Of a stretch of 64,000 nucleotides of DNA, positions 1 to 64,000 are shown in pieces. The stretch spans positions 32,001 to 96,000 of the forward strand of contig CAWBKB010000008.1 in the NCBI GenBank assembly GCA_963789265.1, read 5' to 3'. Positions within the stretch are counted from its first letter, which is position 1. Every line of letters begins with the position of its first letter. A program made the position numbers and the translations under genes. This DNA comes from an uncultured delta proteobacterium. Its GTDB lineage: Bacteria > Desulfobacterota > Desulfomonilia > Desulfomonilales > Desulfomonilaceae. The notes below the pieces were generated by a model. It ran no database searches, was not told where the DNA came from, and was given only the letters and a program-made list of their open reading frames with translations.

Positions 1-32
1 GCCAGTCGTTTATAAACGTCTTGGTATTGCAT
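1..32 (-). CDS. Possible 5' end of a gene running off the left edge (MQYQDVYKRL...)
   Basis: ATG at 32 on the minus strand with GGAGA upstream; open to the edge; only 10 codons visible. Confidence 0.35.
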   Translation of the reverse strand, partial: MQYQDVYKRL

Positions 33-457
33 GAGAGTTCTCCAGGGAATGTCGATTGTTCGTTGGGAAACGGGTGAGGAATAATCGTGTTCGGAGAAGT
101 GCTAACCCACGGTCTGCGCCAATTGCCGGGTGCTCTCGACCGTGTGGCCGCCTCTTTGAGCCTGATCGTGAGAGCTGGGTGCGCAGACGGGCCGCTGCGG
201 TCCTGCCAATGTTTTAAAGATATCACACGGACGGGCAAAGAAGAAGATCTCCGGGCTCACGGTGTAGCTTGAGATACAGTGAATGGGATCTAAGCCTGCT
301 TTTAAGCTAAAAATTGATCGGAACTATTCACTTGCCGAATAATACGATTGCCATTGCGAGGGCGTCAGCCCGTGGCAATCTCCCAACCTGCGAGAAAAAA
401 TTGCTTCGTCGTTTCATCCCTAAGATAGTAGTGAAAGAGCCGCCTATCGAATTCGAT

Positions 458-718
458 CTAATCCAACTCTTTAATAGCCTCCTCGGCCTCGACAAACGCC
501 CGGGTTACCTGGGTATCGGACAGAGATGTTCGTTCATAGAGCTGCATGTGGGTTATCAGATCCGAATCCAACAACTTTCTCAGGACCATTTCAAGTTGTT
601 TTCGTGATAGATTGTACTTCTCCATCAAAAGGGAGTCTCCCAGACCTCTTCTGACATCACGTACCACAGCTTTTGCCTTCAGTTTCCGCATTCGATTCCA
701 AACCTTATCTGATTTCAC
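458..718 (-). CDS. Small hypothetical protein, helical/HTH-like (start may be 691)
   Basis: 86 aa ORF with a VRDVRRG..DSLLMEKYNLS..QL..VLRKLLD pattern that I recall as recurrent in Desulfomonile-type proteins. Confidence 0.6.
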   Translation of the reverse strand: MKSDKVWNRMRKLKAKAVVRDVRRGLGDSLLMEKYNLSRKQLEMVLRKLLDSDLITHMQLYERTSLSDTQVTRAFVEAEEAIKELD

Positions 719-850
719 AGGATTTCACAGGCTTTACACGTTCTCACCGACCGCGTCCTGTTTGCCCCCTCTTCATCTCCTCCATCTATTCTGATATTTT
801 CTTCTTGCAGGTCAACTATTCTGAAGTGGAATATGCGGGAGGAATGAAAT

Positions 851-1993
851 ATGCGTGCATTGGTGCTGGGTGGAGCCGGTGGTATGGGGCAGGGCGTTGC
901 CCGAGACCTTATAAAACAACAGCGGGTCACAAATGTAGTCCTGGGTGATCTATACCCGGACCCGGAAAGATTGGCGCCAAAATTACGCGACAATGAAAAA
1001 GTAAACTTGATCGAGATGAACGTAAATAACCATGACGGCATGGTAAATGCTTTCAAGGACGTTGATCTTGTGATTAACTGTGCCGGTCCGTTTTATAAGA
1101 CTGCCGTCCCTGTGGCAAGAGCGGCTGTCAAGGCAAAGGTAAACTATATTGATATCTGTGATGACTATGAGGGAACCGAGATTCTTTTTAGCTCCGAGAT
1201 AGACAATATGGCCAGAGAAGCCGGGATAACGGTTCTTACCGGCATGGGCTCCGATCCCGGCACTAACAATGTTCTGGTCAAATGGTATGCAGACCGTCTG
1301 GACAGTGTTCACGACATTTACCTCTATTGGGTCGTCAGCATCGCGGAACTTGCCGGAGCCGCATGGGACCACAGTCTTCACATGACGCTCGGGAAGATCC
1401 CGCAATATCTGAATGGAGAACTGGTCCTGGTGGAAGGCGGAACCGAAGTGGTGGCGGAAGAGTTTCTGGAACCGCTCGGCACCTGCCATGTCCGCTACGT
1501 GGGCCATCCGCAGCCTTTGACTATCCCCAAGTATATCAAGGGAGTCAAGAACGTGATAATCAAAGGTGCGCTCATACCGCTATGGGTAGACGAACTGATA
1601 AAAGAACAAAAACATACGGGCTTTCTGGGCCGAGACCCCATTGATATAAACGGAACCAAAGTAATACCTTATGACCTTGCGCTTAAGCTTTGGGAGACGA
1701 TTCCGGAAGGAAGAGATAAAGGTCCCCAGGCTTCGGGTCTCAAAGTCATTGTCAAAGGGGAAAGAGCCGGAACCAAGGTGACTTACACGGCCGATATGGT
1801 CGGGAGGATGGCCCCAGGGACAGGACTTCCCGCATCCATCGCAGCGCTCATGATGGATGCAGGGGATGTGACCGAAAAAGGTGTGGTTGCCCCCGAAGGC
1901 TGCATTGATCCGGGCAAATTCCTTGCAGCATTCTTGAAGAGAGGTGCGAGAATCCATCAGACTGAAAAGATTTCGTCCATGCTTGAGGTTTGA
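851..1993 (+). CDS. Saccharopine dehydrogenase / lysine 6-dehydrogenase family oxidoreductase
   Basis: Rossmann motif VLGGAGGMG, VINCAGPF, YIDICDD, GMGSDPG and C-terminal GVVAPE; RBS GGAGGA. Confidence 0.9.
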   Translation: MRALVLGGAGGMGQGVARDLIKQQRVTNVVLGDLYPDPERLAPKLRDNEKVNLIEMNVNNHDGMVNAFKDVDLVINCAGPFYKTAVPVARAAVKAKVNYIDICDDYEGTEILFSSEIDNMAREAGITVLTGMGSDPGTNNVLVKWYADRLDSVHDIYLYWVVSIAELAGAAWDHSLHMTLGKIPQYLNGELVLVEGGTEVVAEEFLEPLGTCHVRYVGHPQPLTIPKYIKGVKNVIIKGALIPLWVDELIKEQKHTGFLGRDPIDINGTKVIPYDLALKLWETIPEGRDKGPQASGLKVIVKGERAGTKVTYTADMVGRMAPGTGLPASIAALMMDAGDVTEKGVVAPEGCIDPGKFLAAFLKRGARIHQTEKISSMLEV

Positions 1994-2248
1994 CGCAATA
2001 ATTCACCACGGAGACCGCAGAGAATTTTGTTTGTTGTGCGCCGGCTTTGTAAGATGTGGTGCCCCTGCGAGACGCTGGCGAACTGCATCGGTCGCGAGAA
2101 AACGGAAGGATCAAGAGGTTATAGATGCGGTGAACCCCGTATGGCGGTGTTCCTACGCAAGTTGTAGGGGGGGGCAAACTCGCCCCTACCATATCTCTTA
2201 ACAAGCTACCATCTTGGTAATTGTCATAGCACATCAGAGGAGACCTCC

Positions 2249-3499
2249 ATGAAAGAGATACCAAAACTGAACATCACCAAGAGCCGGGAACTGTTTGAAC
2301 AGGCAGTCGGCCTGATACCGGGAGGCGTTCTGGGTGCCAGAAAGCCGACCGATTTTATCGACGGAGAGTATCCAATCTTTCTTGAAAGCGGCAAAGGCTG
2401 TCGCCTGGTCGATGTTGACGGGAATAAATTTATTGATTTTATGTGCGGTTACGGCCCCATCGTCCTGGGCTACCGTGAAGAAGAAGTGGATGAAGCGGTC
2501 TACAAACAGATAAAGGAAAAAGGATTCTGTTTCACTCTGACACAGAAATACCAGAATCAGTTGGCTAAAAAGCTGACAGAACTTGTGCCGTGTTCAGAGA
2601 TGAGCATCTTTCTGAAAACCGGCTCTGGTGCAACTACTGCAAGCATTAGGATTGCAAGAGCCTATACGAATAAGCTCAAGGTGATGCGCTGCGGCTATCA
2701 TGGCTGGCATGACTGGTGTGTTGAAATGAAAGGCGGCATTCCACCTAAATTCTATGAAGATGTCTTTGAATTTCAATATAATAACCTTAACCAATTGCAA
2801 GCCCTGATGACCGCCCACGGCAAGGATACCGCGGCCATTATCATGACGCCGTTCGGCCATCCCAATCATCAGAAGATGCAGGTGCCCGCGCCGGGGTTTC
2901 TCGAAGGAGTGAGGGAAATTGCCGACACATACGGCGCTGTGTTGATCTATGACGAAATCCGTACTTGCTTCAGGCTTTCCATGGGCGGCGCCCAGAAACT
3001 CTACGGCGTGACCCCGGACCTGAGTGTTCTTGGAAAAGCAATGGCCAACGGCTATCCCATCTCTGTTGTGACCGGGAAAAAGGACGTCATGATGGCGGCC
3101 GCGGACAAGCTTTTCATTTCCTCGACGTTCTTCGGAAACAGCGAAGGCTTTATTGCCGCGCTCAAGACTATAGAAATCCTTGAGCGTGACAACGTGCTCG
3201 ATAATATATGGGAAAAAGGAGAACGATTTCTTAAAAAGATCCAGGCATTAATTGACAAACATGATGTGGGAGCCGAACTGACCGGCGTGGCCCCGATGTT
3301 CTACATCACCTTCAAAGGGGATGAAACAGGCGCGCACAAACGCAAACGCAAGGATTTCTATACACAGCTCATTCGGAGAGGATTCTTTTTCTCACCTTAC
3401 CATCATGCCTATATAAGTTTTCGGCATACTGAAGAAGACTTGGAACTCACCTTGAATGCAATTGATGAATGCCTGGCCTTTATAAAGGAAAAATATTGA
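2249..3499 (+). CDS. Class III PLP aminotransferase, 3-aminobutyryl-CoA aminotransferase (Kat)-like
   Basis: DVDGN.FIDF, YHGWHDW, IYDEIRT.FR, PLP lysine in LGKAMANGYP; GFCFTLTQ and PYHHAYI segments recall Kat rather than HemL. Confidence 0.85.
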   Translation: MKEIPKLNITKSRELFEQAVGLIPGGVLGARKPTDFIDGEYPIFLESGKGCRLVDVDGNKFIDFMCGYGPIVLGYREEEVDEAVYKQIKEKGFCFTLTQKYQNQLAKKLTELVPCSEMSIFLKTGSGATTASIRIARAYTNKLKVMRCGYHGWHDWCVEMKGGIPPKFYEDVFEFQYNNLNQLQALMTAHGKDTAAIIMTPFGHPNHQKMQVPAPGFLEGVREIADTYGAVLIYDEIRTCFRLSMGGAQKLYGVTPDLSVLGKAMANGYPISVVTGKKDVMMAAADKLFISSTFFGNSEGFIAALKTIEILERDNVLDNIWEKGERFLKKIQALIDKHDVGAELTGVAPMFYITFKGDETGAHKRKRKDFYTQLIRRGFFFSPYHHAYISFRHTEEDLELTLNAIDECLAFIKEKY

Positions 3500-3517
3500 T
3501 AACGGGGTAATTTCATT

Positions 3518-3706
3518 AGTAGGACCGGCATCTTGCCGGTCGCTATTATCCCCGTATTCCCTTTTCGGCCTGTAGGGGCGAATGGCATTCGCCCGGGGCG
3601 ACCGCCGGTCGCCCCTACAGTATTGTAGGATGTGGCGAGCGCAGCGAACCGTATCAGTCGCGAAAAAACCGAACGACCGAGACGCGGGAGATGCGGTTCA
3701 TCCTAC
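3518..3706. repeat. Cluster of REP-like GTAG-flanked hairpins
   Basis: gtaggaccggcatcttgccggtc, gtaggggcgaatggcattcgccc, gggcgaccgccggtcgcccctac; related copies recur across the window. Confidence 0.75.
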
Positions 3707-3910
3707 GCAAACTATTCGGTAGGGCCGGCGTTCGGAAGAGGCTAGACTCGGAAGCACAATCTGTCACGACTCCGTGCGGGAACGCTTATACTTTCCCGAT
3801 TTTTGTCTTGCGGAAAGTCTTCAAACGTAATAACTTTAGCAAAGAACGTTACAATTACCGGCCGACACGCATCACACAACCAACGAGATTCGTATTTGTA
3901 GGGAAACGCC

Positions 3911-6890
3911 ATGGCAAAAAGAAAAGGCGTGGGGGACCAACGGGCTCAGATGGACAAGTCGTCGGATAGGTCGGCCAAAATCAAACCTGCAAACCATAAG
4001 GTCCTTGCGCAATCGCAGGCCCATCAAGGGGATGGCGAAACACTTCGGGTGGTCGGCATCGGCGCGTCGGCAGGCGGCTTGGAAGCGTTCGAGCAGTTCT
4101 TCACCCATCTTCCACCCGATACCGGTCTGGCCTTTGTGCTCATCCAACACCTTGACCCCACTCATAAGAGCATCCTCACCGACCTTATCAAGAAATATAC
4201 GCAGATGGGGGTGACGGAAGTCAGAGATGGCATGCTGATTGAGGCCAATAACGTGTACGTCATCCCGCCCAACAAAGATATGGCCATCTTGAACGGCACG
4301 CTTTACCTCATGGAACCTTCTTCCCCACGCGGCCTGCGTCAGCCCATAGACTTTTTCTTTCGTTCCCTGGCCGATGACCTCAAAGAGCGGGCGATCGCAA
4401 TCGTGCTCTCCGGCACGGGAAGCGAGGGAACCCTCGGCTTACGAGCTATCAAGGGTGAAGGCGGGATGGTCATGGTACAGGACCCTGAAACGGCTAAATA
4501 TGATGGGATGCCCAAAAACGCGATTGCCACGGGATTGGTGGACTATATCCTCGCGCCTAACCAAATGCCCGATCGCTTGCTCGCGTACGTGACGCACGCT
4601 CCCGCATACAAACTTCCGGAGAGCGTTGAGAAACCAGCAGAAGAGGGCAATATTGTTCAGAAGATTTTGATCGCGGTTCGGTCGAGGACCCATCACGATT
4701 TCACGCACTATAAGAAAAGCACCATTATTCGGCGCATCGAAAGACGTATGGCCGTGCACCAGCTTGCAAGGAAGCAGGATTACTTGCGCTTTCTTCAAGA
4801 CGATCCCTTGGAGGTCAAGACTCTTTTCAAAGAACTCCTCATCGGTGTGACCAATTTCTTTCGAGAGCCTGATGCCTTCGAGGCATTGCAGAAAAAGGTC
4901 CTCCCTAAAATACTGAACGGGGACAGAAACGTCCGAATATGGGTCCCCGCGTGCTCCACAGGCGAGGAAGCCTATTCAATCGCAATGCTTGCTCAGGAAT
5001 ACGCTACAGAAGCAAAGATCGACACTCGCTTCCAGATATTCGGCACGGACATAGACGAAGAAGGTATAGAGAAAGCTCGCGTCGGTGTGTACCCGCTGAG
5101 CATCGCTGCCGATGTCAGCCCGCAACGCCTCGAAAAGTTCTTTGCCAAAGAAGAGAACCGATTCCGCGTGAAGAAAGAGCTTCGGGAACTGATCGTATTC
5201 GCGGTCCAGAAACGTTATTTCAGATCCGCCCTTTTCAAAACTGGACCTCATAAGCTGCCGAAATTTGCTTATTTACATGAATACCGATTTGCAGAAAAGG
5301 TTGATTCACCTCTTTCATTATGCTCTGAATCCCGGCGGCTTCCTTTTCCTTGGCACTTCCGAGTCGGTTGGATCTTATTCTGATATGTACGCTACGACAG
5401 ATCGAAAATGGAAGCTGTATCGGCGCAGGGAAACGAGCATTCTAGCGACACATCCCGATCTGGAGTTTCAGGTGGCCCCGGAATTGCACGGGACCAAAGC
5501 CGAATTGAAAATGACCAAATACAGCTTCCGTGAGATTGCGGAAAAAGCTTTGCTGGACAACTACCGTGCCGCCGGTGTGGTTATAGACGAAAAACATGAG
5601 GTCATATATTTTTACGGTTACACTGGGAAATATCTCTCGCCGCCCTCGGGGGAAGCAAGTTTCAACCTTCTGAGGATGGCTCGGGAAGACCTAAAATTCG
5701 AATTGGCCAATTCCGTGCGCAGGGCCCAGGCCGAAAACAAAACAGTGATGCGTCCTGCTTTGCGCTTGAAAACTAATGGGGGCTATACGTCAGTAAATCT
5801 CACCGTCAGTCCCGTGCCGGCGCCTTCCAACAGGCATCTGCTCCTTGTGCTGTTCGAAGAGCCCGCCTATCCGAGAGGTGGAAGACAACCAGAAGTATTG
5901 ATCGAGCCTCAGGATGAAACGGGGGTCCAGGCAAGAGTCCGTGAATTGGAGCAGGAACTGGCGTCCACGAAGGAATATCTGCAGACTACCATTGAAGAAT
6001 TGGAGACTTCCAACGAAGAATTGAAATCAACCAATGAGGAATTGCAATCATCCAATGAGGAGCTGCAGAGCACAAACGAGGAATTGGAGACCGCCAAAGA
6101 AGAGCAGCAATCCGTTAATGAAGAGTTGGTGACGGTAAATTCCGAATTGCAGCAAAAGATAGAGGAGTTGTCCAGAGTAAATGACGATATGAACAACTTG
6201 CTCGCCAGCACCCAGGTTGGAACCATATTCTTGGATACCGACATGAATATCCTGCGTTTCACACCCACGGTCACGGAAATTGTCAACCTGATTCAAGGTG
6301 ATGTGGGACGGCCGCTGTCCCACATTGTTTCGAACCTCAATTACGATCGGCTTGTTGAGGACACGCAGGAAGTTCTGGAGGACTTGATTCCGCGCACCGT
6401 GGAAGTCCGGACGAAAGACGGGCGCTGGTTCTTGATGCGAATACAGCCGTACCGGACCATGGAAAATATTATTGATGGGGTGGTTCTGACATTCGTGGAC
6501 ATAAGCTTGCAGAAACGGCAATTAGCCGAATACGCACTCAGTGAAAATATAATTAACACGACTCATGAGGCCTTTCTGCTCTTGGACGCCAACTTGAACG
6601 TCGTCATGGCGAATTCCGCCTTCTTCAAGAAATTTGCGGTGGTCAAGGAGGAAACCGTAGGAAGACGGTTCTACGATCTGGGTAATCGACAGTGGGATAT
6701 CCCGGAATTGCGAACGCTTCTCGAGCAAGTCATTCCGGAACAAAAAGAAGTTCAGGGATTCGAAGTGGACCATACATTTGAAACCATAGGCAGGCGCAAG
6801 ATGATTCTAAACGCGAAGTTGCTCGCGGATGATGGTGCCAATCCGGGACTTATACTTTTGGCTATCGGGGATCTGAGCGAACGACGCTGA
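3911..6890 (+). CDS. cheBR: CheB methylesterase - CheR methyltransferase - PAS fusion (one frameshift near 5210, probably a sequencing error)
   Basis: GIGASAGG and IQHLDP (CheB); IGVTNFFR, RIWVPACSTGEE, GTDID (CheR); removing one A near 5210 restores VQNVISDPPFSKLDLISCRN; EEL.S.NEEL coiled coil; PAS domains. Confidence 0.9.
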
Positions 6891-7049
6891 TGGCTGGACA
6901 GGGGATATCAAAGTCCCCCTTTTGTAAAGGGGGATTTAAGGGGATTTTCAATTAGTTATCCCAAAATCCCTCTGCCGCCATAGGCGTTAAAATGGGGTCC
7001 AAGTCCTCTTCGTCCCGGAGGGACATCGTGATAATAGCCCGGCGATTTA

Positions 7050-8725
7050 GAAACTGTCTCAAAAGTCGATTTTGGGCTCGCGATTCTCAACCGATTCTAC
7101 TAATGAGATGTGAAAAGAGAATCGGAGAGGGAAAGGATTATGCCGCAAATCAGAGCCGACTACAAGCAGGTGTTTCTGCTTCCGCCCGCTATAGATGACT
7201 GGATAGGGCCTGATCATCCAGCGCGCTTCATAGGAGACTTTGTGGATTCCTTGGATTTGGAGGTGCTGGGTTTTCGAGTTCCGAATGGCGAAACGGGCCG
7301 TCCTCCCTATAGTACCGATCTTTTGTTGAAGGCATGGCTCTACGGCTATTTCAGCAGAATCAGGTCATCGCGCAAGCTTGAGAAGGCATGCATGGAGAAC
7401 ATGGGATTGATTTGGCTGACGGGTATGAATGCAGCGGATCATAATACCCTGTGGCGATTCTGGAGGGACAACAAGAAGGTTTTCAAGGGAATATTCAAAC
7501 AATCGGTTCAAGTGGCAGTCAAAGCCGAGTTGATAGGTATGGCGGTTCATGCATTGGATGGAACCAAGATCCCTGTCGGATCATCTCGGGAGAAGTTCAA
7601 GAACCAAGATCAGTTGGAGCGGATGCTTGAGAATTTGGACAAGTGCGTTGCCGACGTCATGACGGAGACAGAGAGGTGCGAGCAAGAGGAGGGTGGCGAA
7701 TGGCGTCTTCCCGAAGCCCTGCAGGACGAGTTGAAACGCAAGGAGCGGATACAGAAGGCCTTGCAGGAATTGGATAAGACTGACAAGAAGGTCGTCCATC
7801 CCTGCGAGCCGGATGCCCGGTACATGAAGAACCGGCGGTCTACTGAGCCCTCTTACAATGCTCAAGCGGTGGCAGACCAACAAAGCGGCATGATTGTGGC
7901 TGAGGAAGTGGTCGACGAAGGCAATGACAATGGGCAGCTTGTTCCCATGCTGGATCGAGTTCAGGAAAATTTGGGCGCAACCGCAGAGGAAACCGTGGCG
8001 GACGCAGGATACTTCGCATCGGCTCAAATCGCGTTGGCCGAAGAGAAGGAGTACGAGGTCTTGGTCGCCAAGTCGTCGGGAGAGTCCGCTGCGGAAAAAG
8101 GCGCTCAATGGGACCCTTATCACGCTTCCCAGTTCGTCTACGACCAAGAGCGAGACGTCTGTATTTGTCCGCAAGGCGCATCGCTGAACTTTCTTCAGAA
8201 GAAAGTCACAGGAAAAAACGGAAACGAGATCCGGCGGTATCGATGCCGGGACTACTTGACGTGTCCTGAACGGTGGAAGTGCAGCAAGAGCAAGAATGGC
8301 CGTCTCATAGACATTAACATCTATCGTGACGCAGTTGAGCGCCACCGCAAGAAACGGGAGGTCCCGGAAAGCAAGACGCTACTCCGAGCCCGCAAGGTGA
8401 TCATTGAGCCGGTCTTTGCATGGATAAAGAGCCACTTGGACTTTAGACGGTGGACCGTGTCCGGATTATCCAATGCGAGGGCTCAATGGTCTTTGATGTG
8501 CGCCACCTTGAATCTCAAGAAGCTCTACAGCCATTGGCTGACGGGGCGTCTGGTGCTAACCGCGGCCTAAGACATCAGGACGGAGAGTGACTCATGGCTG
8601 CCTGAGGCATACTCATAGCCGGCCCCGGCTCGTCGGAGACAAGGGAGGCCAAGGTGCGAGATTAACCGCACCCTACCACCCCGAGAGTCGTCATCGTGCC
8701 ACTACAACCGTTTTGAGACACTCTC
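7050..8725 (+). mobile_element. IS1182-family insertion sequence
   Basis: 15-bp IRs gaaactgtctcaaaa (7050-7064) and ttttgagacactctc (8711-8725), 2 mismatches; TTTA duplicated at 7046-7049 and 8726-8729; intact transposase. Confidence 0.92.
7140..8570 (+). CDS. IS1182-family DDE transposase
   Basis: DHPARFI..FVD, GRPPY, LYGY...IRSSRKLE, ALDGTKI, YNAQ, ADAGY, CPQG, IEPVFAWIK. Confidence 0.95.
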   Translation: MPQIRADYKQVFLLPPAIDDWIGPDHPARFIGDFVDSLDLEVLGFRVPNGETGRPPYSTDLLLKAWLYGYFSRIRSSRKLEKACMENMGLIWLTGMNAADHNTLWRFWRDNKKVFKGIFKQSVQVAVKAELIGMAVHALDGTKIPVGSSREKFKNQDQLERMLENLDKCVADVMTETERCEQEEGGEWRLPEALQDELKRKERIQKALQELDKTDKKVVHPCEPDARYMKNRRSTEPSYNAQAVADQQSGMIVAEEVVDEGNDNGQLVPMLDRVQENLGATAEETVADAGYFASAQIALAEEKEYEVLVAKSSGESAAEKGAQWDPYHASQFVYDQERDVCICPQGASLNFLQKKVTGKNGNEIRRYRCRDYLTCPERWKCSKSKNGRLIDINIYRDAVERHRKKREVPESKTLLRARKVIIEPVFAWIKSHLDFRRWTVSGLSNARAQWSLMCATLNLKKLYSHWLTGRLVLTAA

Positions 8726-8757
8726 TTTATCGCCGGGAATGAACGGCCAGGAGATCC

Positions 8758-8819
8758 TTCTTCGTCCCCGAAGGGCGCTCGAAGGATGAATCCTTCGAGC
8801 GCCCTTCGGGGACGAAGAA
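8758..8819. repeat. Perfect 30-bp inverted repeat with 2-nt spacer
   Basis: ttcttcgtccccgaagggcgctcgaaggat-ga-atccttcgagcgcccttcggggacgaagaa. Confidence 0.9.
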
Positions 8820-8937
8820 CTGAATCATTGCTCATGGGTCACCCGGCAATGAATTGCCGGGCTATTATCTCGCCGCCCCTCTGGGGCTCATAAGGTTGCA
8901 CGGGTTGCCCTATTTTAACGCATATGCGGGAATCAAT

Positions 8938-9078
8938 GTAGGGGCGCGGACCCGTGTGTCCGCCCGGGGCATCCACGAGGGATGCCCCTACGATGGTCGT
9001 CATCCTTTAATGCGGGAATTGTAGGTATGTAGGGGCACCCCTTGTGGGTGCCCTGGGCGAATGCCATTCGCCCCTACC
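8938..9078. repeat. Two REP-like doublets (gtagggg...cccctac)
   Basis: gtaggggcgcggacccgtgtgtccgccc / gggcatccacgagggatgcccctac and gtaggggcaccccttgtgggtgccc / gggcgaatgccattcgcccctac. Confidence 0.75.
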
Positions 9079-9168
9079 GTGGATTTCCGCGCACGCGGGA
9101 ATTAGGAGGGCGGGCCTCCCGCGGGACGCTCGCGCTTAGGGCTGAAGAACCTCTGGGAGACAAAATCT

Positions 9169-11073
9169 GTGACCAAAATCGACGAACTGCGAGAAAGGGC
9201 GGAAGAGTCCCTAGTGTCAGGTGGTGCGGAACACGTTGATATCTCAGGGCTGTCTTCCGATGATTTGGGAAGGTTGGTCCATGAATTGCAAGTCCATCAA
9301 ATCGAGCTGGAAATGCAAAACGAGGAGCTGCGCCGGATGCAGCTCGAAATGGAATCCGCACAGGCCAGATATTCCGACCTCTATGAGTTTGCACCTGTGG
9401 GCTACTTTACGCTTGATAAGCGAGGCATCATTCGACAGGCCAACCTGGCGGGAACGCGACTGATGGCGGCAAATGCGAAGTCTTTTTTGGTCGACTCACC
9501 CTTCTCAAAGTTCGTTCACCCGGATGATCTGCGCACGTTCCTTTTGCACCTGCGGCAAGTCTATCAAAACGGAGAGAGGCTAACCTGCGAGATCAGGCTA
9601 AAGAGAAGCGGTGAGGAAGTGTTTGTGAGGCTGAACAGCGCCCCGGCCAAGAACACTGACGGAGCAGTGACCGAATGCCTAACGGTTGTGACTGATTTGA
9701 CGGAGCGGAAAAAGGCCGAACAGGCTCTTGCGTACAGTGAACAGCAATTCAGGGCCGTTTGCGAAAGCACGGAAGAAATCATCATCATCAAGGATACATC
9801 GCGCAAATGCCTCTACGCGAACCCCGCAGCAGAGCGGGCCTATGGAATTCCAGCTTCAAAAATGATCGGACGGAGATTCGAGACCCTTATCCAAGATGCC
9901 GATCCCGATCAATGTAAAGAGTTGGATCGGAGGGTGTTTGAAGGGGAACTGATAGAGGAGGAACAGCGCCGCATCTTGAAGGGAGCCCCTCTGATTTTTC
10001 TAGAGACCCGGACCCCTGTGCGAGACAAGAGAGGTAAAGTTAACGGCATACTTTTCCATGCTCGTGAGATTACAGACAGGAAATTGAGCCAAACCACTTT
10101 GGAGCAGGGCGAACCCCGCTATACGTCTGCGGCCATGCAATCTACGCTGAAAATGGCAGCCATCGCCGCCCAAAGAAACGTCACCATCTTGCTGTTAGGC
10201 GAAAGCGGCAGCGGGAAGGACTACGTGGCTAAGTACATTCACGATCATTCCCCGAGATCGGGTGGGCCCTATTTCTCCATAAATTGTGCCGCACTTCCTG
10301 CCGACCTGGCCGAATCAGAGCTTTTCGGCCACGAAAGAGGCTCATTCACCGGAGCAGCAGGGCGAAAAAGAGGGCTGTTGGAACTGGCTGAAGGAGGAAC
10401 TCTCCTGCTCAATGAAATCGGTGAACTCACTCCGCCATTGCAGGCAAAGTTGTTGACATTTCTGGACACCAAGAAATTCACCCGCGTGGGAGGAGAGAAA
10501 CAGATTTCAGTGAATGCGAGGCTCATCGCGGCTACTAACAAAGACTTGCATCGCGAAGTCGAAGAGGGCCGCTTCAGAAAAGACCTCCTTTACCGCCTAG
10601 ACGTGATGAGGATCGAGATCCCGCCTTTGCGTCAGAGAATCGATGACATTCCCGTGCTGATTCGGGAGATCCTGACCAGACTTCAGGCGGACCTGCAATT
10701 GCCCCAGGTGCCCGCTATCGACTCCGCAACAGTGAAACGCCTTCAAAGTTACCACTGGCCCGGTAATGTGAGGGAACTCCGCAACGTTCTCGAAAGAGGA
10801 CTGATACTCGCGGGAAGGGGAGGAATACGGCTGTCCGGCCTGCCCGGCGGAGAGAGTTCTGCCGATTGGTCCTTCACCACGGAATTCCCCACCGATCGGT
10901 CGTTGAATGATATTACGCACGAGCTGAAGCGCTCACTTGTGCTGGAGGCGCTGCGACGATCCCGCGGGAAAAGGCAAGCCGCGGCCCGTCTGCTCGGAAT
11001 ATCCCGGGACTCTTTGAAGCATTATTTGAAGACGCTGGATATTAAGGACCAATTCGGTACCAGCGACGATTAG
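9169..11073 (+). CDS. PAS-PAS sigma54-dependent transcriptional activator with Fis-type HTH
   Basis: N-terminal VHELQVHQIELEMQNEEL helix, two PAS domains, GESGSGKD, ELFGHERGSFTGA, RLIAATN, WPGNVRELRN, C-terminal AARLLGISR. Confidence 0.93.
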   Translation: MTKIDELRERAEESLVSGGAEHVDISGLSSDDLGRLVHELQVHQIELEMQNEELRRMQLEMESAQARYSDLYEFAPVGYFTLDKRGIIRQANLAGTRLMAANAKSFLVDSPFSKFVHPDDLRTFLLHLRQVYQNGERLTCEIRLKRSGEEVFVRLNSAPAKNTDGAVTECLTVVTDLTERKKAEQALAYSEQQFRAVCESTEEIIIIKDTSRKCLYANPAAERAYGIPASKMIGRRFETLIQDADPDQCKELDRRVFEGELIEEEQRRILKGAPLIFLETRTPVRDKRGKVNGILFHAREITDRKLSQTTLEQGEPRYTSAAMQSTLKMAAIAAQRNVTILLLGESGSGKDYVAKYIHDHSPRSGGPYFSINCAALPADLAESELFGHERGSFTGAAGRKRGLLELAEGGTLLLNEIGELTPPLQAKLLTFLDTKKFTRVGGEKQISVNARLIAATNKDLHREVEEGRFRKDLLYRLDVMRIEIPPLRQRIDDIPVLIREILTRLQADLQLPQVPAIDSATVKRLQSYHWPGNVRELRNVLERGLILAGRGGIRLSGLPGGESSADWSFTTEFPTDRSLNDITHELKRSLVLEALRRSRGKRQAAARLLGISRDSLKHYLKTLDIKDQFGTSDD

Positions 11074-11112
11074 AGCGATTCTCAAAAGTAATCGCGGAAA
11101 GAGAAAATGGCT

Positions 11113-11372
11113 TGGTGGCGACGGGCATCTTGCCCGTCATCCCAATAGACAGGCTGGAAGCCTGTCCCACCAATCCAAATTAGATGCCGAGACGCATTGC
11201 GTATCACGACGATACTTATGAGAACCCCTATAGATACCGCGGCGCGGGCAGGTGACCCATAGAGGTCGAAAATCGTCACCCCGGACGTCGATCCGGGGTC
11301 CAGTCTGCTCTTGGTAGGACAGGCATCTTGCCTGTCAATTGGGAATGACGGGCAGGACATGCCCGTCGCCAC
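11113..11372. repeat. REP-like hairpin cluster between convergent genes
   Basis: gacgggcatcttgcccgtc, gacaggctggaagcctgtc, gacaggcatcttgcctgtc, gacgggcaggacatgcccgtc. Confidence 0.75.
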
Positions 11373-11376
11373 CAAG

Positions 11377-12667
11377 TCATCCTTGTGGCAGCTCTCCATC
11401 GTGCGCAAAGCCGCGGCCATGAGGCCCCTTGAATACGACGGAAAAAGTAGTGCCTCCCGATTGCCTGCACCCCCGCTCGTCCTTCACATGTTCACACGCG
11501 GAAATGCTACCCGGGCAATGTTCTTTATGGGTAGGCAGGTAGATGCATCTGGCGGTTTCGAACCCAATATCAATGAACCCTTCATCGGCCAGCATTTTTA
11601 ACTGCATCAATTCCAGTCCCTTACCGCCGGCGTTAAAATCGAACGGTTGCTTGGTAGAGTAGCGTTCCGTATCCTGCGTGTGATGGAATGCCTCGAAAAT
11701 AAACATCTGATCCTGCCGGAGAATGCCCACTCCACGATCCTCGACACGTAACACAGGCCCGGAAGGGGATTTTTCCAAAATAACCGTTACGGTTCCGCCA
11801 TCCGGAGTGTTCTCCACGGCATTCTTGACCAGCGTCTCAAGAATTCTAATTAGCACATCAGGATCTATCACCGAGGAATCGACCTGCTGAAGTCGGTGCA
11901 GCAATGCCACAGAGCGACCCGAGCTTCGTTTCCGAAGCGTGTCCAAGGCGTCGATTACAAACGGGATAATGGGGAAGGGCCTGGGTCTATACTCAACGGG
12001 GGCAACGATCTGTTCCACGATCTGCTGAACTTCTTTTAATCGTGCCAGATTTCTTCTGATCCTTATGAGGTTCTTTTGCCGGTCCGCGGTCGAAACATCC
12101 TGGCGCACCAGCTTTGGCAGTGATGCATCTATGATCGCGAGTGGCGTGGTCAGTTCGTGCGAAAGATGGTTCACTGCTCGTTGCCTGGCCCTTTGCATAG
12201 ACTTCCACGCGGTTATATCACGAAGAATAACCAGAATTCCGAGAGGTTTCCCCTGGTGGTCAAGGTATCGCGAGGAACTGACATTCACATCCAGAAGGGT
12301 TCCGTCCTTGGTAATCCTCCTGGTCTCGAAACCGCTCTGGGGTTTTCCATCCTGAATCTGACGTTTGATCTGGGTCAGTGAGGCTTTCAGTTCCGAGTCC
12401 GGCACGAATGGTATCCGTTTGCCGATCAACTCCTCCTTGGTCCATCCGAACAGCCGAGTGAAAGAATCACTGACATATCTTGCATTTCCGTCCATGTCGT
12501 AAATTACGGATCGCGTCCGCGGAGGAGTTTATAGCATTCAGAATGCCCTGAAGAAGCTCTTGAGTTTCACCTGCCTCGGTCTCGGCCTGTTCGAGACGAG
12601 CCGTGAGGCACGTAAGATCGTCCCGTTCGCAAGTGATCGGTATTGATTTGTGAATTTCGTCTATCAT
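11377..12667 (-). CDS. PAS sensor histidine kinase (frameshift near 12508, probably a sequencing error)
   Basis: H-box LSHELTTPL, N-box LVKNAVEN, DRGVGI, GKGLEL; removing one C joins ORF 12467-12667 as SSADAIVIYDMDG. Confidence 0.85.
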
Positions 12668-12929
12668 TCATATATCCTTCTGACGTTACCCGGCTGCCGG
12701 TCGTCTCTTCGGAAATAGTCTAGCTCAAAATAGGTCGACGCGCCAGTGGCTTGCGAAGGATGCGGTGAATCCGCGGCCCCCAGTGGGAATCGCATCATTC
12801 GTGGTGTCCTCGACCGATGCGGCTCATTTCGTTCACAACGACCTACCTTCTTTCTCAAAACGAGTTAGCGCGCGAAAATCGCGGCACAATTCCAGTCACA
12901 AGTGCAGTTTTTAACACTACCGCTGCAGA

Positions 12930-13355
12930 TCACGGTCCACAACTAAATCCGCCCCGCGGGCACCTCTGATAGGGGCTAATCGCAGCAGGAGCAAAGGCAC
13001 AGCCGAATCCGCCTCGCGGACATCGCTGATAGGGGTAAACCAAAGCCGGACTGTCGGCTGCCGGACCCCAAAGTCCCATATAGGCGGCACCGGAGTTTGG
13101 CAGGTCCAGTGGCATCATGCGGGTAGCAAGGGCCGGTACCGGTAAGTTGTTGTTAGCTGGCGGTGGGGTGACACTACCGGTTATGGCCGCCGCCGCCAAC
13201 ACCACTCTGCCGGATGACCGGACGATGGGTGTTACGGACCGGTCTGCCGCCGCGAGACCTGTAGGCAGACTAGTCAGCGTCGGAACTATGAGGACGATCA
13301 GCGACACGTAGTACGCTGGTGCCAATAGGCCTGTGTTGCTTGATTTCCGTGTCAT
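12930..13355 (-). CDS. Putative small secreted protein with a tandem PYQRCPRGGFxC repeat
   Basis: Hydrophobic N-terminus; motif duplicated at protein level with synonymous DNA differences, which supports coding. Confidence 0.6.
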   Translation of the reverse strand: MTRKSSNTGLLAPAYYVSLIVLIVPTLTSLPTGLAAADRSVTPIVRSSGRVVLAAAAITGSVTPPPANNNLPVPALATRMMPLDLPNSGAAYMGLWGPAADSPALVYPYQRCPRGGFGCAFAPAAISPYQRCPRGGFSCGP

Positions 13356-13478
13356 GACACTATTTCTTTCCGGGGCGATGCTTAGGCAAAATCCCGATAG
13401 ATACCGCCCACTATGTTCACAATCCCTAAAGATTGAGATGCGAACCCCGTGATTTGGGTTCCGGCCGGTAGGATAACA

Positions 13479-14144
13479 GTAGGGTGGGCATCTTGCCCGC
13501 CGATTACTATACGCATTGCCAAAAGTTTTGTCCGATTAGAGGTAGCCTGACACCGTCATTCCTGCGGGGGCCGGAATCCAGTCTTTTCAATCCCGCGTTC
13601 CTCGCGGGACTGGACCCCGGCCTTCGCCGGGGTGACGGGTGGTGAACAGGTCATTACTTTTTGCAACGGCTAGATGTTTCCTCGTTCCCGGGCTCTGCCC
13701 GCAAACTGCCTTTATTGTCCCCCTCGGGGAATGGGAGAAAAACCCTCGCCTTCAGGCGAAGACTTCAGTGCGTACCCATTGTACATGTGTGGCACAAGAT
13801 ACAAAGATGGCATTAGGATGCTGGTGAGCGCAGCGAACCGCATCGCTCGCGGTTTTTTCTCGATTGATGCGGTTCCCCCGCGCAGAACGCGGGCTCACCA
13901 GCATCCTAGGCCGATATCGACTCCGGTCCTCTGGCGGCAGCGACCGCCGGATTCATCCGGGGGAGCGAAAATGCCGCCGAAGCCACCGCCTTCAGGCGGT
14001 GGAGCCTTCACTTCGCTATCATAGTCGAGGCAGAGCCTCGCAATAGGCATTCGCAGGCAGTCCCGCGAGACGCGGGACTTTGAACGAGAGATCCGGAACT
14101 CAGAGGCACGATTTCAAGTGAATTTTCAATTTTGAGACAGTCTC
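13479..14144. repeat. Dense cluster of palindromic repeats plus an orphan IS1182-like end
   Basis: gtcattcctgcg.../ccccggccttcgccggggtgac, ctcgttcccgggctctgccc.../gaggcagagcctc, ccaccgccttcaggcggtgg, ttttgagacagtctc at 14130-14144. Confidence 0.7.
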
Positions 14145-14258
14145 TTCAGCCCCGGGCTGCCATGATGCCTCGATTTCGACCCATTCCGTACTTTTGGGAT
14201 AATTTTATCCTGCCCGCCATTGACTATAGATTTTTCTCCGGGCTCTAACAAAAAAGAC

Positions 14259-14308
14259 TTGACAAAAATTCGAGGTCTGAGTACGTTAATTGTTAACGTT
14301 TAAACAAT
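14259..14308 (+). promoter_or_regulatory. Sigma70 promoter with downstream palindromic operator
   Basis: TTGACA (14259-14264), 17 nt, TACGTT (14282-14287), then ATTGTTAACGTTTAAACAAT (14289-14308). Confidence 0.7.
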
Positions 14309-14428
14309 CAAAATATAAACAACTTGGCCCCTGCTTAAAAGGTCCCCTCTGGTGCCGAGCCGAGTGAACTCCTGACCCACAATGACACGGACTTATTCGC
14401 CAAATATTTGGAGAAATGGAGGTCAACA

Positions 14429-15886
14429 GTGAGTATAAAGTCGAAACTGTCTGAAATCGTCGGGCCTGAAAACTTCTCCGATGATCCTGGTCAGTTGCAG
14501 GTCTACGCGACCGATTTCAGCTATTATCGTGCTGGGGCTCCCAATTATGTCGTGAAGCCGTCAACTTCCCAAGAAGTTGCCGAGATTGTCAAATTCTGCA
14601 ACGAAAAAAAACTACCCGTGGTACCGTGCAGTTCCACGGTCCATTTCTACGGAGCCACAATTCCCAAGGAAGGGGGAGTAGTCCTGGACCTGTCCAGGCT
14701 GGATAATATCCTGGAAATCGATCGCGACAATCGTCGGGTGAGATTTGAGGCAGGCGTCACATGGGACAAGCTTACCAAAGAACTCAAGAAAGAGGGCTAC
14801 AGGGTGATCATGCCCTTGACGCCCCCTGCGCAGCGATCCGTGCTCACCGATTTCCTGGAGCGAGAAGAGCCCACCAACCAGGTGTACGACTATGGCGAGC
14901 CTCTCCAGGCCATGGAAGTGGTGTGGCCTACCGGCGAGATCTTCAGAATGGGCTCGGCAAGCGTCAACGGGTATCCTGATTCTCCATCAAAAGGCGGGAA
15001 TCCGTCAGGCCCGGGACTTGATTTTTATCGTTTTTTCCAATGCGCTCAGGGGACCATGGGGGTCGTGACCTGGACCAATTTGAAGATCGAATCCATCCCC
15101 AAGATGGACAAGACCCTCTTCGCGGCGATTGACAATCTCGATTACGCAATGGATTTTCTCCATCGGATTCTGCCCCGAAGGATCGGCCAGGAAATTCTTT
15201 TGTTGAATCGTGTGAATCTGGCTGCGATCCTGGCTGAGAAGTGGCCCGAGGACTTTGATAAGCTGAAAGAAGCCTTGCCTGCTTGGACTTTGATTTTGGT
15301 ACTAAGCGGACTTCTGAGACGCCCGGAAGAAAAGATCGCTTATGAAGAGAATTTTCTCAATCAAGTGCTCAGGGACGAGTTCTCCAATATGAGGCTGGGT
15401 GAAAATTTGCCCGGTTTTCCCGGCCTGAGAAACAAGCTCCTGCCGATCCTGCGTAACCCCTGGCCTGTTGATTTGCCGCACTGGAAGAACCGGATCAAAG
15501 GAGCGTGCCAGAGTCTCTTCTTCCACACGCGGCCGTCCAAGGCTCAGCATTTCGTGACCAAAGTAAGAGAAATCGCCGGCCGATACGGCTATCCGGGCAG
15601 TGATATCGGCATATACATCCAGCCGATCGAACATAACCGAGCGTGCAGACCGGAGTTCAACTTCTTCTACGATCCTGCAAACGAGGCCGAGAAGACCAGC
15701 GTTCGAGCCCTCTACAAAGAGGCCGCCAAGGTGCTTTTGAGTGAAGGAGCCGTATTTACCAGGCCCTACGGTGACCTGGCCCCCATCGTTTATGAAAAGG
15801 CCGCCTCGTACGCGAGTCACCTGAAGCGGCTAAAGAAGGTATTTGATCCAAACAACATTATGAATCCTTCAAATCTGTGCTTCTGA
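14429..15886 (+). CDS. FAD-binding oxidoreductase (GlcD/VAO family)
   Basis: VVKPST.QEV..IVK, GGVVLDLSRL, EAGVTW, AQGTMGVVT, LKKVFDPNNIMNP; GTG start after GGAGG. Confidence 0.88.
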   Translation: MSIKSKLSEIVGPENFSDDPGQLQVYATDFSYYRAGAPNYVVKPSTSQEVAEIVKFCNEKKLPVVPCSSTVHFYGATIPKEGGVVLDLSRLDNILEIDRDNRRVRFEAGVTWDKLTKELKKEGYRVIMPLTPPAQRSVLTDFLEREEPTNQVYDYGEPLQAMEVVWPTGEIFRMGSASVNGYPDSPSKGGNPSGPGLDFYRFFQCAQGTMGVVTWTNLKIESIPKMDKTLFAAIDNLDYAMDFLHRILPRRIGQEILLLNRVNLAAILAEKWPEDFDKLKEALPAWTLILVLSGLLRRPEEKIAYEENFLNQVLRDEFSNMRLGENLPGFPGLRNKLLPILRNPWPVDLPHWKNRIKGACQSLFFHTRPSKAQHFVTKVREIAGRYGYPGSDIGIYIQPIEHNRACRPEFNFFYDPANEAEKTSVRALYKEAAKVLLSEGAVFTRPYGDLAPIVYEKAASYASHLKRLKKVFDPNNIMNPSNLCF

Positions 15887-15899
15887 GGAGGGAGAAACC

Positions 15900-17225
15900 A
15901 TGGCCGATGAAATGCCTGTCAGATATTACAAGCCCAAGACTGACTTCAAACTCGATGTCACGGATATACAAAATTTCGTCTACGACATGAGCCGATGCAT
16001 CAAATGCAAAGGTTGCACCTGGGTCGATCACACGTACATGCCGGGTCCGAAGTACATGACCCGTTGTCCCAGTGCAACGAAGTATGAGTTTGACGCTTAC
16101 GGGGCGTACGGAAAAATGCGCATCGGACATGCGATGGCTGAAGGGTTGCTCGACTGGAACGACAAAGCCCTGGAGGTTGTGTATGCCTGCACATTATGCG
16201 GAGCCTGCGATGTAGGGTGCAAGCGAAATTTGGATTTGGAAATCGAGCTTTCCCTGGAGTCGCTCAGAGTCAAGGCGGTCAAGGACGGTGTCGGTCCTAT
16301 GCCGGCCCACAGGAAGATCGCCGAGAACATCTCGAAGAGCCACAACATGTACGGCGCTTCGCACGAAAAGCGAACAAGCTGGATTCCCGAGGGGATAACC
16401 CCAGCCAAGAAAGCCGACCTGCTTTACTTTGTGGGCTGCACTGCATCGTACATAAACAAAGAAATCGCCCAGTCTACGGCAAAAATCTTCAAATCCGCGG
16501 GCACGCAATTCATGCTCATGCCGGATGAATGGTGTTGCGGCAACACGCTGTTTTCCGTGGGCATGTTCGATGAAGCCAAAGCCTTGGCTCAGCGAAACCT
16601 GGATGAAGTTCGGAAGACAGGCGCCAAAACCCTTCTCACAAGTTGCGCGGAAGGCTACCGCATGTGGAAGGTGGACTATCCGAAGCTCTTGAACATCTCC
16701 ACTGACGATCTGGGCTTCAAGGTGGTTCATCTGGTGGAATATGCAGACGAGATGATCAAGAGCGGCGCCCTGAAAATGAGAAAGCCGTTTGAAACTCGTC
16801 TGACTTATCACGATTCCTGTAGCCTCACCCGCTTGAGCGACCCCTGGACCCCTTATGAAGGAAAGCGAGGCTGGATGGGCTGTGTGGAACCAAGACTTCA
16901 AAGGAGGCGCGGGAACAGAGAGATATACGCCAAGCCCAGAGACATTCTGAAGGCCATTCCGGGCGTCGATCTTGTGGAAATGCCGAGGACCAGAGAAAAT
17001 GCCTTCTGTTGCGGCGCCGGACGAGGGACTCAGGAAGCCTATCCGGACTTCGCAAAGTGGGCCGCCGCGCATCGGTTGAAAGAGGTCAAGGATATAGGGG
17101 CCGAGACGCTGGTGTCCTCCTGTCCCTGGTGCAAAAACAATTTCGCCCAAGCCGTCAAAGCCGACGGCGATGATGTGCAGGTCCTGGATATTTCGGAAGT
17201 GATCTGCGCATCCATTGAAGGTTAG
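15900..17225 (+). CDS. Fe-S oxidoreductase with two CCG domains (GlcF/HdrD-like)
   Basis: CIKCKGC...CP, CTLCGACDVGC, FVGC, EWCCG, YHDSC, FCCGAG, SCPWC. Confidence 0.9.
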   Translation: MADEMPVRYYKPKTDFKLDVTDIQNFVYDMSRCIKCKGCTWVDHTYMPGPKYMTRCPSATKYEFDAYGAYGKMRIGHAMAEGLLDWNDKALEVVYACTLCGACDVGCKRNLDLEIELSLESLRVKAVKDGVGPMPAHRKIAENISKSHNMYGASHEKRTSWIPEGITPAKKADLLYFVGCTASYINKEIAQSTAKIFKSAGTQFMLMPDEWCCGNTLFSVGMFDEAKALAQRNLDEVRKTGAKTLLTSCAEGYRMWKVDYPKLLNISTDDLGFKVVHLVEYADEMIKSGALKMRKPFETRLTYHDSCSLTRLSDPWTPYEGKRGWMGCVEPRLQRRRGNREIYAKPRDILKAIPGVDLVEMPRTRENAFCCGAGRGTQEAYPDFAKWAAAHRLKEVKDIGAETLVSSCPWCKNNFAQAVKADGDDVQVLDISEVICASIEG

Positions 17226-17240
17226 GCTGGGAGGTAAGTT

Positions 17241-18842
17241 ATGGCGATATCCAAAGAAATATATAGAGCATTGGAGGCAATCGCAGGGGCGCAGTATATC
17301 TCCGACGACCCGGTCATCTGCGAAGGGTATAGAAGCGGCCCCGGAGGATACGAAAACGGCTTGGGATATGAACGTGTGATGACCAGAGTCCCCGGATGCG
17401 TGATCATGCCCAAGACCACGGAGGAAGTCCAGAGGATCGTCAAGGTCTGCTATCGTAACGACATCCCCTATGTTCCTTACAGCACGGGGTTTTATGGACC
17501 CCGCTCCCATCCCCACGTTGAGGACGCCCTGCTGATCGACCTCAAACGTATGAACGATTTCATCCTTGATGAAAAGCACTTTTACGTGGAAGTAGGTCCC
17601 GGCATGATCTATTCGCCCATCCAGGAAGAGTGCATGAAGCATGGGGCGTATGTGGTGATCGGGGGCGGCGGAGCACAAGCTTCGGCTATTGCCAACCTGA
17701 TCGGCGACGGCTGGTCTCCGTTGAGCCACCGGATCGGCCTCCCTCACAGGCGCATACTGGGGACCGAAGTGGTTATGCCTGACGGCGAACTCCTCAGGTT
17801 AGGGTCCCTGGCCGAAGGCGACGACCCCTTTTGGGGTGAAGGTCCCGGCCCGGACCTCAGGGGCCTGCTAAGAGGCTACACCGGTCTTCGCGGCTGTCTC
17901 GGTATTGTCACTCGAATGGCAATCAAAACGCTCCCGTTTCAGCCCGAACGCCTCGAACCAACGGGTATTTCGCCCAATACAGCACTCGCTCTCCCTGAAA
18001 AGCGGATCAAATGGATAAACTTCATAGTTCCGTCTAAAGAGGCACAGGTGAAGGCCATGCGGGAAATCGGCCACGCGGAGATTGGGGGCGCGGTGACCAA
18101 GGTGCCCCTCTTTTGGCGTGCTATTGCCAAGGCTGGATGTAAAGAGGAATTTTGGGATCTCTGGAGCAAGGAAAACGAGCAGACCGTTGCCAACTTCTTC
18201 ATCGTGAGGGTCCTGCTCATCGGCTACACGTCCGAAGAGCAAATGGAATACGATGAGCGTGTCCTCATGGACATCATGACGGAAGTGGGCGGCATTGCAC
18301 GCCGTACCAAGCCGTCGGACGAGTCCTGGATAAAGAATGCCGACTCGGCAGGCATGTGGCTCATGTGCGGCGGATATGTGTCCGTGGATTATGTCATTGA
18401 AACTCTGACTCAGTCGCCTGACCACGGCCCTGCTTATGCCGATTTGAAGAAGAAATACACTCCGCCGTTGATGCCCGATTATGGCGATCCCGGCTGGTTC
18501 CAAAGTTTCGAACTCGGCCACCAGGGCTACTCCGAATTCCTCGTGTATTGGGACCCCGACGACAACACCGACCCGGTTGATCAGTTCTATGTGGACACAT
18601 CCAAGATGAACATAAAGAATCGTTTCTACACGTCTTTGCTGGGTCCGCATCAGCCGCTCTATCTTACGGGACCGAATTACGGGCCCAACTACCACGAGTT
18701 TCTGCTCAAGGTGAAGAATGAGTTCGATCCCAAATGGAAATCTCATCCTCCGGTTCCTTTGGCCCATGATGTCTTTGTAGAACGTGCGCCATGGATGCAT
18801 CACCTGAAGGATTGGGAGCGGCCGGACGATCTTCCAAAATAG
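17241..18842 (+). CDS. FAD-binding oxidoreductase (VAO/PCMH/GlcD family)
   Basis: VIMPKTTEEVQRIVK, IDLKRMN, EVVMPDGELLRLGS, GPGPDLRGL, LGIVT, KVKNEFDP. Confidence 0.88.
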   Translation: MAISKEIYRALEAIAGAQYISDDPVICEGYRSGPGGYENGLGYERVMTRVPGCVIMPKTTEEVQRIVKVCYRNDIPYVPYSTGFYGPRSHPHVEDALLIDLKRMNDFILDEKHFYVEVGPGMIYSPIQEECMKHGAYVVIGGGGAQASAIANLIGDGWSPLSHRIGLPHRRILGTEVVMPDGELLRLGSLAEGDDPFWGEGPGPDLRGLLRGYTGLRGCLGIVTRMAIKTLPFQPERLEPTGISPNTALALPEKRIKWINFIVPSKEAQVKAMREIGHAEIGGAVTKVPLFWRAIAKAGCKEEFWDLWSKENEQTVANFFIVRVLLIGYTSEEQMEYDERVLMDIMTEVGGIARRTKPSDESWIKNADSAGMWLMCGGYVSVDYVIETLTQSPDHGPAYADLKKKYTPPLMPDYGDPGWFQSFELGHQGYSEFLVYWDPDDNTDPVDQFYVDTSKMNIKNRFYTSLLGPHQPLYLTGPNYGPNYHEFLLKVKNEFDPKWKSHPPVPLAHDVFVERAPWMHHLKDWERPDDLPK

Positions 18843-18889
18843 GAGAGCGACTGGAGCATTGGCCGGAAATTGTGGCGCCGATGAGCCAT

Positions 18890-19311
18890 CAAAGTCCCCT
18901 TGTTTCCAAGGGGGATATAGGGGATTTTCGATAGGTTAGCTCCAAATCCCCCTACCCCCGCTTTACGAAAGAGGGGAGCAAATCGGTGAGTCAGCGTCTA
19001 TGTGGCAAATCCACGATCAGTAGGACGGGCATCTTGCCCGTCGTCATTGCCGCATACGCGGGAATGCGGTATCCGGACGACCGGCAAGATGCCGGTCCTA
19101 CTGTGTCCTCATTCGCGCCTACGCGGGAATGAGGTGGGACCGGGCTCCCCGCGAGACCGCGAGGTCATTTACGAGCCGCCGGCGAGGTCGCAGGCGCGAC
19201 CCCGAATCGGAGTCCGGAGCGACGAGTGACCGGGGTCCTGGTTCTCAGGCAGAAGCCGGCAACGACAAATAAAACACAATTCTCCGCGGTCTCTGCGTTC
19301 TCCGCGGTGAA
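18890..19311. repeat. Cluster of palindromic repeats inside the catabolic operon
   Basis: aaagtccccttg...gggggata (family also at 6910, 41884, 50310), gacgggcatcttgcccgtc, gaccggcaagatgccggtcctac, ctctgcgttctccgcggtga. Confidence 0.7.
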
Positions 19312-19428
19312 CTATCAGTCGATGCCCCGTTAGTACCAGAACCGTGGCAAAAGAGAGTTCGACGATGTAACATGGTTAGCAGCCTATAAACCAATACATG
19401 AAGCGTAAAACAAGAGGCGAGATCTACC

Positions 19429-20373
19429 ATGGAAGATCTTAGAATTGCGGTAGTCGGGATTGGAGCAACGGGCACAGTCTTGGCAGCAGCCCTGCTCAAA
19501 CAAGATCCCGAGACCATTTTGGTAGGGCCCAGGCCCGGTCTGCGAGAAGCCGTCAAAAAGAATGGAATCAAAGTCTCAGGTCAGCTTGAATACCACGTTC
19601 CTGTTCGCAATTTCTTTAACAGCATCGGGACGATGAAAGACCTGAACCCGAATCTTATATTTCTTGCCACCAAAACGTTTCATCTGCCCCATGTTTTGGA
19701 AGAAATCAAGGAAGTGTACCGGGATGGAACCAAGATCGTCAGCACCCATAACGGATTGGGAACAGAAGATGTCATTGCCGAAACTTTTGGTGCCGACACA
19801 GCATTCCGCATGTCCTTGAACTACGGTGTTTCAGTGAAAGGGCCCGGCGAAGTTGAAATAGCCTTTTTCAATCGACCGAATCACCTCGGAAGCGTGTCTG
19901 AGAAAAACAAAGGGCTTGGTCTGAAGATCGCCAAATTGTTCACCGATAGCGGATTGGATACCGAGTGTGTCGATGACATCAAGCTCTATGTGTGGAAGAA
20001 AATGATTATGAAATGCACCATGGCATCGATATGTGCGGTCACCGACAGGACACTGAAACGAGTGCTGGATTTTCCGCCCACCAGGGAAATAGCAGAGAAC
20101 TGCTTCAAGGAAGTGCTCGCCGTGGCAAAGGCCAGGGGCTACGACCTGGGAGAAGAATATATTCGTGACGCATTCAGCTATCTGGAAAAAGTGGGCGGTC
20201 ACAAAGATTCCATGTGCTACGACATCGTCAATAAGACTCCCACGGAAATAGATTTTCTTGGCGGAAAGGTGGTCGAATATGCGCGGGAATCGGGCATCTC
20301 AACACCTTTCTATGTTGCCATGACGAATTTGGTAAAGGCAATGGAAGACAACTACTTGCAAAAGCAACAGTAG
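19429..20373 (+). CDS. panE: Ketopantoate reductase (PanE/ApbA) family 2-oxoacid reductase
   Basis: IAVVGIGATG, LATK, HNGLG, VWKKM, SMCYDI, TEIDFLGG. Confidence 0.8.
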   Translation: MEDLRIAVVGIGATGTVLAAALLKQDPETILVGPRPGLREAVKKNGIKVSGQLEYHVPVRNFFNSIGTMKDLNPNLIFLATKTFHLPHVLEEIKEVYRDGTKIVSTHNGLGTEDVIAETFGADTAFRMSLNYGVSVKGPGEVEIAFFNRPNHLGSVSEKNKGLGLKIAKLFTDSGLDTECVDDIKLYVWKKMIMKCTMASICAVTDRTLKRVLDFPPTREIAENCFKEVLAVAKARGYDLGEEYIRDAFSYLEKVGGHKDSMCYDIVNKTPTEIDFLGGKVVEYARESGISTPFYVAMTNLVKAMEDNYLQKQQ

Positions 20374-20400
20374 CATGAACGCGACGGGAAATATTTCGAG

Positions 20401-21984
20401 ATGACCGGGAGCAAATGGGTCCACGTGGGCACTGTCTTGAAAATGAATGCCATCAACTACCCTATGAAATTGGGATGGCAGGATACCAAGAGGGAATTCA
20501 CGTTCAAGGAATGGAACGAGAAATCCAATCGTTTTGCAAACGGTCTGGAAGGCTTGGGAATAGGTTTCAAAGATACTTTCGCGGTCATTTCCTACAACCG
20601 TGGGGAATGGATGGACATATATGCCGGTTGTGCAAAGGGCGGCCAAGTGATCGTTCCTGTCATGTTTCGTTTGGCAGGGCCCGAAATTGAGTACATCGTA
20701 AATCACTCGGAATGCAAAGGATTTATCGTTGAGGCCCCTTTTGTGGAATTGATAGATTCAATCAAAGACAGACTTACCGTTCCCAAGAATTCATATATAT
20801 ATCTCGGAGATGGCCCACCGCCCGAAGGATACGTGGGGTATGAAGAGCTTCTGGAAAGGTCTTCACCAGATGAGCCGGATCGCACGGTGAGCGGAGATGA
20901 TGTCTGGAACATCATGTACACTTCGGGGACTACCGGCCGTCCCAAAGGTGTGGTGCGAACCCATGAAAGTCATTTGGCCCATTACGTGTTGAGCAACATC
21001 AACATGGGCGTACGGCCAAGTGACAAAGTGATGCTCGTCATGCCCATGTGTCATGTCAATTCCATACAATATTCATTCCCATACACGCTGGTTACGGCCC
21101 CGGTGTTCGTGTACAACACGATAAGCTTCGATCCTGAAGACTTCCTGCGGGTAGTCGATAAACATAAAATCGTCTTTACGTCATTGGTTCCCACGCATTA
21201 CCGGATGATTCTGGATTTGCCGGACCACATTAAGGCGAAATGGGACGTCTCATCTGTTCGGCAACTGCTGATATCCTCCGCGCCCGCAAGCAAAGAGCTT
21301 AAGCTTGCCATCATGGACTATTTCAAGAATGCGGAACTTTGGGAGGCTTACGGGAGCACCGAAGGAGGATTGGCCACACTGCTGAGGCCGGAAGACCAAT
21401 TAACGAAACTCGGCTCCATCGGCAAAGAAATTTTCGGCACAGATCGAATCAAGCTTCTGGATGCGGATCGAAATGAGGTCCCGGACGGAGAAGTTGGAGA
21501 ACTGTTTTACCGGGCACCCTGCGTTTTCAAAGAATATTTCAAGGATCCGCAGAAGACCGAGGAAGCGTTCCACGGAACGTGGTTTTCTGCCGGAGACCTG
21601 GCAAGACGTGACGAGGACGGCTATTACACGCTGGTTGACAGGAAAGCCAACATGATCATTACAGGAGGCGAAAACGTCTATCCTTCGGAAGTGGAGGGCG
21701 TGCTTCAGTGCCATGAAGCTGTCAAGCAAGTAGCTGTGATCGGAGTGCCGGATAACAAATGGGGCGAAGCGATCAAGGCGGTGGTGGTGCTCAATGACGG
21801 ATTTGAACCAAGCGAGTCCTTGGCCCAGGGCCTTGTGGATTTTGCCCGAGGAAGAATCGCCGGATACAAGCGCCCGAAGAGCATTGACTTCGTAAGAGAT
21901 GCGGAGATGCCAAAAACAGCGACCGGCAAGATCCTCCATAGAGTGCTCAAGAGTCGCTATACAGGTCTCAATCGTGGAAGCTGA
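20401..21984 (+). CDS. Acyl-CoA synthetase (AMP-forming)
   Basis: MYTSGTTGRPKG, YGSTE, GDLA, DRK..MIITGGENVYP, PKTATGKI. Confidence 0.93.
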   Translation: MTGSKWVHVGTVLKMNAINYPMKLGWQDTKREFTFKEWNEKSNRFANGLEGLGIGFKDTFAVISYNRGEWMDIYAGCAKGGQVIVPVMFRLAGPEIEYIVNHSECKGFIVEAPFVELIDSIKDRLTVPKNSYIYLGDGPPPEGYVGYEELLERSSPDEPDRTVSGDDVWNIMYTSGTTGRPKGVVRTHESHLAHYVLSNINMGVRPSDKVMLVMPMCHVNSIQYSFPYTLVTAPVFVYNTISFDPEDFLRVVDKHKIVFTSLVPTHYRMILDLPDHIKAKWDVSSVRQLLISSAPASKELKLAIMDYFKNAELWEAYGSTEGGLATLLRPEDQLTKLGSIGKEIFGTDRIKLLDADRNEVPDGEVGELFYRAPCVFKEYFKDPQKTEEAFHGTWFSAGDLARRDEDGYYTLVDRKANMIITGGENVYPSEVEGVLQCHEAVKQVAVIGVPDNKWGEAIKAVVVLNDGFEPSESLAQGLVDFARGRIAGYKRPKSIDFVRDAEMPKTATGKILHRVLKSRYTGLNRGS

Positions 21985-22159
21985 GAGCAGAATCGCCCGC
22001 AAGGTCGTAGAACCATTTAGCAGCGACAGTAGGATGCCCACCCTACTAAATCGGATATCGACAAGATCCGGGCCTTAATCGCCGCGACTTTTTGGGGAAC
22101 GCTCCGGCCGGGTCAGCCGCTATCGGTATCGGTTCAGCAGGATAAAAAAGGTGAATAGA

Positions 22160-23309
22160 ATGAATGAAGCTGCCTTCAATAGTGAAGAGCACCAGATTTT
22201 TCGTGACTCATTCAGGAAGTTTGTGGCCCGAGAAATCACCCCTCACGTTTCAGAATGGGAGGAAAAGCGGGCCGTGCCGCGGAGTATATGGCTCAAGCTG
22301 GGGGAACAAGGCTACTTGTGCCCGTGGCTTCCGGAACAGTATGGAGGGCCTCGGCTTGGGATTCGAGTACTCTGTCATCATTAATGAAGAGTTGTTACGG
22401 GGCAATGCATTTGGCGTGGAAGTCCCCCTTCATAGTGATGTCGCGACCCCATATATCTTTTCTTATGCATCTCCGGAAATGAAAGAGCGATGGCTTCCCA
22501 AGTGCGCAACAGGCGAAGTGGTAACGGCTATTGGGTTGACTGAGCCAAACACCGGCTCGGACCTGGCTGCCATTCGTACAAGGGCCGTGAAGGATGGAGA
22601 TTTTTATGTGATCAACGGGCAAAAGACCTTCATTACAAATGGCTACTTTGCGGATGTTGTCGTTCTAGCTGTCAAGACCGATCCGGGTGCAGGTCACAGA
22701 GGGATCAGCCTCATCCTGGTAGATAAGAATGCCCCGGGATTCCATCGCGGCCGAAAATTGAACAAAATGGGATATCACATGCAAGACACGGCTGAACTTT
22801 TTTTCGAGGATTGCCGCGTCCCCGCTGCGAACCTGCTCGGCGAGGAAGGAAAGGGCTTCAAGTACATGATGCAGAAGCTCCAACAGGAACGCCTGGAAGT
22901 TTCCATCAAGTGCCAGGTCTTGGCGGAAGAAGCCCTGAAGGAGGCGCTGAATTACGTGAAAGTTCGCGAGGCGTTCGGCAAACCCATAGGGAATTTTCAG
23001 TACACTGCATTCAGGCTGGCCGACATGGCCACCGAAATTCAACTCGGCCGCACCTTTTTGGACAGCCTGATAAAGGAACATATCGAAGGAAAGAATATAG
23101 TTCAGAAAGTTTCCATGTCCAAATATTGGCTCGGCGAGATGGTGAACAGAATCGCGTATCAGGCCGTCCAGCTTCACGGCGGCTATGGATACATGGAAGA
23201 ATATCGAGTCTGCAAGATCTATCGGGATGTCCGTTGCCTGTCTATCTTTGCGGGGACAAGCGAAATCATGAAGCTGATCATCAGTCGCGGTCTGGGGCTT
23301 AATCCATGA
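22160..23309 (+). CDS. Acyl-CoA dehydrogenase (frameshift near 22348, probably a sequencing error)
   Basis: AIGLTEPNTGSD, INGQKTFITNG, QLHGGYGYMEEY, IFAGTSEIM; N-terminus FNSEEHQIFRDSFRKF...PEQYGG is in another frame and rejoins after removing one G. Confidence 0.9.
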
Positions 23310-23381
23310 CAATCACAAGCATGCGGTGCCCTGACAAGTTATCGGAATTCTACTGAAGTTAAAGACCATGTTACGAGGCAG

Positions 23382-23463
23382 TGTCATTGCGAGGAGTGAA
23401 ACGACGAAGCAATCTATTTCTGTTGATTTAGAGATTGCCACGGGCTTACGCCCTCGCAATGAC
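23382..23463. repeat. gtcattgcgag...ctcgcaatgac palindromic repeat
   Basis: Inverted ends; related copies near 39598, 49866 and 50440-50520. Confidence 0.75.
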
Positions 23464-23548
23464 ACTAGCGTGCTCTGCCAAATGAACAATTCCGTAAAGT
23501 ATTACTCGGTTGAAAGCGCATTGGCATTACATCGAAAGGTGAAAGAAG

Positions 23549-24046
23549 ATGAAACACCAGATCAAATTCAAGGTGAATGGCGACGAATACTCGCTGGCGG
23601 TTGATCCTCGGCGAACACTCAACGAAATGCTTCGCGAAGACCTGAACCTGACGGGCACCAAGCTCGGCTGCGGAACCGGCGATTGCGGAGCTTGCGCTGT
23701 CATGGTGGACGATCGCACTGTCAGCTCATGCTTGACCCTGGCCGTGTCGGTGCATGGAAAATCCGTCAAAACAGTGGAGGGCCTGGCACCTTCGGGTGAG
23801 ATACTACACCCGATACAGGACGCTTTTGTAAAAACAGGGGCAATTCAATGCGGCTATTGCACGTCCGGAATGGAAATGGCTGCGCTCAATCTCTTGAACC
23901 ACAACCCTTCACCGACCGAGAAGGAAATTAGAGCCGGCCTTTCCGGGCATCTATGCAGGTGCACAGGATACAACCAGATTGTGGAAGCTGTCTCGGTTGC
24001 AGCGGAAACGATGAAGCAAAGCAAGTCAGAAGAGGTAGAGCGATGA
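23549..24046 (+). CDS. Xanthine dehydrogenase family 2x[2Fe-2S] small subunit
   Basis: GTKLGCGTGDCGAC, SSCL, QCGYCTSG, HLCRCTGY. Confidence 0.93.
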   Translation: MKHQIKFKVNGDEYSLAVDPRRTLNEMLREDLNLTGTKLGCGTGDCGACAVMVDDRTVSSCLTLAVSVHGKSVKTVEGLAPSGEILHPIQDAFVKTGAIQCGYCTSGMEMAALNLLNHNPSPTEKEIRAGLSGHLCRCTGYNQIVEAVSVAAETMKQSKSEEVER

Positions 24047-24918
24047 GACTACCAAAATTCGAATATTTTGCCCCAAAAACATTGGAAGAGGCCCTGGTCC
24101 TGCTAAAAGAACAAGGGAAGGGCGCTTATGTGATGGCCGGAGGAACAGACGTCATGGTCAAAATGACTCACGGCCGTCTAAAGCCCAAGGCAGTGATCGC
24201 ACTAGGTGAAATCGAAGAATTGAACGGTATTCGTTTCGATGCGAAAGAAGGGCTTACCATCGGAGCAACCGCACGGCTCGCGGAAGTAGCTTCCCATCCT
24301 GACATTCTGAATCACTACCCGGCCCTTGCTCATTCGGTTCAGGTGATGGCTAATGTCGAAGTCCGCAACATGGGCACGGTCGCAGGCAACCTTTGCAATG
24401 CTGCTCCTTCTGCCGATAGTGCGCCCCCGCTCATAGTCATGGGAGCGGAAGTTACACTGGCAAGCGTCAGCGCGAAAAGGCGGGTGGCCCTGGACCGGTT
24501 CTTCAAAGGACCCGGACTCACGTCAATGGAACAAGGGGAGATCATGACTTCCATACATGTGCAGCCGCCTCGCTCCAGGTCAGGCGCTTCGTACATGCGT
24601 ATATCAGCTCGCTGCGGGGTGGACATTGCCGCTGTGGGCGTCGGGGTCATGGCCGATTTCAACGGTGAAGGCTGTAAACAGGCAAAAATTGTGCTTGGTG
24701 CAGTTGCTCCCATTCCCATGCGTGCAGAGAAGACTGAAGATCTTCTGCAAGGCAAGGAATGGACTGATGAACTCATCGAAAGGGCCGGAGAGCAGGCCGC
24801 GGAAGAGGCCAGGCCGATCTCGGATGTTAGAGCGAGCGCTGAGTGGCGAAAAGCAATGGTGGCGGTATTGACCCGGCGAACCCTTCAAGAAGCTCATGCG
24901 AGGGCAAGCAAAGGCTAG
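24043..24918 (+). CDS. Xanthine dehydrogenase family FAD subunit
   Basis: AGGTDV, RNMGTVAGNLCNAAPSAD, PISDVRAS; ATGA overlap with the small subunit. Confidence 0.92.
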   Translation: MRLPKFEYFAPKTLEEALVLLKEQGKGAYVMAGGTDVMVKMTHGRLKPKAVIALGEIEELNGIRFDAKEGLTIGATARLAEVASHPDILNHYPALAHSVQVMANVEVRNMGTVAGNLCNAAPSADSAPPLIVMGAEVTLASVSAKRRVALDRFFKGPGLTSMEQGEIMTSIHVQPPRSRSGASYMRISARCGVDIAAVGVGVMADFNGEGCKQAKIVLGAVAPIPMRAEKTEDLLQGKEWTDELIERAGEQAAEEARPISDVRASAEWRKAMVAVLTRRTLQEAHARASKG

Positions 24919-24940
24919 CGCGTACGGAAAGGAAAGAACC

Positions 24941-27268
24941 ATGAAACAATACAACATAATAGGAAAAGATGTGCCGCGTACGGATGCTCCGGTCAAGGCA
25001 AGGGGAGCCGCCGTATACACGGATGACATGAAGCTGCCGGGAATGCTTCATGGCCAAATACTAAGAAGCCCGCTTCCGCATGCTCTGATTAAAAGTATCG
25101 ACATCGGCAAAGCAGCTTCTTTGCCTGGCGTTAAGTGCGTAATCACCGCGGAGGACACACCCAAGATCAAGTATGGCAACTGGCGGCTGTTTGCGGAGAC
25201 GCAGGACGAGTATCCGCTCGCGGTTGACAAAGTGCGGTTCATAGGCGACGAAGTGGCCGCTGTGGCAGCTTTAGACAAAGATACCGCAGAAGAAGCTTTG
25301 GATCTCATCAAGGTGGAGTACGAGGAACTGCCGGGTATCTTTGATGTGGATTCGGCCACACAGCCGGGCGCCCCGGTTCTCCATGATTACTGTCCCTCCA
25401 ACGTCAGCGTCAATCGAAAGATCAAATATGGCGACGTGGAAAAGGGCTTTGCGGAATCGGACTACGTAAGAGAAGACACTTTCAACGTTCACGGAGTGAG
25501 CCACGCATATCTCGAGCCGTGCGCGGCGTTAGCCCAGGTCGATCTGGATGGGAGAATTACTCTCTGGACTTCCACTCAAGTCCCGTACATCGTGCAATGC
25601 CTGCTGGCTTCAACGCTCGGTATGCGAGAAAACGATATTAGAGTGATCAAACCGTACGTAGGAGGCGGTTTTGGCGGGAAAATGGAATTGCGCACATGGG
25701 AATTCTGCGCTGCTCTCATGGCTAAGATGACAGGCCGGCCTGTTAAGTTCACTCTCAGCAGGGAGGAGGAGTTTCTTGCAGGCAGGCGCAGGCATCCCAT
25801 GAAGATCCACTCCAAAGTGGGGTTCAAAAAGGACGGGACGCTCGTTGCCAAGGATCTGAAAATCTTGCTGGATGGCGGAGCATACAATGCAATGGGGCCC
25901 ACGGCAACGTTCTTGTGCGGAAATTTCGGTGCGATGTTGTACCGCTATCCCAACTATCAGTTTCACGGACAACACGTTTATACGAACAAGCCGCCCGCGA
26001 GCGCTATGCGCGGTTTCGGCGCGCCGCAATCGCTTTACGCAAGTGAAATCCAGATGAATCTGGCGGCGGAGGAGTTGGGGCTCGATCCTATTGATATCAG
26101 ACTCAAAAACGCCCAGGTCACTGGAGATGAAATTCCTGACGTGGCTACTATCAGTAGCTGCGGCTTCATCGACAGCATAAAAGCGGTCTCTGAGATGAGC
26201 GGGTGGGAGGAGAAACGGAAGAACCTCAAACCGGGTCAAGGGATTGGTATCGGTTGCTACAGTTTTATTTCTGGTGGCGTGTTTAACTGGTTTAATACCC
26301 AATATCCGTTTTCTGCGGCGGAAATTAGGGCTTTTTCCGACGGCACCGTGCACCTCCTGACTATGGCGGCCGACATCGGGCAGGGTTCGGATACAGTTCT
26401 CAAGCAGATTCTGGCGGAGCAGCTTGGGCTGCAAATGGCGGATATCCGCATCACTTCTGCGGACACGTCGATGACACCCCAGGCAGACTTGGGCGCATGG
26501 GGGAGCCGGCTGACCCTTATGGCGGGAAATGCAGTCATGGATGCCGCGAAGAAGATCAAGGATCAGATATTTGGAGCGGTGTCGGCGCGGTTTAATCTCA
26601 ACGTCATCCACGAGCTCGAATGCAAAGATGGAAGAGTTCAGTCCAAAGCCAAGTCCACTTACGGGGTGAGCTTTGGGGAAGCTGTGGCTATGGTGCAAAA
26701 GGCGAACAGGGGAGAACCGCTTGTGGTTCGCGGATCGTACACTCCGAGGGACAAGGGAATGGTGACCCCTGCTTTTGGTTTTGGAGCCCAAGTGGCTGAG
26801 GTGGAGGTTGACAAAGAAACCGGCCTTGTGGAGGTCAAGCAGATGTGGACCGCCCACGATTGCGGCACTGTGATCAATCCCAGAGCAGTTGAAGGACAGC
26901 TCGCCGGTTCAATTCAGATGGGCCTTGGATACGCCTTATCCGAGCAATTGGTGATGGATGGAGGCCAGACTCTCAACACCAACTTCGCGGATTACAAAAT
27001 GCCAATGGCCACGGACATGCCGCCCAGCCAGGTGGCCCACGTTGACACGTATGAACCGGAGGGACCTTTGGGGGCCAAAGAGTGCGGAGAGGGCCTTGCC
27101 TCTCCCACAGCGCCGGCGATTTCGGACGCTGTATATCACGCGACCGGCTATCGGTGTAAAGATCTGCCCATAACTCCGGAGAAGATTCTGAAACATCTTG
27201 AAAGTGAAGAGCAGTCACGCCGCTTGCAAGAGGTCGCGGCCGCGGAGGTGCAATTCAAAAGAAGGTAA
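24941..27268 (+). CDS. Xanthine dehydrogenase family molybdopterin subunit (HcrA/CoxL-like)
   Basis: LRSPLPHA, STQVP, VGGGFGGK, AMRGFG, IGQGS, GSR, GAKECGEG. Confidence 0.93.
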   Translation: MKQYNIIGKDVPRTDAPVKARGAAVYTDDMKLPGMLHGQILRSPLPHALIKSIDIGKAASLPGVKCVITAEDTPKIKYGNWRLFAETQDEYPLAVDKVRFIGDEVAAVAALDKDTAEEALDLIKVEYEELPGIFDVDSATQPGAPVLHDYCPSNVSVNRKIKYGDVEKGFAESDYVREDTFNVHGVSHAYLEPCAALAQVDLDGRITLWTSTQVPYIVQCLLASTLGMRENDIRVIKPYVGGGFGGKMELRTWEFCAALMAKMTGRPVKFTLSREEEFLAGRRRHPMKIHSKVGFKKDGTLVAKDLKILLDGGAYNAMGPTATFLCGNFGAMLYRYPNYQFHGQHVYTNKPPASAMRGFGAPQSLYASEIQMNLAAEELGLDPIDIRLKNAQVTGDEIPDVATISSCGFIDSIKAVSEMSGWEEKRKNLKPGQGIGIGCYSFISGGVFNWFNTQYPFSAAEIRAFSDGTVHLLTMAADIGQGSDTVLKQILAEQLGLQMADIRITSADTSMTPQADLGAWGSRLTLMAGNAVMDAAKKIKDQIFGAVSARFNLNVIHELECKDGRVQSKAKSTYGVSFGEAVAMVQKANRGEPLVVRGSYTPRDKGMVTPAFGFGAQVAEVEVDKETGLVEVKQMWTAHDCGTVINPRAVEGQLAGSIQMGLGYALSEQLVMDGGQTLNTNFADYKMPMATDMPPSQVAHVDTYEPEGPLGAKECGEGLASPTAPAISDAVYHATGYRCKDLPITPEKILKHLESEEQSRRLQEVAAAEVQFKRR

Positions 27269-27593
27269 CGTGCCGGCGGGAAAGGCATCTCTCTCTAAGC
27301 CGCGGACAATGCGGCTCACTCTTACGATTGGGCGGACTGGAAAGTCCGCCCCACAGATCAGGGGCAATCCCAATAACCAAATTAGTGGCGCAGGCTTTCC
27401 AGCCTGCGATCTTCAAGAGTACACTTTCTGCTCTGCATTTTCCCTGTTGAATCAGGTGGAAATCCAAATTTAATCCAATGAACACAGGATCACTCGCCAA
27501 TCAATTGTCTCGTCGTCCTGGTAATTGAGATCGTTAGCTGTTGGAGCGGTCAATTCGGTGGATCCCGGTAAACCCTACGACTAGGTTTGTCGT

Positions 27594-28049
27594 TCATCCT
27601 TTGTTCGGCGCAGAATATCTCTCAATATGTTCAGGAGTTCGGATTTCTGTTCATCGGAATACATCATCAAGTATTTTTGGAAGCTCCGCTCTTTCCGATC
27701 TGAGATGTCCCTCAACACCTGAATTCCTTCAGGCGTGATTTGCAGCCTCTTCAGGCGATCGTCATTAGGGTCGCTTGTTTCTAATAATGAATCCGTTTTG
27801 CTCTAATCTCTTGGCGATACCTGTCATGTTTGCGCTTGAAACCAACATGATTCTGTTCACGTTCCTCATGGTATTTTGGCCGTTTTCGGAAGCATCCAAA
27901 ACCCTGAGGAGATTATATTGAGAGAACGTAAGGCCCCATTTCTTAACTACCGCCGAAGCGCTTCTCTTGAAGCGCTCGGCGATCCGGACCATCGCCATCA
28001 GCACTCTTTCATCTATACTCATGTCGCTCTTGTAGCGGTGATCAGACAT
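27594..28049 (-). CDS. MarR-family transcriptional regulator (frameshift near 27779, probably a sequencing error)
   Basis: GLTFSQYNLLRVL, SSANMTGIAKRLEQNGFI; removing one A continues as RTSDPNDDRLKRLQITPEG...RRTKG to a stop at 27594. Confidence 0.85.
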
Positions 28050-28079
28050 GATGCTGCAAGGATCTCCAAATCAGCTATT

Positions 28080-28117
28080 TTATTCAATATGTTAACAATA
28101 AAAGGTTAGATTGTCAA
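28080..28117 (-). promoter_or_regulatory. Sigma70 promoter of the MarR gene overlapped by the operator motif
   Basis: TTGACA (28112-28117), 17 nt, TAACAT (28089-28094); half-site TTAACAAT at 28092-28099. Confidence 0.6.
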
Positions 28118-28179
28118 CGTTTAGACTTTATCATCGGCAGGTTACTTTTTGGGGACGCAACGGCCAGATCCGGAACCGC

Positions 28180-29358
28180 TCAATAAAACTTGATCCAGTC
28201 CGACGCGGGTTCCAATGTCCCCTTAGCGGGATTCGACTGCAAGATCCGAGCGACGGGAAACCTGTTGTCCCTGATTGTCAACGGCGGCGTGAGCCCTCCC
28301 GTATCGAAATGCTTTAAGGCATGGAGGGCCGTGACCAGTCCCTCCCCGTTCAACTGACCTGCTGTATCCGCTTTTCTGAGACACTCCACGAAAATCTTTG
28401 CCGCGGTGAATGTCACGAGATACATCAAAGTTCGGTATTTAACCTTGGGATAATGCTTGGCAGTATAGTCCCGAATCTTCTTTATCATCGGCACGTCTGT
28501 CATCCACCAGTAAGAATAGGGGCTCACCGCCAGAAATGTCGGTCCGTTCGGCCCCAGTGCCTCAACAACGTTCTGATCGGCTCCCCAGATCATGACAATG
28601 AATTTGCTGCTCAGCCCCGCGTCGTGGCATTGTTTGATCAAAGTCGCGTTCTGAGGACCGACCCAACCTTGCAAGAGCACGTAATCCGGATTCTTGCCCT
28701 TGAGTTCCTCAATTTGTTTCGAATAGTCACCGCCCCTGATGTTACCGGCCACCTCGGCGACCAATTTCAGCCCCAATCTATGACAAACGATGCGTCCGTA
28801 AGGCAGGGGATCCTCGCCGAACGGGCCTTGAGAGTAGAAGAAAGCTACTCTTGCGTTCTTCCGGGTTTCTGCGATGTGCTTGAGAGCAACGGCAAACTGG
28901 TCCCCGTATGTCGGACCGACTACGAACATTGAGGGAACCCCGCTAAAAGCCAGCTTCGCTGAAAAAGAGGTTGAGGTATAGAGGACTTTGTAACGCTTTC
29001 GAATCAAAGGTGCAGTAGCCAACGCTACCGGCGTGCCCGAGCCGAAAAAACACAACGGGTTGTATCTGGCCATCATGCTTTTAAAGACCCTCACGCCAAC
29101 TTGGGGATTGTATTGATCGTCTTCCATCACCTCACGAAGCTTCTTACCATTGATTCCGCCTTCCTCATTTGCCATACCGAGGGCATCTCGGACGCCGGCT
29201 TCAAGCTCCTCGGTCGTTGCCGCAATGCTCGGTGGCCCTCCAGGGGACAAACTGAGTCCCACAGTAATTGGCTCCTCGGCCGCAACTCCGTGGAACATTG
29301 CGAAAGTGAGAAACAAAGCCAAAAAGAGCACCAATGCCGCACTGACATCTTTTTTCAT
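28180..29358 (-). CDS. ABC transporter substrate-binding protein (LivJ/K type)
   Basis: Signal peptide, ANEEGGINGKKL, DDQYNP, PTYGDQ, FDTGGL. Confidence 0.88.
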   Translation of the reverse strand: MKKDVSAALVLFLALFLTFAMFHGVAAEEPITVGLSLSPGGPPSIAATTEELEAGVRDALGMANEEGGINGKKLREVMEDDQYNPQVGVRVFKSMMARYNPLCFFGSGTPVALATAPLIRKRYKVLYTSTSFSAKLAFSGVPSMFVVGPTYGDQFAVALKHIAETRKNARVAFFYSQGPFGEDPLPYGRIVCHRLGLKLVAEVAGNIRGGDYSKQIEELKGKNPDYVLLQGWVGPQNATLIKQCHDAGLSSKFIVMIWGADQNVVEALGPNGPTFLAVSPYSYWWMTDVPMIKKIRDYTAKHYPKVKYRTLMYLVTFTAAKIFVECLRKADTAGQLNGEGLVTALHALKHFDTGGLTPPLTIRDNRFPVARILQSNPAKGTLEPASDWIKFY

Positions 29359-29496
29359 CGCCCCCTCCTCTAGTACGAAGTTTACAGTTTTGGCAAAATC
29401 CTAATGTTATCTCCTCGAAATGACCGGGCCATCCCCGTCCTGTAATCACAGAATGATAGACGGGCACTGGTCTCAGGACGTTTGAGGGACAGAGGA

Positions 29497-31138
29497 CTAG
29501 GTCTCGGTACGCTTTTGCTCTTCGGCACGGATTTCTCGCCGAAGTAGTTTTCCCACTTTTGATTTGGGCAGCATGTCTCTAAATTCTATGTATTGTGGTA
29601 TCTTGTATTGAACCAGCTTCTCCTTGCACCAACGTAACAGTTCATAACCCGTAATCCCTTTCACATCTTTCTTGAGGACTACGAAAGCTTTTATGCGCTG
29701 TCCCACCTTGGGATCGGGCACTCCCACCACACATGATTCGATCACTGCCGGGTGTTCCTGAAGGACCGCTTCTATTTCGGACGCGGAGACCCGATAGCCT
29801 TTGTGTTTGATAGTATCGGCAGACCGGTCAACGAAATACAGAAATCCATTCTCATCTTGCTTGACGATGTCCGATGTTCGGTACCAGAGTCGTCCGTTTA
29901 TCTCGACAAATGAAGCTTTGGTTTCCTCCGGCTTGTTAAGATATGCTCTCACCATTCTGTCCGATGAGACCAGTAGTTCCCCGGGTTGCCCGATGTCAAC
30001 CGGATTGGTGCCGTCAGAATCGACAACCATGATCTGCTTGCTGGGCAGCTTCAAACCCATGGTCAGAGGAGGGATCTCCTTGCCCGCAGGGGCCATAACA
30101 ATTCCCCCGCACGTTTCGGTGGCACCGTAACCTTGAACGATATCGATTCCGAAGCGTTTCTTCCAGCGATTCGAGACTTCCAAGGGAAGGACGTCTCCAC
30201 CTGAAAAGCAGTACTTCAACGGAGAAAGGTCGTATTGGTCACCTCGGACGTGCTCTAAAACCATTCGATAAAATGCAGGGACACCGATTATGCTCGTGGC
30301 TCTGTATCGCTGTATAGAGTCGAAGACCGCGTCGAGATTGACCCGAGGGCTCACCAGTATGGTGCCGCCGCCGACGATAATCGTGGACAGACTACATGTC
30401 TGTCCCAGAACGTGAAACAGCGGTGCACCACCCAGGATCACGTCCCGATCTTTGGGAAACAGTGGATCTCGCACCGAAAGCTGTTCTTCGGAAGAAACAA
30501 GGAATAATCCGTGTGAAATGGGAACACCTTTCGGGTGTTTGGTCGTTCCGCCGGTATACAGGATCTCTGCTGCGTCGTCTTTTCCCACGCCAGGTTCCGG
30601 AGCCGGAGGATGGGATTCGGAGAGCATGTCTTTCATCAAGCTGATGAAATCGGCCTGCTCTACTTTGCCCCTGGGGACTTTGTCCGCGATAAGTCCGAAT
30701 ACCCGTTTCCACATTGGGAGCAAGTCAGCCAAATTCGTTATGATAACCCGTTCGATTGAGGTGTTGGGCATGGAGCGCTTGACATAGCCGTAATTCCTGT
30801 CAGCGCATACAACAGCTTTTGCCCCCGTATCCGTAGCTATGTATTTGAGATCAGTATCGGTGTAAATAGGAGTGATGGGAACCGCAACTCCTCCCAATCT
30901 CTGAATCCCAAGCCATGCAACGACAAACTGGATCGAGTTGGGAATATACATCACGATACGATCACGCTCTTTCAGACCTACAGAAGCGAGAGATGCCGCG
31001 AACCGCTCGGCCATATTGAGCAGTTTTCGGTAAGAGGTACTTCGTGCCAAGAAACACCACAGCGGCCTTATTGGGGTACTTCTGCGCCATTGCCTCAAAG
31101 GCTTTGAAGATGGTGGGGTACTCCGGTTCCGACGTCAT
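29497..31138 (-). CDS. Long-chain acyl-CoA ligase family protein (frameshift near 31037)
   Basis: LYTGGTTKHPKG, GYGATE, PKSKVGKL; N-terminus MTSEPEYPTIFKAF from ATG 31138 (RBS GGAGGA) rejoins after removing one C. Confidence 0.88.
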
Positions 31139-31153
31139 GGGAAAATCCTCCGT

Positions 31154-31900
31154 TTACACACCGAAATACGCTGCCTTCACCTCGGGGTTGTCCATTAGCT
31201 CCAGGCCGCCGCCTTCCATGGTGAGCATGCCGTTCTCAAGGATGTGGCCGTGGTCGATCATGGGAAGGATGGGTCGTGCGAACTGTTCGGATATCACAAT
31301 GGTAAGGCCGGTTTCAGCGTGGATTGTCTTTATTGATTCAACAAGAGTAGTTTGCATTACAGGGCTTAGGCCCAGCAGAGGTTCGTCCAGTAGCAGAAGT
31401 TTCGGTTTTGCCATGAGTGCCATGCCTATGGCGAGCATTTGCTGCTCGCCACCGCTAAGAAACCCGGCCTTCCGCGTTTTGAGGCGTACGAGAGTAGGAA
31501 AGAGGTGAAACACGTAATCTATAGTCTTTTTCACATCTGATCTTTTACGCAAATATCCCGCAATCTTCAAGTTCTCAACGAGATCCGACTCGCGGAATAT
31601 GGGGTGTCGCTCTCGGCAGAGCACCATACCTCTCTCAACCCGATCACTGGGATACATGTTGGTGATGTCTTCACCCTCGAACTTTACGACGCCGTAAAGG
31701 GTAATCCTTTCACCGCCTTTTCGCTGCTCCTTGATCTTGGTATCGATGATCAGCCCCGATATGGTATTCATCAGCGTGGTCTTGCCTGCGCTGTTGGAGC
31801 CGATAACGGCTACAATGGACCCCGGTTCGACTTTCATGTTGAAATCGTTCAGCGCCAGGGCATTCTCATAAAAGACCATAAGATTGGATATTTCAAGCAT
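31154..31900 (-). CDS. livF: LIV-type ABC transporter ATPase
   Basis: GSNSAGKTT, LSGGEQQMLA, LLLDEP. Confidence 0.88.
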   Translation of the reverse strand: MLEISNLMVFYENALALNDFNMKVEPGSIVAVIGSNSAGKTTLMNTISGLIIDTKIKEQRKGGERITLYGVVKFEGEDITNMYPSDRVERGMVLCRERHPIFRESDLVENLKIAGYLRKRSDVKKTIDYVFHLFPTLVRLKTRKAGFLSGGEQQMLAIGMALMAKPKLLLLDEPLLGLSPVMQTTLVESIKTIHAETGLTIVISEQFARPILPMIDHGHILENGMLTMEGGGLELMDNPEVKAAYFGV

Positions 31901-31967
31901 AAGGTCCCCTGATTGCAGAGTTCATGTTCGGGCATTTAACGCACCAGCAGCCAATGAGGAGGTACCA

Positions 31968-32737
31968 CTACTCGGTGCCTAGGTAAGCTTGTTTCACCTC
32001 TGCTTTTTCCATGACTTCGGCGGGCCGGCCATCAGCGATGGCCCGTCCATAGTTTAGCACCACCACACGGTCCGCGATACGGAACAACTCACGTAATCGG
32101 TGCTCTATCATGATTACACTCTTGCCTTCGGTCATGAGCTTTTCAATGATCGGCACGATGCTCGCCAGTTCGGCTATGCTGAGCCCTGAAAACAGTTCAT
32201 CAAGTATGAGCAGGTCGGCTCGAAGCGCCAGACACTTTGCCAGCTCCAAACGTTTCAGATACCCGTGAGGCAAGCTTCCGGAAGCTTTGAGAGTAACCGA
32301 AGACTCGCGCTCGAAGCCCACTTCTTCCAGAAGGTCTTTTGCCACGGAGTCACGGTCGCCGTACTTTCCACCCGAAAGCTTTTGGACGCGGGGGAATAAA
32401 GAGGAATCACGAGGTTCTTGAACGCCGGAAGTTCCGCGAAAGGCCGAATCATCTGAAAGGTGCGTGCGATGCCGAGCCTTGCGATTTTGTAAGGCATCAA
32501 ACCTGTTATGTTCCGACCGTCGTAGTCGATGGTTCCAGAGTCAGGAGCCAGGAATCCGGTTATGAGGTTAACCAATGTGGTCTTTCCCGATCCGTTCGGG
32601 CCGATTATGCCCAACAACTCGCCTCTGTGGAGGTCGAAACTAACTCCAACCACCGCTCGCACACCGCCGAAGCTCTTGCTGACGTTTCGAACGCTCAGGA
32701 TCATCTCACGGTTGTCGATACTAGCTGCTTCGTTCAT
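31968..32737 (-). CDS. livG: LIV-type ABC transporter ATPase (frameshift near 32392)
   Basis: KSFGGVRAV, GPNGSGKTT, IARTFQ, LILDE, IEH, QAYLG across two frames. Confidence 0.85.
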
Positions 32738-32772
32738 AAACTTGGGGCCTCTATTGATTGTTGCCGGGGGGG

Positions 32773-33780
32773 TCAGCCTTCCGTTGCCACCCACCGCTCG
32801 AACTGCTGATATTTGCGCTGGATATAGTGGAAAATCCCTTCCGGAAGTGAAACTATGAAAACCACAAGGAAAAGCGCATATAAGACTGTGCGAAGGCCGC
32901 CGATGCCGCGAAGTGCCTCGGAAAGCGGCACGAGTATGAAAGCTCCCATCAAAGAACCGGCAAAGGTTCCCATTCCCCCCACAACCGCGGCCGCCAGCGG
33001 CAGTATGGAATAATCGAGGGCAAAATCAGGCATGCCTACAAACATGTACTCATGGGTCATGAATGCGCCGCAAAAAGCGCCTACACATGCAGCGATGAAA
33101 AGCGCCTGCGCTTTCATCCAATATATGTTGATGCCCGCGCTCATGACGGAATTGTCATTGTCTTTGATTGCCTTCAACACCAGTCCGTAATCCGACGCCG
33201 CCAGTCTGCGGAATGCAAACAGTGCTATGAGCAGCGCAATCACTACAACGTAGATCGCCACCCAATCGTTGGGAAACGTTCTTATACCTGTCAGTCCTTC
33301 TGTTCCGCCCAGCATGCCCGTGGCCTCAACGATGCGCTCGAGCATCAGGGGGAACACCAGGGTGACCATTGAGAAGTATATGCCCCGCAGCCTCAACACG
33401 GGCAAGAGGAGAATCATAGACAAAGCTCCTCCCAGAACAGTTGCTAAAGGAATGGTGAGCCATATAGGGAAGCCGGCGAAATGATCGAGGGAACCGGCAA
33501 TGTAAGCTCCCAATCCGAAGAACAGAGCTTGCCCGAGAGAAACCATTCCCGCGGTCACAAGAAAATCCCAACTCATAGCCAGGAGGCCGAAAACTGCCGT
33601 CTGAAGGAGGACTTTCTGCCAGTACGACGGAAGAATAAGCGGCAGGACCAGGAGCACCACAATGGGCAGGGCCGGCGGAACCGCCACATACAACATCTCC
33701 CGATAGGAAGTTAGGACAAAAATGTCATCGGATCGGGCTTTTATTCCGCGATCTACTCTCTCTTTTCGTAGTTGTTTCAC
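32773..33780 (-). CDS. livM: LIV-type ABC transporter permease
   Basis: GMVSLGQALFFG, RLRGIYFSMVTL, VVGGMGT; many TM segments. Confidence 0.88.
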   Translation of the reverse strand: MKQLRKERVDRGIKARSDDIFVLTSYREMLYVAVPPALPIVVLLVLPLILPSYWQKVLLQTAVFGLLAMSWDFLVTAGMVSLGQALFFGLGAYIAGSLDHFAGFPIWLTIPLATVLGGALSMILLLPVLRLRGIYFSMVTLVFPLMLERIVEATGMLGGTEGLTGIRTFPNDWVAIYVVVIALLIALFAFRRLAASDYGLVLKAIKDNDNSVMSAGINIYWMKAQALFIAACVGAFCGAFMTHEYMFVGMPDFALDYSILPLAAAVVGGMGTFAGSLMGAFILVPLSEALRGIGGLRTVLYALFLVVFIVSLPEGIFHYIQRKYQQFERWVATEG

Positions 33781-33891
33781 TGCTCCACCGAAGCTGTCCG
33801 GACACGCCGGTTGGGCGGCCCCTTCTTTTCCTTTGGAAAGGAGTTGACGGATATTATGTCGTCTAAACGGACATTGTTTTCAGCAACTACT

Positions 33892-34766
33892 CTATATTCG
33901 CTCTTCCAGCTCTTTTTGCTTCCCGAACAGACCCGATGGCTTCACCACCAGGATGATGAGGATGGCTGCCAAGGATACGATCATTTTCCAGTGAGGTCCG
34001 GAAAGAGTATCGGTTATCATCTGCGCGTATCCTATCATGAAGGAGGCTACTATGACTCCCGCCGTGCTGCCCAGGCCGCCGATGATACAGACTGCCATCG
34101 CATTGATAAGAACGTCATATCCCTCATTTACGGATATGGTGCCTCTCGGGAGAATCAAAATCGCGGCAACAGCAGCCAAACCCGCGCCAAAGGCAACACT
34201 TATTCCGGCGATTCGGTCCGAGTTGATACCCAAAGATAAGGCAGTCCTCTCGTCCTGAGCTATACCTCTGAAGGCAAGCCCCAGTCGTGTATAGTGAGTA
34301 AAAACATATAGCCCGGCGGCGAGTGCAATCCCGATCCCGACTATCCAGATACGCTGCGCGTCCACATACGTGCTTCCGATCAGGTACACTTCCGTCCGTG
34401 AACGGCGGTAGGGTGTATTCAAATCCGGTGAACCCGAGGTAGCGAAACGTCTCCAATATGGCTAAACCCACGCCAAAAGTTGCGATAACTTCCGAGATCA
34501 CGAGGCCTCTGACTCTGAGTAGCACGAATCTGTATAGTGCTGCCCCAAGAGCTGCGGTAAGCAGGACGGCAAGTATGGCGGAGAGAAAGAATGGGATGGA
34601 AAGCTTGTGTATGAATAGCCACGTTGCAAATCCGGCCAGAACTGTACATCGCGCCATAGGCAAAATTGGAAACTCCGCTGATACCGAAAGTGAGACTGAA
34701 GCCCAGAGCCACGAGGGCCAATATGATGCTGTTCACGAACCCGTAAATTAAAGTCACTTCGAGCAT
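33892..34766 (-). CDS. livH: LIV-type ABC transporter permease (frameshifts near 34643 and 34384)
   Basis: ALGFSLTFGISGVSNFAYG, TRLGLAFRGIAQD, IIGGLGS, KPSGLFG across three frames. Confidence 0.85.
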
Positions 34767-34918
34767 TTAGTTTCCTTTCGCGTATGGACCGCCGTTCAAG
34801 TTGCCCATGAGGGCCCCTTCGCCAAAACCACGTCCGAGCCCACGTTTGCTGTTTTTCCCCCGGCGATCTCACGGCCGGAAAGCACCGGGGGAGTCTGGCG
34901 ATGTGCCTTCCTGCAAGA

Positions 34919-36193
34919 CTACTTAGGTGCTTTCATCCATGCAGGCAGCTTGATGGACCCTTCAGCCAAGGACTTTGGAAAAACTATAACTCTGTGACCG
35001 TCCTCGGTCCATTGCGACATGCAACCGGTCGCGGTCTTAGTAGGGTCGTTACCATAGATGACCTGATGAGCGTCGTCGAACTTGATCCTTCCGACGATTC
35101 CCTTGCGGTCTGTCTTTTGTATCTCCTCGACTAACTTGTCGGGGTTCAGTGATCCAGCGCGTTCAATAGCTTCGGCCAAGATGTACACCGCGTCATAAGT
35201 AGGGGCTGGTCCATGACCGGCTTCTATGGGAACACCGTATTTCTTCTTGTACGCATCGTAGAATTTCTTCGCGGGCGGGTATTTTTTCGGCCCAATTCCG
35301 CTCCCAATTTCGGCGCTCGCGTTCATAAGCCCGCCGATCTTCCCTTCGAAGGTCTTCCAAGCTCCCGGACCGGTCATCATTGCGATGTAACCCATGACCA
35401 CCGTCGGGATTTTAAGCGATCGCCACTGCTTGAGGAGAATCCCGCTCTGAGGCATGTCAAACACCGGGAAGATAACTTGAGCCCCCTTGCTTTTTGCCTT
35501 CATAAGACCTGCCGAAAAGTCCGACGAGCCGGTGGGATACACCTCGGTTCCCAGGATTTCCCACCCGAATTTTGATGACGCCACCTTTTCTGTTCCCATT
35601 GCTGTGGCCCTGGCCCAAAGCACGTCCTGATGCATGGCATAGAGCTTGTTGAATCCGAATTCCTTTTTCATGAAATCCAGAGTGGACACCATATAGCGCA
35701 CAAAATGAATCGCGTTGAGGCAAACACGGAAATAATATTTATATTTTGCAGGATCGGATTTGAATTTTTCCGCTGTCTTGGGCGTCATAGCAATGGTGCA
35801 CAGCGTGGGGATCTTATATTTCGCAATTATATCCATTCCCGCCAGCAACGCCTCGGAGCGGAACGGCCCCACGACTATGGCTGAAATTTTTTTCTCGGTG
35901 ATAATTTTTTCCAGCCCGAGAAGCGCTTCGGAAACCGGAACCCCGGGGGAGGCGTCACGCAGATCGGCTGTCTCGATCTGCAAGGGTCGTTTAACCTTGC
36001 CGACTTTCACGCCGCCACGGGCGTTGATCTCGTCCACCGCCATCTGGACCGCCTTGAGACATTCCCCGCCTTCACGGGTAGTGAGAGCGGTCGGCACCCC
36101 GATTAGTATCGGCTGCTCCGCCGGAGCCGGAGTCGTCGTCCCGAGTAATGCACAGATAGCGAGCAATCCAACGGCCACAGAAAGCTTCTTCAT
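34919..36193 (-). CDS. ABC transporter substrate-binding protein (LivJ/K type)
   Basis: Signal peptide MKKLSVAV after RBS GGAGGA; AVDEINARGGV; paralog of 38078-39352. Confidence 0.9.
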   Translation of the reverse strand: MKKLSVAVGLLAICALLGTTTPAPAEQPILIGVPTALTTREGGECLKAVQMAVDEINARGGVKVGKVKRPLQIETADLRDASPGVPVSEALLGLEKIITEKKISAIVVGPFRSEALLAGMDIIAKYKIPTLCTIAMTPKTAEKFKSDPAKYKYYFRVCLNAIHFVRYMVSTLDFMKKEFGFNKLYAMHQDVLWARATAMGTEKVASSKFGWEILGTEVYPTGSSDFSAGLMKAKSKGAQVIFPVFDMPQSGILLKQWRSLKIPTVVMGYIAMMTGPGAWKTFEGKIGGLMNASAEIGSGIGPKKYPPAKKFYDAYKKKYGVPIEAGHGPAPTYDAVYILAEAIERAGSLNPDKLVEEIQKTDRKGIVGRIKFDDAHQVIYGNDPTKTATGCMSQWTEDGHRVIVFPKSLAEGSIKLPAWMKAPK

Positions 36194-36332
36194 GCCATTC
36201 CTCCTCGGTTGATAAAAAATTTTGTTAATCAATGGGATCCATCTCCCTCGTCCGTTCACTCCAGATACGGAAAGAACCATTGCCTCACACCCGGTGGCGT
36301 AGATGCGCGGCTTCCGATTCATCTTTCCAGGA

Positions 36333-37838
36333 TCATCCTCCATTTCCGACGGCGAATTGTTTCCTCAACTCTCGCTTTAGAATCTTGCCGGCCGCGCTCT
36401 TGGGCATTTCAGTCAGCATCACGTATTCTTTCGGGACCTTGAAAGGCGACAAGCGATCCTTCAAGTATAGCTTCATTTCTTCCGGAATGATTTCCCGCCC
36501 CGGCTGTGGTACGATAAAGACCACGACCCTTTCGCCCCACTCCTTGTCGGGAAGTCCTACAACCGCACATTCTTGCACATCGGCTACAGTATAAATGACT
36601 TCTTCCACTTCACGGGGGTACACGTTTTCTCCCCCCGTGATGATCATATCTTTGAGCCGATCCACAATGTAAAGGTACTCGTTCTCATCAAAAACACCAA
36701 TGTCCCCGGTTCGAAACCAGCCATTTTCCCAGAATGCATCTTCCGTTGCTTCCGGATTGTCCAGGTATCCCCTTAAAACGTTAGGTCCTCGGACACATAT
36801 CTCGCCTTCCTGCCCCTGTGCAACCCGATTCCCCCGGGTGTCTCTGATCTGCGCTTCCACACCGGCCACCGTCGTGCCTACCGAGCCGACAACGTGATGG
36901 TAATAGTGATTATATGTCACAGCGGTTGCCGTTTCAGTCATTCCGTAGCTTTCGTGGATCGTCAGACCGGTTTGTTCCTTCCACCGTCGAACTATTTCCG
37001 CTGCCATGCTTGCAGCCGCGGAGAAACTGTATCTAATTTTTCCCAGTTTCTCCTTGAGATTATCCACGGTAAGCAGACGGGCATAGATTGTCGGTACAGC
37101 GAAGAACTTTGTTGCCCGCCCCGCGCTCGTGAGTGCCAGGACCCGGTCCATATCGTAGTTCGGAAGAATCTCGACACATCCGCAGCTCAGGATAGTAGCA
37201 TTCATGATGTGTATCTGACCGAAGACATGGTTAAAAGGGAGAAAACACAGAGCGCGGTCCGTCTCCGATGAGCGCTCGTAATAGGCGACATTGTGACTGC
37301 CCGCGTTGATATTTTCGTGACTCAACATGACTCCCTTAGGAGTTCCGGTCGTACCGCCGGTGTAGAGTACCGCGGCGGTGTCTATGCGGTCTCTGTCCAC
37401 AGCCTTGAAAGATTCCGTCCCCATTTCAAGAAGTCGTGGCAGCGACAAATCGCCTTGCGGGCAGATAGTCTTTTCGATGCCCGCCGATGCCCGCAAGTTT
37501 TCCAGGCTATCGAGTTTGTCATCAGTGGTGAAAATAAATCTTGGCTTTGAGTGGTTGAGCAACAGAGCCAGTTCCTCGCCCCTGAGGAGACTGGACAATG
37601 TGATGGCAATAGCGCCCGCCTTGAGTACGCCAAAGTAGAAGCCAATCCAGTCGGCGGAATTAGCCGCGCATAGACCGATATGATCTCCGGCTTTAATTCC
37701 CATTCTCGTGAGCCCAGTGGCTATGCGATTGGCGCGGTTGTTGAGTTCCCCGTAAGTGATATCTGCCCCGCCTTCGCTCGCGGCCGGCCGGTCAGGGAAG
37801 AAAAGAGCCGACCGTTCCAAATTGCAGGACAAATTCAT
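36333..37838 (-). CDS. Acyl-CoA ligase (AMP-forming)
   Basis: LYTGGTTGTPKG, YGMTE, RTGDIG, PKSAAGKI; ATG 37838 after GGAG. Confidence 0.92.
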   Translation of the reverse strand: MNLSCNLERSALFFPDRPAASEGGADITYGELNNRANRIATGLTRMGIKAGDHIGLCAANSADWIGFYFGVLKAGAIAITLSSLLRGEELALLLNHSKPRFIFTTDDKLDSLENLRASAGIEKTICPQGDLSLPRLLEMGTESFKAVDRDRIDTAAVLYTGGTTGTPKGVMLSHENINAGSHNVAYYERSSETDRALCFLPFNHVFGQIHIMNATILSCGCVEILPNYDMDRVLALTSAGRATKFFAVPTIYARLLTVDNLKEKLGKIRYSFSAAASMAAEIVRRWKEQTGLTIHESYGMTETATAVTYNHYYHHVVGSVGTTVAGVEAQIRDTRGNRVAQGQEGEICVRGPNVLRGYLDNPEATEDAFWENGWFRTGDIGVFDENEYLYIVDRLKDMIITGGENVYPREVEEVIYTVADVQECAVVGLPDKEWGERVVVFIVPQPGREIIPEEMKLYLKDRLSPFKVPKEYVMLTEMPKSAAGKILKRELRKQFAVGNGG

Positions 37839-38077
37839 GCTCACTCCTCTGGAAGTGTCTTTTTGTCGCTTTTCGCCTGGTGGTGGGGCTGCTCCTTGGG
37901 GGGCTCCAACCACAGTGGCGGCCACATTCCAACACTTGAGTTCCCCCTCTCACGAGGCTGTGGGAGAGAGGCACTTCAATCAGGTCTGGGCGCCCGGCAC
38001 CCCTTGCTTCGTCGAGCGGAGCAAGGGGCGTTCTCGGAGGCTTCCCTATTCTGCGGCCGGGAACCGCACCCACCGAC

Positions 38078-39352
38078 TTACTTGGCCGGCTTCAGCCAGT
38101 CAGGCAATTTGATGGGGCCATCTGCAATAGGTTTTGGATACACTATTACTCGCTTACCGTCGTCTCTCCATTGGAATATGCAACCCACGGCCGTTTTCGT
38201 GGGATCAGCCCCGTAAATGACCTGATTCCCTTCGTCGAATTTGATCCTTCCGATGACGCCCTTGCGGTCCGTCTTCTTTATTTCCGCCACCAACTTGTCG
38301 GGATCCAGCGATCCGGCCCGTTCGATAGCTTCTTTTAGAATGTAAACCGAGTCGTATGACGGCGCGGGACCGTGACCCGCCTGAATGGTCTCGCCATACT
38401 TCTTCTTGTACGCGTTATAGAATTTCATGGAGGGGGGGTACTTGTCGGTAGCAATTCCGCTGCCTATCTCGTAGTTGCAATTCAGAAGGCCCACGATTTT
38501 GCCCCCAAAGGTCTTCCATGCCTTTGATCCGCACATAGGACCGATGAACCCGTCGATAAGGGCAGGAATTTTCATTGACAGCGATTGCTTGAGGAGTATC
38601 CCCCCCTCAGGCATGTCAAAAATGGGGAGTATAACCTGAGCACCCAGACTTTTCGCTTTGCTGAGACCGGCCGAAAAATCAGATGAACCCGTCGGATACA
38701 CCTCGCTGCCCACGAGTTTCCAGCCGTATTTGGCAACCGCCACCTTAGCTGTAAAACCGGCAGTGGCCCGGGCCCAGAGCACATCCTGATTCATGGTGAA
38801 GAGTTTTGTGAATCCGAACTCGTCCTTTATAGCTCCCAGATTGCTCGACAGATATCCCACCAGGTATTTGGCGTCAAAGGAAACACGGAAGATGTACTTG
38901 TACTTTTCTGGATTCTTTTTGACCATTGCTTCCGATTTGGGCGACATGGCGATGGTTCCCAGCATAGGGACTTTGTACTTCGACATGATATCCATGCCCG
39001 GAAGCAAAGCCTCCGACCGGAACGGCCCCACGACTAGTGCGACAGGCTTCTTTTCGGTTATAATCTTCTCGAGTCCAAGGAGGGCCTCAGACACGGGGAC
39101 ACCGGGAGAGGAATCCCGCAAATCAATGGACTCAATCTTAAGGGGTCTCTTGGTCTTCCCAACCTTGACCCCACCTTTTGCATTGATCTCGTCAACTGCC
39201 ATTTGTACAGTTCTGAGCGACTCTTTTCCTTCAATAGATGTAAGAGAAGTGGGGAGACCTATAACGATCGGCTCAGCTCCCATTACAGTTGTAGCCGTCC
39301 AGCCCATAGACAAGACAACAACAACAGCCGCCAACGCAAGTAGCTTGTTCAC
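38078..39352 (-). CDS. ABC transporter substrate-binding protein (LivJ/K type)
   Basis: Signal peptide; shares DLRD.SPGVPVSEALLGLEKIITEKK and other blocks with 34919-36193. Confidence 0.9.
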   Translation of the reverse strand: MNKLLALAAVVVVLSMGWTATTVMGAEPIVIGLPTSLTSIEGKESLRTVQMAVDEINAKGGVKVGKTKRPLKIESIDLRDSSPGVPVSEALLGLEKIITEKKPVALVVGPFRSEALLPGMDIMSKYKVPMLGTIAMSPKSEAMVKKNPEKYKYIFRVSFDAKYLVGYLSSNLGAIKDEFGFTKLFTMNQDVLWARATAGFTAKVAVAKYGWKLVGSEVYPTGSSDFSAGLSKAKSLGAQVILPIFDMPEGGILLKQSLSMKIPALIDGFIGPMCGSKAWKTFGGKIVGLLNCNYEIGSGIATDKYPPSMKFYNAYKKKYGETIQAGHGPAPSYDSVYILKEAIERAGSLDPDKLVAEIKKTDRKGVIGRIKFDEGNQVIYGADPTKTAVGCIFQWRDDGKRVIVYPKPIADGPIKLPDWLKPAK

Positions 39353-39482
39353 GGGATCCTCCTTTGTGAATAAAGGTTAAAAGATTAACTCAATCGCCCA
39401 TGATACGACGCCAAAAAAATGAAACGGAAGTTTGTATGCGAAGGGCAAGCAGACCATTAGTAAGTGAATTACTTGTATGTTG

Positions 39483-39529
39483 ATTGTTAAGGCATTAAGG
39501 ATTATTTTCCGGTCAAGACAATTTGTCAA
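39483..39529 (-). promoter_or_regulatory. Sigma70 promoter and operator of the transport operon
   Basis: TTGACA (39524-39529), 17 nt, AATAAT (39501-39506); ATTGTTAAGGCATTAAGGAT at 39483-39502. Confidence 0.7.
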
Positions 39530-39668
39530 GTTTTTTTTCTCCGCGTGAGGCAATCGTTCGCTGACGGCAACCATTCACTTTCGCGCGGGAAGAGATTGTC
39601 ATTGCGTGTCCCGCGTCTCGCTGGACGAAGCAATCTTTACCTCATACCGATTTGCTTTCAAACAAGTG

Positions 39669-39798
39669 ATACCAATGCGCTTTCATACATGTAAGACGAC
39701 GGGCACGGAGGCCCGTGCTACCCCACGTCCCGCGGGGTAGGGCCGGCGTCCCTGCCGGCCAAGACGTTCTTAATCATTCTTTTGAACGCGACATGGTG
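39669..39798. repeat. ATACC-ended MITE-like element whose right IR is interrupted by the intron
   Basis: Left ataccaatgcgctttca versus right tgaacgcgacatggtg|t (12/17 inverted match); internal REP hairpins; related ends near 39644 and 50004-50020. Confidence 0.6.
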
Positions 39799-41720
39799 GT
39801 GCGCCAGGCAAAGCTTGGCGTCTCTTACTGGGTGAGAGTCCCTGTCGGGTAAGGTCTAACCAGCCACCCGTATCGAGTGTTGCGGATATTTGGGAGGATG
39901 CAATTTAGAGCAAACGAACGAAATATCCGAAGCGTACACAGAGAATCTTGTGGGCGGCAAGGGAGGCCGCATCTCCCTGAAGCGATTCAGCCTCGTTACC
40001 GCTGAGCAGTCGGCGACGATGTTACCATATCGGAAGCCAGCATAGAGGGATCGTTATCGGTGAGATCCCCGAGGGGCTGCCGGGGTCAGAGAGCGTGGCA
40101 CGCAGGAAGAGAGATATTAGGAACCTGGGAGGCCCCCCGGTCTCCCTCGCAAGAGGGTAGGGTGTACCAACCAAAAGGAGGCCACCCGATGGGCCGAAGG
40201 GAGTCAGATCGCTCCATCGTACTCTGAGGCGGGAGAGCCGGCCACAAGGGGAAGGGAGCGACGAGGCCGCGTAGCCTGCAAAGGAAACACGAACCGAACA
40301 AGGAGGATCGGACCAAGCCGTGCAAACCTCACTGCGGGGAATAGCAAACAAGGCAGCCAAGCAACAGAAGCATCGATTCGGCAACCTCTACGAGTTGCTC
40401 AACGAGGAGAATCTACGATGGTGCTGGCAGTTTCTTCGGAAAGAGGCGGCACCGGGAATAGACAGAGTGGATTATGCCGAGTACCAGGCTGAGCTGGCCT
40501 CCAGTATCCATGACCTCGTTGGCCGCCTGAAGGGGAAGCGGTATCGAGCCAGATTGGTTCGTAGGCATTACATTCCCAAACTCAATGGGAAGCTTCGTCC
40601 GTTAGGGATACCGACTACTGAGGATAAGCTGCTGCAGCTTGCGGTAGCCAAGATCCTGGAGGCCATTTACGAGCAGGACTTTCTCGATTGCAGTTATGGG
40701 TATCGTCCGGGTCGCAGCCCGCTCGATGCGGTAAAGCACCTCACGGATGAGCTGCAATATGGGAGGTACTGTTGGATCGTGGAAGCGGACATCAAGGGGT
40801 TCTTCGACAACATCGACCATGATTGGATGATTCGGATGCTGGGAGAGCGAATTGATGACAAGTCGTTTCTGCGTCTGATTCAAAAATGGCTCAAGGCAGG
40901 TATCTTAGATACGGACGGAGAGGTGATCCATCCGGCCACGGGCACACCTCAAGGTGGGATCGTGTCGCCGATCTTGGCCAACCTCTACCTGCATTATGCT
41001 CTGGACCTATGGTTTGAGACAAAGATCAAACCGGCCTGTCAGGGCAGCGCTTTGCTCATCCGCTTTGCGGATGATTTTGTCTGTGCGTTTCAGGATCGGA
41101 AGGATGCCGAGCTGTTCATGGAAGAGCTCGAGGCACGCCTGGGCAAATTCGGCCTGGAAACCGCTCCGGACAAGACGCGGCTGTTGCGGTTTTGTCGGTA
41201 TGATTTAGCTGGGAGCGGCCGGTTCGATTTTCTTGGGTTTGAGTTTCGCTGGGAAGAAGGCCGCAACGGGGGCCGCTTTGTGAAGCGCCGCACTTCGCGT
41301 AAGAAGCTGCGGGCCTCGCTAGCCAACTTTACGGACTGGATCAAGAAGGAGTGCCACCGGAGGACCGGTCGACTTTTCTCCACCCTCAACTCCAAGTATC
41401 GCGGATACTGGAACTACTACGGGGTGTTGGGGAATTCGGCAAGCCTTCAGCGCTTCTTTTACATCACCCAGCGGCTTCTCTTCAAATGGCTGAATCGTCG
41501 CAGTCAGCGCCGTAGTTACACCTGGGTCGGATTCAACGCCCTGGTTAACTACTATGGGGTAGAGCAGCCACGCATCACCGAACGTGCCAGACCAGTGCAA
41601 TTGGCCCTTCTGTGATCGCTGTCAGTGCGGAAGCGAGCGGCCTTGAGGAGCCCGGTGCGGGAATAGCGCACGCCGGGATCTGTGAGGGGGCCGGCGGGCA
41701 ACCGGCGGTCCTACCTTGAT
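39799..41720 (+). mobile_element. Group II intron, apparently complete
   Basis: 5' GTGCG at 39799; domain V gagcccggtgcgggaatagcgcacgccgggatc; domain VI ending ctaccttgat at 41720; RT/maturase ORF inside. Confidence 0.92.
40320..41615 (+). CDS. ltrA: Group II intron reverse transcriptase/maturase without endonuclease domain
   Basis: APGID, LRPLGIP, SYGYRPGRS, ADIKGFFDNI, GTPQGG, RFADD, FDFLGF, domain X RGYWNYY; no HNH tail. Confidence 0.95.
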   Translation: MQTSLRGIANKAAKQQKHRFGNLYELLNEENLRWCWQFLRKEAAPGIDRVDYAEYQAELASSIHDLVGRLKGKRYRARLVRRHYIPKLNGKLRPLGIPTTEDKLLQLAVAKILEAIYEQDFLDCSYGYRPGRSPLDAVKHLTDELQYGRYCWIVEADIKGFFDNIDHDWMIRMLGERIDDKSFLRLIQKWLKAGILDTDGEVIHPATGTPQGGIVSPILANLYLHYALDLWFETKIKPACQGSALLIRFADDFVCAFQDRKDAELFMEELEARLGKFGLETAPDKTRLLRFCRYDLAGSGRFDFLGFEFRWEEGRNGGRFVKRRTSRKKLRASLANFTDWIKKECHRRTGRLFSTLNSKYRGYWNYYGVLGNSASLQRFFYITQRLLFKWLNRRSQRRSYTWVGFNALVNYYGVEQPRITERARPVQLALL

Positions 41721-41781
41721 TAAAAAGTAGTGACCGATATCGCAAATGACTCGGTGAGGACGGAAGTCTTGCCGGGATCAG

Positions 41782-42043
41782 GGTAGGGTGGCCCGTGGCC
41801 GCCGTCCCGCGCGTCGGGCATTCGCGTTAAGTTAAGGCAATTTCGTTCCTTTTCGGGAGGTCCGTGCAGGCCGAGCACGATCAAAGTCCCCCTTTTATAA
41901 AGGGGGATTTAGGGGGATTTTCAAGTAGTTATCCCAAAATCCCCCCTGGCCCCCCTTTACGAAAGGGGGGAACCCCCGCGTCTCGCCGGGTTAAGTTAAC
42001 GCCGTCCCGCGCGTCGGGGGATCGGGCATTGCCCGATCTACCC
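41782..42043. repeat. Nested palindromic repeats
   Basis: gccgtcccgcgcgtcggg at 41801 and 42001 flanks a gcgttaagttaa...ttaagttaacgc element containing the aaagtccccc...aagggggattt hairpin. Confidence 0.7.
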
Positions 42044-42052
42044 TCGGTCATT

Positions 42053-43507
42053 TCATCCCGTAAGGCATGGATGACGCGCAGCTTCCACCTCATCCATCCT
42101 TCTTACCTTGCATTTTGACGGAGCCCCGCGCAGAAGTTCCGGGTTTTCCTTTGCCTCCCTCGCAATCGCCTTCAATGCGTCAACAAACTGGTCCAAGTCC
42201 TCTTTTGATTCCGTCTCGGTCGGTTCAATCATTATCGCTCCGCTCACAACCAGCGGAAAGTAAATCGTCGGCGGATGATAACCGTAGTCCATGAGGCGCT
42301 TGGCAATATCCATGGTGCTGACTCCGCTCTCCTTCTGGAATTTGTCGGAAAATACGCACTCATGCATGCAAGGTCTGTCATACGGGAGATACAGCACGCC
42401 TTTGAGCTTCTCCTTTATGTAATTTGCATTCAGCACGGCAAGTTGGCTGGCCCTGGTCAGTTCACGGCCCATACTCAGTATGTAGCTGTAGGCCTTTATC
42501 ATGACCCCGAAGTTGCCGTAAAACGCATGCAGTTTCCCTATAGACTCCGGAAATTCCTCTGACAGCACGAACCCTTCCCTGGCCCGGATCACTCGAGGGA
42601 TCGGTAAGAACCGCTCCAGGCTCTTCTTTACGCAAATCGGTCCTGAACCCGGCCCACCGCTGCCGTGCGGCGTCGAAAAGGTCTTGTGCAAGTTCAGATG
42701 TTGAATATCAATCCCCATGTCACCCGAACTCACTATGCCCATAACCGCGTTCATATTTGCGCCGTCGCAATAGACAAGCCCGCCTCTTGAGTGAACTACT
42801 TCCGCTATTTCTCTTATGTTTTCTTCGAACAGGCCGAGCGTATTGGGATTTGTGACCATGATTCCGGCGACGTCGTCGTCCATGACACGGGCAATGGTTT
42901 CTGTGGATAGAATGCCCTGTTCGTTGGATTTCACATTTACGGGGCGAAATCCACAAAGGGCTGCACTGGCCGGATTGGTGCCGTGCGCAGTGTCCGGAAC
43001 TATGATTTTGGAGCGTGCTGAGCCCTTGCTCCTGTGATAAGCAGAAATGATGAGCATCCCGGCCAGTTCCCCTTGCGCGCCGGCAGCCGGTTGCACGGAG
43101 ACCGCGTCCATGCCGGTGATTTCCGCCAAAAGCCTCTCAAGATCGGAAATCAGTCTGAGGGCCCCTTGTGACAAAGGAGTCGGCAACAATGGATGTGCCG
43201 CGGCAAACCCCGGTCGGCTCGCTTGTTTCTCGTTGACCTTGGGGTTGTATTTCATGGTGCATGAGCCGAGAGGGTACATTCCGCTATCGACTCCAAAGTT
43301 CCACTGAGAGAGCCTGGTGTAGTGGCGAACTACCTCCACTTCGCTCAGGTCGGGGAAGTCCGGAGGCTCGCCAACAAGCTCCTCCGGCACCGGTGACTCC
43401 TCGACGTCTCGCCTCGGCAGGCTCATTCCGGATCTGCCTTTTCTTCCTCGCTCCCAGAGCAGCGGTTGGTCCAGTATCAATCCTGTGCGGCCCGGAAATT
43501 CTTTCAT
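42053..43507 (-). CDS. gcvPB: Glycine dehydrogenase (decarboxylating) subunit 2
   Basis: YPLGSCTMKYNP, HGTNPASA, HLNLHKTFSTPHG, MIEPTETE; start ATG 43507 (or 43516). Confidence 0.95.
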   Translation of the reverse strand: MKEFPGRTGLILDQPLLWERGRKGRSGMSLPRRDVEESPVPEELVGEPPDFPDLSEVEVVRHYTRLSQWNFGVDSGMYPLGSCTMKYNPKVNEKQASRPGFAAAHPLLPTPLSQGALRLISDLERLLAEITGMDAVSVQPAAGAQGELAGMLIISAYHRSKGSARSKIIVPDTAHGTNPASAALCGFRPVNVKSNEQGILSTETIARVMDDDVAGIMVTNPNTLGLFEENIREIAEVVHSRGGLVYCDGANMNAVMGIVSSGDMGIDIQHLNLHKTFSTPHGSGGPGSGPICVKKSLERFLPIPRVIRAREGFVLSEEFPESIGKLHAFYGNFGVMIKAYSYILSMGRELTRASQLAVLNANYIKEKLKGVLYLPYDRPCMHECVFSDKFQKESGVSTMDIAKRLMDYGYHPPTIYFPLVVSGAIMIEPTETESKEDLDQFVDALKAIAREAKENPELLRGAPSKCKVRRMDEVEAARHPCLTG

Positions 43508-43508
43508 T

Positions 43509-43630
43509 GTATGCATTCAGTTACAGCCGGAATTTGCGAGTGGCTTCGTAGGGTGGGCTTTCTAGCCCGCCATTGAACGGGAGTTTCCCCGGCAGGCTGG
43601 AAGGCCTGCCCCACAAGACTGAATGGTTAC
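43509..43630. mobile_element. 122-bp MITE with 8-bp target site duplication
   Basis: IRs gtatgcattcag / ctgaatggttac; CTTTCATT at 43501-43508 and 43631-43638. Confidence 0.85.
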
Positions 43631-43633
43631 CTT

Positions 43634-44965
43634 TCATTCGGTTATCTCCTTGACCAAAGCTTCCATGTCCGCCCTGGACCTGGTTTCGGTAACGCACAAC
43701 AGATAGTGATTGGGCAGTTCGGGATAGTAAGGGGCCAAAGAGATCCCGGCGATGATTCTTTTCTCCAGCAAACGTTGGTAAGTGAATTCAAATCCGGACG
43801 GAAATTCCACCACGAATTCGTTGAAGGTAGGACTGGAAAATGCCGGCTTCAAACCTGCTCTCGCAAGCCCTCGCTTGAGATACTCCGACTTGTCATAGTT
43901 CAGCTTAGCCAGTGCTCTTATTCCGGTTCCGCCGAGAGACGCCATGTACATGGCCGCGGCCAGAGCGCACAGGCTGCCGTTGGTGCAAATGTTGGACGTG
44001 GCTTTTTCCCTGCGGATGTGCTGCTCACGGGTGGCAAGAGTAAGCACGAATCCTCTCTCGCCGCCCATATCCTTTCCCAGACCCACAAGTCGCCCCGGCA
44101 TACTGCGCACATACTGCATATTGCTCGCGAACATGCCCAGTCCAGGGCCGCCGAAAGATTGGGGAATGCCGAAACTTTGGCCTTCTCCGCAAGCTATGTC
44201 CGCTCCTTGACTTCCCGGACTTTTGAGCAGGCCGTAAGCCAGAGGCTCGGAAAAGCAGACAACAAACAGTGCCCCTTTTCCATGAGCAATCTCACTATTC
44301 GGCTTAAGATCTTCGATACAACCGAAGAAATTCGGCGACTGAACCGCGACGGCTGCAAGTTCGTCATGTCCTCTCAGCCCTGAAAAGTCGGTCCTGCCGT
44401 CTTGCAGGTAATCAAGCTCCACCAACTCATAACCAGACGAGGAGAAATAGGTTTTGACCACCTGCCCGTAAAACGGATGGACCGCGCGAGATATTGCTAC
44501 TCTGTGTCGGCGGGTTATTCTTATGGCCATGAGCAGCGCTTCCGCCAGTGCAGAGGCGCCGTCATACAAAGATGCGTTGGCGGTTTCCATGCCAAGCAGC
44601 CTGGCCACAAGAGTCTGATACTCATAAATGGCCTGAAGCGTTCCTTGACTCATTTCCGGCTGGTACGGCGTATAAGCTGTTACGAATTCCGACCTCGCAA
44701 GCAGTTGAATCACCGATTCCGGAATATAGTGCTCGTAACTGCCCGCGCCTACAAAGACCTTGAAATCCGGAGATACTGCCATGCTAGCGGCCAGCGTCTC
44801 AAGATGATCCTTCAGTTCCCACTCTGTCATGGGTTCCGGGAGATTGAGGCCGCTCGTGCGGCGGCACCCCGGAGGAACGGTCGAGTGGAGGTCTTCCAGC
44901 GTCGCAACGCCTACGACCTCCAACATTTCCGCGATATCTTCCGCCGTGTGCGGCAAGTAACGCAT
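43634..44965 (-). CDS. gcvPA: Glycine dehydrogenase (decarboxylating) subunit 1
   Basis: MRYLPHT, TAYTPYQPE.SQG.LQ, NASLYDG, REQHIRREKATSNICTN. Confidence 0.96.
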   Translation of the reverse strand: MRYLPHTAEDIAEMLEVVGVATLEDLHSTVPPGCRRTSGLNLPEPMTEWELKDHLETLAASMAVSPDFKVFVGAGSYEHYIPESVIQLLARSEFVTAYTPYQPEMSQGTLQAIYEYQTLVARLLGMETANASLYDGASALAEALLMAIRITRRHRVAISRAVHPFYGQVVKTYFSSSGYELVELDYLQDGRTDFSGLRGHDELAAVAVQSPNFFGCIEDLKPNSEIAHGKGALFVVCFSEPLAYGLLKSPGSQGADIACGEGQSFGIPQSFGGPGLGMFASNMQYVRSMPGRLVGLGKDMGGERGFVLTLATREQHIRREKATSNICTNGSLCALAAAMYMASLGGTGIRALAKLNYDKSEYLKRGLARAGLKPAFSSPTFNEFVVEFPSGFEFTYQRLLEKRIIAGISLAPYYPELPNHYLLCVTETRSRADMEALVKEITE

Positions 44966-45370
44966 CTATTCAAGCCCTCCCAACATTTCCCGGTAGACGT
45001 TGGCCGTTACGAGATCCTCCATCTCTTCCGGATGCTCGGGTTTAATCTCGATGATCCAGCCCGCGCCGTAGGGATCGGTGTTGATAAGCTCGGGAGATTC
45101 CGCCAGGTCTGTGTTCACCGCCAGGATTTCCCCACCTACCGGCATGAACAGCTCCGACACCGCCTTGACGGATTCCACGACTCCGAATTGCTCACCCTTG
45201 CGCAATTCATCACCCGGGTTGGGCAGCTCCACAAAAGTCAGCTCCCCCAGTTGGTCTTGAGCGTAATCCGTAATGCCGACTCTAACGTTATCACCTTCCT
45301 GCTTGACCCACTCATGGGTCTGAGCATAACGAACATTATCAGGCAGGTTGAATTCCTCGATCTCCTTCAA
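44966..45370 (-). CDS. gcvH: Glycine cleavage system H protein
   Basis: HEWV, VGITDYAQDQLG, lipoyl lysine in VESVKA, INTDPYGAGW; probable TTG start at 45370 after GGAG. Confidence 0.95.
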   Translation of the reverse strand: MKEIEEFNLPDNVRYAQTHEWVKQEGDNVRVGITDYAQDQLGELTFVELPNPGDELRKGEQFGVVESVKAVSELFMPVGGEILAVNTDLAESPELINTDPYGAGWIIEIKPEHPEEMEDLVTANVYREMLGGLE

Positions 45371-45384
45371 GGTTCCTACTCCTT

Positions 45385-46668
45385 TCACCGCATCATTTCT
45401 TGAATAGGACGCCGCGCGGAACGGTCCGGGCGGATGTCTTCGACAATCATAACCTTGATTCGGCGCCGGTTGTCCTTTAATTCCACTTCCCGGCCTGCAA
45501 CCAGTCGCGACCGAACTTTGACAAAACCGCAGCTTAGCCCCCTGGCTTTGAAATTGTCGGGTTTCGTAGGGCTGGCCATGCTGTAAATCGCACCATTGTA
45601 CCTGGCGATGGACATGTCGCTAACACAAGTCAAAACGACTCCGATCTCATTGCCGTCCGAATCAAGGACAACAGCCCGATCGTGTATTGACACTTTTCGA
45701 GGATCGTATCCCACAAAAGCGTAAGTGTGCTCAGCCTTATCTCTTAGTTCAAGGACCCTGTCGCCAATAAACATTTTGGTGAATGCGGTGCGATTCTCGT
45801 TGTACGGCAAGGCGAAGAACCAAGGGTGATTGATGAATGGCCAAGGCCCGATATCCTGGTGAGAAAGGGGCAGGCAAGCGCCGGTTCTAAGAGAATCTCT
45901 AGCGGCAAGACCGCAAGGAAGCACTCCGAGATCCCGGCCCGCGTTCCATATCGTGTCCCACGCCCGCGGAACGTGTTCACGGTTGACGAATATTTCGAAG
46001 CCGAATTCCCCTGTGTATCCGGTTCGCGAGAGCAAAATAGGCGTGCCGTCTTTCAGAACTGTTTCTGCGCTCCGAGGCTCGGCCTCGAAATTTCCTTTGA
46101 AGCTGAAGTATGCCATATCTTTCAAGACGTTTTTCGGGTTTCTAAGCGCTTTTATTAATGCTTTGGCTGACAACGGTCCTTGAAGGTCAATTTTGCCCAC
46201 GGTCTCTGACATTTCGGCTATGCTGACCTCCAAGCCTTCGGCGTGAGCCCGAAGATGGTCCGCTATTATGGTTCCCATACCTGCGTTGACGACTGTAATA
46301 TAATTTGCGGTTCCCGTCTGATACACGATCGCGTCATCTATGGCCCAACCCTGCTCATCCAAGTAAGCTCCATAAACGCATCGGCCCGGACTCAGGGGCG
46401 CCCTGTTTCTTCCCACGCAAGCATTCAGGTCTTTTGTGAAGCAAAGTTGGAGCAAGTCAAAAGATCCCGGTCCGCTGATCGTGACCGCGGACATGTGGCT
46501 GGTGTCGAACATCCCCGCGTTGGTAATATTGATCTGATGTTCGGTGACCCCTCCAGAAGGATACCACAGCGGCATGCTCCAACCCGCGAATGTGCCCATT
46601 TTGGCTCCATGAGCGAGATGCCAAGGATAAAGCGGGGTCTTCTTTGCTTCTTCGTCTGCTTCGTGCAT
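45385..46668 (-). CDS. gcvT: Glycine cleavage system T protein (aminomethyltransferase)
   Basis: KKTPL, FAGWSMP, FDTSHM, LQGP, SRTGYTGEFGFE, GLAARDSLR; operon context. Confidence 0.92.
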   Translation of the reverse strand: MHEADEEAKKTPLYPWHLAHGAKMGTFAGWSMPLWYPSGGVTEHQINITNAGMFDTSHMSAVTISGPGSFDLLQLCFTKDLNACVGRNRAPLSPGRCVYGAYLDEQGWAIDDAIVYQTGTANYITVVNAGMGTIIADHLRAHAEGLEVSIAEMSETVGKIDLQGPLSAKALIKALRNPKNVLKDMAYFSFKGNFEAEPRSAETVLKDGTPILLSRTGYTGEFGFEIFVNREHVPRAWDTIWNAGRDLGVLPCGLAARDSLRTGACLPLSHQDIGPWPFINHPWFFALPYNENRTAFTKMFIGDRVLELRDKAEHTYAFVGYDPRKVSIHDRAVVLDSDGNEIGVVLTCVSDMSIARYNGAIYSMASPTKPDNFKARGLSCGFVKVRSRLVAGREVELKDNRRRIKVMIVEDIRPDRSARRPIQEMMR

Positions 46669-47018
46669 ACGGGTCGTCCAACACAATTATGTGTGGATCA
46701 GGATAACCGAATCCGAATGACAAATCTACCATTTACGCAGGCTGAAACCGGTCTCGCGACTTTCCATCACAATCGGAAGGGTTGCCGCTGAGCCTCGGTT
46801 CGTATAATCACGTCCGGTGAGACTGTTGTTATGGAGGCACAAATATGAAAAGATTTCCGGGCATAGGTTTCTTGCTTGCGATTTGCTGCGGATTGGTTTG
46901 GCCTGCCTTTGCGTGAAGTCTGTGAAATTATTCCGGCAGGTATTCTGGAACTGATCAATTTGCAGCAACAAGGTTTTGCTTACATCAAGCCGTAAATGCA
47001 TGTGTCGAAACGGTCCGC

Positions 47019-47522
47019 ATGATAGCAGCCGTGGACGTTCACTACCTTGATGCCGGTGCCACTGCGGCCGGAGTGCTCTTCAGCCGATGGGCTTCCGAAC
47101 GGCCCGCGGTCGAACTACGTGAATTGATCGAGGAAGTCGAGCCGTACGAGCCGGGGAGTTTTTACAGGCGTGAGCTGCCGTGCTTGCTGAAATTGCTGCG
47201 AGCAGTGAAACAGCAGGTTGAAACGATTATTGTGGACGGTTATGTTTGGCTCGGGCCTGGTAACAGGCCGGGGCTTGGGGCCCACCTGTACAAGGCCCTG
47301 GATGAACAGATCCCGGTAATCGGGGTCGCCAAAAGCCCATTCAAGGGAGCCGTCAACGCTCAACCGATCCTGCGGGGTAGGAGCCTAAAACCTCTGTACG
47401 TCACCGCGGCAGGCGTGGATGCGGGTCTTGCAGCAGAGAATATCAAGAGTATGCACGGACCGCACCGCATACCGACTCTGCTCAAAAGGGTAGATGAACT
47501 GTGTCGTGAGGCAAGCCCATGA
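47019..47522 (+). CDS. Endonuclease V family protein (short form)
   Basis: AVDVHY, YEPG.FYRRELP, IVDGY, GLGAHL, IGVAK, PLYV, RIP..L..VD. Confidence 0.85.
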   Translation: MIAAVDVHYLDAGATAAGVLFSRWASERPAVELRELIEEVEPYEPGSFYRRELPCLLKLLRAVKQQVETIIVDGYVWLGPGNRPGLGAHLYKALDEQIPVIGVAKSPFKGAVNAQPILRGRSLKPLYVTAAGVDAGLAAENIKSMHGPHRIPTLLKRVDELCREASP

Positions 47523-48037
47523 CCCCGAAGAATCTGCTCGTTACCGGGCCGCCCCGTTGCGGCAAATCCACTCTGATTGAAACGGTCGTTTCGAGAATCG
47601 ACGCTCCCTTAACTGGCTTCTTCACCTGCGAGATCAGAGAGAAAGGCCGGAGAGCGGGCTTCAAAATCGTCACGCTGGATGGCAGGGAAGGTGTGCTCGC
47701 TCACGAGAAGATCAAGGCCAAGGCGAGGGTAGGAAAATACCGAGTGAACCTTGTTGACCTTGACAAAATCGCAGTACCCTCGATGATCCCGTCAAGGCCC
47801 GATCAAATAGTGGTGATTGATGAGATCGGCAAGATGGAGTGCTTATCATCGCTCTTCCGCCAGACTTTGCTGCAAACGCTCGATTCGCCTAACAGGGTGA
47901 TCGGCTCCATAGCCCTGAAGGGCGGCCTATTCATTCGGGGGATTAAAACCCGCCGGGATGTGACGCTTATCGACATGATCGAGGACGATAGGGATGCGTT
48001 GGTGGATAATTTGGTCGCTATTTTGCTGTGCCGCTGA
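47519..48037 (+). CDS. Nucleoside-triphosphatase (THEP1/NTPase_1 family)
   Basis: TGPPRCGKST, GFFTCEIRE.G.R.GF, VGKY.V, IDEIGKME; ATGA overlap with the EndoV gene. Confidence 0.9.
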   Translation: MTPKNLLVTGPPRCGKSTLIETVVSRIDAPLTGFFTCEIREKGRRAGFKIVTLDGREGVLAHEKIKAKARVGKYRVNLVDLDKIAVPSMIPSRPDQIVVIDEIGKMECLSSLFRQTLLQTLDSPNRVIGSIALKGGLFIRGIKTRRDVTLIDMIEDDRDALVDNLVAILLCR

Positions 48038-48313
48038 TGGTCAATTTTGGTGATGGTGAAGGTGGCAGCACATCCTACGGGGCCTGGAATGCCGGAAATC
48101 GCAGGCTGGAAAGCCTGCGCCACAGATATAGACTATTGGGAATGCTCCTCTTCTGTGGGGTGGACTATCTAGTCCGCCAGATTTTACAGAGGAAAATGCA
48201 GAAATGATGCCTTGTTCTTATTAGCAGTTTCCTGTAGCGAGAGCTTGAAAATAAGGGCCTCGGAGATGGGGTCAGGTCCTTTTTTTTGACTTTTTCATTT
48301 CGGGCCATGTGGT

Positions 48314-48372
48314 CCTGCACACTGTGGGGTAATGGTTAACTCAATGCGCCGGGTTTTCCTAGTGCAAGAAAC
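48314..48372 (+). repeat. Copy A of a ~60-bp GG(A/G)GTAATGG...GCAAG element
   Basis: Aligns with 48893-48949 and 51528-51588. Confidence 0.55.
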
Positions 48373-48471
48373 AGGGCCGGCCACCTTCACTCGCCGGAAT
48401 TGGCAAGAATGGGGTATAATTCCGGTTGATTGATCGAAAGGGAATGGCAAATCTATTGAAAGGAGATCTGT

Positions 48472-48837
48472 ATGTTTGAAGTAAGTGAAGAGGCGTCGGA
48501 GAAGATACAACAGTTCCTGGAAGGACGCGAAGGACTTCAGGCCATCAGGGTCTTGATGACCGAAGGCGGTTGGAGAGGTCCATATCTCGTGATGGCTCTC
48601 GATGAGCAGAAAGAAGATGATGAGGTTTTCACGCAGAGAGGTGTGACGTATGTTATCGAAAAAGCCCTTTTTGAAAGGGCAAAACCCATACGTATCGGCT
48701 ATACTCACTCCACTTTGGGTTCAGGCTATACGCTGGAATCGGAACTCATGAAGGATGTGAAGGGTGTTAGCGTGGGATGTCACGACATTTTCAACAGTTG
48801 CGCTACAGCCACGTGTGAATGTGAACCTCAAGAATAA
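48472..48837 (+). CDS. HesB/IscA-like protein (non-Sec member of the HesB-like selenoprotein family)
   Basis: MFEVSEEA..KI, IRV...GGWRGPYL.MALDE.KEDD.VF...G.TYVI; RBS AGGAG. Confidence 0.8.
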   Translation: MFEVSEEASEKIQQFLEGREGLQAIRVLMTEGGWRGPYLVMALDEQKEDDEVFTQRGVTYVIEKALFERAKPIRIGYTHSTLGSGYTLESELMKDVKGVSVGCHDIFNSCATATCECEPQE

Positions 48838-48892
48838 GATAATAAGGAGTCAGTCCTTGTTTCCTGCGTTCTTCCTATCCCGGTCCATAATG

Positions 48893-48949
48893 CCGCACTC
48901 TACTGGAGTAATGGAGCCCGACAGGCGCGGCGATTTCCCCCCGGGCAAG
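48893..48949 (+). repeat. Copy B of the ~60-bp element
   Basis: tggagtaatggagcccgacaggcgcggcgat versus tggagtaatggagtctgacatgagcggcgat at 51539. Confidence 0.65.
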
Positions 48950-49095
48950 TGTGATACATCCTGATGATTCATTCTCAGTTTCTGAGACAGAGACTTTAAT
49001 ACGGTTGCGAAGGTATGCCGGCCGCGGCTACCAATCATTTGGCACTAGCGAAAGACCCTTTATAAAGGAACCCACCACTTGCGGAGGTAATCTTC

Positions 49096-49728
49096 ATGAC
49101 ACACAGCTTCCTTATCACAGTGCTATTCCCATTTGTGTTTGGCCTTATGGCTCTGTTCTTCTTAGTCATTGGGCTACGAGGCATCGTCCTCAAAAAGCCC
49201 TTTGTGATTTCGTCGCGGTGGATGCTCATTGTGGTGTTGCTCGGTTTCACGCCCTCAGTGATGATGTCGATACCGGCTTCGGGACTGGGTGATCACAGAG
49301 CACACGTGACGATTTTTCACTTGCTCATCCCGGCTGTCTTAATCATTGTGGGCATTTTCCTGTTTTTGGCTCTGAAGGGATACACAGCGTTCGGCATTAC
49401 CGATGTCTCCTTCCGAGAGGCACTGATGGCTGCCCTGACTAAACTTAATTTACCTTATGAGGAGACACTTGCCGCAGTAAAGCTGCCCACAATAGGCGCG
49501 GATCTTCAGGTGGCCGTCCAGTCCTGGATAGGGACCGGACAACTGAAGATGAAGCAACGACAATTCGGCACGGTATTGCGTAATATCGTAAGCGGAATGA
49601 ATGAGTACTTTCAGAGAGGTGAGAATCTAAAGGTGAATTTGACCTGCTGCATATTTTACGTCCTCATAGGAGTCTTTCTGCTAGTGCTCGCCGGCGTCTT
49701 CTTGTTCGCCTTCGGCAAAACGATTTGA
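49096..49728 (+). CDS. Hypothetical membrane protein (about four TM helices)
   Basis: 210 aa ORF, RBS GGAGG, hydrophobic segments. Confidence 0.75.
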   Translation: MTHSFLITVLFPFVFGLMALFFLVIGLRGIVLKKPFVISSRWMLIVVLLGFTPSVMMSIPASGLGDHRAHVTIFHLLIPAVLIIVGIFLFLALKGYTAFGITDVSFREALMAALTKLNLPYEETLAAVKLPTIGADLQVAVQSWIGTGQLKMKQRQFGTVLRNIVSGMNEYFQRGENLKVNLTCCIFYVLIGVFLLVLAGVFLFAFGKTI

Positions 49729-49800
49729 CACGATGCTCTCGCAACAGCGAGCCTTAGTCGCGAGGGTGTGCAAGCGTTTCGACTGGGGTGCCCTTGCGAT

Positions 49801-50580
49801 GCTATCAACTTGTCAACAGGTCGGGATCGGCAGCGTAACCATTCACTTACTAGCGGGAAGAGATTGTCATTGCGAGCCAAGCGAAGCAATCTTTTCCTTT
49901 AAACGCCGCTTAGATTGCCGGTGGGACGGGCATCTTGCCCGTCATCCCCAATGGCAGGCAGGATGCCTGCCCCACCATATCCTCGCGGGGATTGTCACTT
50001 GTTTGATGGCGCACTGGTATAACCTGTCAACAGGTCGGGATCGGCGGCAAAGATTCTGATTGACTGACCACATTGCCGTGAGTTACTCTCAACAAAAGCA
50101 CAAATTGGGCTCTTTCAGCAACGTGAAGATGGTTTTGATTTTCCCGGCTCTCCCCGCATAGGCAGTAACTTAGCCTCGTCGGACGCCGGATTCCCCTCTT
50201 TCGTGAGGGGGGGGAAGGGGGAGGATGACAACCGACCGAAATTGTAGACGACCCTTTGTTATTTTTACGCGTGTGGGGCAAGTGGGAATTTTGAGCTAAC
50301 CCGTTGAAAATCCCCTTAAATCCCCCTTTAAAAAGGGGAACTTTGATGGGCCTTGGCCCGTTGGACCTCTCAAGAAGTAACGAAATGCCCTTAGTACTAG
50401 ATTTCCCAAATACGGTGACGTTAAGCCGGTACGGAAGAAGATTGCTTTCCCGCGAGGCGCGGGACTCGCAATGACAGATAGTGGGAATGTCATTGCGAGG
50501 AGTGAAACGACGAAGCAATCTCCACCGTGAAAATGCGTGACCGGATTTATGAAACAGAGCAATTAGTTAGCGCCTATGGG
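49801..50580. repeat. Dense cluster of nested palindromic repeats
   Basis: Direct repeat tgtcaacaggtcgggatcggc near 49811 and 50025; gtcattgcgag, gacgggcatcttgcccgtc, tcccccttt..aagggg and ATACC-type ends. Confidence 0.7.
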
Positions 50581-50646
50581 ATCAGGCTCCGGGGTGTTGT
50601 CTGACACCATGTATTCAAGTTCTCAAACTTAACTAGGAGGTGGGAA

Positions 50647-50889
50647 ATGCATTTAATCGGATTCTTGATAATCGGGCTCATAGCTGGTTGGCTGGCCGAG
50701 ACAATCATGAAAGGGCGAGGGGCCGGTCTAATCGTTAACCTAATTGTAGGGGTAGTCGGTGCCTTCGTCGGGGGCCATCTTTTCGGCTATTTGGGGTTGC
50801 ACATGCACGGGATCATCGGGTCCTTGATTGCAGCCGTAGTTGGGGCCCTGATACTGCTTTTTATCGTGGGGCTAATCAAGAAGGCTTGA
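50647..50889 (+). CDS. GlsB/YeaQ/YmgE (transglycosylase-associated) membrane protein
   Basis: IIGLIAGWLA..IMKGRG.G...NLIVGVVGAFVGG.LF...AVVGA. Confidence 0.9.
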   Translation: MHLIGFLIIGLIAGWLAETIMKGRGAGLIVNLIVGVVGAFVGGHLFGYLGLHMHGIIGSLIAAVVGALILLFIVGLIKKA

Positions 50890-50918
50890 ACGGCAGTAAT
50901 TGGTTATCTCACAAAGCT

Positions 50919-51136
50919 GTAATCGTTCACCGCGGAGAGCGCAGAGACCGCGGAGAATTCTATTTTCTCCGAACGCTTATGCGAATTGTGTACAGCAGGT
51001 TCCGGTATGTGATCCCGCGATGCGGAAAGGACAATGCCGACCTGACTGTACGCGCGGTAACTGACGTGGAATTGAATAAGCTATCCTTTATCTCTGCGAA
51101 CTCTGCGGTGAATCTTGAGGCCCGCTGAAAGGTTAC
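50919..51136. mobile_element. 218-bp MITE with 8-bp target site duplication
   Basis: IRs gtaatcgttcac / ctgaaaggttac; ACAAAGCT at 50911-50918 and 51137-51144. Confidence 0.85.
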
Positions 51137-51527
51137 ACAAAGCTTTCACGAGCATTCTCGCGTCCCAGTCGGGGTGGATCGTGTGACTTGCCCCCCGATG
51201 GTGGTTTCGGAAAAATGTCACCACAGAGGCACAGAGGTGCTCGGCGCACGGCCAAGATTCCTTGATAAGCATCGAGGCCCGTAGAGATTGGGGAGGTTAC
51301 TCGAACGAAGTATTTTTCTCGTTCCCAGTCCCGCGAGACGCGGGATTGGGAACCAGAACTCCAAGGGATGCCTTATTTTAACGCTTATCCCCATACGGGG
51401 GCATGACGGCATGTACGGCGCGGGTTTGAACCCCGCGCCGTACCATCTGACGGTTTTCTCTGGGCTCTCTGTGTCTCTGTGGTTAACTTTCTCTTTCTTT
51501 CAGTTCACCTCACCCACCAAAATAAAT

Positions 51528-51722
51528 CCTGCCCACTGTGGAGTAATGGAGTCTGACATGAGCGGCGATCCTCCTCGTGCAAGAAGCAAGACCCTCTCAA
51601 GTTGCCACTCTCGGACCGGCTACGTGAGGCGGCAGATTGGGGGAGTGTTTGGATCGGCCGAAAGCCAGACCCCACTGCAGAACTTTTCTGGGATTCAGCC
51701 ATAGAAGCCCATGTTGGGCAGG
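51528..51722. other. Structured non-coding element (copy C plus hairpins) abutting the GNAT inverse core site
   Basis: Imperfect inverted ends cctgcccactgtgg / ccatgttgggcagg; internal tgccactc...gaggcggca stem. Confidence 0.5.
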
Positions 51723-52186
51723 AGGTTATATTGCATGACTGTACGTTCCTTGCCCAGGTATTCGACTCGTTCCCGAAGAGACCATCCGAGGCGCTTGTAG
51801 AATGTTGGCAACTGGCCCGAGGTGTAAAGGTACAAAGTGTCGTAGCCAACTGATCGCGCCTCGGCAGCGACCGCACGAACCAAGGCTGCTCCAGTGCCAT
51901 GCCGCCGGTAGATCGGGAAAACGAAGAGCTGGCCGAGCCAAGGCGTGAGACCTTTCCTGACTTCCATGTCGCAGCGACGAAGGGTTCCCGACCCGACCAG
52001 TAGCCCACTCAGGGAGGCGACGAAAACCGACAGAATCTTTGAGCACTCCGCTGTTTCGCCAAGGAAACCAATATATTCCTCAACAGTGGCAGATCCGGTA
52101 AGCGGACCCCACTGATCGAAGTGAGCGTGGGCGAGAACGTTTATCCAGTCTCTATGCAGGGCGAGTTTTTCGATTATCACATGCAA
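51695..52186 (-). CDS. GNAT family N-acetyltransferase, gene-cassette-like
   Basis: TPWLGQLFVFPIYRRHGTGAALV, TLYLYT, FYKRLGW; minus-strand GTTGGGC before the gene and GCCCAAC at its end. Confidence 0.88.
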   Translation of the reverse strand: MHVIIEKLALHRDWINVLAHAHFDQWGPLTGSATVEEYIGFLGETAECSKILSVFVASLSGLLVGSGTLRRCDMEVRKGLTPWLGQLFVFPIYRRHGTGAALVRAVAAEARSVGYDTLYLYTSGQLPTFYKRLGWSLRERVEYLGKERTVMQYNLLPNMGFYG

Positions 52187-52378
52187 CCCCTGTTGTTGCT
52201 GCCCAACTATGAGCTATGAGAGTCACGTTTTCACTCACCGTTGCCGGTTGCCCGAACTTGAGGGTTCCATGATATTTGTCCTGGGCAGAATCGCCTCCCC
52301 GTCTGCCACCGTTGCAGAGATCGTTTCGGGTCATCGAGGAAGTTGTTCTTGCTATCCTACCTGCATTTATTGCAGCAA

Positions 52379-53226
52379 AGGGGTCACCCATTAAAAGGCC
52401 CTCTGTCAAGGAAAAAACTTCCCCGGTGCAAGGAAAGGGTTGTTTACTTGCTGAGGGTACGGCCGAGCACGCGACGTGCCGGGTTTCAGTCATAGTCAAG
52501 GGCAGACCCCACTCACGAGGGTCAACCGGGTGAACACCCGTGGCCATTATCGGGAAGTACTTAGGGACTTTCTCAGAGCTTCAAATGAGCCAAGAGGCGT
52601 CGCCGGCCCCAGGGGAGAGGAGGCTCTACCGGCGCCAGCCCCGTCCATAGTAACCTCTACCATAACCGCCATAATATCCGCCGTAATACCCCGGGTAGCC
52701 GTACCCGCTGTATCCTCCGTATCCCGCGTACCCGCCGTATCCCTCATATCCGCCGTATCCAGGCACGGCGGAACCAGGACCGTATACGGTGTTCGGTATA
52801 CCGGGCGCGGGCCACTTGCTGACTGTGTAACCCCAACACGTGCAAGCGCTAAATGCCAGCATCGCAAGGATTGCAAGAATTATGGTGGATTTTTTGACCA
52901 TACCTTCATCCTCCTTTCCACTAGGACCATTCTTGTCATGAATCGGTCCTCTTTGGGGTGCCTGTTAAGACTAACCCAAAGCCAGAATATCACTGACTAA
53001 TTTGGAAGTCAATGAATATCGAAATGCGTTTCCCCTTCCTTCTTCACTCCTGGCTGTCTTTGGAAATGCCCCACGCCACCGTGGATTTTGGGGTCAGGCT
53101 TGAAATGTGAAATGAGTGGCCGCACGGAAATTTCAACATAATTCGGCCATATTCAAGGTGATAACAACCTGTTCAGGCAAGACATCGAAGATTGGAATGG
53201 ATGTCACCTTTTAATGGGTGACCCCT
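52379..53226. mobile_element. 848-bp segment bounded by a perfect 20-bp inverted repeat (putative non-autonomous element)
   Basis: aggggtcacccattaaaagg (52379-52398) and ccttttaatgggtgacccct (53207-53226); no target duplication found. Confidence 0.5.
52626..52901 (-). CDS. Small secreted Gly/Tyr-rich protein
   Basis: RBS AGGAGGA; signal peptide MVKKSTIILAILAMLAFSA; GYGGY repeats. Confidence 0.75.
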   Translation of the reverse strand: MVKKSTIILAILAMLAFSACTCWGYTVSKWPAPGIPNTVYGPGSAVPGYGGYEGYGGYAGYGGYSGYGYPGYYGGYYGGYGRGYYGRGWRR

Positions 53227-53376
53227 GCCCTTGCCAGTGCTGCTTCGTAGTCTTCATCCGTGTGTATTGGTCTGATTTCCATTTACTACTCTCCGTAGAG
53301 ATGGATCATAATATAGCGGCACAGTCCTCTAGAGTGAGAGCTGAAATAGGGCAGCGATCGCGAAGGAATTAGGGTA

Positions 53377-53405
53377 GGCCTCTCCGATTGTTCCTCGGAG
53401 AGGCC
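53377..53405 (-). terminator. 11-bp stem-loop downstream of cydB
   Basis: ggcctctccga-ttgttcc-tcggagaggcc; no clear U tract. Confidence 0.4.
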
Positions 53406-53453
53406 CTTATGTGCAGTAGGGCGTCCCGCGAAGCGCGGGATTGCCCGCCGATG

Positions 53454-54479
53454 TCAATAAGCTTCTTCGGAAGCCAGATCTTCCTTAGTTATCTTGCCCC
53501 TGAACACATAGTAGCCCCAAATCTGGTAGATGATCACGATGGGCACAAAGGTTAGTGCCACACCGAGCATGATTTTCAGAGTGAGTGGGCTCGAAGCGGA
53601 GTTGAAAACGGTCAAGCTGTAAGCCGGATTTAAACTTGACGGAAAGAGATTGGGATACAGCCCGATCACGCCGAACAGGGTCGCGCCCACGATGGTTAAT
53701 GACGATGCAAACCATGCGCTCCACCAGGCTTTCTTATGAATGAGCCAGCGCACGGCCAAAAGAGCCAGTACCGTTATGAGAGGAATCACCAATAACGCCG
53801 GGTGAGTCAGGTAATTCGTGTAAAGACCGGTCGCAAACCACGTCGCGGCCAGGAATACCACCGCAACGACGAGCAGAACCCACCATATTCCACCGGCTGT
53901 CTTTCCGGCCCGCTCCTCAAGAGGAGCCTCAGCCTTGATCGCCAGCCACAGTGCCCCATGAACGAGGAAGAGAAGGACAAAGAGCACTCCTCCGAGCAGT
54001 CCATAGGGATTCAGTAGCGTGAGCAAGTTGCCGTGAAATATGCCATCCGCGTCAATCGGTATCCCTCGGAAGATGTTCGCGAATGCGACACCAAGCAAAA
54101 GAGCCGCGACGAAACTTCCCAAAAAGTGGCAAACATCCCACAGCTTTTGCCATCCCTCGCCTTCGAGCTTGCCCCTGAATTCCAGGGCAACCGCGCGCAC
54201 GATCAAGGCAAAGAGAAGCAGCAGGAGAGGAGTGTACAGAGCGCTGAACATGACTGCATAAGTTGTCGGAAAAGCCGCGAAAGTAACCCCGCCTGCGGTG
54301 ATTAACCATACCTCGTTCCCATCCCAGAAGGGTCCCATCGAGTTGTAGATCACTCGCCTATCGCTATCGGTACGGGCCACAAAAGGGGCGAGGATTCCCA
54401 GCCCGAGGTCAAAGCCGTCGAGCATAAAATAAACAGCCCATAGGATACCCCATAGCAAAAACCAGATCGTCTCTAACAT
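53454..54479 (-). CDS. cydB: Cytochrome bd quinol oxidase subunit II
   Basis: DGFDLG, GPFWDGNEVWL, FAAFP, SLTVFNSASS. Confidence 0.96.
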   Translation of the reverse strand: MLETIWFLLWGILWAVYFMLDGFDLGLGILAPFVARTDSDRRVIYNSMGPFWDGNEVWLITAGGVTFAAFPTTYAVMFSALYTPLLLLLFALIVRAVALEFRGKLEGEGWQKLWDVCHFLGSFVAALLLGVAFANIFRGIPIDADGIFHGNLLTLLNPYGLLGGVLFVLLFLVHGALWLAIKAEAPLEERAGKTAGGIWWVLLVVAVVFLAATWFATGLYTNYLTHPALLVIPLITVLALLAVRWLIHKKAWWSAWFASSLTIVGATLFGVIGLYPNLFPSSLNPAYSLTVFNSASSPLTLKIMLGVALTFVPIVIIYQIWGYYVFRGKITKEDLASEEAY

Positions 54480-54493
54480 GATCTTCCCCCCTT

Positions 54494-55820
54494 CTACTGC
54501 GTTGCGCCGGAGATCGGCTCCGGAACCTTGCCTGCATACCTGGCGATCAAATAGAAGCAGCCTATCCCGAGCAAAGTGTAAATGATTACAAAGGCCGCCA
54601 GAGAGATGCCGACCTGGGAGTTAGCCAGTGTGGATGCGGCATCGCTGGTTTTCATCATGCCGTAAACTATCCACGGTTGCCGACCGACTTCGGTTACTGT
54701 CCAGCCGAGGGCAAGCGCTACATAAGGGAGCGGAATACAATACATCAACAGCCGAAGAAGCCCTGGGCTGTCTTCCGGATTGTTCCGCTTGAACCAGGCA
54801 ATAATGCTGACGATAACGAAAAAGATCCCGAGCGCCACCATCAGCCTGAAGGCCCAGAAGGTCGCGGCAACGGGCGGTCTCTCGTTTTTGGGCCATTCCT
54901 TGAGCCCTTTGTACACAGCATTCGCGTCACCGTAAGCAACCCAACTCAATAGCTTGGGTATCCCCAGAAACTGCACTGAGTTGCGCTCGTTAGCCTCATC
55001 GGGAATTTGGATCAAATACAACGGAGCGCCTGGCGTGGACTCCCAGAACCGCCTCAGTGGCCGCTGCCTTGGTCGGCTGGGCTTTTACCATCTCTTTGCC
55101 GTGGAAATCTCCTATCCCAAGTTCGGCGATAGAAAAGATTACAGCAAAAATGGCCGCCATCTTGAACGATTGCTTGAAAAATGGGACGTTTTGACGCCGA
55201 AGTAGATGATACGCGCATACGCCCATTACAAAGAACCCGGTTAGGATGTACGCTCCGCTTAACACGTGCAGAAACATCAAAAGAGCGTAACTCTGTGTAA
55301 TAACAGCCCAGAAATCGGCAAGCTCCGCACGACCGTTTCTGATTACATAGCCTACCGGGTGCTGCATCCAGGAGTTTGCCACCAGGATCCAATACGCGGA
55401 AAAATTCGAGGCGGCAACAACCAGCCAGATGCAAACCGCGTGAGCTTTCGGAGAAAGCTTATCCCAGCCGAATACCCACAAACCGATGAACGTGGATTCA
55501 AGGAAAAAGGCAACTGTAGCCTCTACCGCCAGTAGGGAACCGAAAATGTCCCCCACGTACTTGGAATATCGGGACCAGTTTGTACCGAATTGAAATTCCA
55601 GGGTTATGCCGGTAACCACTCCCAGAGCAAAATTGATGACTAACAACTTGCCCCAGTATTTGGCCATCTTTTTGTATTGTTCGTCCCCGGTACTTACATA
55701 TCGCGTCTCCATTATGGCAACTAGAATGGAAAGGCCCAGCGTAAGGGGAACGAATAGAAAATGGAAATAAGTTGCCACTGCAAATTGCAACCGGGAAAGT
55801 GTGACAGCGTCCATAGCCAT
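54494..55820 (-). CDS. cydA: Cytochrome bd quinol oxidase subunit I (frameshift near 55048, probably a sequencing error)
   Basis: LSRLQFA...FHFLFVPLT, EFQFGTNW, FFLESTF, QPTK.AA.E, GW..TEVGRQPW; removing one G gives EAFWESTPGAPLYL. Confidence 0.93.
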
Positions 55821-55846
55821 TTACCCCCTTGGTGGATTGACACCAT

Positions 55847-56344
55847 TTAATCAATCCTTTTGAACGTTGCTCCCTTTGAACCGCAAACCGGACAAACATC
55901 CGGAGCATGCTGTCCCACGGTGTACCCGCAGGATGGACACACATAATAGGAATAACTCTCCTGCGATGCTCCCAGACTGTCCAGGAGCTTGGTGTAAAGG
56001 CTCGCGTGGACTTTTTCCACTTCGTTAGCGTAGTTGAAGCTTCTCTCCGCGGCTTTATGCCCTGCGGCTTTGGCCGCTTCAATCATTCCGGGGTACATCT
56101 GTTTGAATTCGAACGTTTCACCGGCAATGGCCGCTTCAAGATTCTGGGTTGTGGTGCCGATTCCTTTGAGAGCTCTCAGGTGATTGTGCGCGTGGACGGT
56201 TTCTGCTTCTGCCGCTGCTCGAAACAGCTTGGCGGCCTGGGGATATCCTTCCTTATCCGCCTTTTCCGCAAAGGCGAGATACTTGCGATTAGCCTGTGAT
56301 TCCCCTGCAAACGCCTCTTTCAAGAATTGTTCTACTTCTTGCAT
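55847..56344 (-). CDS. rbr: Rubrerythrin
   Basis: AFAGESQANRKY, AETVHA, GETFE, EKVH, C-terminal CPSC...CPVC. Confidence 0.93.
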   Translation of the reverse strand: MQEVEQFLKEAFAGESQANRKYLAFAEKADKEGYPQAAKLFRAAAEAETVHAHNHLRALKGIGTTTQNLEAAIAGETFEFKQMYPGMIEAAKAAGHKAAERSFNYANEVEKVHASLYTKLLDSLGASQESYSYYVCPSCGYTVGQHAPDVCPVCGSKGATFKRID

Positions 56345-56587
56345 GACTCCCTGTTCCTCCTCGTTGTTGATAATTTGGTTTGATACGGACAAAATCCGCA
56401 TTTCATATTAAGAACGACAAGATCGGGGAAACATCCCTTGTTCAGGTTCCCCAAATCCGACCTGGAACCCCCAACATTCGCCTGCATCCTCATTTCTCCA
56501 TAAGATAAACGAGAATTTCAGCAATAGCCAAAAATTCTTGTAGATACGTCAAGGGAGGAACGTATTTGAAGACGTTCCTCCGCGACC

Positions 56588-56986
56588 TCAATTCTTCCTG
56601 AAACAATCAGGGCAAATTCCAGTGAATTCCATCCAGTGCGATACCACTTTGTACCCGCAGGATCTTTGGGCTGCCTTTTCGATCAGCGGGAAGGGCTCAA
56701 TATCGATGTCGTCCACTCTTCCGCATTCAATGCAGCGGATATGGTAATGATTTTCGGTTGTCCCGTCAAAGCGTCTCTGAGTACCGGCGAGGTCCATTTT
56801 CAGCACTATGCCTTCCGCGCTCAGGATTTCAAGGTTGCGATACACGGTGGCAATACTGATCTTCGGCAAGCGCCGGCGAACCAAGTGATGAAGGTCCTCG
56901 GCCGTAGGGTGACAGGTGACCTTCTTTAGCTCTTCCAGAATGATCCTACGCTGCTTAGTCATTCTACGTAATGGTTTCGAGTCCAT
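56588..56986 (-). CDS. perR: Fur-family regulator, PerR-like
   Basis: TKQR..IL, HPTA, ISIATVYRNL, RFD, HYHIRCIECG, GICPDC; lies upstream of rbr-cydAB. Confidence 0.8.
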   Translation of the reverse strand: MDSKPLRRMTKQRRIILEELKKVTCHPTAEDLHHLVRRRLPKISIATVYRNLEILSAEGIVLKMDLAGTQRRFDGTTENHYHIRCIECGRVDDIDIEPFPLIEKAAQRSCGYKVVSHWMEFTGICPDCFRKN

Positions 56987-57030
56987 AGCGGGATGTTGCG
57001 TTCCTGTTGCTATTGAGATGCAATATAAAT

Positions 57031-57060
57031 AAGCTAACCGAAGCTAGATTCTCATGTCAA
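57031..57060 (-). promoter_or_regulatory. Possible sigma70 promoter of perR
   Basis: TTGACA (57055-57060), 18 nt, TAGCTT (57031-57036). Confidence 0.45.
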
Positions 57061-57077
57061 GTCTTTTTTGCAACGAC

Positions 57078-57196
57078 TTGTATGCATTCAGTTACAACCG
57101 AAATTTGCGGGTGGCTTCGTGGGGTGGGCTTTCTAGCCCGCCATTGAACAGGGGTTTCCCCGGCAGGCTGTCCCGCGCCTCGCGGGACTGTCCCAC
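57078..57196. repeat. Second copy of the 43507-43614 element, carrying a 17-bp palindrome
   Basis: About 90 bp nearly identical to 43507-43599. Confidence 0.9.
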
Positions 57197-57406
57197 CATT
57201 CACTCCTCGCAATTGCGGATGTTCAGAACGGCTCACCGGTGTGCACGTTTGCAAACACCGGGTGGGCCGGAATCGGCCCGCGCGTTTTGCATCGACACGC
57301 CCGCTCGGAAAACAAGTGTCAATAGCCGTTGACTAAGATGGTATAAGTCTCTTATAATAAGTTTCTCAAGTGTAGTCTGAATTCTGATGCGCAGGTATGA
57401 GAACGA

Positions 57407-59738
57407 ATGAGCAGGAGAGTCGTGCCAATGGATGGCCCATACAATGGTCCGGACGACTCCAGGTCTTCAAGTATTGATGCCGGGAGAGACCGCCTTGCCC
57501 GACCTTTGAGCCCGGGTCCGGGAGGCATGTCTTCTCAACAATGGTCATATAATGATATAGGTGATGATTCCAATCCAACACTCAGAGATTACATAGGTAT
57601 TGTAATTAGAAGAAGGTGGGCGGCCCTCGCGGCGTTTGTTGTTATCATTTCCATATCTGTTGCCTACACATTCACTGCCAAACCTTTATACCGCTCTGCC
57701 GCTACCATAGAATTTCAACAGAAGAAGCCGAAGCAAGATGATCGGGTATACGGGAGCCCCGAGTACCGACCAGTACAAGGGTTATCTAGCTACCCAGTTG
57801 GAGATTTTGAAGTCACGCAGCCTGGCAAAAGCTCTGATCGCCAAAATGAACCTTTCGGATTCTCCTGAATTCACGTCTTCAAAAGGCCGGCTTGCCGGAT
57901 TGCGTTCCGCGCTTCTCCTGTGGTTCCGGATATCAAATCCCCAAACCAACACAAAGAAGGCCCTTCCAAGCCTCAACAAACTCGTAACCAACGTTCTTGG
58001 GAGAGTTTCGGTCAAGCCCATCAAGACCAGCAACCTGGCCTCAGTGAGCATGGATGCGAAAAGCCCCGCCTTCGCCCCGGAGATGCTGCGCAATTATCTG
58101 GATCTTTATCTCGAAATCAACCTGAAAGAACGCCGGAAAGAAAGTTTGGAGGCGAGTGTTTGGTTGAAAGAAGAGCTGGCCAAGGTCCAAAAGAAGCTGC
58201 TGGAAGCCCAAGCAGATTTGGTCGGATTCCTGATCGACAACGGAATCGTTGACTCGTCGAGCGAAACCGGAGTCAGCCCGGTTATGGACCTACTTGCCAA
58301 GACAATGGAGGCCCACAGTAAGTCGCGTGAGGCCCGTTTACGGATGCAGGCATTGGATGCTCAGAAGATCAGAGAACAGGGAGCAGTCCTGCCGAAGGAC
58401 GTCAATACCGAATATATTGGTAAACTTAAGGAGCAATTGGCATCGTTTGAGGTCGAATATACGCAGATGAAGGGACTTTATTCATCTGACTTTCCAAAGG
58501 TGAAGATCCTGCGCGAGAAGATCAATTATTTGAAAGATAGAATTCACAAAATTGAAAAGAACGTTCTCGATTCAGCTTTGGACACGGCAAAGAGAGAAGA
58601 AAATCTTTTCAAAGGGTCTGTTAAGTCTGCACGGGATGAGGCCAACCGCGTGAAGGCTCTGGATGCTCAACACATGCTCCTTAAGAAAAATGTGGAAACC
58701 AATGAGGAATTCTACAAGATCATTTTGAAAGAATATAAAGAAAATGACATCAAGGCGAGAACAATCAGCAACAACGCCAGAATAGTTGACACACCCACCG
58801 AGCCCGAAGCGCCTTGCTGGCCAAAGAAGAAGTTGTTTCTTCTGATAGGTGGCTTGATGGGATTGGTGGGGGGAATTGCCGCGGCCTTTGCAGTGGAAAG
58901 ATTGGACAATACGGTTCAGACCCCCGAAGAAATCGAAAGAGATTTCAACGTTCGGAGGCTGGCTATCGTGCCGGATCTAGACACACTGGCGAAGGCGCAA
59001 GGCAGGGAACTGAGAAATATTCCTTATGAATTCGTCGCCCACAGGCAACCGAAGTCTCCTATGTCAGATGCCATTCAGAATATCCACACTTCCATCTCGC
59101 TGTCAAATGCGGACAAACCAGTGCGATGCATGGTTGTATCCAGCCCTAATCCTGCTCAGGGCAAAACCCTGATTTCGATTTCCGTAGCCACCGTGATGTG
59201 CTCGGGCCACAAGAAAGTGGTGATAGTTGACGCAGATATGCGTAAGCCTAGAGTCCATCAGGTTTTCGGTCATCGCGATCCGGGCCCCGGTCTATCAACG
59301 TTGCTTGGAGGCTTTGGCCCACAAATATCGCAAGCAGTGCATGCTCATAGCATAAAGGGTTTATTTTACATTACTTCAGGACCACCGGTCGAAGATCACT
59401 TGAGCTTGCTTCGATCCGATCGCATGAAACGGTTGGTCGATCAGTTAAGGCGCGCCTTCCATTACATAGTATTTGATTCTCCCCCTATCTTGGGATTCTC
59501 GGACGTCCCCACACTTTGCACGCACGCTGACGGATTGATCATGGTCGCCAAGCAGGGGCACTTGGGCCGAGATGCGCTTCGGGAGGCCCTTAATGCCACA
59601 TCCTCGGTTAATGGCTGCGAGATTCTGGGAGTAGTGCTGAATAAGGCTCATGCTTCGGGGGAATACGGTTTTCCATACTTCGGATACAATCGTGACTACT
59701 ATTACGGAAACTACAGATATTATGGCGATCGGTCCTGA
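57407..59738 (+). CDS. wzc: Polysaccharide co-polymerase / tyrosine autokinase (frameshift near 57766)
   Basis: LRDYIGIVIRRRW plus TM, coiled coil, PCWPKKKL plus TM, PAQGKT, VDADMRKP, FDSPP, C-terminal Tyr cluster. Confidence 0.88.
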
Positions 59739-59780
59739 TCAGGCGCCTCTATAGCTGCCCACTTCATCGCCAAATTGGTA

Positions 59781-60872
59781 TTAGAACCCTGCAAAAGTGG
59801 TTCCCGGGGTGGTGAGCACGCTCACGAGTGATCCGACTTGCGCAACTGTAGCCACGTACTGCCTCATGAAAAGCTGTATATCACCGATGTAGGTCTTGGG
59901 CACGTATAAGACGTCATAGGGCTTAACAAGAATAGCCGATGACATATCCCCGACATCCAGGGTCTTTTTCAAATCTAAACGCCTTCCGATGGGTCTCCCG
60001 TGCACGTCCTTCGAGACAAGGATCACACTGGTGAGGTCCGCCTGCTCTGTGATCGGCCCCTGAGCCAGGGCAAGGGCCTGCAGTGGAGTGATGGGCTGCT
60101 TTAGATCATACGCGCCGGGCTTTTGCACTTCCCCCAGAATATAGACCTTCCGGGATTGGGCTTGCAAAAGGGACAGGGAGGCTACCACATGCTTGAGCGG
60201 CCCGGCCGTATATCTCTCGTTAATCGTACTCTCAACCTCTCCAACAGTATGTCCGACCGCCATTATCCTTTCATGTAGCAGAGGCAGATCGATGGTTCCG
60301 TCGGGATTTACGAGGACCTGCATTTGCTGGCCCCCGGTAAGCGTGGTGAGAGACTCCACCAGCTTGCGGATCTTCTGGTAGAAGCTGACCACGTTCACGG
60401 TAACCATCTTGTAGTTCTTCATTTTGCCGCGTATCTCTTCCTTGGTAAATATGTGGGTTTCCAGGTACTTATTTTCGATCCTCTTGGCCAACTCTTCGGG
60501 AGTGAGGCCGGCCGCCATGATGTCACCGACCCCAGGTAGAGTGATCATTCCATCGGGGCGGATGGAGACCTTCCTGTTCAGCGTGGGATCGAGCATAAAT
60601 TCCACATCGACCTCGTCGAGCGTGTCCAATCGGTAGGAACCGCGGGGAATCGACCATTGGGTCTGATATATGATGCGAAGAGTGTCGTCCGGGCCGAGTC
60701 TGTAATTTCGGCAGACTACGTCGAAAGCTTGAGCCAAATCTTGGAAATCAGGGGGTTTTTGAGGACCGGGAAATGGCCGGAATGGCGAAGGCACCAAGCC
60801 GATGCACCCTGTCAGCGCCAAGCATCCTGTGGCGAGCACGATCAATCTACGCCAGTTTGTCGTTATACTCAT
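59781..60872 (-). CDS. wza: Polysaccharide export lipoprotein (Wza family)
   Basis: Lipobox LALTGC, YRLGPDD, IRPDGMITLP.VGDI.AAGLT, VYILGEVQKPG, PYDVLYVP. Confidence 0.85.
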   Translation of the reverse strand: MSITTNWRRLIVLATGCLALTGCIGLVPSPFRPFPGPQKPPDFQDLAQAFDVVCRNYRLGPDDTLRIIYQTQWSIPRGSYRLDTLDEVDVEFMLDPTLNRKVSIRPDGMITLPGVGDIMAAGLTPEELAKRIENKYLETHIFTKEEIRGKMKNYKMVTVNVVSFYQKIRKLVESLTTLTGGQQMQVLVNPDGTIDLPLLHERIMAVGHTVGEVESTINERYTAGPLKHVVASLSLLQAQSRKVYILGEVQKPGAYDLKQPITPLQALALAQGPITEQADLTSVILVSKDVHGRPIGRRLDLKKTLDVGDMSSAILVKPYDVLYVPKTYIGDIQLFMRQYVATVAQVGSLVSVLTTPGTTFAGF

Positions 60873-61196
60873 GAACTTGAAGTCTTTTTATCAAGTATAA
60901 CATCCAATACGTGGCGCTATATATCATAATCATAAGGAAAATGTTACTATAAAAATGCTATCCTCCCCCCGTCCGAGTCTCTTTGCTCTCTGGACCCGCT
61001 TGGAACCGGCAGCAGTCAGGCCTGTCGCTCTAGCCTTTGCACAGGATTTGAGCCGCGGCGAGATCATTCTTGAACATCTTGCGGTAGCGGTCCCCCGGCA
61101 TCTCCGAACAAGCGCCCCTGGAAAGCCCGTTGGTGTGACGGGCTCGAACTCAGTGTCGTTGTGCGCCCGCCGAGAGGATAGATCAACCAATTTGAG

Positions 61197-61423
61197 GTAA
61201 TCGTTCACCGCGGAGATCGCAGAGATCGCAGAGATCGCGAAGGGTTCTGTTTTCTGTGCCATTCTCCCAGGTGAGGCGCAAGGGATTCCGGTCTCTGGCA
61301 CTGAAAGTGCTACCGGCCTGACTGAGTAGCCCCGCTACTTATGTGGGCTTGCGGAAGCCATTTTTTCTCTCTGCGTTCTCGGCGCACTCTGCGGTGAATC
61401 CTGATTGCCCGCCGAACGACTAC
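61197..61423. mobile_element. 227-bp MITE with 8-bp target site duplication
   Basis: IRs gtaatcgttcac / ccgaacgactac; AATTTGAG at 61189-61196 and 61424-61431. Confidence 0.85.
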
Positions 61424-61806
61424 AATTTGAGGGAGCCGCACATCATTCGGTTGAGCCCTCAAAGTTCAATCACTATGTCACGAGTCGGTCCCCCCTATTG
61501 GCTCCAAAAGAAAAATTCCGTCTCGGCCAAGTGCAGTATGGGTGCCGAGACGGAATTGATAAGACGGGGCACTCCGTGAAAAGTAATTGGCGATCCTGCT
61601 TAATATACGAAGTGCAGCCCCATTTTCATTCACGCACTATTAGTCGAAAGATACTCTTTGATTAATTCAATCCTATGAGTTTTTGGTTAGAAGATAGTTA
61701 GAGTGCGAAAGTGCTTTAATGGCCGCACAGCTTCAATTTTGAAGAGCAGGTGTCGCTTGGGCCGGGTATGAACCAGTGTTTGACGGATTTGTCACCGGCC
61801 AAAGCT

Positions 61807-63270
61807 TTAGGCAGCGTGTTCTCCCATTTCCGGAGTTACGGGAATCCACGCGGTGAACATCGTACCGGTCTCGTCGCTTTTCACGGAAATAGATCCGCGA
61901 TGGTCCTCGATGATCCGTTTCGCCAGCGTGAGGGTTAGTCCTGCTCCGTATGCTTTTGTCGTGGAGAACGGATCGAAGATTTTCCTGATGTCTTCCGCGG
62001 GTATGACTGCTCCGGTATTGTAGACACGCATCTGAAAATACGCCTGAGAATCCAGCTTCGCGGCCTCTCTAGCCTTTTCTCCGGGCCGTGAAACGCCGGT
62101 GTCGATCCTGATCAATTCGCCTTCCGTGGCAACCTCGATCGCGTTTGAAATCAGATTCCTGACCACTTGTTCGAATCGGTCCGGGTCCACGAGAATTTCC
62201 CCTACTTCGCGACTGAGGTTCGATTGCACGCGGATCTTTCGGTCACGGACTCGCTCTGCGCTGATTCGAAGAATATACTCAATAAGAGAGTTTGGATTTA
62301 TGGGTTTCAAATTCACACTCTCTTGCCGTGTGTAATCGATGAGGCCTGCGAGGATCTTTTCCAATCTCCGAACTTCCCGGATGATGATTCCGAGCCACTC
62401 CCTGTGGGCGTCTCTCATGGACGAGGTGTCTCCGGCACGCTCCTTCAGCATGCGCCCCGCGAATCCTCCTATTATAACCAGAGGCTGTCGCAACTCATGA
62501 GCTACTCTGGCCGTGTGATCGGCAAGGACCTGTGCCTTTCCGGTTTCGATTATGTGCTCGTACAGTTGGTCGATTATCATTATTTTATCGACTAGTTCTG
62601 CTTCCACCCGTTTGCGCTCAGTCAAATGCGTTCTCACGACTATTAGAATTCCCAACCAGGCCAGTGATGACGCCACCATGCTGGCACACCCGAAGACGAC
62701 CCCAAGAAACTGTTTCTTGCGCGTAGCCCGGACGTCATCGTCAATGCGTTTCTCTACGCTCGCGTCCACGGCCTGTATGCTGCGTTCGAAGGATCTCCTT
62801 GCTCCCTCGTAGCGGGGCCCGGAGATCAGCTTGCGGGCCTCGCTAATTCTGTTCGTCCGGGCAAGTGCCATCGAAAGATCCTCTGTTTCAAGCATCTGGG
62901 AGTAGGCTGTCTTTGCCTGAGCAGCGTAATTTCCTTCGTATGCGGATCTTGCGAGCACTGCCACATCCGCCAGGGCGGAATCGAGTTGGGGTTGGGTTTT
63001 CCGATACTGTTCCTCCCATTCCGGCGATCCCGTTGTCGACATCATGAGCACAGATTTATGGAGCTTGTCGTTGAGATGGGAGACCAACCCCACTAGTCGC
63101 TGGAGCCTCAGATCTCGGCTCACCAGTGCGGTGTACGAGGTATATGTGGTCCAGAGGATGTAGACGATGGCCGGCACGAGCACAAGGCTGATTATCCAGC
63201 CGGCGGTTAGAAGCCTGACAGGGCCGTCGTCACCACGCGAGAAGAATTTTCCCAGCTTTTTTCTAAGCAT
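61807..63270 (-). CDS. Membrane-bound sensor histidine kinase
   Basis: Two TM helices around a periplasmic domain; VAHELRQPL, NLISNAIE, FDPFSTTK..GAGL. Confidence 0.9.
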   Translation of the reverse strand: MLRKKLGKFFSRGDDGPVRLLTAGWIISLVLVPAIVYILWTTYTSYTALVSRDLRLQRLVGLVSHLNDKLHKSVLMMSTTGSPEWEEQYRKTQPQLDSALADVAVLARSAYEGNYAAQAKTAYSQMLETEDLSMALARTNRISEARKLISGPRYEGARRSFERSIQAVDASVEKRIDDDVRATRKKQFLGVVFGCASMVASSLAWLGILIVVRTHLTERKRVEAELVDKIMIIDQLYEHIIETGKAQVLADHTARVAHELRQPLVIIGGFAGRMLKERAGDTSSMRDAHREWLGIIIREVRRLEKILAGLIDYTRQESVNLKPINPNSLIEYILRISAERVRDRKIRVQSNLSREVGEILVDPDRFEQVVRNLISNAIEVATEGELIRIDTGVSRPGEKAREAAKLDSQAYFQMRVYNTGAVIPAEDIRKIFDPFSTTKAYGAGLTLTLAKRIIEDHRGSISVKSDETGTMFTAWIPVTPEMGEHAA

Positions 63271-63612
63271 TTCAAATTGACCTCGCTCGCAAAAAGCTAG
63301 TCAGACGCACTTGGCTATCCAACCTTTCGGGCCGCAAATTCTGCACCTTCACCGGCTAAACCGCGCTTCGAAGGATTCTCGTTGGATTCCCGTATTGTAA
63401 TCTAGCAAGGGATTGTTAGAAATATGCTAGCACTGCTCGGCCGGACCTTTACTTATGCATGAACCGGTTGTTCCACCCTGAAGTTGGGACATATCAATGT
63501 CAATGAAATTGCGGTTGCAAGACGGTTCGGCCCGGTGTTATCCTCATACGTAGATCGTAGCAGATAGGCACTGATGCTCGGTCAGGCAAAACCAGTTCAG
63601 AGGAAGACGATT

Positions 63613-64000
63613 ATGTCAGGTCAAGAAAAGAGTGCGAACGAGCTACAAAGCCAATTCACGGATGACTTCTTCTATTTCTTCCTGAGGGTGCGCAAAGAGA
63701 GAATACGTAAGGTAGTACATCGCTTGAAAGGCCAGTATCCGGATGAAAGCCCCGAACAATTGGCGCGCCGACTTACGTCCTCTCGATCGACGCTTTCTTT
63801 CCTTGGCGGCTCCCTGCTTCATCTGCCCATGCTCTTACCCGGTATTGGACAGGCTTGGAAATTCCTCGGATTCGTCGGCGGCGCATCGGCCCTGACTCGG
63901 ATGCACTTGTATCTGATTCTGGAGATCGCCTTGCTGTTCGGGAAAGATATTGACGACCAGAGTCGCGTTCCAGAGATGACCGCTGTCATCGCTGCTACCG
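63613..64000 (+). CDS. EcsC-like protein, partial (runs off the right edge)
   Basis: MSGQEKSANE...YPDESPEQLARRL...LPGIG...LILEIALLFGKD; RBS GAGGA; no stop before the edge. Confidence 0.7.
   Translation, partial: MSGQEKSANELQSQFTDDFFYFFLRVRKERIRKVVHRLKGQYPDESPEQLARRLTSSRSTLSFLGGSLLHLPMLLPGIGQAWKFLGFVGGASALTRMHLYLILEIALLFGKDIDDQSRVPEMTAVIAAT

Follow-up and report, generated by a model that had tools for sequence, protein, structure and literature searches.

To our knowledge, the multiplication of very short palindromic repeats in bacteria is largely unsolved, and candidate enzymes exist only for REP/RAYT pairs and, recently, for NTS/Ssn pairs. Full-text literature searching yielded no account of a REP nested in or inserted into hairpin loops and, from 2025 on, a single study treating Ssn GIY-YIG proteins together with hairpin repeats, that of Chenal et al. 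In that study the Ssn proteins are GIY-YIG single-strand nucleases paired with NTS/dRS3 and SRM, the SRM being defined by the oriented tags GTCWY and RNCYNB, which Ssn needs for cutting (Chenal et al. 2025, PMC11893778). The dRS3 repeat is quoted there as ATTCCC-N8-GGGAAT, a 20-bp unit with AT-flanked TCCC and GGGA arms 8 nt apart. REPs are reported to lie regularly within other palindromes, as GTAG-23 units do in CCGSSCC(n3,4)GGSSCGG (Di Nocera et al. 2013, PMC3733652). SDR5 of Nostocaceae is, according to two later papers, precisely inserted in the palindrome HIP1 between bases 3 and 4 (PMC4390886 and PMC5861425, on Elhai et al. 2008).

The repeat described here is a GC-rich palindrome of 17 bases, TCCCGCG-N3-CGCGGGA, termed P, with variants named by loop length (N2 to N6). 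It was detected in a stretch of 64,000 nt (the window) from the genome of an uncultured soil bacterium. Like REPs, BIMEs and REPINs, P is a short, extragenic, high-copy palindrome that forms mosaics together with repeats of other kinds (Bertels and Rainey 2011, PMC3116915; Di Nocera et al. 2013, PMC3733652). It differs in lacking a GTAG or CGTC tag (the GTAG tags present belong to its host REPs), in flanking no RAYT gene (0/6) and in replacing host bases. Compared with the nesting described in PMC3733652, the arrangement is reversed, an untagged mini-palindrome lying inside a REP loop. P shares its stem letters with NTS, and is likewise hyper-abundant and intergenic; however, it lacks the oriented tags, has a loop one base longer than that of the NTS consensus and does not flank nuclease genes. 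Occupancy of other repeats' loops is a trait of P not known to have been described for NTS. The N2 form in a GTCAT...ATCC context fits the dRS3 unit as quoted in PMC11893778, whereas in N3 P the TCCC and GGGA arms are 9 nt apart and lack conserved A/T flanks. The SDR4-6 repeats are also very small modules (~20 nt) proposed to be mobile (PMC4390886, PMC5861425), but their sequence and phylum are different, and P does not insert cleanly but takes the place of host bases, and is tied to an NTS-type hairpin family. Finally, a true MITE of 122 nt, with inverted ends and 8-bp target duplications, carries P, yet P at 17-19 bp has no target duplication of its own and no terminal inverted repeats beyond its stem. 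SDR5 reportedly lies inside larger repeats without target duplication.

P is a real, lineage-specific nested mini-palindrome, a variant of REP/SRM-type repeats. We give a probability of about 0.5 to the reading that it is a secondary occupant of repeat-hairpin tips, gained by non-duplicative replacement and then passively spread. On this reading P resembles a minute DNA parasite living on other selfish repeats.

Abundance, placement and distribution of P

All the P copies listed in the original prediction are present in the window at the coordinates given there, including one with a single mismatch and one of the N5 form, and a further copy was found at 42005-42021. P copies and their counterparts are as follows.

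13555-13636, minus strand: two hairpins of SRM type in inverted arrangement, forming a composite with an N5 P (13591-13609) between them
14061-14077, plus strand: exact P, loop AGA (purine-rich on the plus strand), in the context GGCAG-P-CTTTG at 14056-14082
23383-23414, plus strand: empty GIY-YIG-associated hairpin, same family as 39598-39635
39598-39635, minus strand: GIY-YIG-associated hairpin GTCATTGCG...GAAGCAATC with a decayed P (39609-39625, one mismatch)
42005-42021, no strand assigned: P-like copy with one mismatch, absent from the original prediction
43509-43630, plus strand: intact empty 122-nt MITE with terminal inverted repeats and native loop GAAGGC in its internal hairpin
50439-50475, plus strand: GIY-YIG-associated hairpin with P (50448-50464, loop AGG)
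50489-50520: second empty copy of the GIY-YIG-associated hairpin family of 39598
51320-51354, plus strand: GGTTCCCAG...TTGGGAACC hairpin with P at its tip (51329-51345, loop AGA)
53416-53449, plus strand: GTAG-tagged REP with P in its loop (53424-53440, loop AAG)
57080-57213, plus strand: left part of the 122-nt MITE with P (57171-57187, loop CCT on the plus strand) replacing the loop

Exact P occurs five times in the window against 0.03 expected, and a count of 7 was reached in 0 of 100 shuffles. The excess over background extends to the 6.06-Mb genome, where copies with an exact stem number 146 N3, 51 N5, 15 N2, 3 N4 and 2 N6, against a chance expectation of 0.17 from independent half-sites. 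As a control, 104 other permutations of the heptamer have at most 8 copies each genome-wide, and P is the most frequent of the genome's 7-bp-stem hairpins. N3 copies with 0, 1 and 2 mismatches number 146, 135 and 184 (0, 1 and 13 in the reversed genome). Once decayed copies are included there are ~600 in the genome, with mismatches affecting every position. The 7-bp stem closes a loop of 3 nt, or of 5 nt in the CG-expanded form; on one strand this loop is rich in purines.

P is placed almost exclusively between genes, within other repeats. Crude ORF calls contain 60 of the 217 exact-stem copies, while 81% of the genome is coding sequence. The four longest such ORFs genome-wide match no Pfam family, nor do the short ORFs over P at 50448, 51329 and 57171 in the window, in agreement with the predicted intergenic position of the copies. 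Repeats lie on both sides of P in 161/217 copies and unique DNA surrounds it in 10/217, a near-absence that suggests P may be immobile without host repeats. No window copy matches Rfam 15 at gathering score. GC skew on the contigs tracks gene orientation, with no clear replichores.

P is present in 6/6 genus relatives and 13/18 family relatives, and in none of 12 genomes from the sister family. Among 300 genomes of the phylum, those with at least 15 copies belong almost exclusively to this family, and the matches listed across other genomes (at least 120 stretches) include several Desulfomonilaceae MAGs. The genus relatives are ~79% identical in genes, and P positions are not conserved between species at the syntenic sites compared. 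The REP with P at 53416-53449, located between a gene end and that gene's terminator, is absent as a whole unit from the syntenic site in three genus relatives, and three relatives lack the entire host repeat at the sites syntenic to the left of 53454 and to the right of 57073. In these comparisons no orthologous site was seen to have gained or lost P itself. In another genus, 13 P contexts were sampled: 7 have no counterpart here, and the 6 shared junctions could be old inherited composites. Soil reads from two runs of one study cover part of the stretch as low-depth contigs, of which one from X1 and one from X2 match 53424-53440 without differences. No insertion or deletion is listed in these contigs at P sites, and the joints that are listed are short-sided and resemble repeat cross-matches.

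Filled and empty states of the host repeats

The 217 copies fall into 69 flank contexts. The original prediction that P substitutes into unrelated repeat families is borne out, since in more than 20 host families most members retain their short native loop, whereas a minority hold P instead. The GTGGGACG[GGCATC]TTGCCCGTC family has 112 empty and 10 filled copies, the AGATTGCTT[CGTCG]TTTCACTCC family 61 and 7, and the GTAGGACCG[GCATC]TTGCCGGTC family 50 and 6. For ~28 contexts there is an empty element in which the two flanks are contiguous, P exactly replacing a filler of 3-10 nt; such contexts could not be made by recombination at P between different elements. P takes the place of the host loop plus a few arm bases and, as predicted, no target duplication is visible at any surveyed junction. 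Empty hosts are perfect hairpins, whereas filled hosts are short of 2-4 nt in one arm. Alignment of the two states therefore identifies the filled one as derived, with P disrupting the host's own palindrome, and the missing arm bases mean that simple deletion could not convert a filled copy into an empty one.

Two predicted pairs in the window illustrate this. In the hairpin at 39598-39635, P stands instead of the central 13 nt, and the uninterrupted copy at 23383-23414 is its genuine empty counterpart. The MITE at 43509-43630, bounded by the 8-bp target duplication CTTTCATT at 43501-43508 and 43631-43638, is indeed an empty form of the filled copy at 57080-57213, but the two are not pure twins: beyond P at 57171-57187 the sequence runs on as a different repeat family, making the latter a chimera. 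The composite at 13555-13636 is one of 13 copies of a family in which the empty form reads AACATA where P sits, and the hairpin at 51320-51354 is predicted to fold with a 15-bp stem (-18.2 kcal/mol, z = -5.05).

The junction offset of P in the hairpin at 50439-50475 differs from that at 39598, and the GIY-YIG-associated family contains at least five offsets genome-wide (contexts 6, 16, 18, 27 and 58). Several offsets inside one host family indicate that P was gained repeatedly. Loop sequences are mostly uniform within a family (AGG in 21/24 copies of the MITE context), so most copies are amplified from a few composites and do not represent separate P events. P-filled copies of the 122-nt MITE show 8-bp target duplications, hence the MITE and P transpose as one unit; after acquisition, P travels with its host element.

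The flanks show the preference C-N-R before P and Y-K-G after it. Among the 69 contexts, the first flanking pair is G..T in 19 and T..G in none, an asymmetry that speaks for a single-strand form. Pairing between the flanks across P reaches at least 5 bp in 43/69 contexts, against 116/300 mixed controls. Seven contexts (43 copies) have a shortened 5' arm and three (4 copies) a shortened 3' arm; this polarity is a trend and not a rule, and the contexts are interrelated.

Replacement at hairpin tips and passive exchange

We propose that P would have been acquired at least about 20 separate times, its hosts comprising GTAG-tagged REPs, GIY-YIG-flanking hairpins, the internal hairpin of the MITE and the centres of inverted hairpin doublets. 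In each replacement, the loop of the host would be lost along with a few bases from one of its arms, and P gained, most likely while the DNA was single-stranded and folded. The most likely route would be copy-choice (template switching) or break-initiated conversion, with another P-bearing hairpin as donor. P then spreads passively with its host and decays, on this reading neutrally, and would also serve as a breakpoint at which halves of different repeats are fused. The original prediction of a hairpin that is moved or converted is upheld as regards substitution into many families, while movement of P by itself, beyond riding on hosts, is suggested by the independent junctions and was not seen directly.

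This genome provides an unusually clean natural experiment, with one 17-bp palindrome both present and absent in more than 20 unrelated hairpin families. The defined junctions, the strand asymmetry and the sequence tie to NTS/Ssn allow a direct test of hairpin-tip replacement using oligonucleotides and a handful of small proteins. As the organism is uncultured, such bench work would necessarily be heterologous. Repeat families can, further, be layered (a repeat in a repeat in a MITE), which matters for genome annotation and assembly.

Alternatively, P could be a passive module that acts as a recombination hotspot within clusters of mosaic repeats, comparable to dRS3, which lies between the units of mosaic elements in Neisseria. 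A small number of composites would then stem from rare illegitimate events, new contexts from P-P deletion or recombination and from small junction indels, and copy number from host mobility only. Chimeric contexts, in which the left flank belongs to one family and the right flank to another, fit this account (contexts 33, 36, 38 and 42 and, in the window, the copy at 57171), as do the uniform loops within families, the target duplications of the P-carrying MITE, the embedding of most copies in repeats on both sides, and dense clustering such as the 9 copies in the repeat-rich region C7:412.7-420.4 kb. It accounts poorly for the ~28 contexts in which P stands for a short filler between otherwise contiguous flanks, for the multiple junction offsets per host family and for the lineage-specific contexts in another genus, and we regard it as possible but doubtful.

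Nuclease and transposase candidates

Replacement at hairpin tips could also be driven by an enzyme. P would then be an ultra-small non-autonomous element homing into other repeats' hairpin tips, with an Ssn-type or other structure-specific single-strand nuclease cutting the folded hairpin and the gap being filled by copying P from elsewhere. If true, such nuclease-driven homing would make P a parasite of parasites and implicate the Ssn nucleases, only recently discovered, in repeat spread. The stem letters of P are those of the 7-bp stem of this genome's NTS-type hairpin (core TTCCCGCG...GCGGGAA). Six sites in the genome match the published NTS consensus of 28 nt exactly, and there are 5 small GIY-YIG genes (among them those at C7:415055-415340, C7:413401-413688 and C7:55813-56136), whose flanking hairpins are NTS-type, GTCATTGCGAG-type or GTCAYCCCGG-type. 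One of these genes, encoding a single-domain protein of 95 aa at C7:415 kb, has about ten NTS-type hairpins on both sides; units spaced by 67-68 bp at C7:415.5 kb, for which a CRISPR reading was rejected, are these NTS-type hairpins around the gene. No NCBIfam family was found for the small GIY-YIG proteins, and in the PDB they have a single sequence match, a weak one to UPF0213. Across genomes, carriers of the NTS-type family with the P stem all bear P (9/9), and the family is found in 0/17 P-free genomes.

The association of P with Ssn-like genes is nonetheless weak, offering a candidate other than an HUH enzyme that is not tightly coupled to P across relatives: no Ssn-like gene was detectable in the P-rich relatives G001 (81 copies), G004 (93) and G006 (66). 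In this genome, N3-N6 P occurs near GIY-YIG genes only at two genes of the C7 cluster and brackets neither. The SRM pattern HGTCWYN(0-2)YYVSBRHN(0-5)WNVSBRGN(0-2)RNCYNB, with oriented tags on both hairpin sides, contains 1/146 N3 and 0/51 N5 copies, so that the tags GTCWY and RNCYNB are lacking from these forms. It contains 11/15 N2 copies, and those are therefore true NTS-type units. We consider enzyme-driven homing unlikely.

Selection for P as a functional site at hairpin tips is very unlikely, whether P were a protein-binding hairpin, a target of the Ssn-like nuclease in its restriction of single-stranded DNA entering the cell, or an aid to stable hairpin or cruciform folding. P does stabilise the MITE hairpin by ~6 kcal/mol (predicted -8.8 kcal/mol empty against -14.8/-15.5 with P), it has exactly the stem of the NTS-type hairpin to which Ssn nucleases bind in other bacteria, and in filled MITE copies it is less diverged (10/425) than the remaining element (167/2750). 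However, 20% of equally long MITE windows are as conserved as P, the hundreds of decayed copies carry mismatches at all positions, and the published SRM pattern fits almost none of the N3 and N5 copies. Orientation relative to genes is also unbiased (47 same, 43 opposite), with only mild enrichment between convergent genes, and P positions differ between species.

Insertion by an HUH enzyme next to a target tetranucleotide, as in IS200/IS605, removes no host bases. The original prediction that P is cut out and inserted in single-stranded form by a Y1 transposase of the RAYT/IS200 HUH type is scarcely probable: the genome has six Y1_Tnp loci, P occupies GTAG-tagged REPs of the kinds flanking two of these genes, and the lack of target duplication and the strand asymmetry are compatible with single-strand transposition, but neither P nor a pair of half-sites lies within 1.5 kb of any of the six loci (0/6), their flanking REPs are P-free, P itself is untagged and host bases are removed at its junctions. 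A search for other enzymes linked in cis to P found none; the ORFs bracketed by pairs of P, such as acyl-CoA-synthetase-like paralogues, are unrelated housekeeping genes and were rejected as mobility genes. A second palindrome, TCACGCC-CG-GGCGTGA, is present in 15 copies and shows the same type of junction in one REP family.

Abundance, decay and setting of the palindrome

The genome under study is a metagenome-derived assembly of 6.06 Mb in 9 contigs (C1 to C8 below are contig labels, and the window is C8:32001-96000), with 52.5% G+C and, by the tool's figures, 95.6% completeness and 6% contamination. The window contains seven copies of the palindrome TCCCGCG-N3-CGCGGGA (P) at no more than one mismatch, five of them exact, while shuffled windows average 0.03 copies and reached seven in 0 of 100 shuffles. 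All coordinates in the original prediction, including the N5 variant at 13591-13609, proved correct when the window was searched again, and an additional one-mismatch copy absent from its list lies at 42005-42021. The requisite genome-wide count also places P far above chance: the half-sites occur 990 and 1017 times, and random pairing would give 0.17 N3 copies against 146 found. In the same genome, 104 other permutations of the heptamer form at most eight palindromes apiece, and P is the commonest 7-bp-stem hairpin in a genome rich in other hairpin repeat families.

Copies of P genome-wide by loop length, with the reversed-genome control
N2 (2-nt loop): 15 exact
N3 (3-nt loop): 146, 135 and 184 with 0, 1 and 2 stem mismatches; control 0, 1 and 13
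N4 (4-nt loop): 3 exact
N5 (5-nt loop): 51, 59 and 78 with 0, 1 and 2 stem mismatches; control 0, 0 and 25
N6 (6-nt loop): 2 exact

P-derived copies, decayed ones included, number roughly 600, with every stem position hit by mismatches. On one strand the loops are rich in purines (AGA, GGA, AGG, GAA, AAG), N5 loops reading mostly CG or AG and then GAA. At 41935-41990 lies another repeat family, in which a CCCCCCTTTACGAAAGGGGGG hairpin precedes one of CCCCGCG-N3-CGCGGG type that differs from P by a single letter; the genome has 35 hairpins with the CCCCGCG stem.

By crude longest-ORF gene calls, 60 of the 217 exact copies lie inside ORFs, against a coding fraction of 81%. The ORFs concerned are mostly short frames spanning repeat clusters, or have P at their end, and no Pfam family was found in the four longest of them genome-wide or in the window ORFs that overlap P. 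Orientation relative to neighbouring genes is unbiased (47 same, 43 opposite), and P is distributed across tandem, convergent and divergent spacers roughly in proportion to spacer length. Several other features of the window were recorded, the intron beginning about 200 nt past a P-filled hairpin at 39598-39635.

39835-40095 (+), group II intron, Rfam group-II-D1D4-6, 124 bits
40320-41615 (+), ORF following the intron match, RVT_1 (E 2e-37), with a sub-threshold GIIM maturase-domain match (19.4 bits, cut-off 23)
8842-8888 (+), Acido-Lenti-1 small RNA family, 40.2 bits (gathering score 37)

Replacement of host hairpin tips

Of the 217 exact copies, 161 have both 30-nt flanks repeated elsewhere, 46 have one such flank and 10 have none; because the flanks are repeated in nearly all copies, P is almost confined to the interiors of other repeats. 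Clustering by flanking sequence gave 69 contexts, which are not mutually independent. Empty forms, in which the host hairpin keeps its native loop, were sought across the whole genome with two 9-nt flanks per context and a gap of at most 45 nt or at most 14 nt. In most host families the short native filler is commonest and the P-filled form in the minority, and among the 63 contexts covered by the 14-nt search, about 28 have an empty form at three copies or more.

Empty and P-filled copies of four host families (native filler in brackets)
GTGGGACG[GGCATC]TTGCCCGTC: 112 empty, 10 P-filled
AGATTGCTT[CGTCG]TTTCACTCC: 61 empty, 7 P-filled
GTAGGACCG[GCATC]TTGCCGGTC: 50 empty, 6 P-filled
GACAGGCTG[GAAGC]CTGTCCCAC: 71 empty, 13 P-filled

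When folded, the empty forms are perfect hairpins, and the piece replaced by P comprises the host loop plus 2-4 nt from one arm. The filled form lacks the host symmetry and is therefore derived from the empty one, a direction also supported by the inability of P deletion to restore the lost arm bases. No target duplication was seen at any P junction examined; the substitution of host bases without target duplication described in the original prediction holds at these junctions.

When P is oriented so that the purine-rich strand of its loop is uppermost, 7 contexts (43 copies) have a truncated 5' arm and 3 (4 copies) a truncated 3' arm, a polarity that is a trend only, because the contexts are interrelated. 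With each context represented once, P prefers C-N-R on its left and Y-K-G on its right, and the first flanking pair is G..T 19 times and T..G never, an asymmetry compatible with a structure that is read from a single strand. Pairing of the flanks across P reaches 5 bp or more in 43 of the 69 contexts versus 116 of 300 mixed controls, and in folding P caps longer stems (51305-51370, -18.2 kcal/mol, z = -5.05). Another mini-palindrome, TCACGCC-CG-GGCGTGA, unrelated to P and present in 15 copies in one REP family (e.g. C1:164726 and C1:611391), occupies a tip junction of the same kind, between GGGACAG and TTGCCTGTC, pointing to the tips of host hairpins as favoured places of exchange.

Spread with hosts and repeated acquisition

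P is both acquired repeatedly and carried along by its hosts. Carriage is seen in a 122-nt MITE (window copy 43509-43630) that has inverted ends, GTATGCATTCAG...CTGAATGGTTAC, and is bordered by 8-bp target duplications; its 46 genomic copies comprise 25 P-filled, 13 with the native loop and 8 other variants. P-filled copies have target duplications of their own, and therefore the composite transposes as a unit. Within families of this kind the loops hardly vary, 21 of 24 copies having AGG. The filled/empty twin of the original prediction is a genuine pair of this MITE, but its filled member, at 57171, joins the MITE's left part through P to the right part of another family. If two P copies recombined, or the stretch between them were deleted, such chimeras would result.

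One rival explanation, that P is a purely passive mosaic module, draws on these chimeras, and the signs of repeated acquisition count against it. In the GTCATTGCGAG...GAAGCAATC hairpin family P sits at at least five distinct junction offsets with varied loops, two of these offsets being found in the window at 39598 and 50439, and REP families with different stems have P at offsets 1-2 bases apart (contexts 5 and 13). The genome of another genus, G015, has 99 copies; 15 sampled loci fell into 13 contexts, of which 6 resemble contexts of the genome under study, differing at no more than 3 of 18 flank bases, and the other 7 have no such counterpart.

A second rival holds that P is a selected binding or stabilising site. 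Filling does deepen the predicted folding of the MITE hairpin, from -8.8 kcal/mol to -14.8 or -15.5 kcal/mol. Within filled MITE copies, divergence is 10/425 in P and 167/2750 in the remainder, and conservation of P there is not exceptional, 20% of equally long windows matching or exceeding it.

All six genus relatives carry P, with 41-93 copies each, as do 13 of 18 family genomes, and none of 12 from the sister family does; the reversed control pattern scored 0 in all these relatives' genomes. In an even sample of 300 phylum genomes, the only ones to reach 15 copies were two of its own family, with 85 and 15, and a single further genome, with 16.

Candidate enzymes, proposed mechanism and known systems

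The third rival, movement by RAYT-driven transposition through the RAYT/HUH enzyme originally predicted, is unsupported because no P copy lies within 1.5 kb of any of the six Y1_Tnp loci in the genome. Two of the six are flanked by GACAGGCA-type and ACCGGCA-type REPs that elsewhere host P, and the hosts of P look RAYT-driven. Tandem REPs of one or other type directly adjoin the RAYT-like Y1 genes L005 (C3:99734-99973) and L004 (C7:408888-409172), and translate to repeated RQDAGPT-like peptides in spurious ORFs. A set of ~530-aa paralogues (20401-21984, 29497-31098 and 36333-37925 in the window; C1:1848094-1849689 and C1:1558999-1560672), with mutual identity of 26-33% and N-termini resembling AMP-binding acyl-CoA synthetases, are ordinary genes and not transposases.

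A search for GIY-YIG nucleases returned five small genes and one match in a 619-aa frame, presumably uvrC. Three genes of one subtype have GTCATTGCGAG-type hairpins on both sides, here and in three relatives, and GTCAYCCCGG-type hairpins flank a pseudogene. Outside the window, at C7:412600-416000, two small GIY-YIG genes lie 1.4 kb apart, each surrounded by its own hairpin family; about ten copies of GTCGTCATTCCCGCG-YA-CGCGGGAATCCAG flank the gene at C7:415055-415340, and the densest genomic cluster of P surrounds the pair. As described by Chenal et al. 2025 (PMC11893778), the Neisseria NTS has the consensus CGTCATTCCCGCGMAVGCGGGAATCYRG and flanks the gene for SsnA, a 94-aa GIY-YIG protein that binds the NTS hairpin only in single-stranded DNA and only on one of the strands, with cleavage a few bases upstream. 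One of the two C7 hairpin families matches this consensus letter for letter, which at sequence level identifies an NTS/Ssn module in this genome. Exact consensus matches number 6 (0 in the reversed control), two of them beside C7:415055-415340, and the degenerate SRM pattern of the same paper has 225 matches against 28 in the control.

P shares its stem with NTS, but has a loop one base longer and lacks the NTS tags; 1 of 146 N3, 0 of 51 N5 and 11 of 15 N2 copies fit the SRM pattern. The P-stem NTS-type family occurs in 9 of 31 genomes, all P-bearing and including every genome with at least 41 copies, these being kin and not independent, and in none of the 17 P-free genomes. At E <= 1e-8 the nuclease gene was not found in the relatives G001 (81 P copies, 88% complete), G002 (49, 84%), G004 (93, 76%) and G006 (66, 94%), and it is present without P in G012, G016 and 3 of 12 sister-family genomes. 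The gene is not closely coupled to P. P looks like a derivative of an NTS-type core, and Ssn action on it is conceivable.

Comparison of filled and empty forms shows non-duplicative, strand-asymmetric replacement at hairpin tips, many times over, with passive spread and neutral decay thereafter. In the most likely scenario the target hairpin would fold within single-stranded DNA and its tip would break or stall replication. The 3' end would then shed a few arm bases and copy P off another P-bearing hairpin, aided by 1-3 nt of microhomology (the C-N-R and Y-K-G flanks), before rejoining the opposite arm. A candidate for starting the process is a structure-specific nuclease, of Ssn type or another.

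P failed the defining membership tests for SRM, REP/RAYT, MITE and dRS3, and limited full-text literature searches returned no tagless NTS-core palindrome in the loops of many repeat families. In Neisseria, dRS3/NTS units lie between mosaic units. P resembles these and other small nested repeat modules of a few lineages, namely SDR5, found inside HIP1 (as cited in PMC4390886, PMC5861425), and REPs nested in other palindromes (PMC3733652).

Follow-up and report, generated by a model that had tools for sequence, protein, structure and literature searches.

RmInt1 of Sinorhizobium meliloti is a class D group II intron that sits inside the body of an IS630-type element, ISRm2011-2, with IS sequence as both of its exons. 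It is endonuclease-less and homes into ISRm2011-2 by retrohoming, with EBS-IBS pairing setting the target (PMC1802570, PMC8914252). Group IIC and IIC-attC introns also lack an endonuclease and use abundant, gene-free inverted-repeat targets, whose recognition depends almost entirely on the 5' side and on base +1 (PMC4424553, PMC7923331, PMC12584367). Introns have proliferated with ORF-less derivatives in Thermosynechococcus (PMC2882425), and in Trichodesmium ORF-less copies lie beside an ORF-bearing relative able to supply protein in trans (PMC12584367). Reviews give bacterial group II introns three target strategies, with a sequence homing site, a terminator, or attC as the target (PMC4424553), to which the introduction of a 2025 paper adds start and stop codons (PMC12584367). 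Our search of the literature outside subscription journals on MITEs, REPs, inverted repeats, or IS630 in connection with group II introns found no report of homing to MITE ends; what comes closest is a table row for Pseudomonas putida that lists 2 of 9 introns as REP associated (PMC1525189).

We analyzed a 64,000-nt stretch of DNA from an uncultured delta proteobacterium (the window), in which a group II intron adjoins a MITE. The intron is very probably mobile, IIB-like, and endonuclease-less, and belongs to a lineage that has the outer terminus of MITEs as its homing site, which we see as a form of ordinary retrohoming. Like RmInt1, it is endonuclease-less and has its natural homing site in another multicopy mobile element. 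Unlike RmInt1, its site is the terminal base of a non-coding MITE, its 3' exon is unrelated flank, and both terminal inverted repeat (TIR) ends are used in the lineage by variants with diverged EBS1. With group IIC and IIC-attC introns it shares the missing endonuclease, an inverted-repeat target, and the reading of the 5' side plus base +1. However, group IIC introns read a DNA hairpin with a 3- to 4-bp IBS1 and no EBS2, whereas the window intron has a 6-bp EBS1, an EBS2 loop found across its lineage, an EBS3, and a match to RF02005. We rejected a group IIC (class C) identity on the basis of the 6-bp EBS1, the EBS2 loop, and the position of IBS1 within the repeat arm, and we set aside the IIC-type hairpin-recognition model because IBS1 and IBS2 both lie in that arm and would be hidden if a hairpin folded. 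The features of the intron and its insertion site are as follows.

39645 to 39666, plus strand: solitary left-end TIR fragment TACCGATTTGCTTTCAAACAAG of the MITE superfamily, followed by TGA and then the 129-nt MITE (BLAST and fuzzy pattern)
39667 to 39669, no strand: TGA, left MITE flank, at the position of a TNA-type target-site duplication (superfamily flanks)
39670 to 39798, plus strand: MITE copy, 129 nt, no ORF (alignment with seven other copies in the window's genome, G000)
39670 to 39686, plus strand: left TIR, TACCAATGCGCTTTCAT (family alignment)
39783 to 39798, plus strand: right TIR, TGAACGCGACATGGTG, family consensus TGAACGCGAAATGGTA (family alignment)
39799 to 41720, plus strand: group II intron, 1,922 nt, from GUGCG to CCUUGAU (Rfam matches and alignment of relatives)
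39835 to 40095, plus strand: domain I core (RF02005, 124.1 bits)
40320 to 41615, plus strand: intron-encoded RT/maturase, 431 aa, with FADD motif and without endonuclease domain (PF00078, TIGR04416)
41648 to 41680, plus strand: domain V with AGC triad (RF00029 alignment)
41713, plus strand: candidate branch-point A of domain VI, 7 nt before the 3' end (RF00029 alignment and sequence reading)
41721 to 41723, no strand: TAA, of which T41721 is IBS3 and the first flank base (TNA position), parted from the MITE by the intron (flank and covariation data)

The preliminary description of this DNA had noticed an intron at a MITE end, and our analysis confirmed that observation. The domain I match far exceeded the RF02005 (group-II-D1D4-6) gathering score of 49, while RF00029 (domains V and VI), which matched at 41646 to 41720 with 33.6 bits, fell short of its own gathering score, 40 (Rfam). 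The GUGYG 5' end, domain I, the AGC triad of domain V, the A of domain VI, and an AY 3' end (GAU), all features of mobile bacterial group II introns, are present. Ten full-length relatives align end to end over positions 1 to 1922, and their flanks diverge exactly at both boundaries; the intron thus ends at 41720, and base 41721, with which the range originally given closes, is the first base of the 3' exon. Nor is the intron inserted in the TIR, as had been thought, since it sits between the last TIR base and the flank. Contigs of sequencing run X1 bridge both the intron-MITE and the intron-flank junction. No joint from 39798 to 41721, the mark of an empty site or ligated exons, was found in the contigs of runs X1, X2, X3, and X5. 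Two sets of joints considered as an empty site (39621/39668 to 41824 and 39703 to 39750) were rejected; they connect repeats or MITE length variants instead.

The RT/maturase ORF, placed in domain IV as in mobile bacterial group II introns, scored 355.9 bits against TIGR04416 (cut-off 300) and 2e-37 against PF00078. PF08388 reached 19.4, under its cut-off of 23, and the Pfam matches included no HNH or endonuclease family. The best plasmid-borne RTs were only 45% identical to it. Two introns treated by Toro and Martinez-Abarca (2013), Ni.ha.I1 (g3) and Sr.me.I2 (g1), resemble the window intron in size (1.9 to 2.2 kb) and in encoding RT-X proteins without an endonuclease domain, as Table S2 of PMC3552965 gives their sizes and domain make-up. 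Class F groups g3 and g1 were considered and rejected: the window RT has 34% amino acid identity to Ni.ha.I1 and 31% to Sr.me.I2, and the Ni.ha.I1 RNA matches RF02003, not RF02005. Judged by pairwise comparison with these two introns, the window intron is outside both groups. As in IIB-type introns, a separate EBS3 in domain I, rather than a delta base beside EBS1, pairs with the +1 base of the 3' exon.

The element next to the intron is short, non-coding, and multicopy and has TIRs and a target-site duplication. Seven further copies in the window's genome align with it over ∼130 nt, for a subfamily of eight, with consensus ends ATACCAATGCGCTTTCA and TGAACGCGAAATGGTAT. Its status as a MITE is based on this family alignment, because the search for an inverted partner within the copy itself failed (none for its end at ≤5 mismatches in 17 nt). 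The inverted pairing originally proposed needs correction for the window copy, whose two ends match at only 11 of 17 positions ungapped; the family consensus ends match at 14 of 17 in an alignment read by eye. The TIR fragment just upstream gave >100 BLAST hits to query positions 2 to 34, and a fuzzy-pattern search with its reverse complement found 201 ends in the window's genome, where the superfamily has 56 paired copies, mostly of 160 to 280 nt. Identical 3-nt flanks occur in 34 of these 56, nearly all of them TNA, and TNA is the target-site duplication of the superfamily in this genome. The flanks of the window MITE differ, with TGA on the left and TAA after the intron. The spacer around the intron is crowded with repeats of several families.

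The last 16 bases of the MITE form the 5' exon recognized by the intron, through the following elements.

39788 to 39790, plus strand: candidate IBS2 (GCG), weak, 3 bp here and 4 bp (AGCG) in the superfamily consensus
39793 to 39798, plus strand: IBS1, AUGGUG (pairing with EBS1)
40000 to 40003, plus strand: CGCU, candidate EBS2, within an internal loop on the 5' side of the EBS1 hairpin (Rfam structure)
40017 to 40032, plus strand: EBS1 hairpin, stem CGAU/AUCG, loop GUUACCAU (Rfam consensus structure)
40023 to 40028, plus strand: EBS1, UACCAU (lineage pairing with the 5' exon)
40088, plus strand: EBS3 (A), the base right after GGGGUC (covariation with 3'-exon +1)

The Rfam consensus structure assigns EBS1 to the same hairpin loop that had been named from the letters alone, and the proposed pairing of TACCAT with ATGGTG holds at all six positions, with five Watson-Crick pairs and one G-U (G39798-U40023). 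The hairpin stem shows compensatory changes among relatives, and the loop covaries with the 5' exon. Among 87 introns, reduced to 51 distinct combinations and scored over the last six 5'-exon bases, 33 of 51 combinations paired 6/6 and 49 of 51 at least 5/6; for mismatched controls (n = 2474) the values were 8.2% and 36%. Further, the window EBS1 is perfectly complementary to the consensus end of the MITE family. A40088 pairs with T41721, and EBS3 covaries with the first 3'-exon base in all four base classes (T with A, 16/18; A with U, 6/7; G with C, 8/14; C with G, 5/5). EBS2-IBS2 helices of at least 5 bp occurred in 33 of 68 lineage combinations versus 26% in controls, and that of the window copy, at 3 bp, was no better than chance.

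We counted several points against homing to MITE ends: the low copy number in the window's genome despite matching ends that stand unoccupied, the few ends that pair 6/6, the G-U at position -1, the 3-bp IBS2, and the non-identical flanks (TGA, TAA), together with three intron copies without a MITE and several relatives located elsewhere (L141, L143, and L145; L006 and those at ∼71 to 73% amino acid identity; all described below). The preliminary description had called the MITE ends an abundant multicopy safe harbour; the relatives support such homing for the lineage, but the window's genome contains no more than one full copy and a remnant truncated at its 5' end, and only 7 of 201 superfamily ends pair with the window EBS1 at 6/6 (38 of 201 at 5/6). 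The repeat end at 50004 to 50020, offered there as a near-target, does end in CTGGTA followed by T but gives 5/6 pairs (read by eye). It is possible, though less likely than not, that the lineage homes to MITE ends but that the window copy has been left stranded and is at present immobile, the MITE ends of its genome having drifted from its EBS1 and EBS2. The low copy number and scarce full matches fit this, as do the 3-bp IBS2, an EBS2 loop 3 to 4 nt shorter than in relatives from the same-genus genome G004, and the low RF00029 score, compared with 47.9 for the relative L060. However, the ORF is open with its RT motifs and FADD kept, domains V and VI and both boundaries are intact, and several unoccupied ends ..GAAAGCGAAATGGTA followed by T could be targets in this genome. 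We infer that the window copy has kept its activity.

Far less probable is a coincidence, in which an ordinary intergenic insertion happened to touch a MITE end without any preference in the lineage. The repeat-packed spacer and the single full copy would allow this, and a genome-wide count of the strict motif GCG..ATGGT[AG]T shows no enrichment (29 found versus ∼24 expected). Yet the junction is base exact at the TIR end, for which the chance is 201/(2 x 6,061,876 strand positions), or ∼1.7e-5 per position by arithmetic, and neither the perfect fit of EBS1 to the consensus end nor the covariation across the lineage would be expected. The copies in relatives also contradict it. The closest relative, L066 (85% amino acid identity), lies at the same type of TIR end (..TTGAAAGCGCATTGGTA) with EBS1 UACCAA, the copy in G029 likewise adjoins a MITE end, and all seven RT-bearing copies in G004 with a readable 5' junction are at MITE ends. 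The comparison of flanks among relatives thus bears out the proposed target, with L006 (G005, same genus), at ..GACGATTTTGTG, which is not TIR-like, as an exception.

In G004 we found 23 intron 5' ends, a sample unbiased toward MITEs because the search query was intron DNA. One MITE family of 150 to 194 nt adjoins 16 of the 23 (L150, L151, and L154 among them at contig-edge or truncated loci), and L144, L146, L152, and L153 adjoin related TIR-like ends, so that 16 to 20 of 23 copies are at homologous ends. For L141, L143, and L145 no MITE was found, and only ∼14 bases were in common with the TIR. An inverted TIR partner lies 150 to 194 nt upstream in 13 of 23 insertions, with TA before the partner. 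Mini-introns of ∼650 nt without an ORF make up 13 of the 23 copies; 9 to 10 of these adjoin MITE or TIR-like ends, and three are at the sites that have the ∼14 bases in common with the TIR. As in Thermosynechococcus and Trichodesmium, ORF-less copies occur alongside an ORF-bearing relative, a possible source of protein in trans, but the introns of those genera occupy genes or diverse sites. In G004, the EBS1 of variant A is UACCUA and its copies are located at ..UGGGUA ends, while variants B and D have EBS1 UAGCAA and are located at ..UGGCUA or ..UUGCUA ends, a compensating C/G swap facing exon position -3. Both ends of the MITE are used in this way by variants with compensating EBS1 differences, and the intron has inserted at MITE ends in G004 repeatedly and independently.

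It is highly improbable that a transposase moved intron and MITE together as a composite DNA transposon, with no retrohoming. In 6 of 7 G004 copies, conservation of the 5' exon extends over ≥60 nt, whereas that of the 3' exon stops after 2 to 3 bases, and a composite unit would look alike. However, the intron lies outside the TIR pair, in the order left TIR, right TIR, intron, TA, and excision at the TIRs would not take it along. The occupied MITEs are of different lengths (150, 173, 176, and 193 to 194 nt), the intron is found at either end with matching EBS1, and empty ends are common (35 of 50 TIR ends in the sampled G004 loci, 32 of these 35 with TA next). Moreover, despite a median identity of 99.7% among variant B copies, no similarity is detectable between several of their 5' exons. 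The 3' exons begin with TA in 10 of 10 full-length copies (G000, G004, G005, and G029) and diverge afterward; those of mini-introns begin with T in 11 of 11 and with TA in 8 of 11. This order of TIR, intron, and duplicated flank rules out carriage by the transposase and means that the intron arrived after the MITE. The reverse, in which MITEs inserted beside older introns through a transposase favoring the intron 5' edge, would likewise set TIR ends against GUGCG but has nothing specific in its favor and is still less probable, since insertion at TA would put TA between TIR and intron rather than after the intron 3' end, most MITE ends in the G004 sample by a wide margin are empty, and EBS1 would have no reason to pair, still less covary, with the TIR.

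More distant relatives, at ∼71 to 73% amino acid identity, use other targets (..GAATGAACCACCA followed by A in L060-L067 and L097; also L069). In a Terriglobia MAG, eight intron copies share a 5' exon of ∼25 nt ending in ..CCGUUA, with unrelated 3' exons, and the wider RF02005 lineage may home to the 3' edge of repeats.

Our results support the original reading of repeat ends as intron targets and suggest how homing would proceed. The excised intron RNA would read the last ∼13 bases of the TIR, EBS1 pairing with the final six and EBS2 farther upstream, and EBS3 would pair with the one T invariably found next to the MITE because the target-site duplication starts with T (TNA in the window's genome, TA in G004). 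It would then reverse-splice exactly between the TIR and the duplication. Since all of the sequence read would come from the MITE and its duplication, the surrounding DNA would be irrelevant, and either end of every MITE copy would be a potential neutral site. For RmInt1, it is established that the intron reverse-splices where replication forks briefly expose single-stranded DNA and that nascent strands serve as primers. By analogy, the window intron probably inserts by the same route.

A layered parasitism is a tentative extension of MITE-end homing, which we hold to be plausible but slightly short of an even chance: an autonomous intron and its ORF-less mini-derivatives would live on the termini of MITEs that themselves depend on a transposase, with EBS1 and EBS2 variants tracking the TIR variants of each end and subfamily. 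If so, the intron could spread wherever the MITE spreads, because it reads only the TIR and the first base of the duplication, and MITE excision may be affected where the intron parts the TIR from its flank. The EBS changes that open new sites would be visible within single genomes, and the compact 650-nt ORF-less ribozymes, small RT, and defined 14-nt target would make a tractable system for mobility assays. Homing to the junction between TIR and duplication would add a further niche to the known target strategies of group II introns, a site that is neutral, multicopy, self-renewing, and set wholly by another mobile element.

The intron occupies positions 39799 to 41720 and adjoins the outer end of a 129-nt MITE (39670 to 39798). 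Its recognizable parts and the bases that flank the pair are as follows:

39667-39669, no strand: TGA, left flank of the MITE (window)
39835-40095, + strand: group II intron domain I (Rfam RF02005, 124.1 bits; gathering score, 49)
40017-40032, + strand: EBS1 hairpin, stem CGAU/AUCG, loop GUUACCAU (Rfam consensus structure)
40320-41615, + strand: RT/maturase ORF, 431 aa (PF00078, 2e-37; TIGR04416, 355.9 bits; cut-off, 300)
41646-41720, + strand: domains V-VI (Rfam RF00029, 33.6 bits, below the gathering score of 40)
41721-41723, no strand: TAA after the intron (window)

The ORF lies between the matches to domain I and domains V-VI, its domain matches include no endonuclease family, and the closest relatives of the RT with solved structures are group II intron proteins. 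Membership of the RT in class F g3 was rejected (34% identity; the Ni.ha.I1 RNA matches RF02003, whereas that of the window intron matches RF02005), as was membership in class F g1 (31% identity). The first bases of the intron, from 39799, are GUGCG, and the last, up to 41720, are ..CCUUGAU. Ten full-length relatives from four genomes align with it over bases 1 to 1922, and their flanks become dissimilar at precisely these two points. Position 41721, taken as the intron end in the preliminary description, thus already belongs to the 3' exon, of which it is the first base. The TGA to the left of the MITE and the TAA after the intron place the intron immediately after the final TIR base and ahead of the first flank T rather than inside the TIR.

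A BLAST search of the window's genome (6.06 Mb) with the flanking sequences showed that the spacer around the intron is made up of several repeat families. Positions 39670 to 39798 align with seven other copies of a ∼130-nt element (consensus ends, ATACCAATGCGCTTTCA and TGAACGCGAAATGGTAT), which falls in a larger superfamily with 201 ends in this genome (26-nt end pattern, at most 6 mismatches). The 56 paired superfamily copies are mostly 160 to 280 nt long, and in 34 of them the two 3-nt flanks are identical, nearly always TNA, which defines the element as TACC...GGTA with a TNA duplication. The two ends of the window copy match at only 11 of 17 positions, and no inverted partner for its end was found at up to 5 mismatches; 39670 to 39798 is assigned as a MITE from the family alignment. 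The locus is also bordered by two other repeat families: a ∼74-nt element at 39569-39642 (ACCATTCACTT..GAAGCAATC, >20 copies) and a ∼200-nt element at 41800-42040 (CCCCCTTT..AAAGGGGG hairpins, >40 copies, 80 to 95% identity), whose depth is very high in all four runs compared. The window also contains an Acido-Lenti-1 sRNA match at 8842-8888 (RF01687, 40.2 bits; gathering score, 37).

The Rfam consensus structure assigns EBS1 to the hairpin that had been named from the sequence. As originally read, its UACCAU is complementary to AUGGUG (39793-39798) except for a single G-U pair, which falls at position -1, and the perfect partner, AUGGUA, is the MITE subfamily consensus, in agreement with the ideal target suggested from the sequence. 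We compared RT relatives from related genomes, plus the best 80 of 470 relatives found in genome contigs, with intron ends set by profile searches. The 5' end could be defined for 87 introns, which gave 51 distinct exon/hairpin combinations; EBS1 and IBS1 formed six of six pairs in 33 and at least five in 49 (L074, for which the search pattern chose a wrong hairpin, scored 4), versus 8.2% and 36% of 2474 controls in which an exon was set against the hairpin of a different intron. The proposed loop therefore covaries with the 5' exon. The base right after GGGGUC (A40088) covaries with the first 3'-exon base (+1): it is A in 16 of 18 introns with +1 T, U in 6 of 7 with +1 A, G in 5 of 5 with +1 C, and C in 8 of 14 with +1 G, a class that includes one intron without the motif and one (L066) followed by another intron copy. 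This base is EBS3, of the IIB kind. The candidate EBS2, an internal loop 5' of the EBS1 hairpin, forms helices of at least 5 bp in 33 of 68 cases versus 26% of controls (longest, 8 bp in one Terriglobia copy and 9 bp in L100) and probably behaves as EBS2 in many relatives; in the window, the candidate EBS2-IBS2 pairing is only CGC/GCG, no better than chance.

Relatives were found at similar ends. At L066, the locus with the closest RT (85% identity), the intron directly follows ..CTTGAAAGCGCATTGGTA, the same TIR type as in the window, and its EBS1, UACCAA, matches UUGGUA. In the same 2780-nt contig (L066:2559-2780), an intron 3' end runs directly into a second intron 5' end (..ACCTCGAT, then GTGCGCC), which reflects either tandem duplication or wrap-around in the assembly. 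All seven RT-bearing copies with a readable 5' junction in G004, a genome of the window's genus, follow ..CTTTTGGCAATGGGTA, one reading ..TTGGTA, and their 3' exons have TA in common but differ beyond it; the copy in G029 lies between ..TTTTGGCAACTGCTA and TA. Flank comparison places these copies at TIR ends, but the copy in G005, of the same genus as G004, follows unrelated sequence.

In G004, the 150-nt sequence that precedes one of the copies recurs at least 41 times. Among 50 ends with the 16-nt TIR motif in 40 fetched G004 loci, selected by MITE similarity, 15 carry an intron and the other 35 do not, with TA following 32 of the empty ends. Because of this selection, G004 was searched again with intron DNA alone, which yielded 23 intron 5' ends. 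Thirteen have an inverted TIR partner 150 to 194 nt upstream with TA before it, three (L150, L151, and L154) have the same MITE end at a contig edge or truncated, and four (L144, L146, L152, and L153) adjoin related TIR-like ends; no MITE was found at L141, L143, and L145, which have only ∼14 bases in common with the TIR. The truncated MITE end at L154, which carries a mini-intron, is closely preceded by the domain V-VI terminus of another type of group II intron (..GAGCCGTATGCGGGAGATCCGCACGTACGGTTC..CCTACCCCTAT; G004 C1, ∼120 to 190 nt upstream of position 5008).

More distant relatives (56 to 59% amino acid identity; L118 to L125 in a Terriglobia MAG, and L101 to L107 and L131 in Peptococcaceae, Desulfitobacteriia, and Dehalobacter records) have ..CGTTA as the last bases before the insertion point. 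Their copies share ∼25 nt of 5' exon (e.g., GCCGCAGGTGAGCCACAATCCGTTA), the 3' exons are unrelated, and the site may represent the terminus of a further repeat family. A Desulfomonilaceae MAG has nine copies at 71% amino acid identity with EBS1 UGGUGG (L060 to L067 and L097); eight lie between sequences like ..GAATGAACCACCA and AGACACCAAG, which looks like the ribosome-binding site and start of a repeated gene rather than a MITE end, and L061 follows ..AATACACCTTCA.

Among G004 variants, the EBS1 change opposite exon position -3 is compensating. Variant A (EBS1 UACCUA) lies at UGGGUA ends, one of them a left end that happens to read UGGGUA; variants B and D (UAGCAA) lie at UGGCUA, UUGCUA, or AUGCUA, and variant C (UAGUGG) lies at CGGCUA. 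Thirteen copies (L140 to L146, L149, L150, and L152 to L155) are ORF-less mini group II introns that coexist with at least eight ORF-bearing copies: nine of variant B, three of D, and the single, ORF-less copy of C, whose 3' end was not located. They keep domains I to VI, with the ORF cut out at one common junction, and the 11 with a readable 3' end measure 650 to 653 nt. The median identity among variant B copies is 99.7%, yet several of them follow unrelated 5' exons, and one variant B mini-intron matches RF02005 at 131.4 bits. Contigs of soil run X2 show an equivalent ORF deletion (window coordinate 40346 joined to 41626, and an identical six-letter sequence at the joint), weakly supported because the shorter side has only 26 letters.

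Read in order, the parts are a TA or TNA flank, the left TIR, the right TIR, the intron, and again TA or TNA. The intron splits the duplication from MITE insertion, so the MITE came first. Composite transposition, in which a transposase moved MITE and intron together, fails because the intron lies outside the TIR pair, where a transposase acting on the TIRs would not carry it, and because both MITE ends are used, different MITE length variants are occupied, and empty sites are present. The last three points, together with the splitting of the MITE's own duplication, equally defeat insertion of the MITE next to an existing intron. Coincidence is excluded by the recurrence of insertion at MITE ends and by EBS covariation with the exon.

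The window's own genome contains a single full intron copy plus a 5'-truncated piece of a related intron (C6:8965-9027, L002:1501-1563; part of D5 plus D6, 84% identical), which ends with ..CCTACCTTGAT before TGAC and adjoins a copy of the ∼200-nt repeat. Only 7 of its 201 superfamily ends pair with UACCAU at six of six positions, and 38 do so at five; GCG..ATGGT[AG]T occurs 29 times versus ∼24 expected, several of these sites being unoccupied MITE ends. The multicopy MITE-end harbor first envisaged is not borne out in this genome. Contigs of run X1 bridge both intron junctions, and no empty-site or spliced joint was found in contigs of the runs compared to the window. Wastewater runs X3 and X5 contain a close relative of the intron with 52 differences in 1431 compared bases and a 5' flank unlike the window's; owing to changes at 40026 and 40028, it has the EBS1 sequence UACUAA where the window has UACCAU and is predicted to target another MITE-end variant.

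Three target specificities of bacterial group II introns, namely homing sites, terminators, and attC, are named in a review (PMC4424553), which also places many copies among other mobile DNAs; a 2025 introduction gives the same three plus a start/stop-codon family (PMC12584367). RmInt1 homes into ISRm2011-2 (PMC1802570, PMC8914252). The literature searched contained no description of homing to MITE termini, the nearest item being a table row in which two of nine P. putida introns are REP-associated (PMC1525189). The mechanism would be ordinary retrohoming; the novelty lies in the MITE-end niche, in the fact that EBS1 variants exploit both ends, and in the mini-intron swarm.
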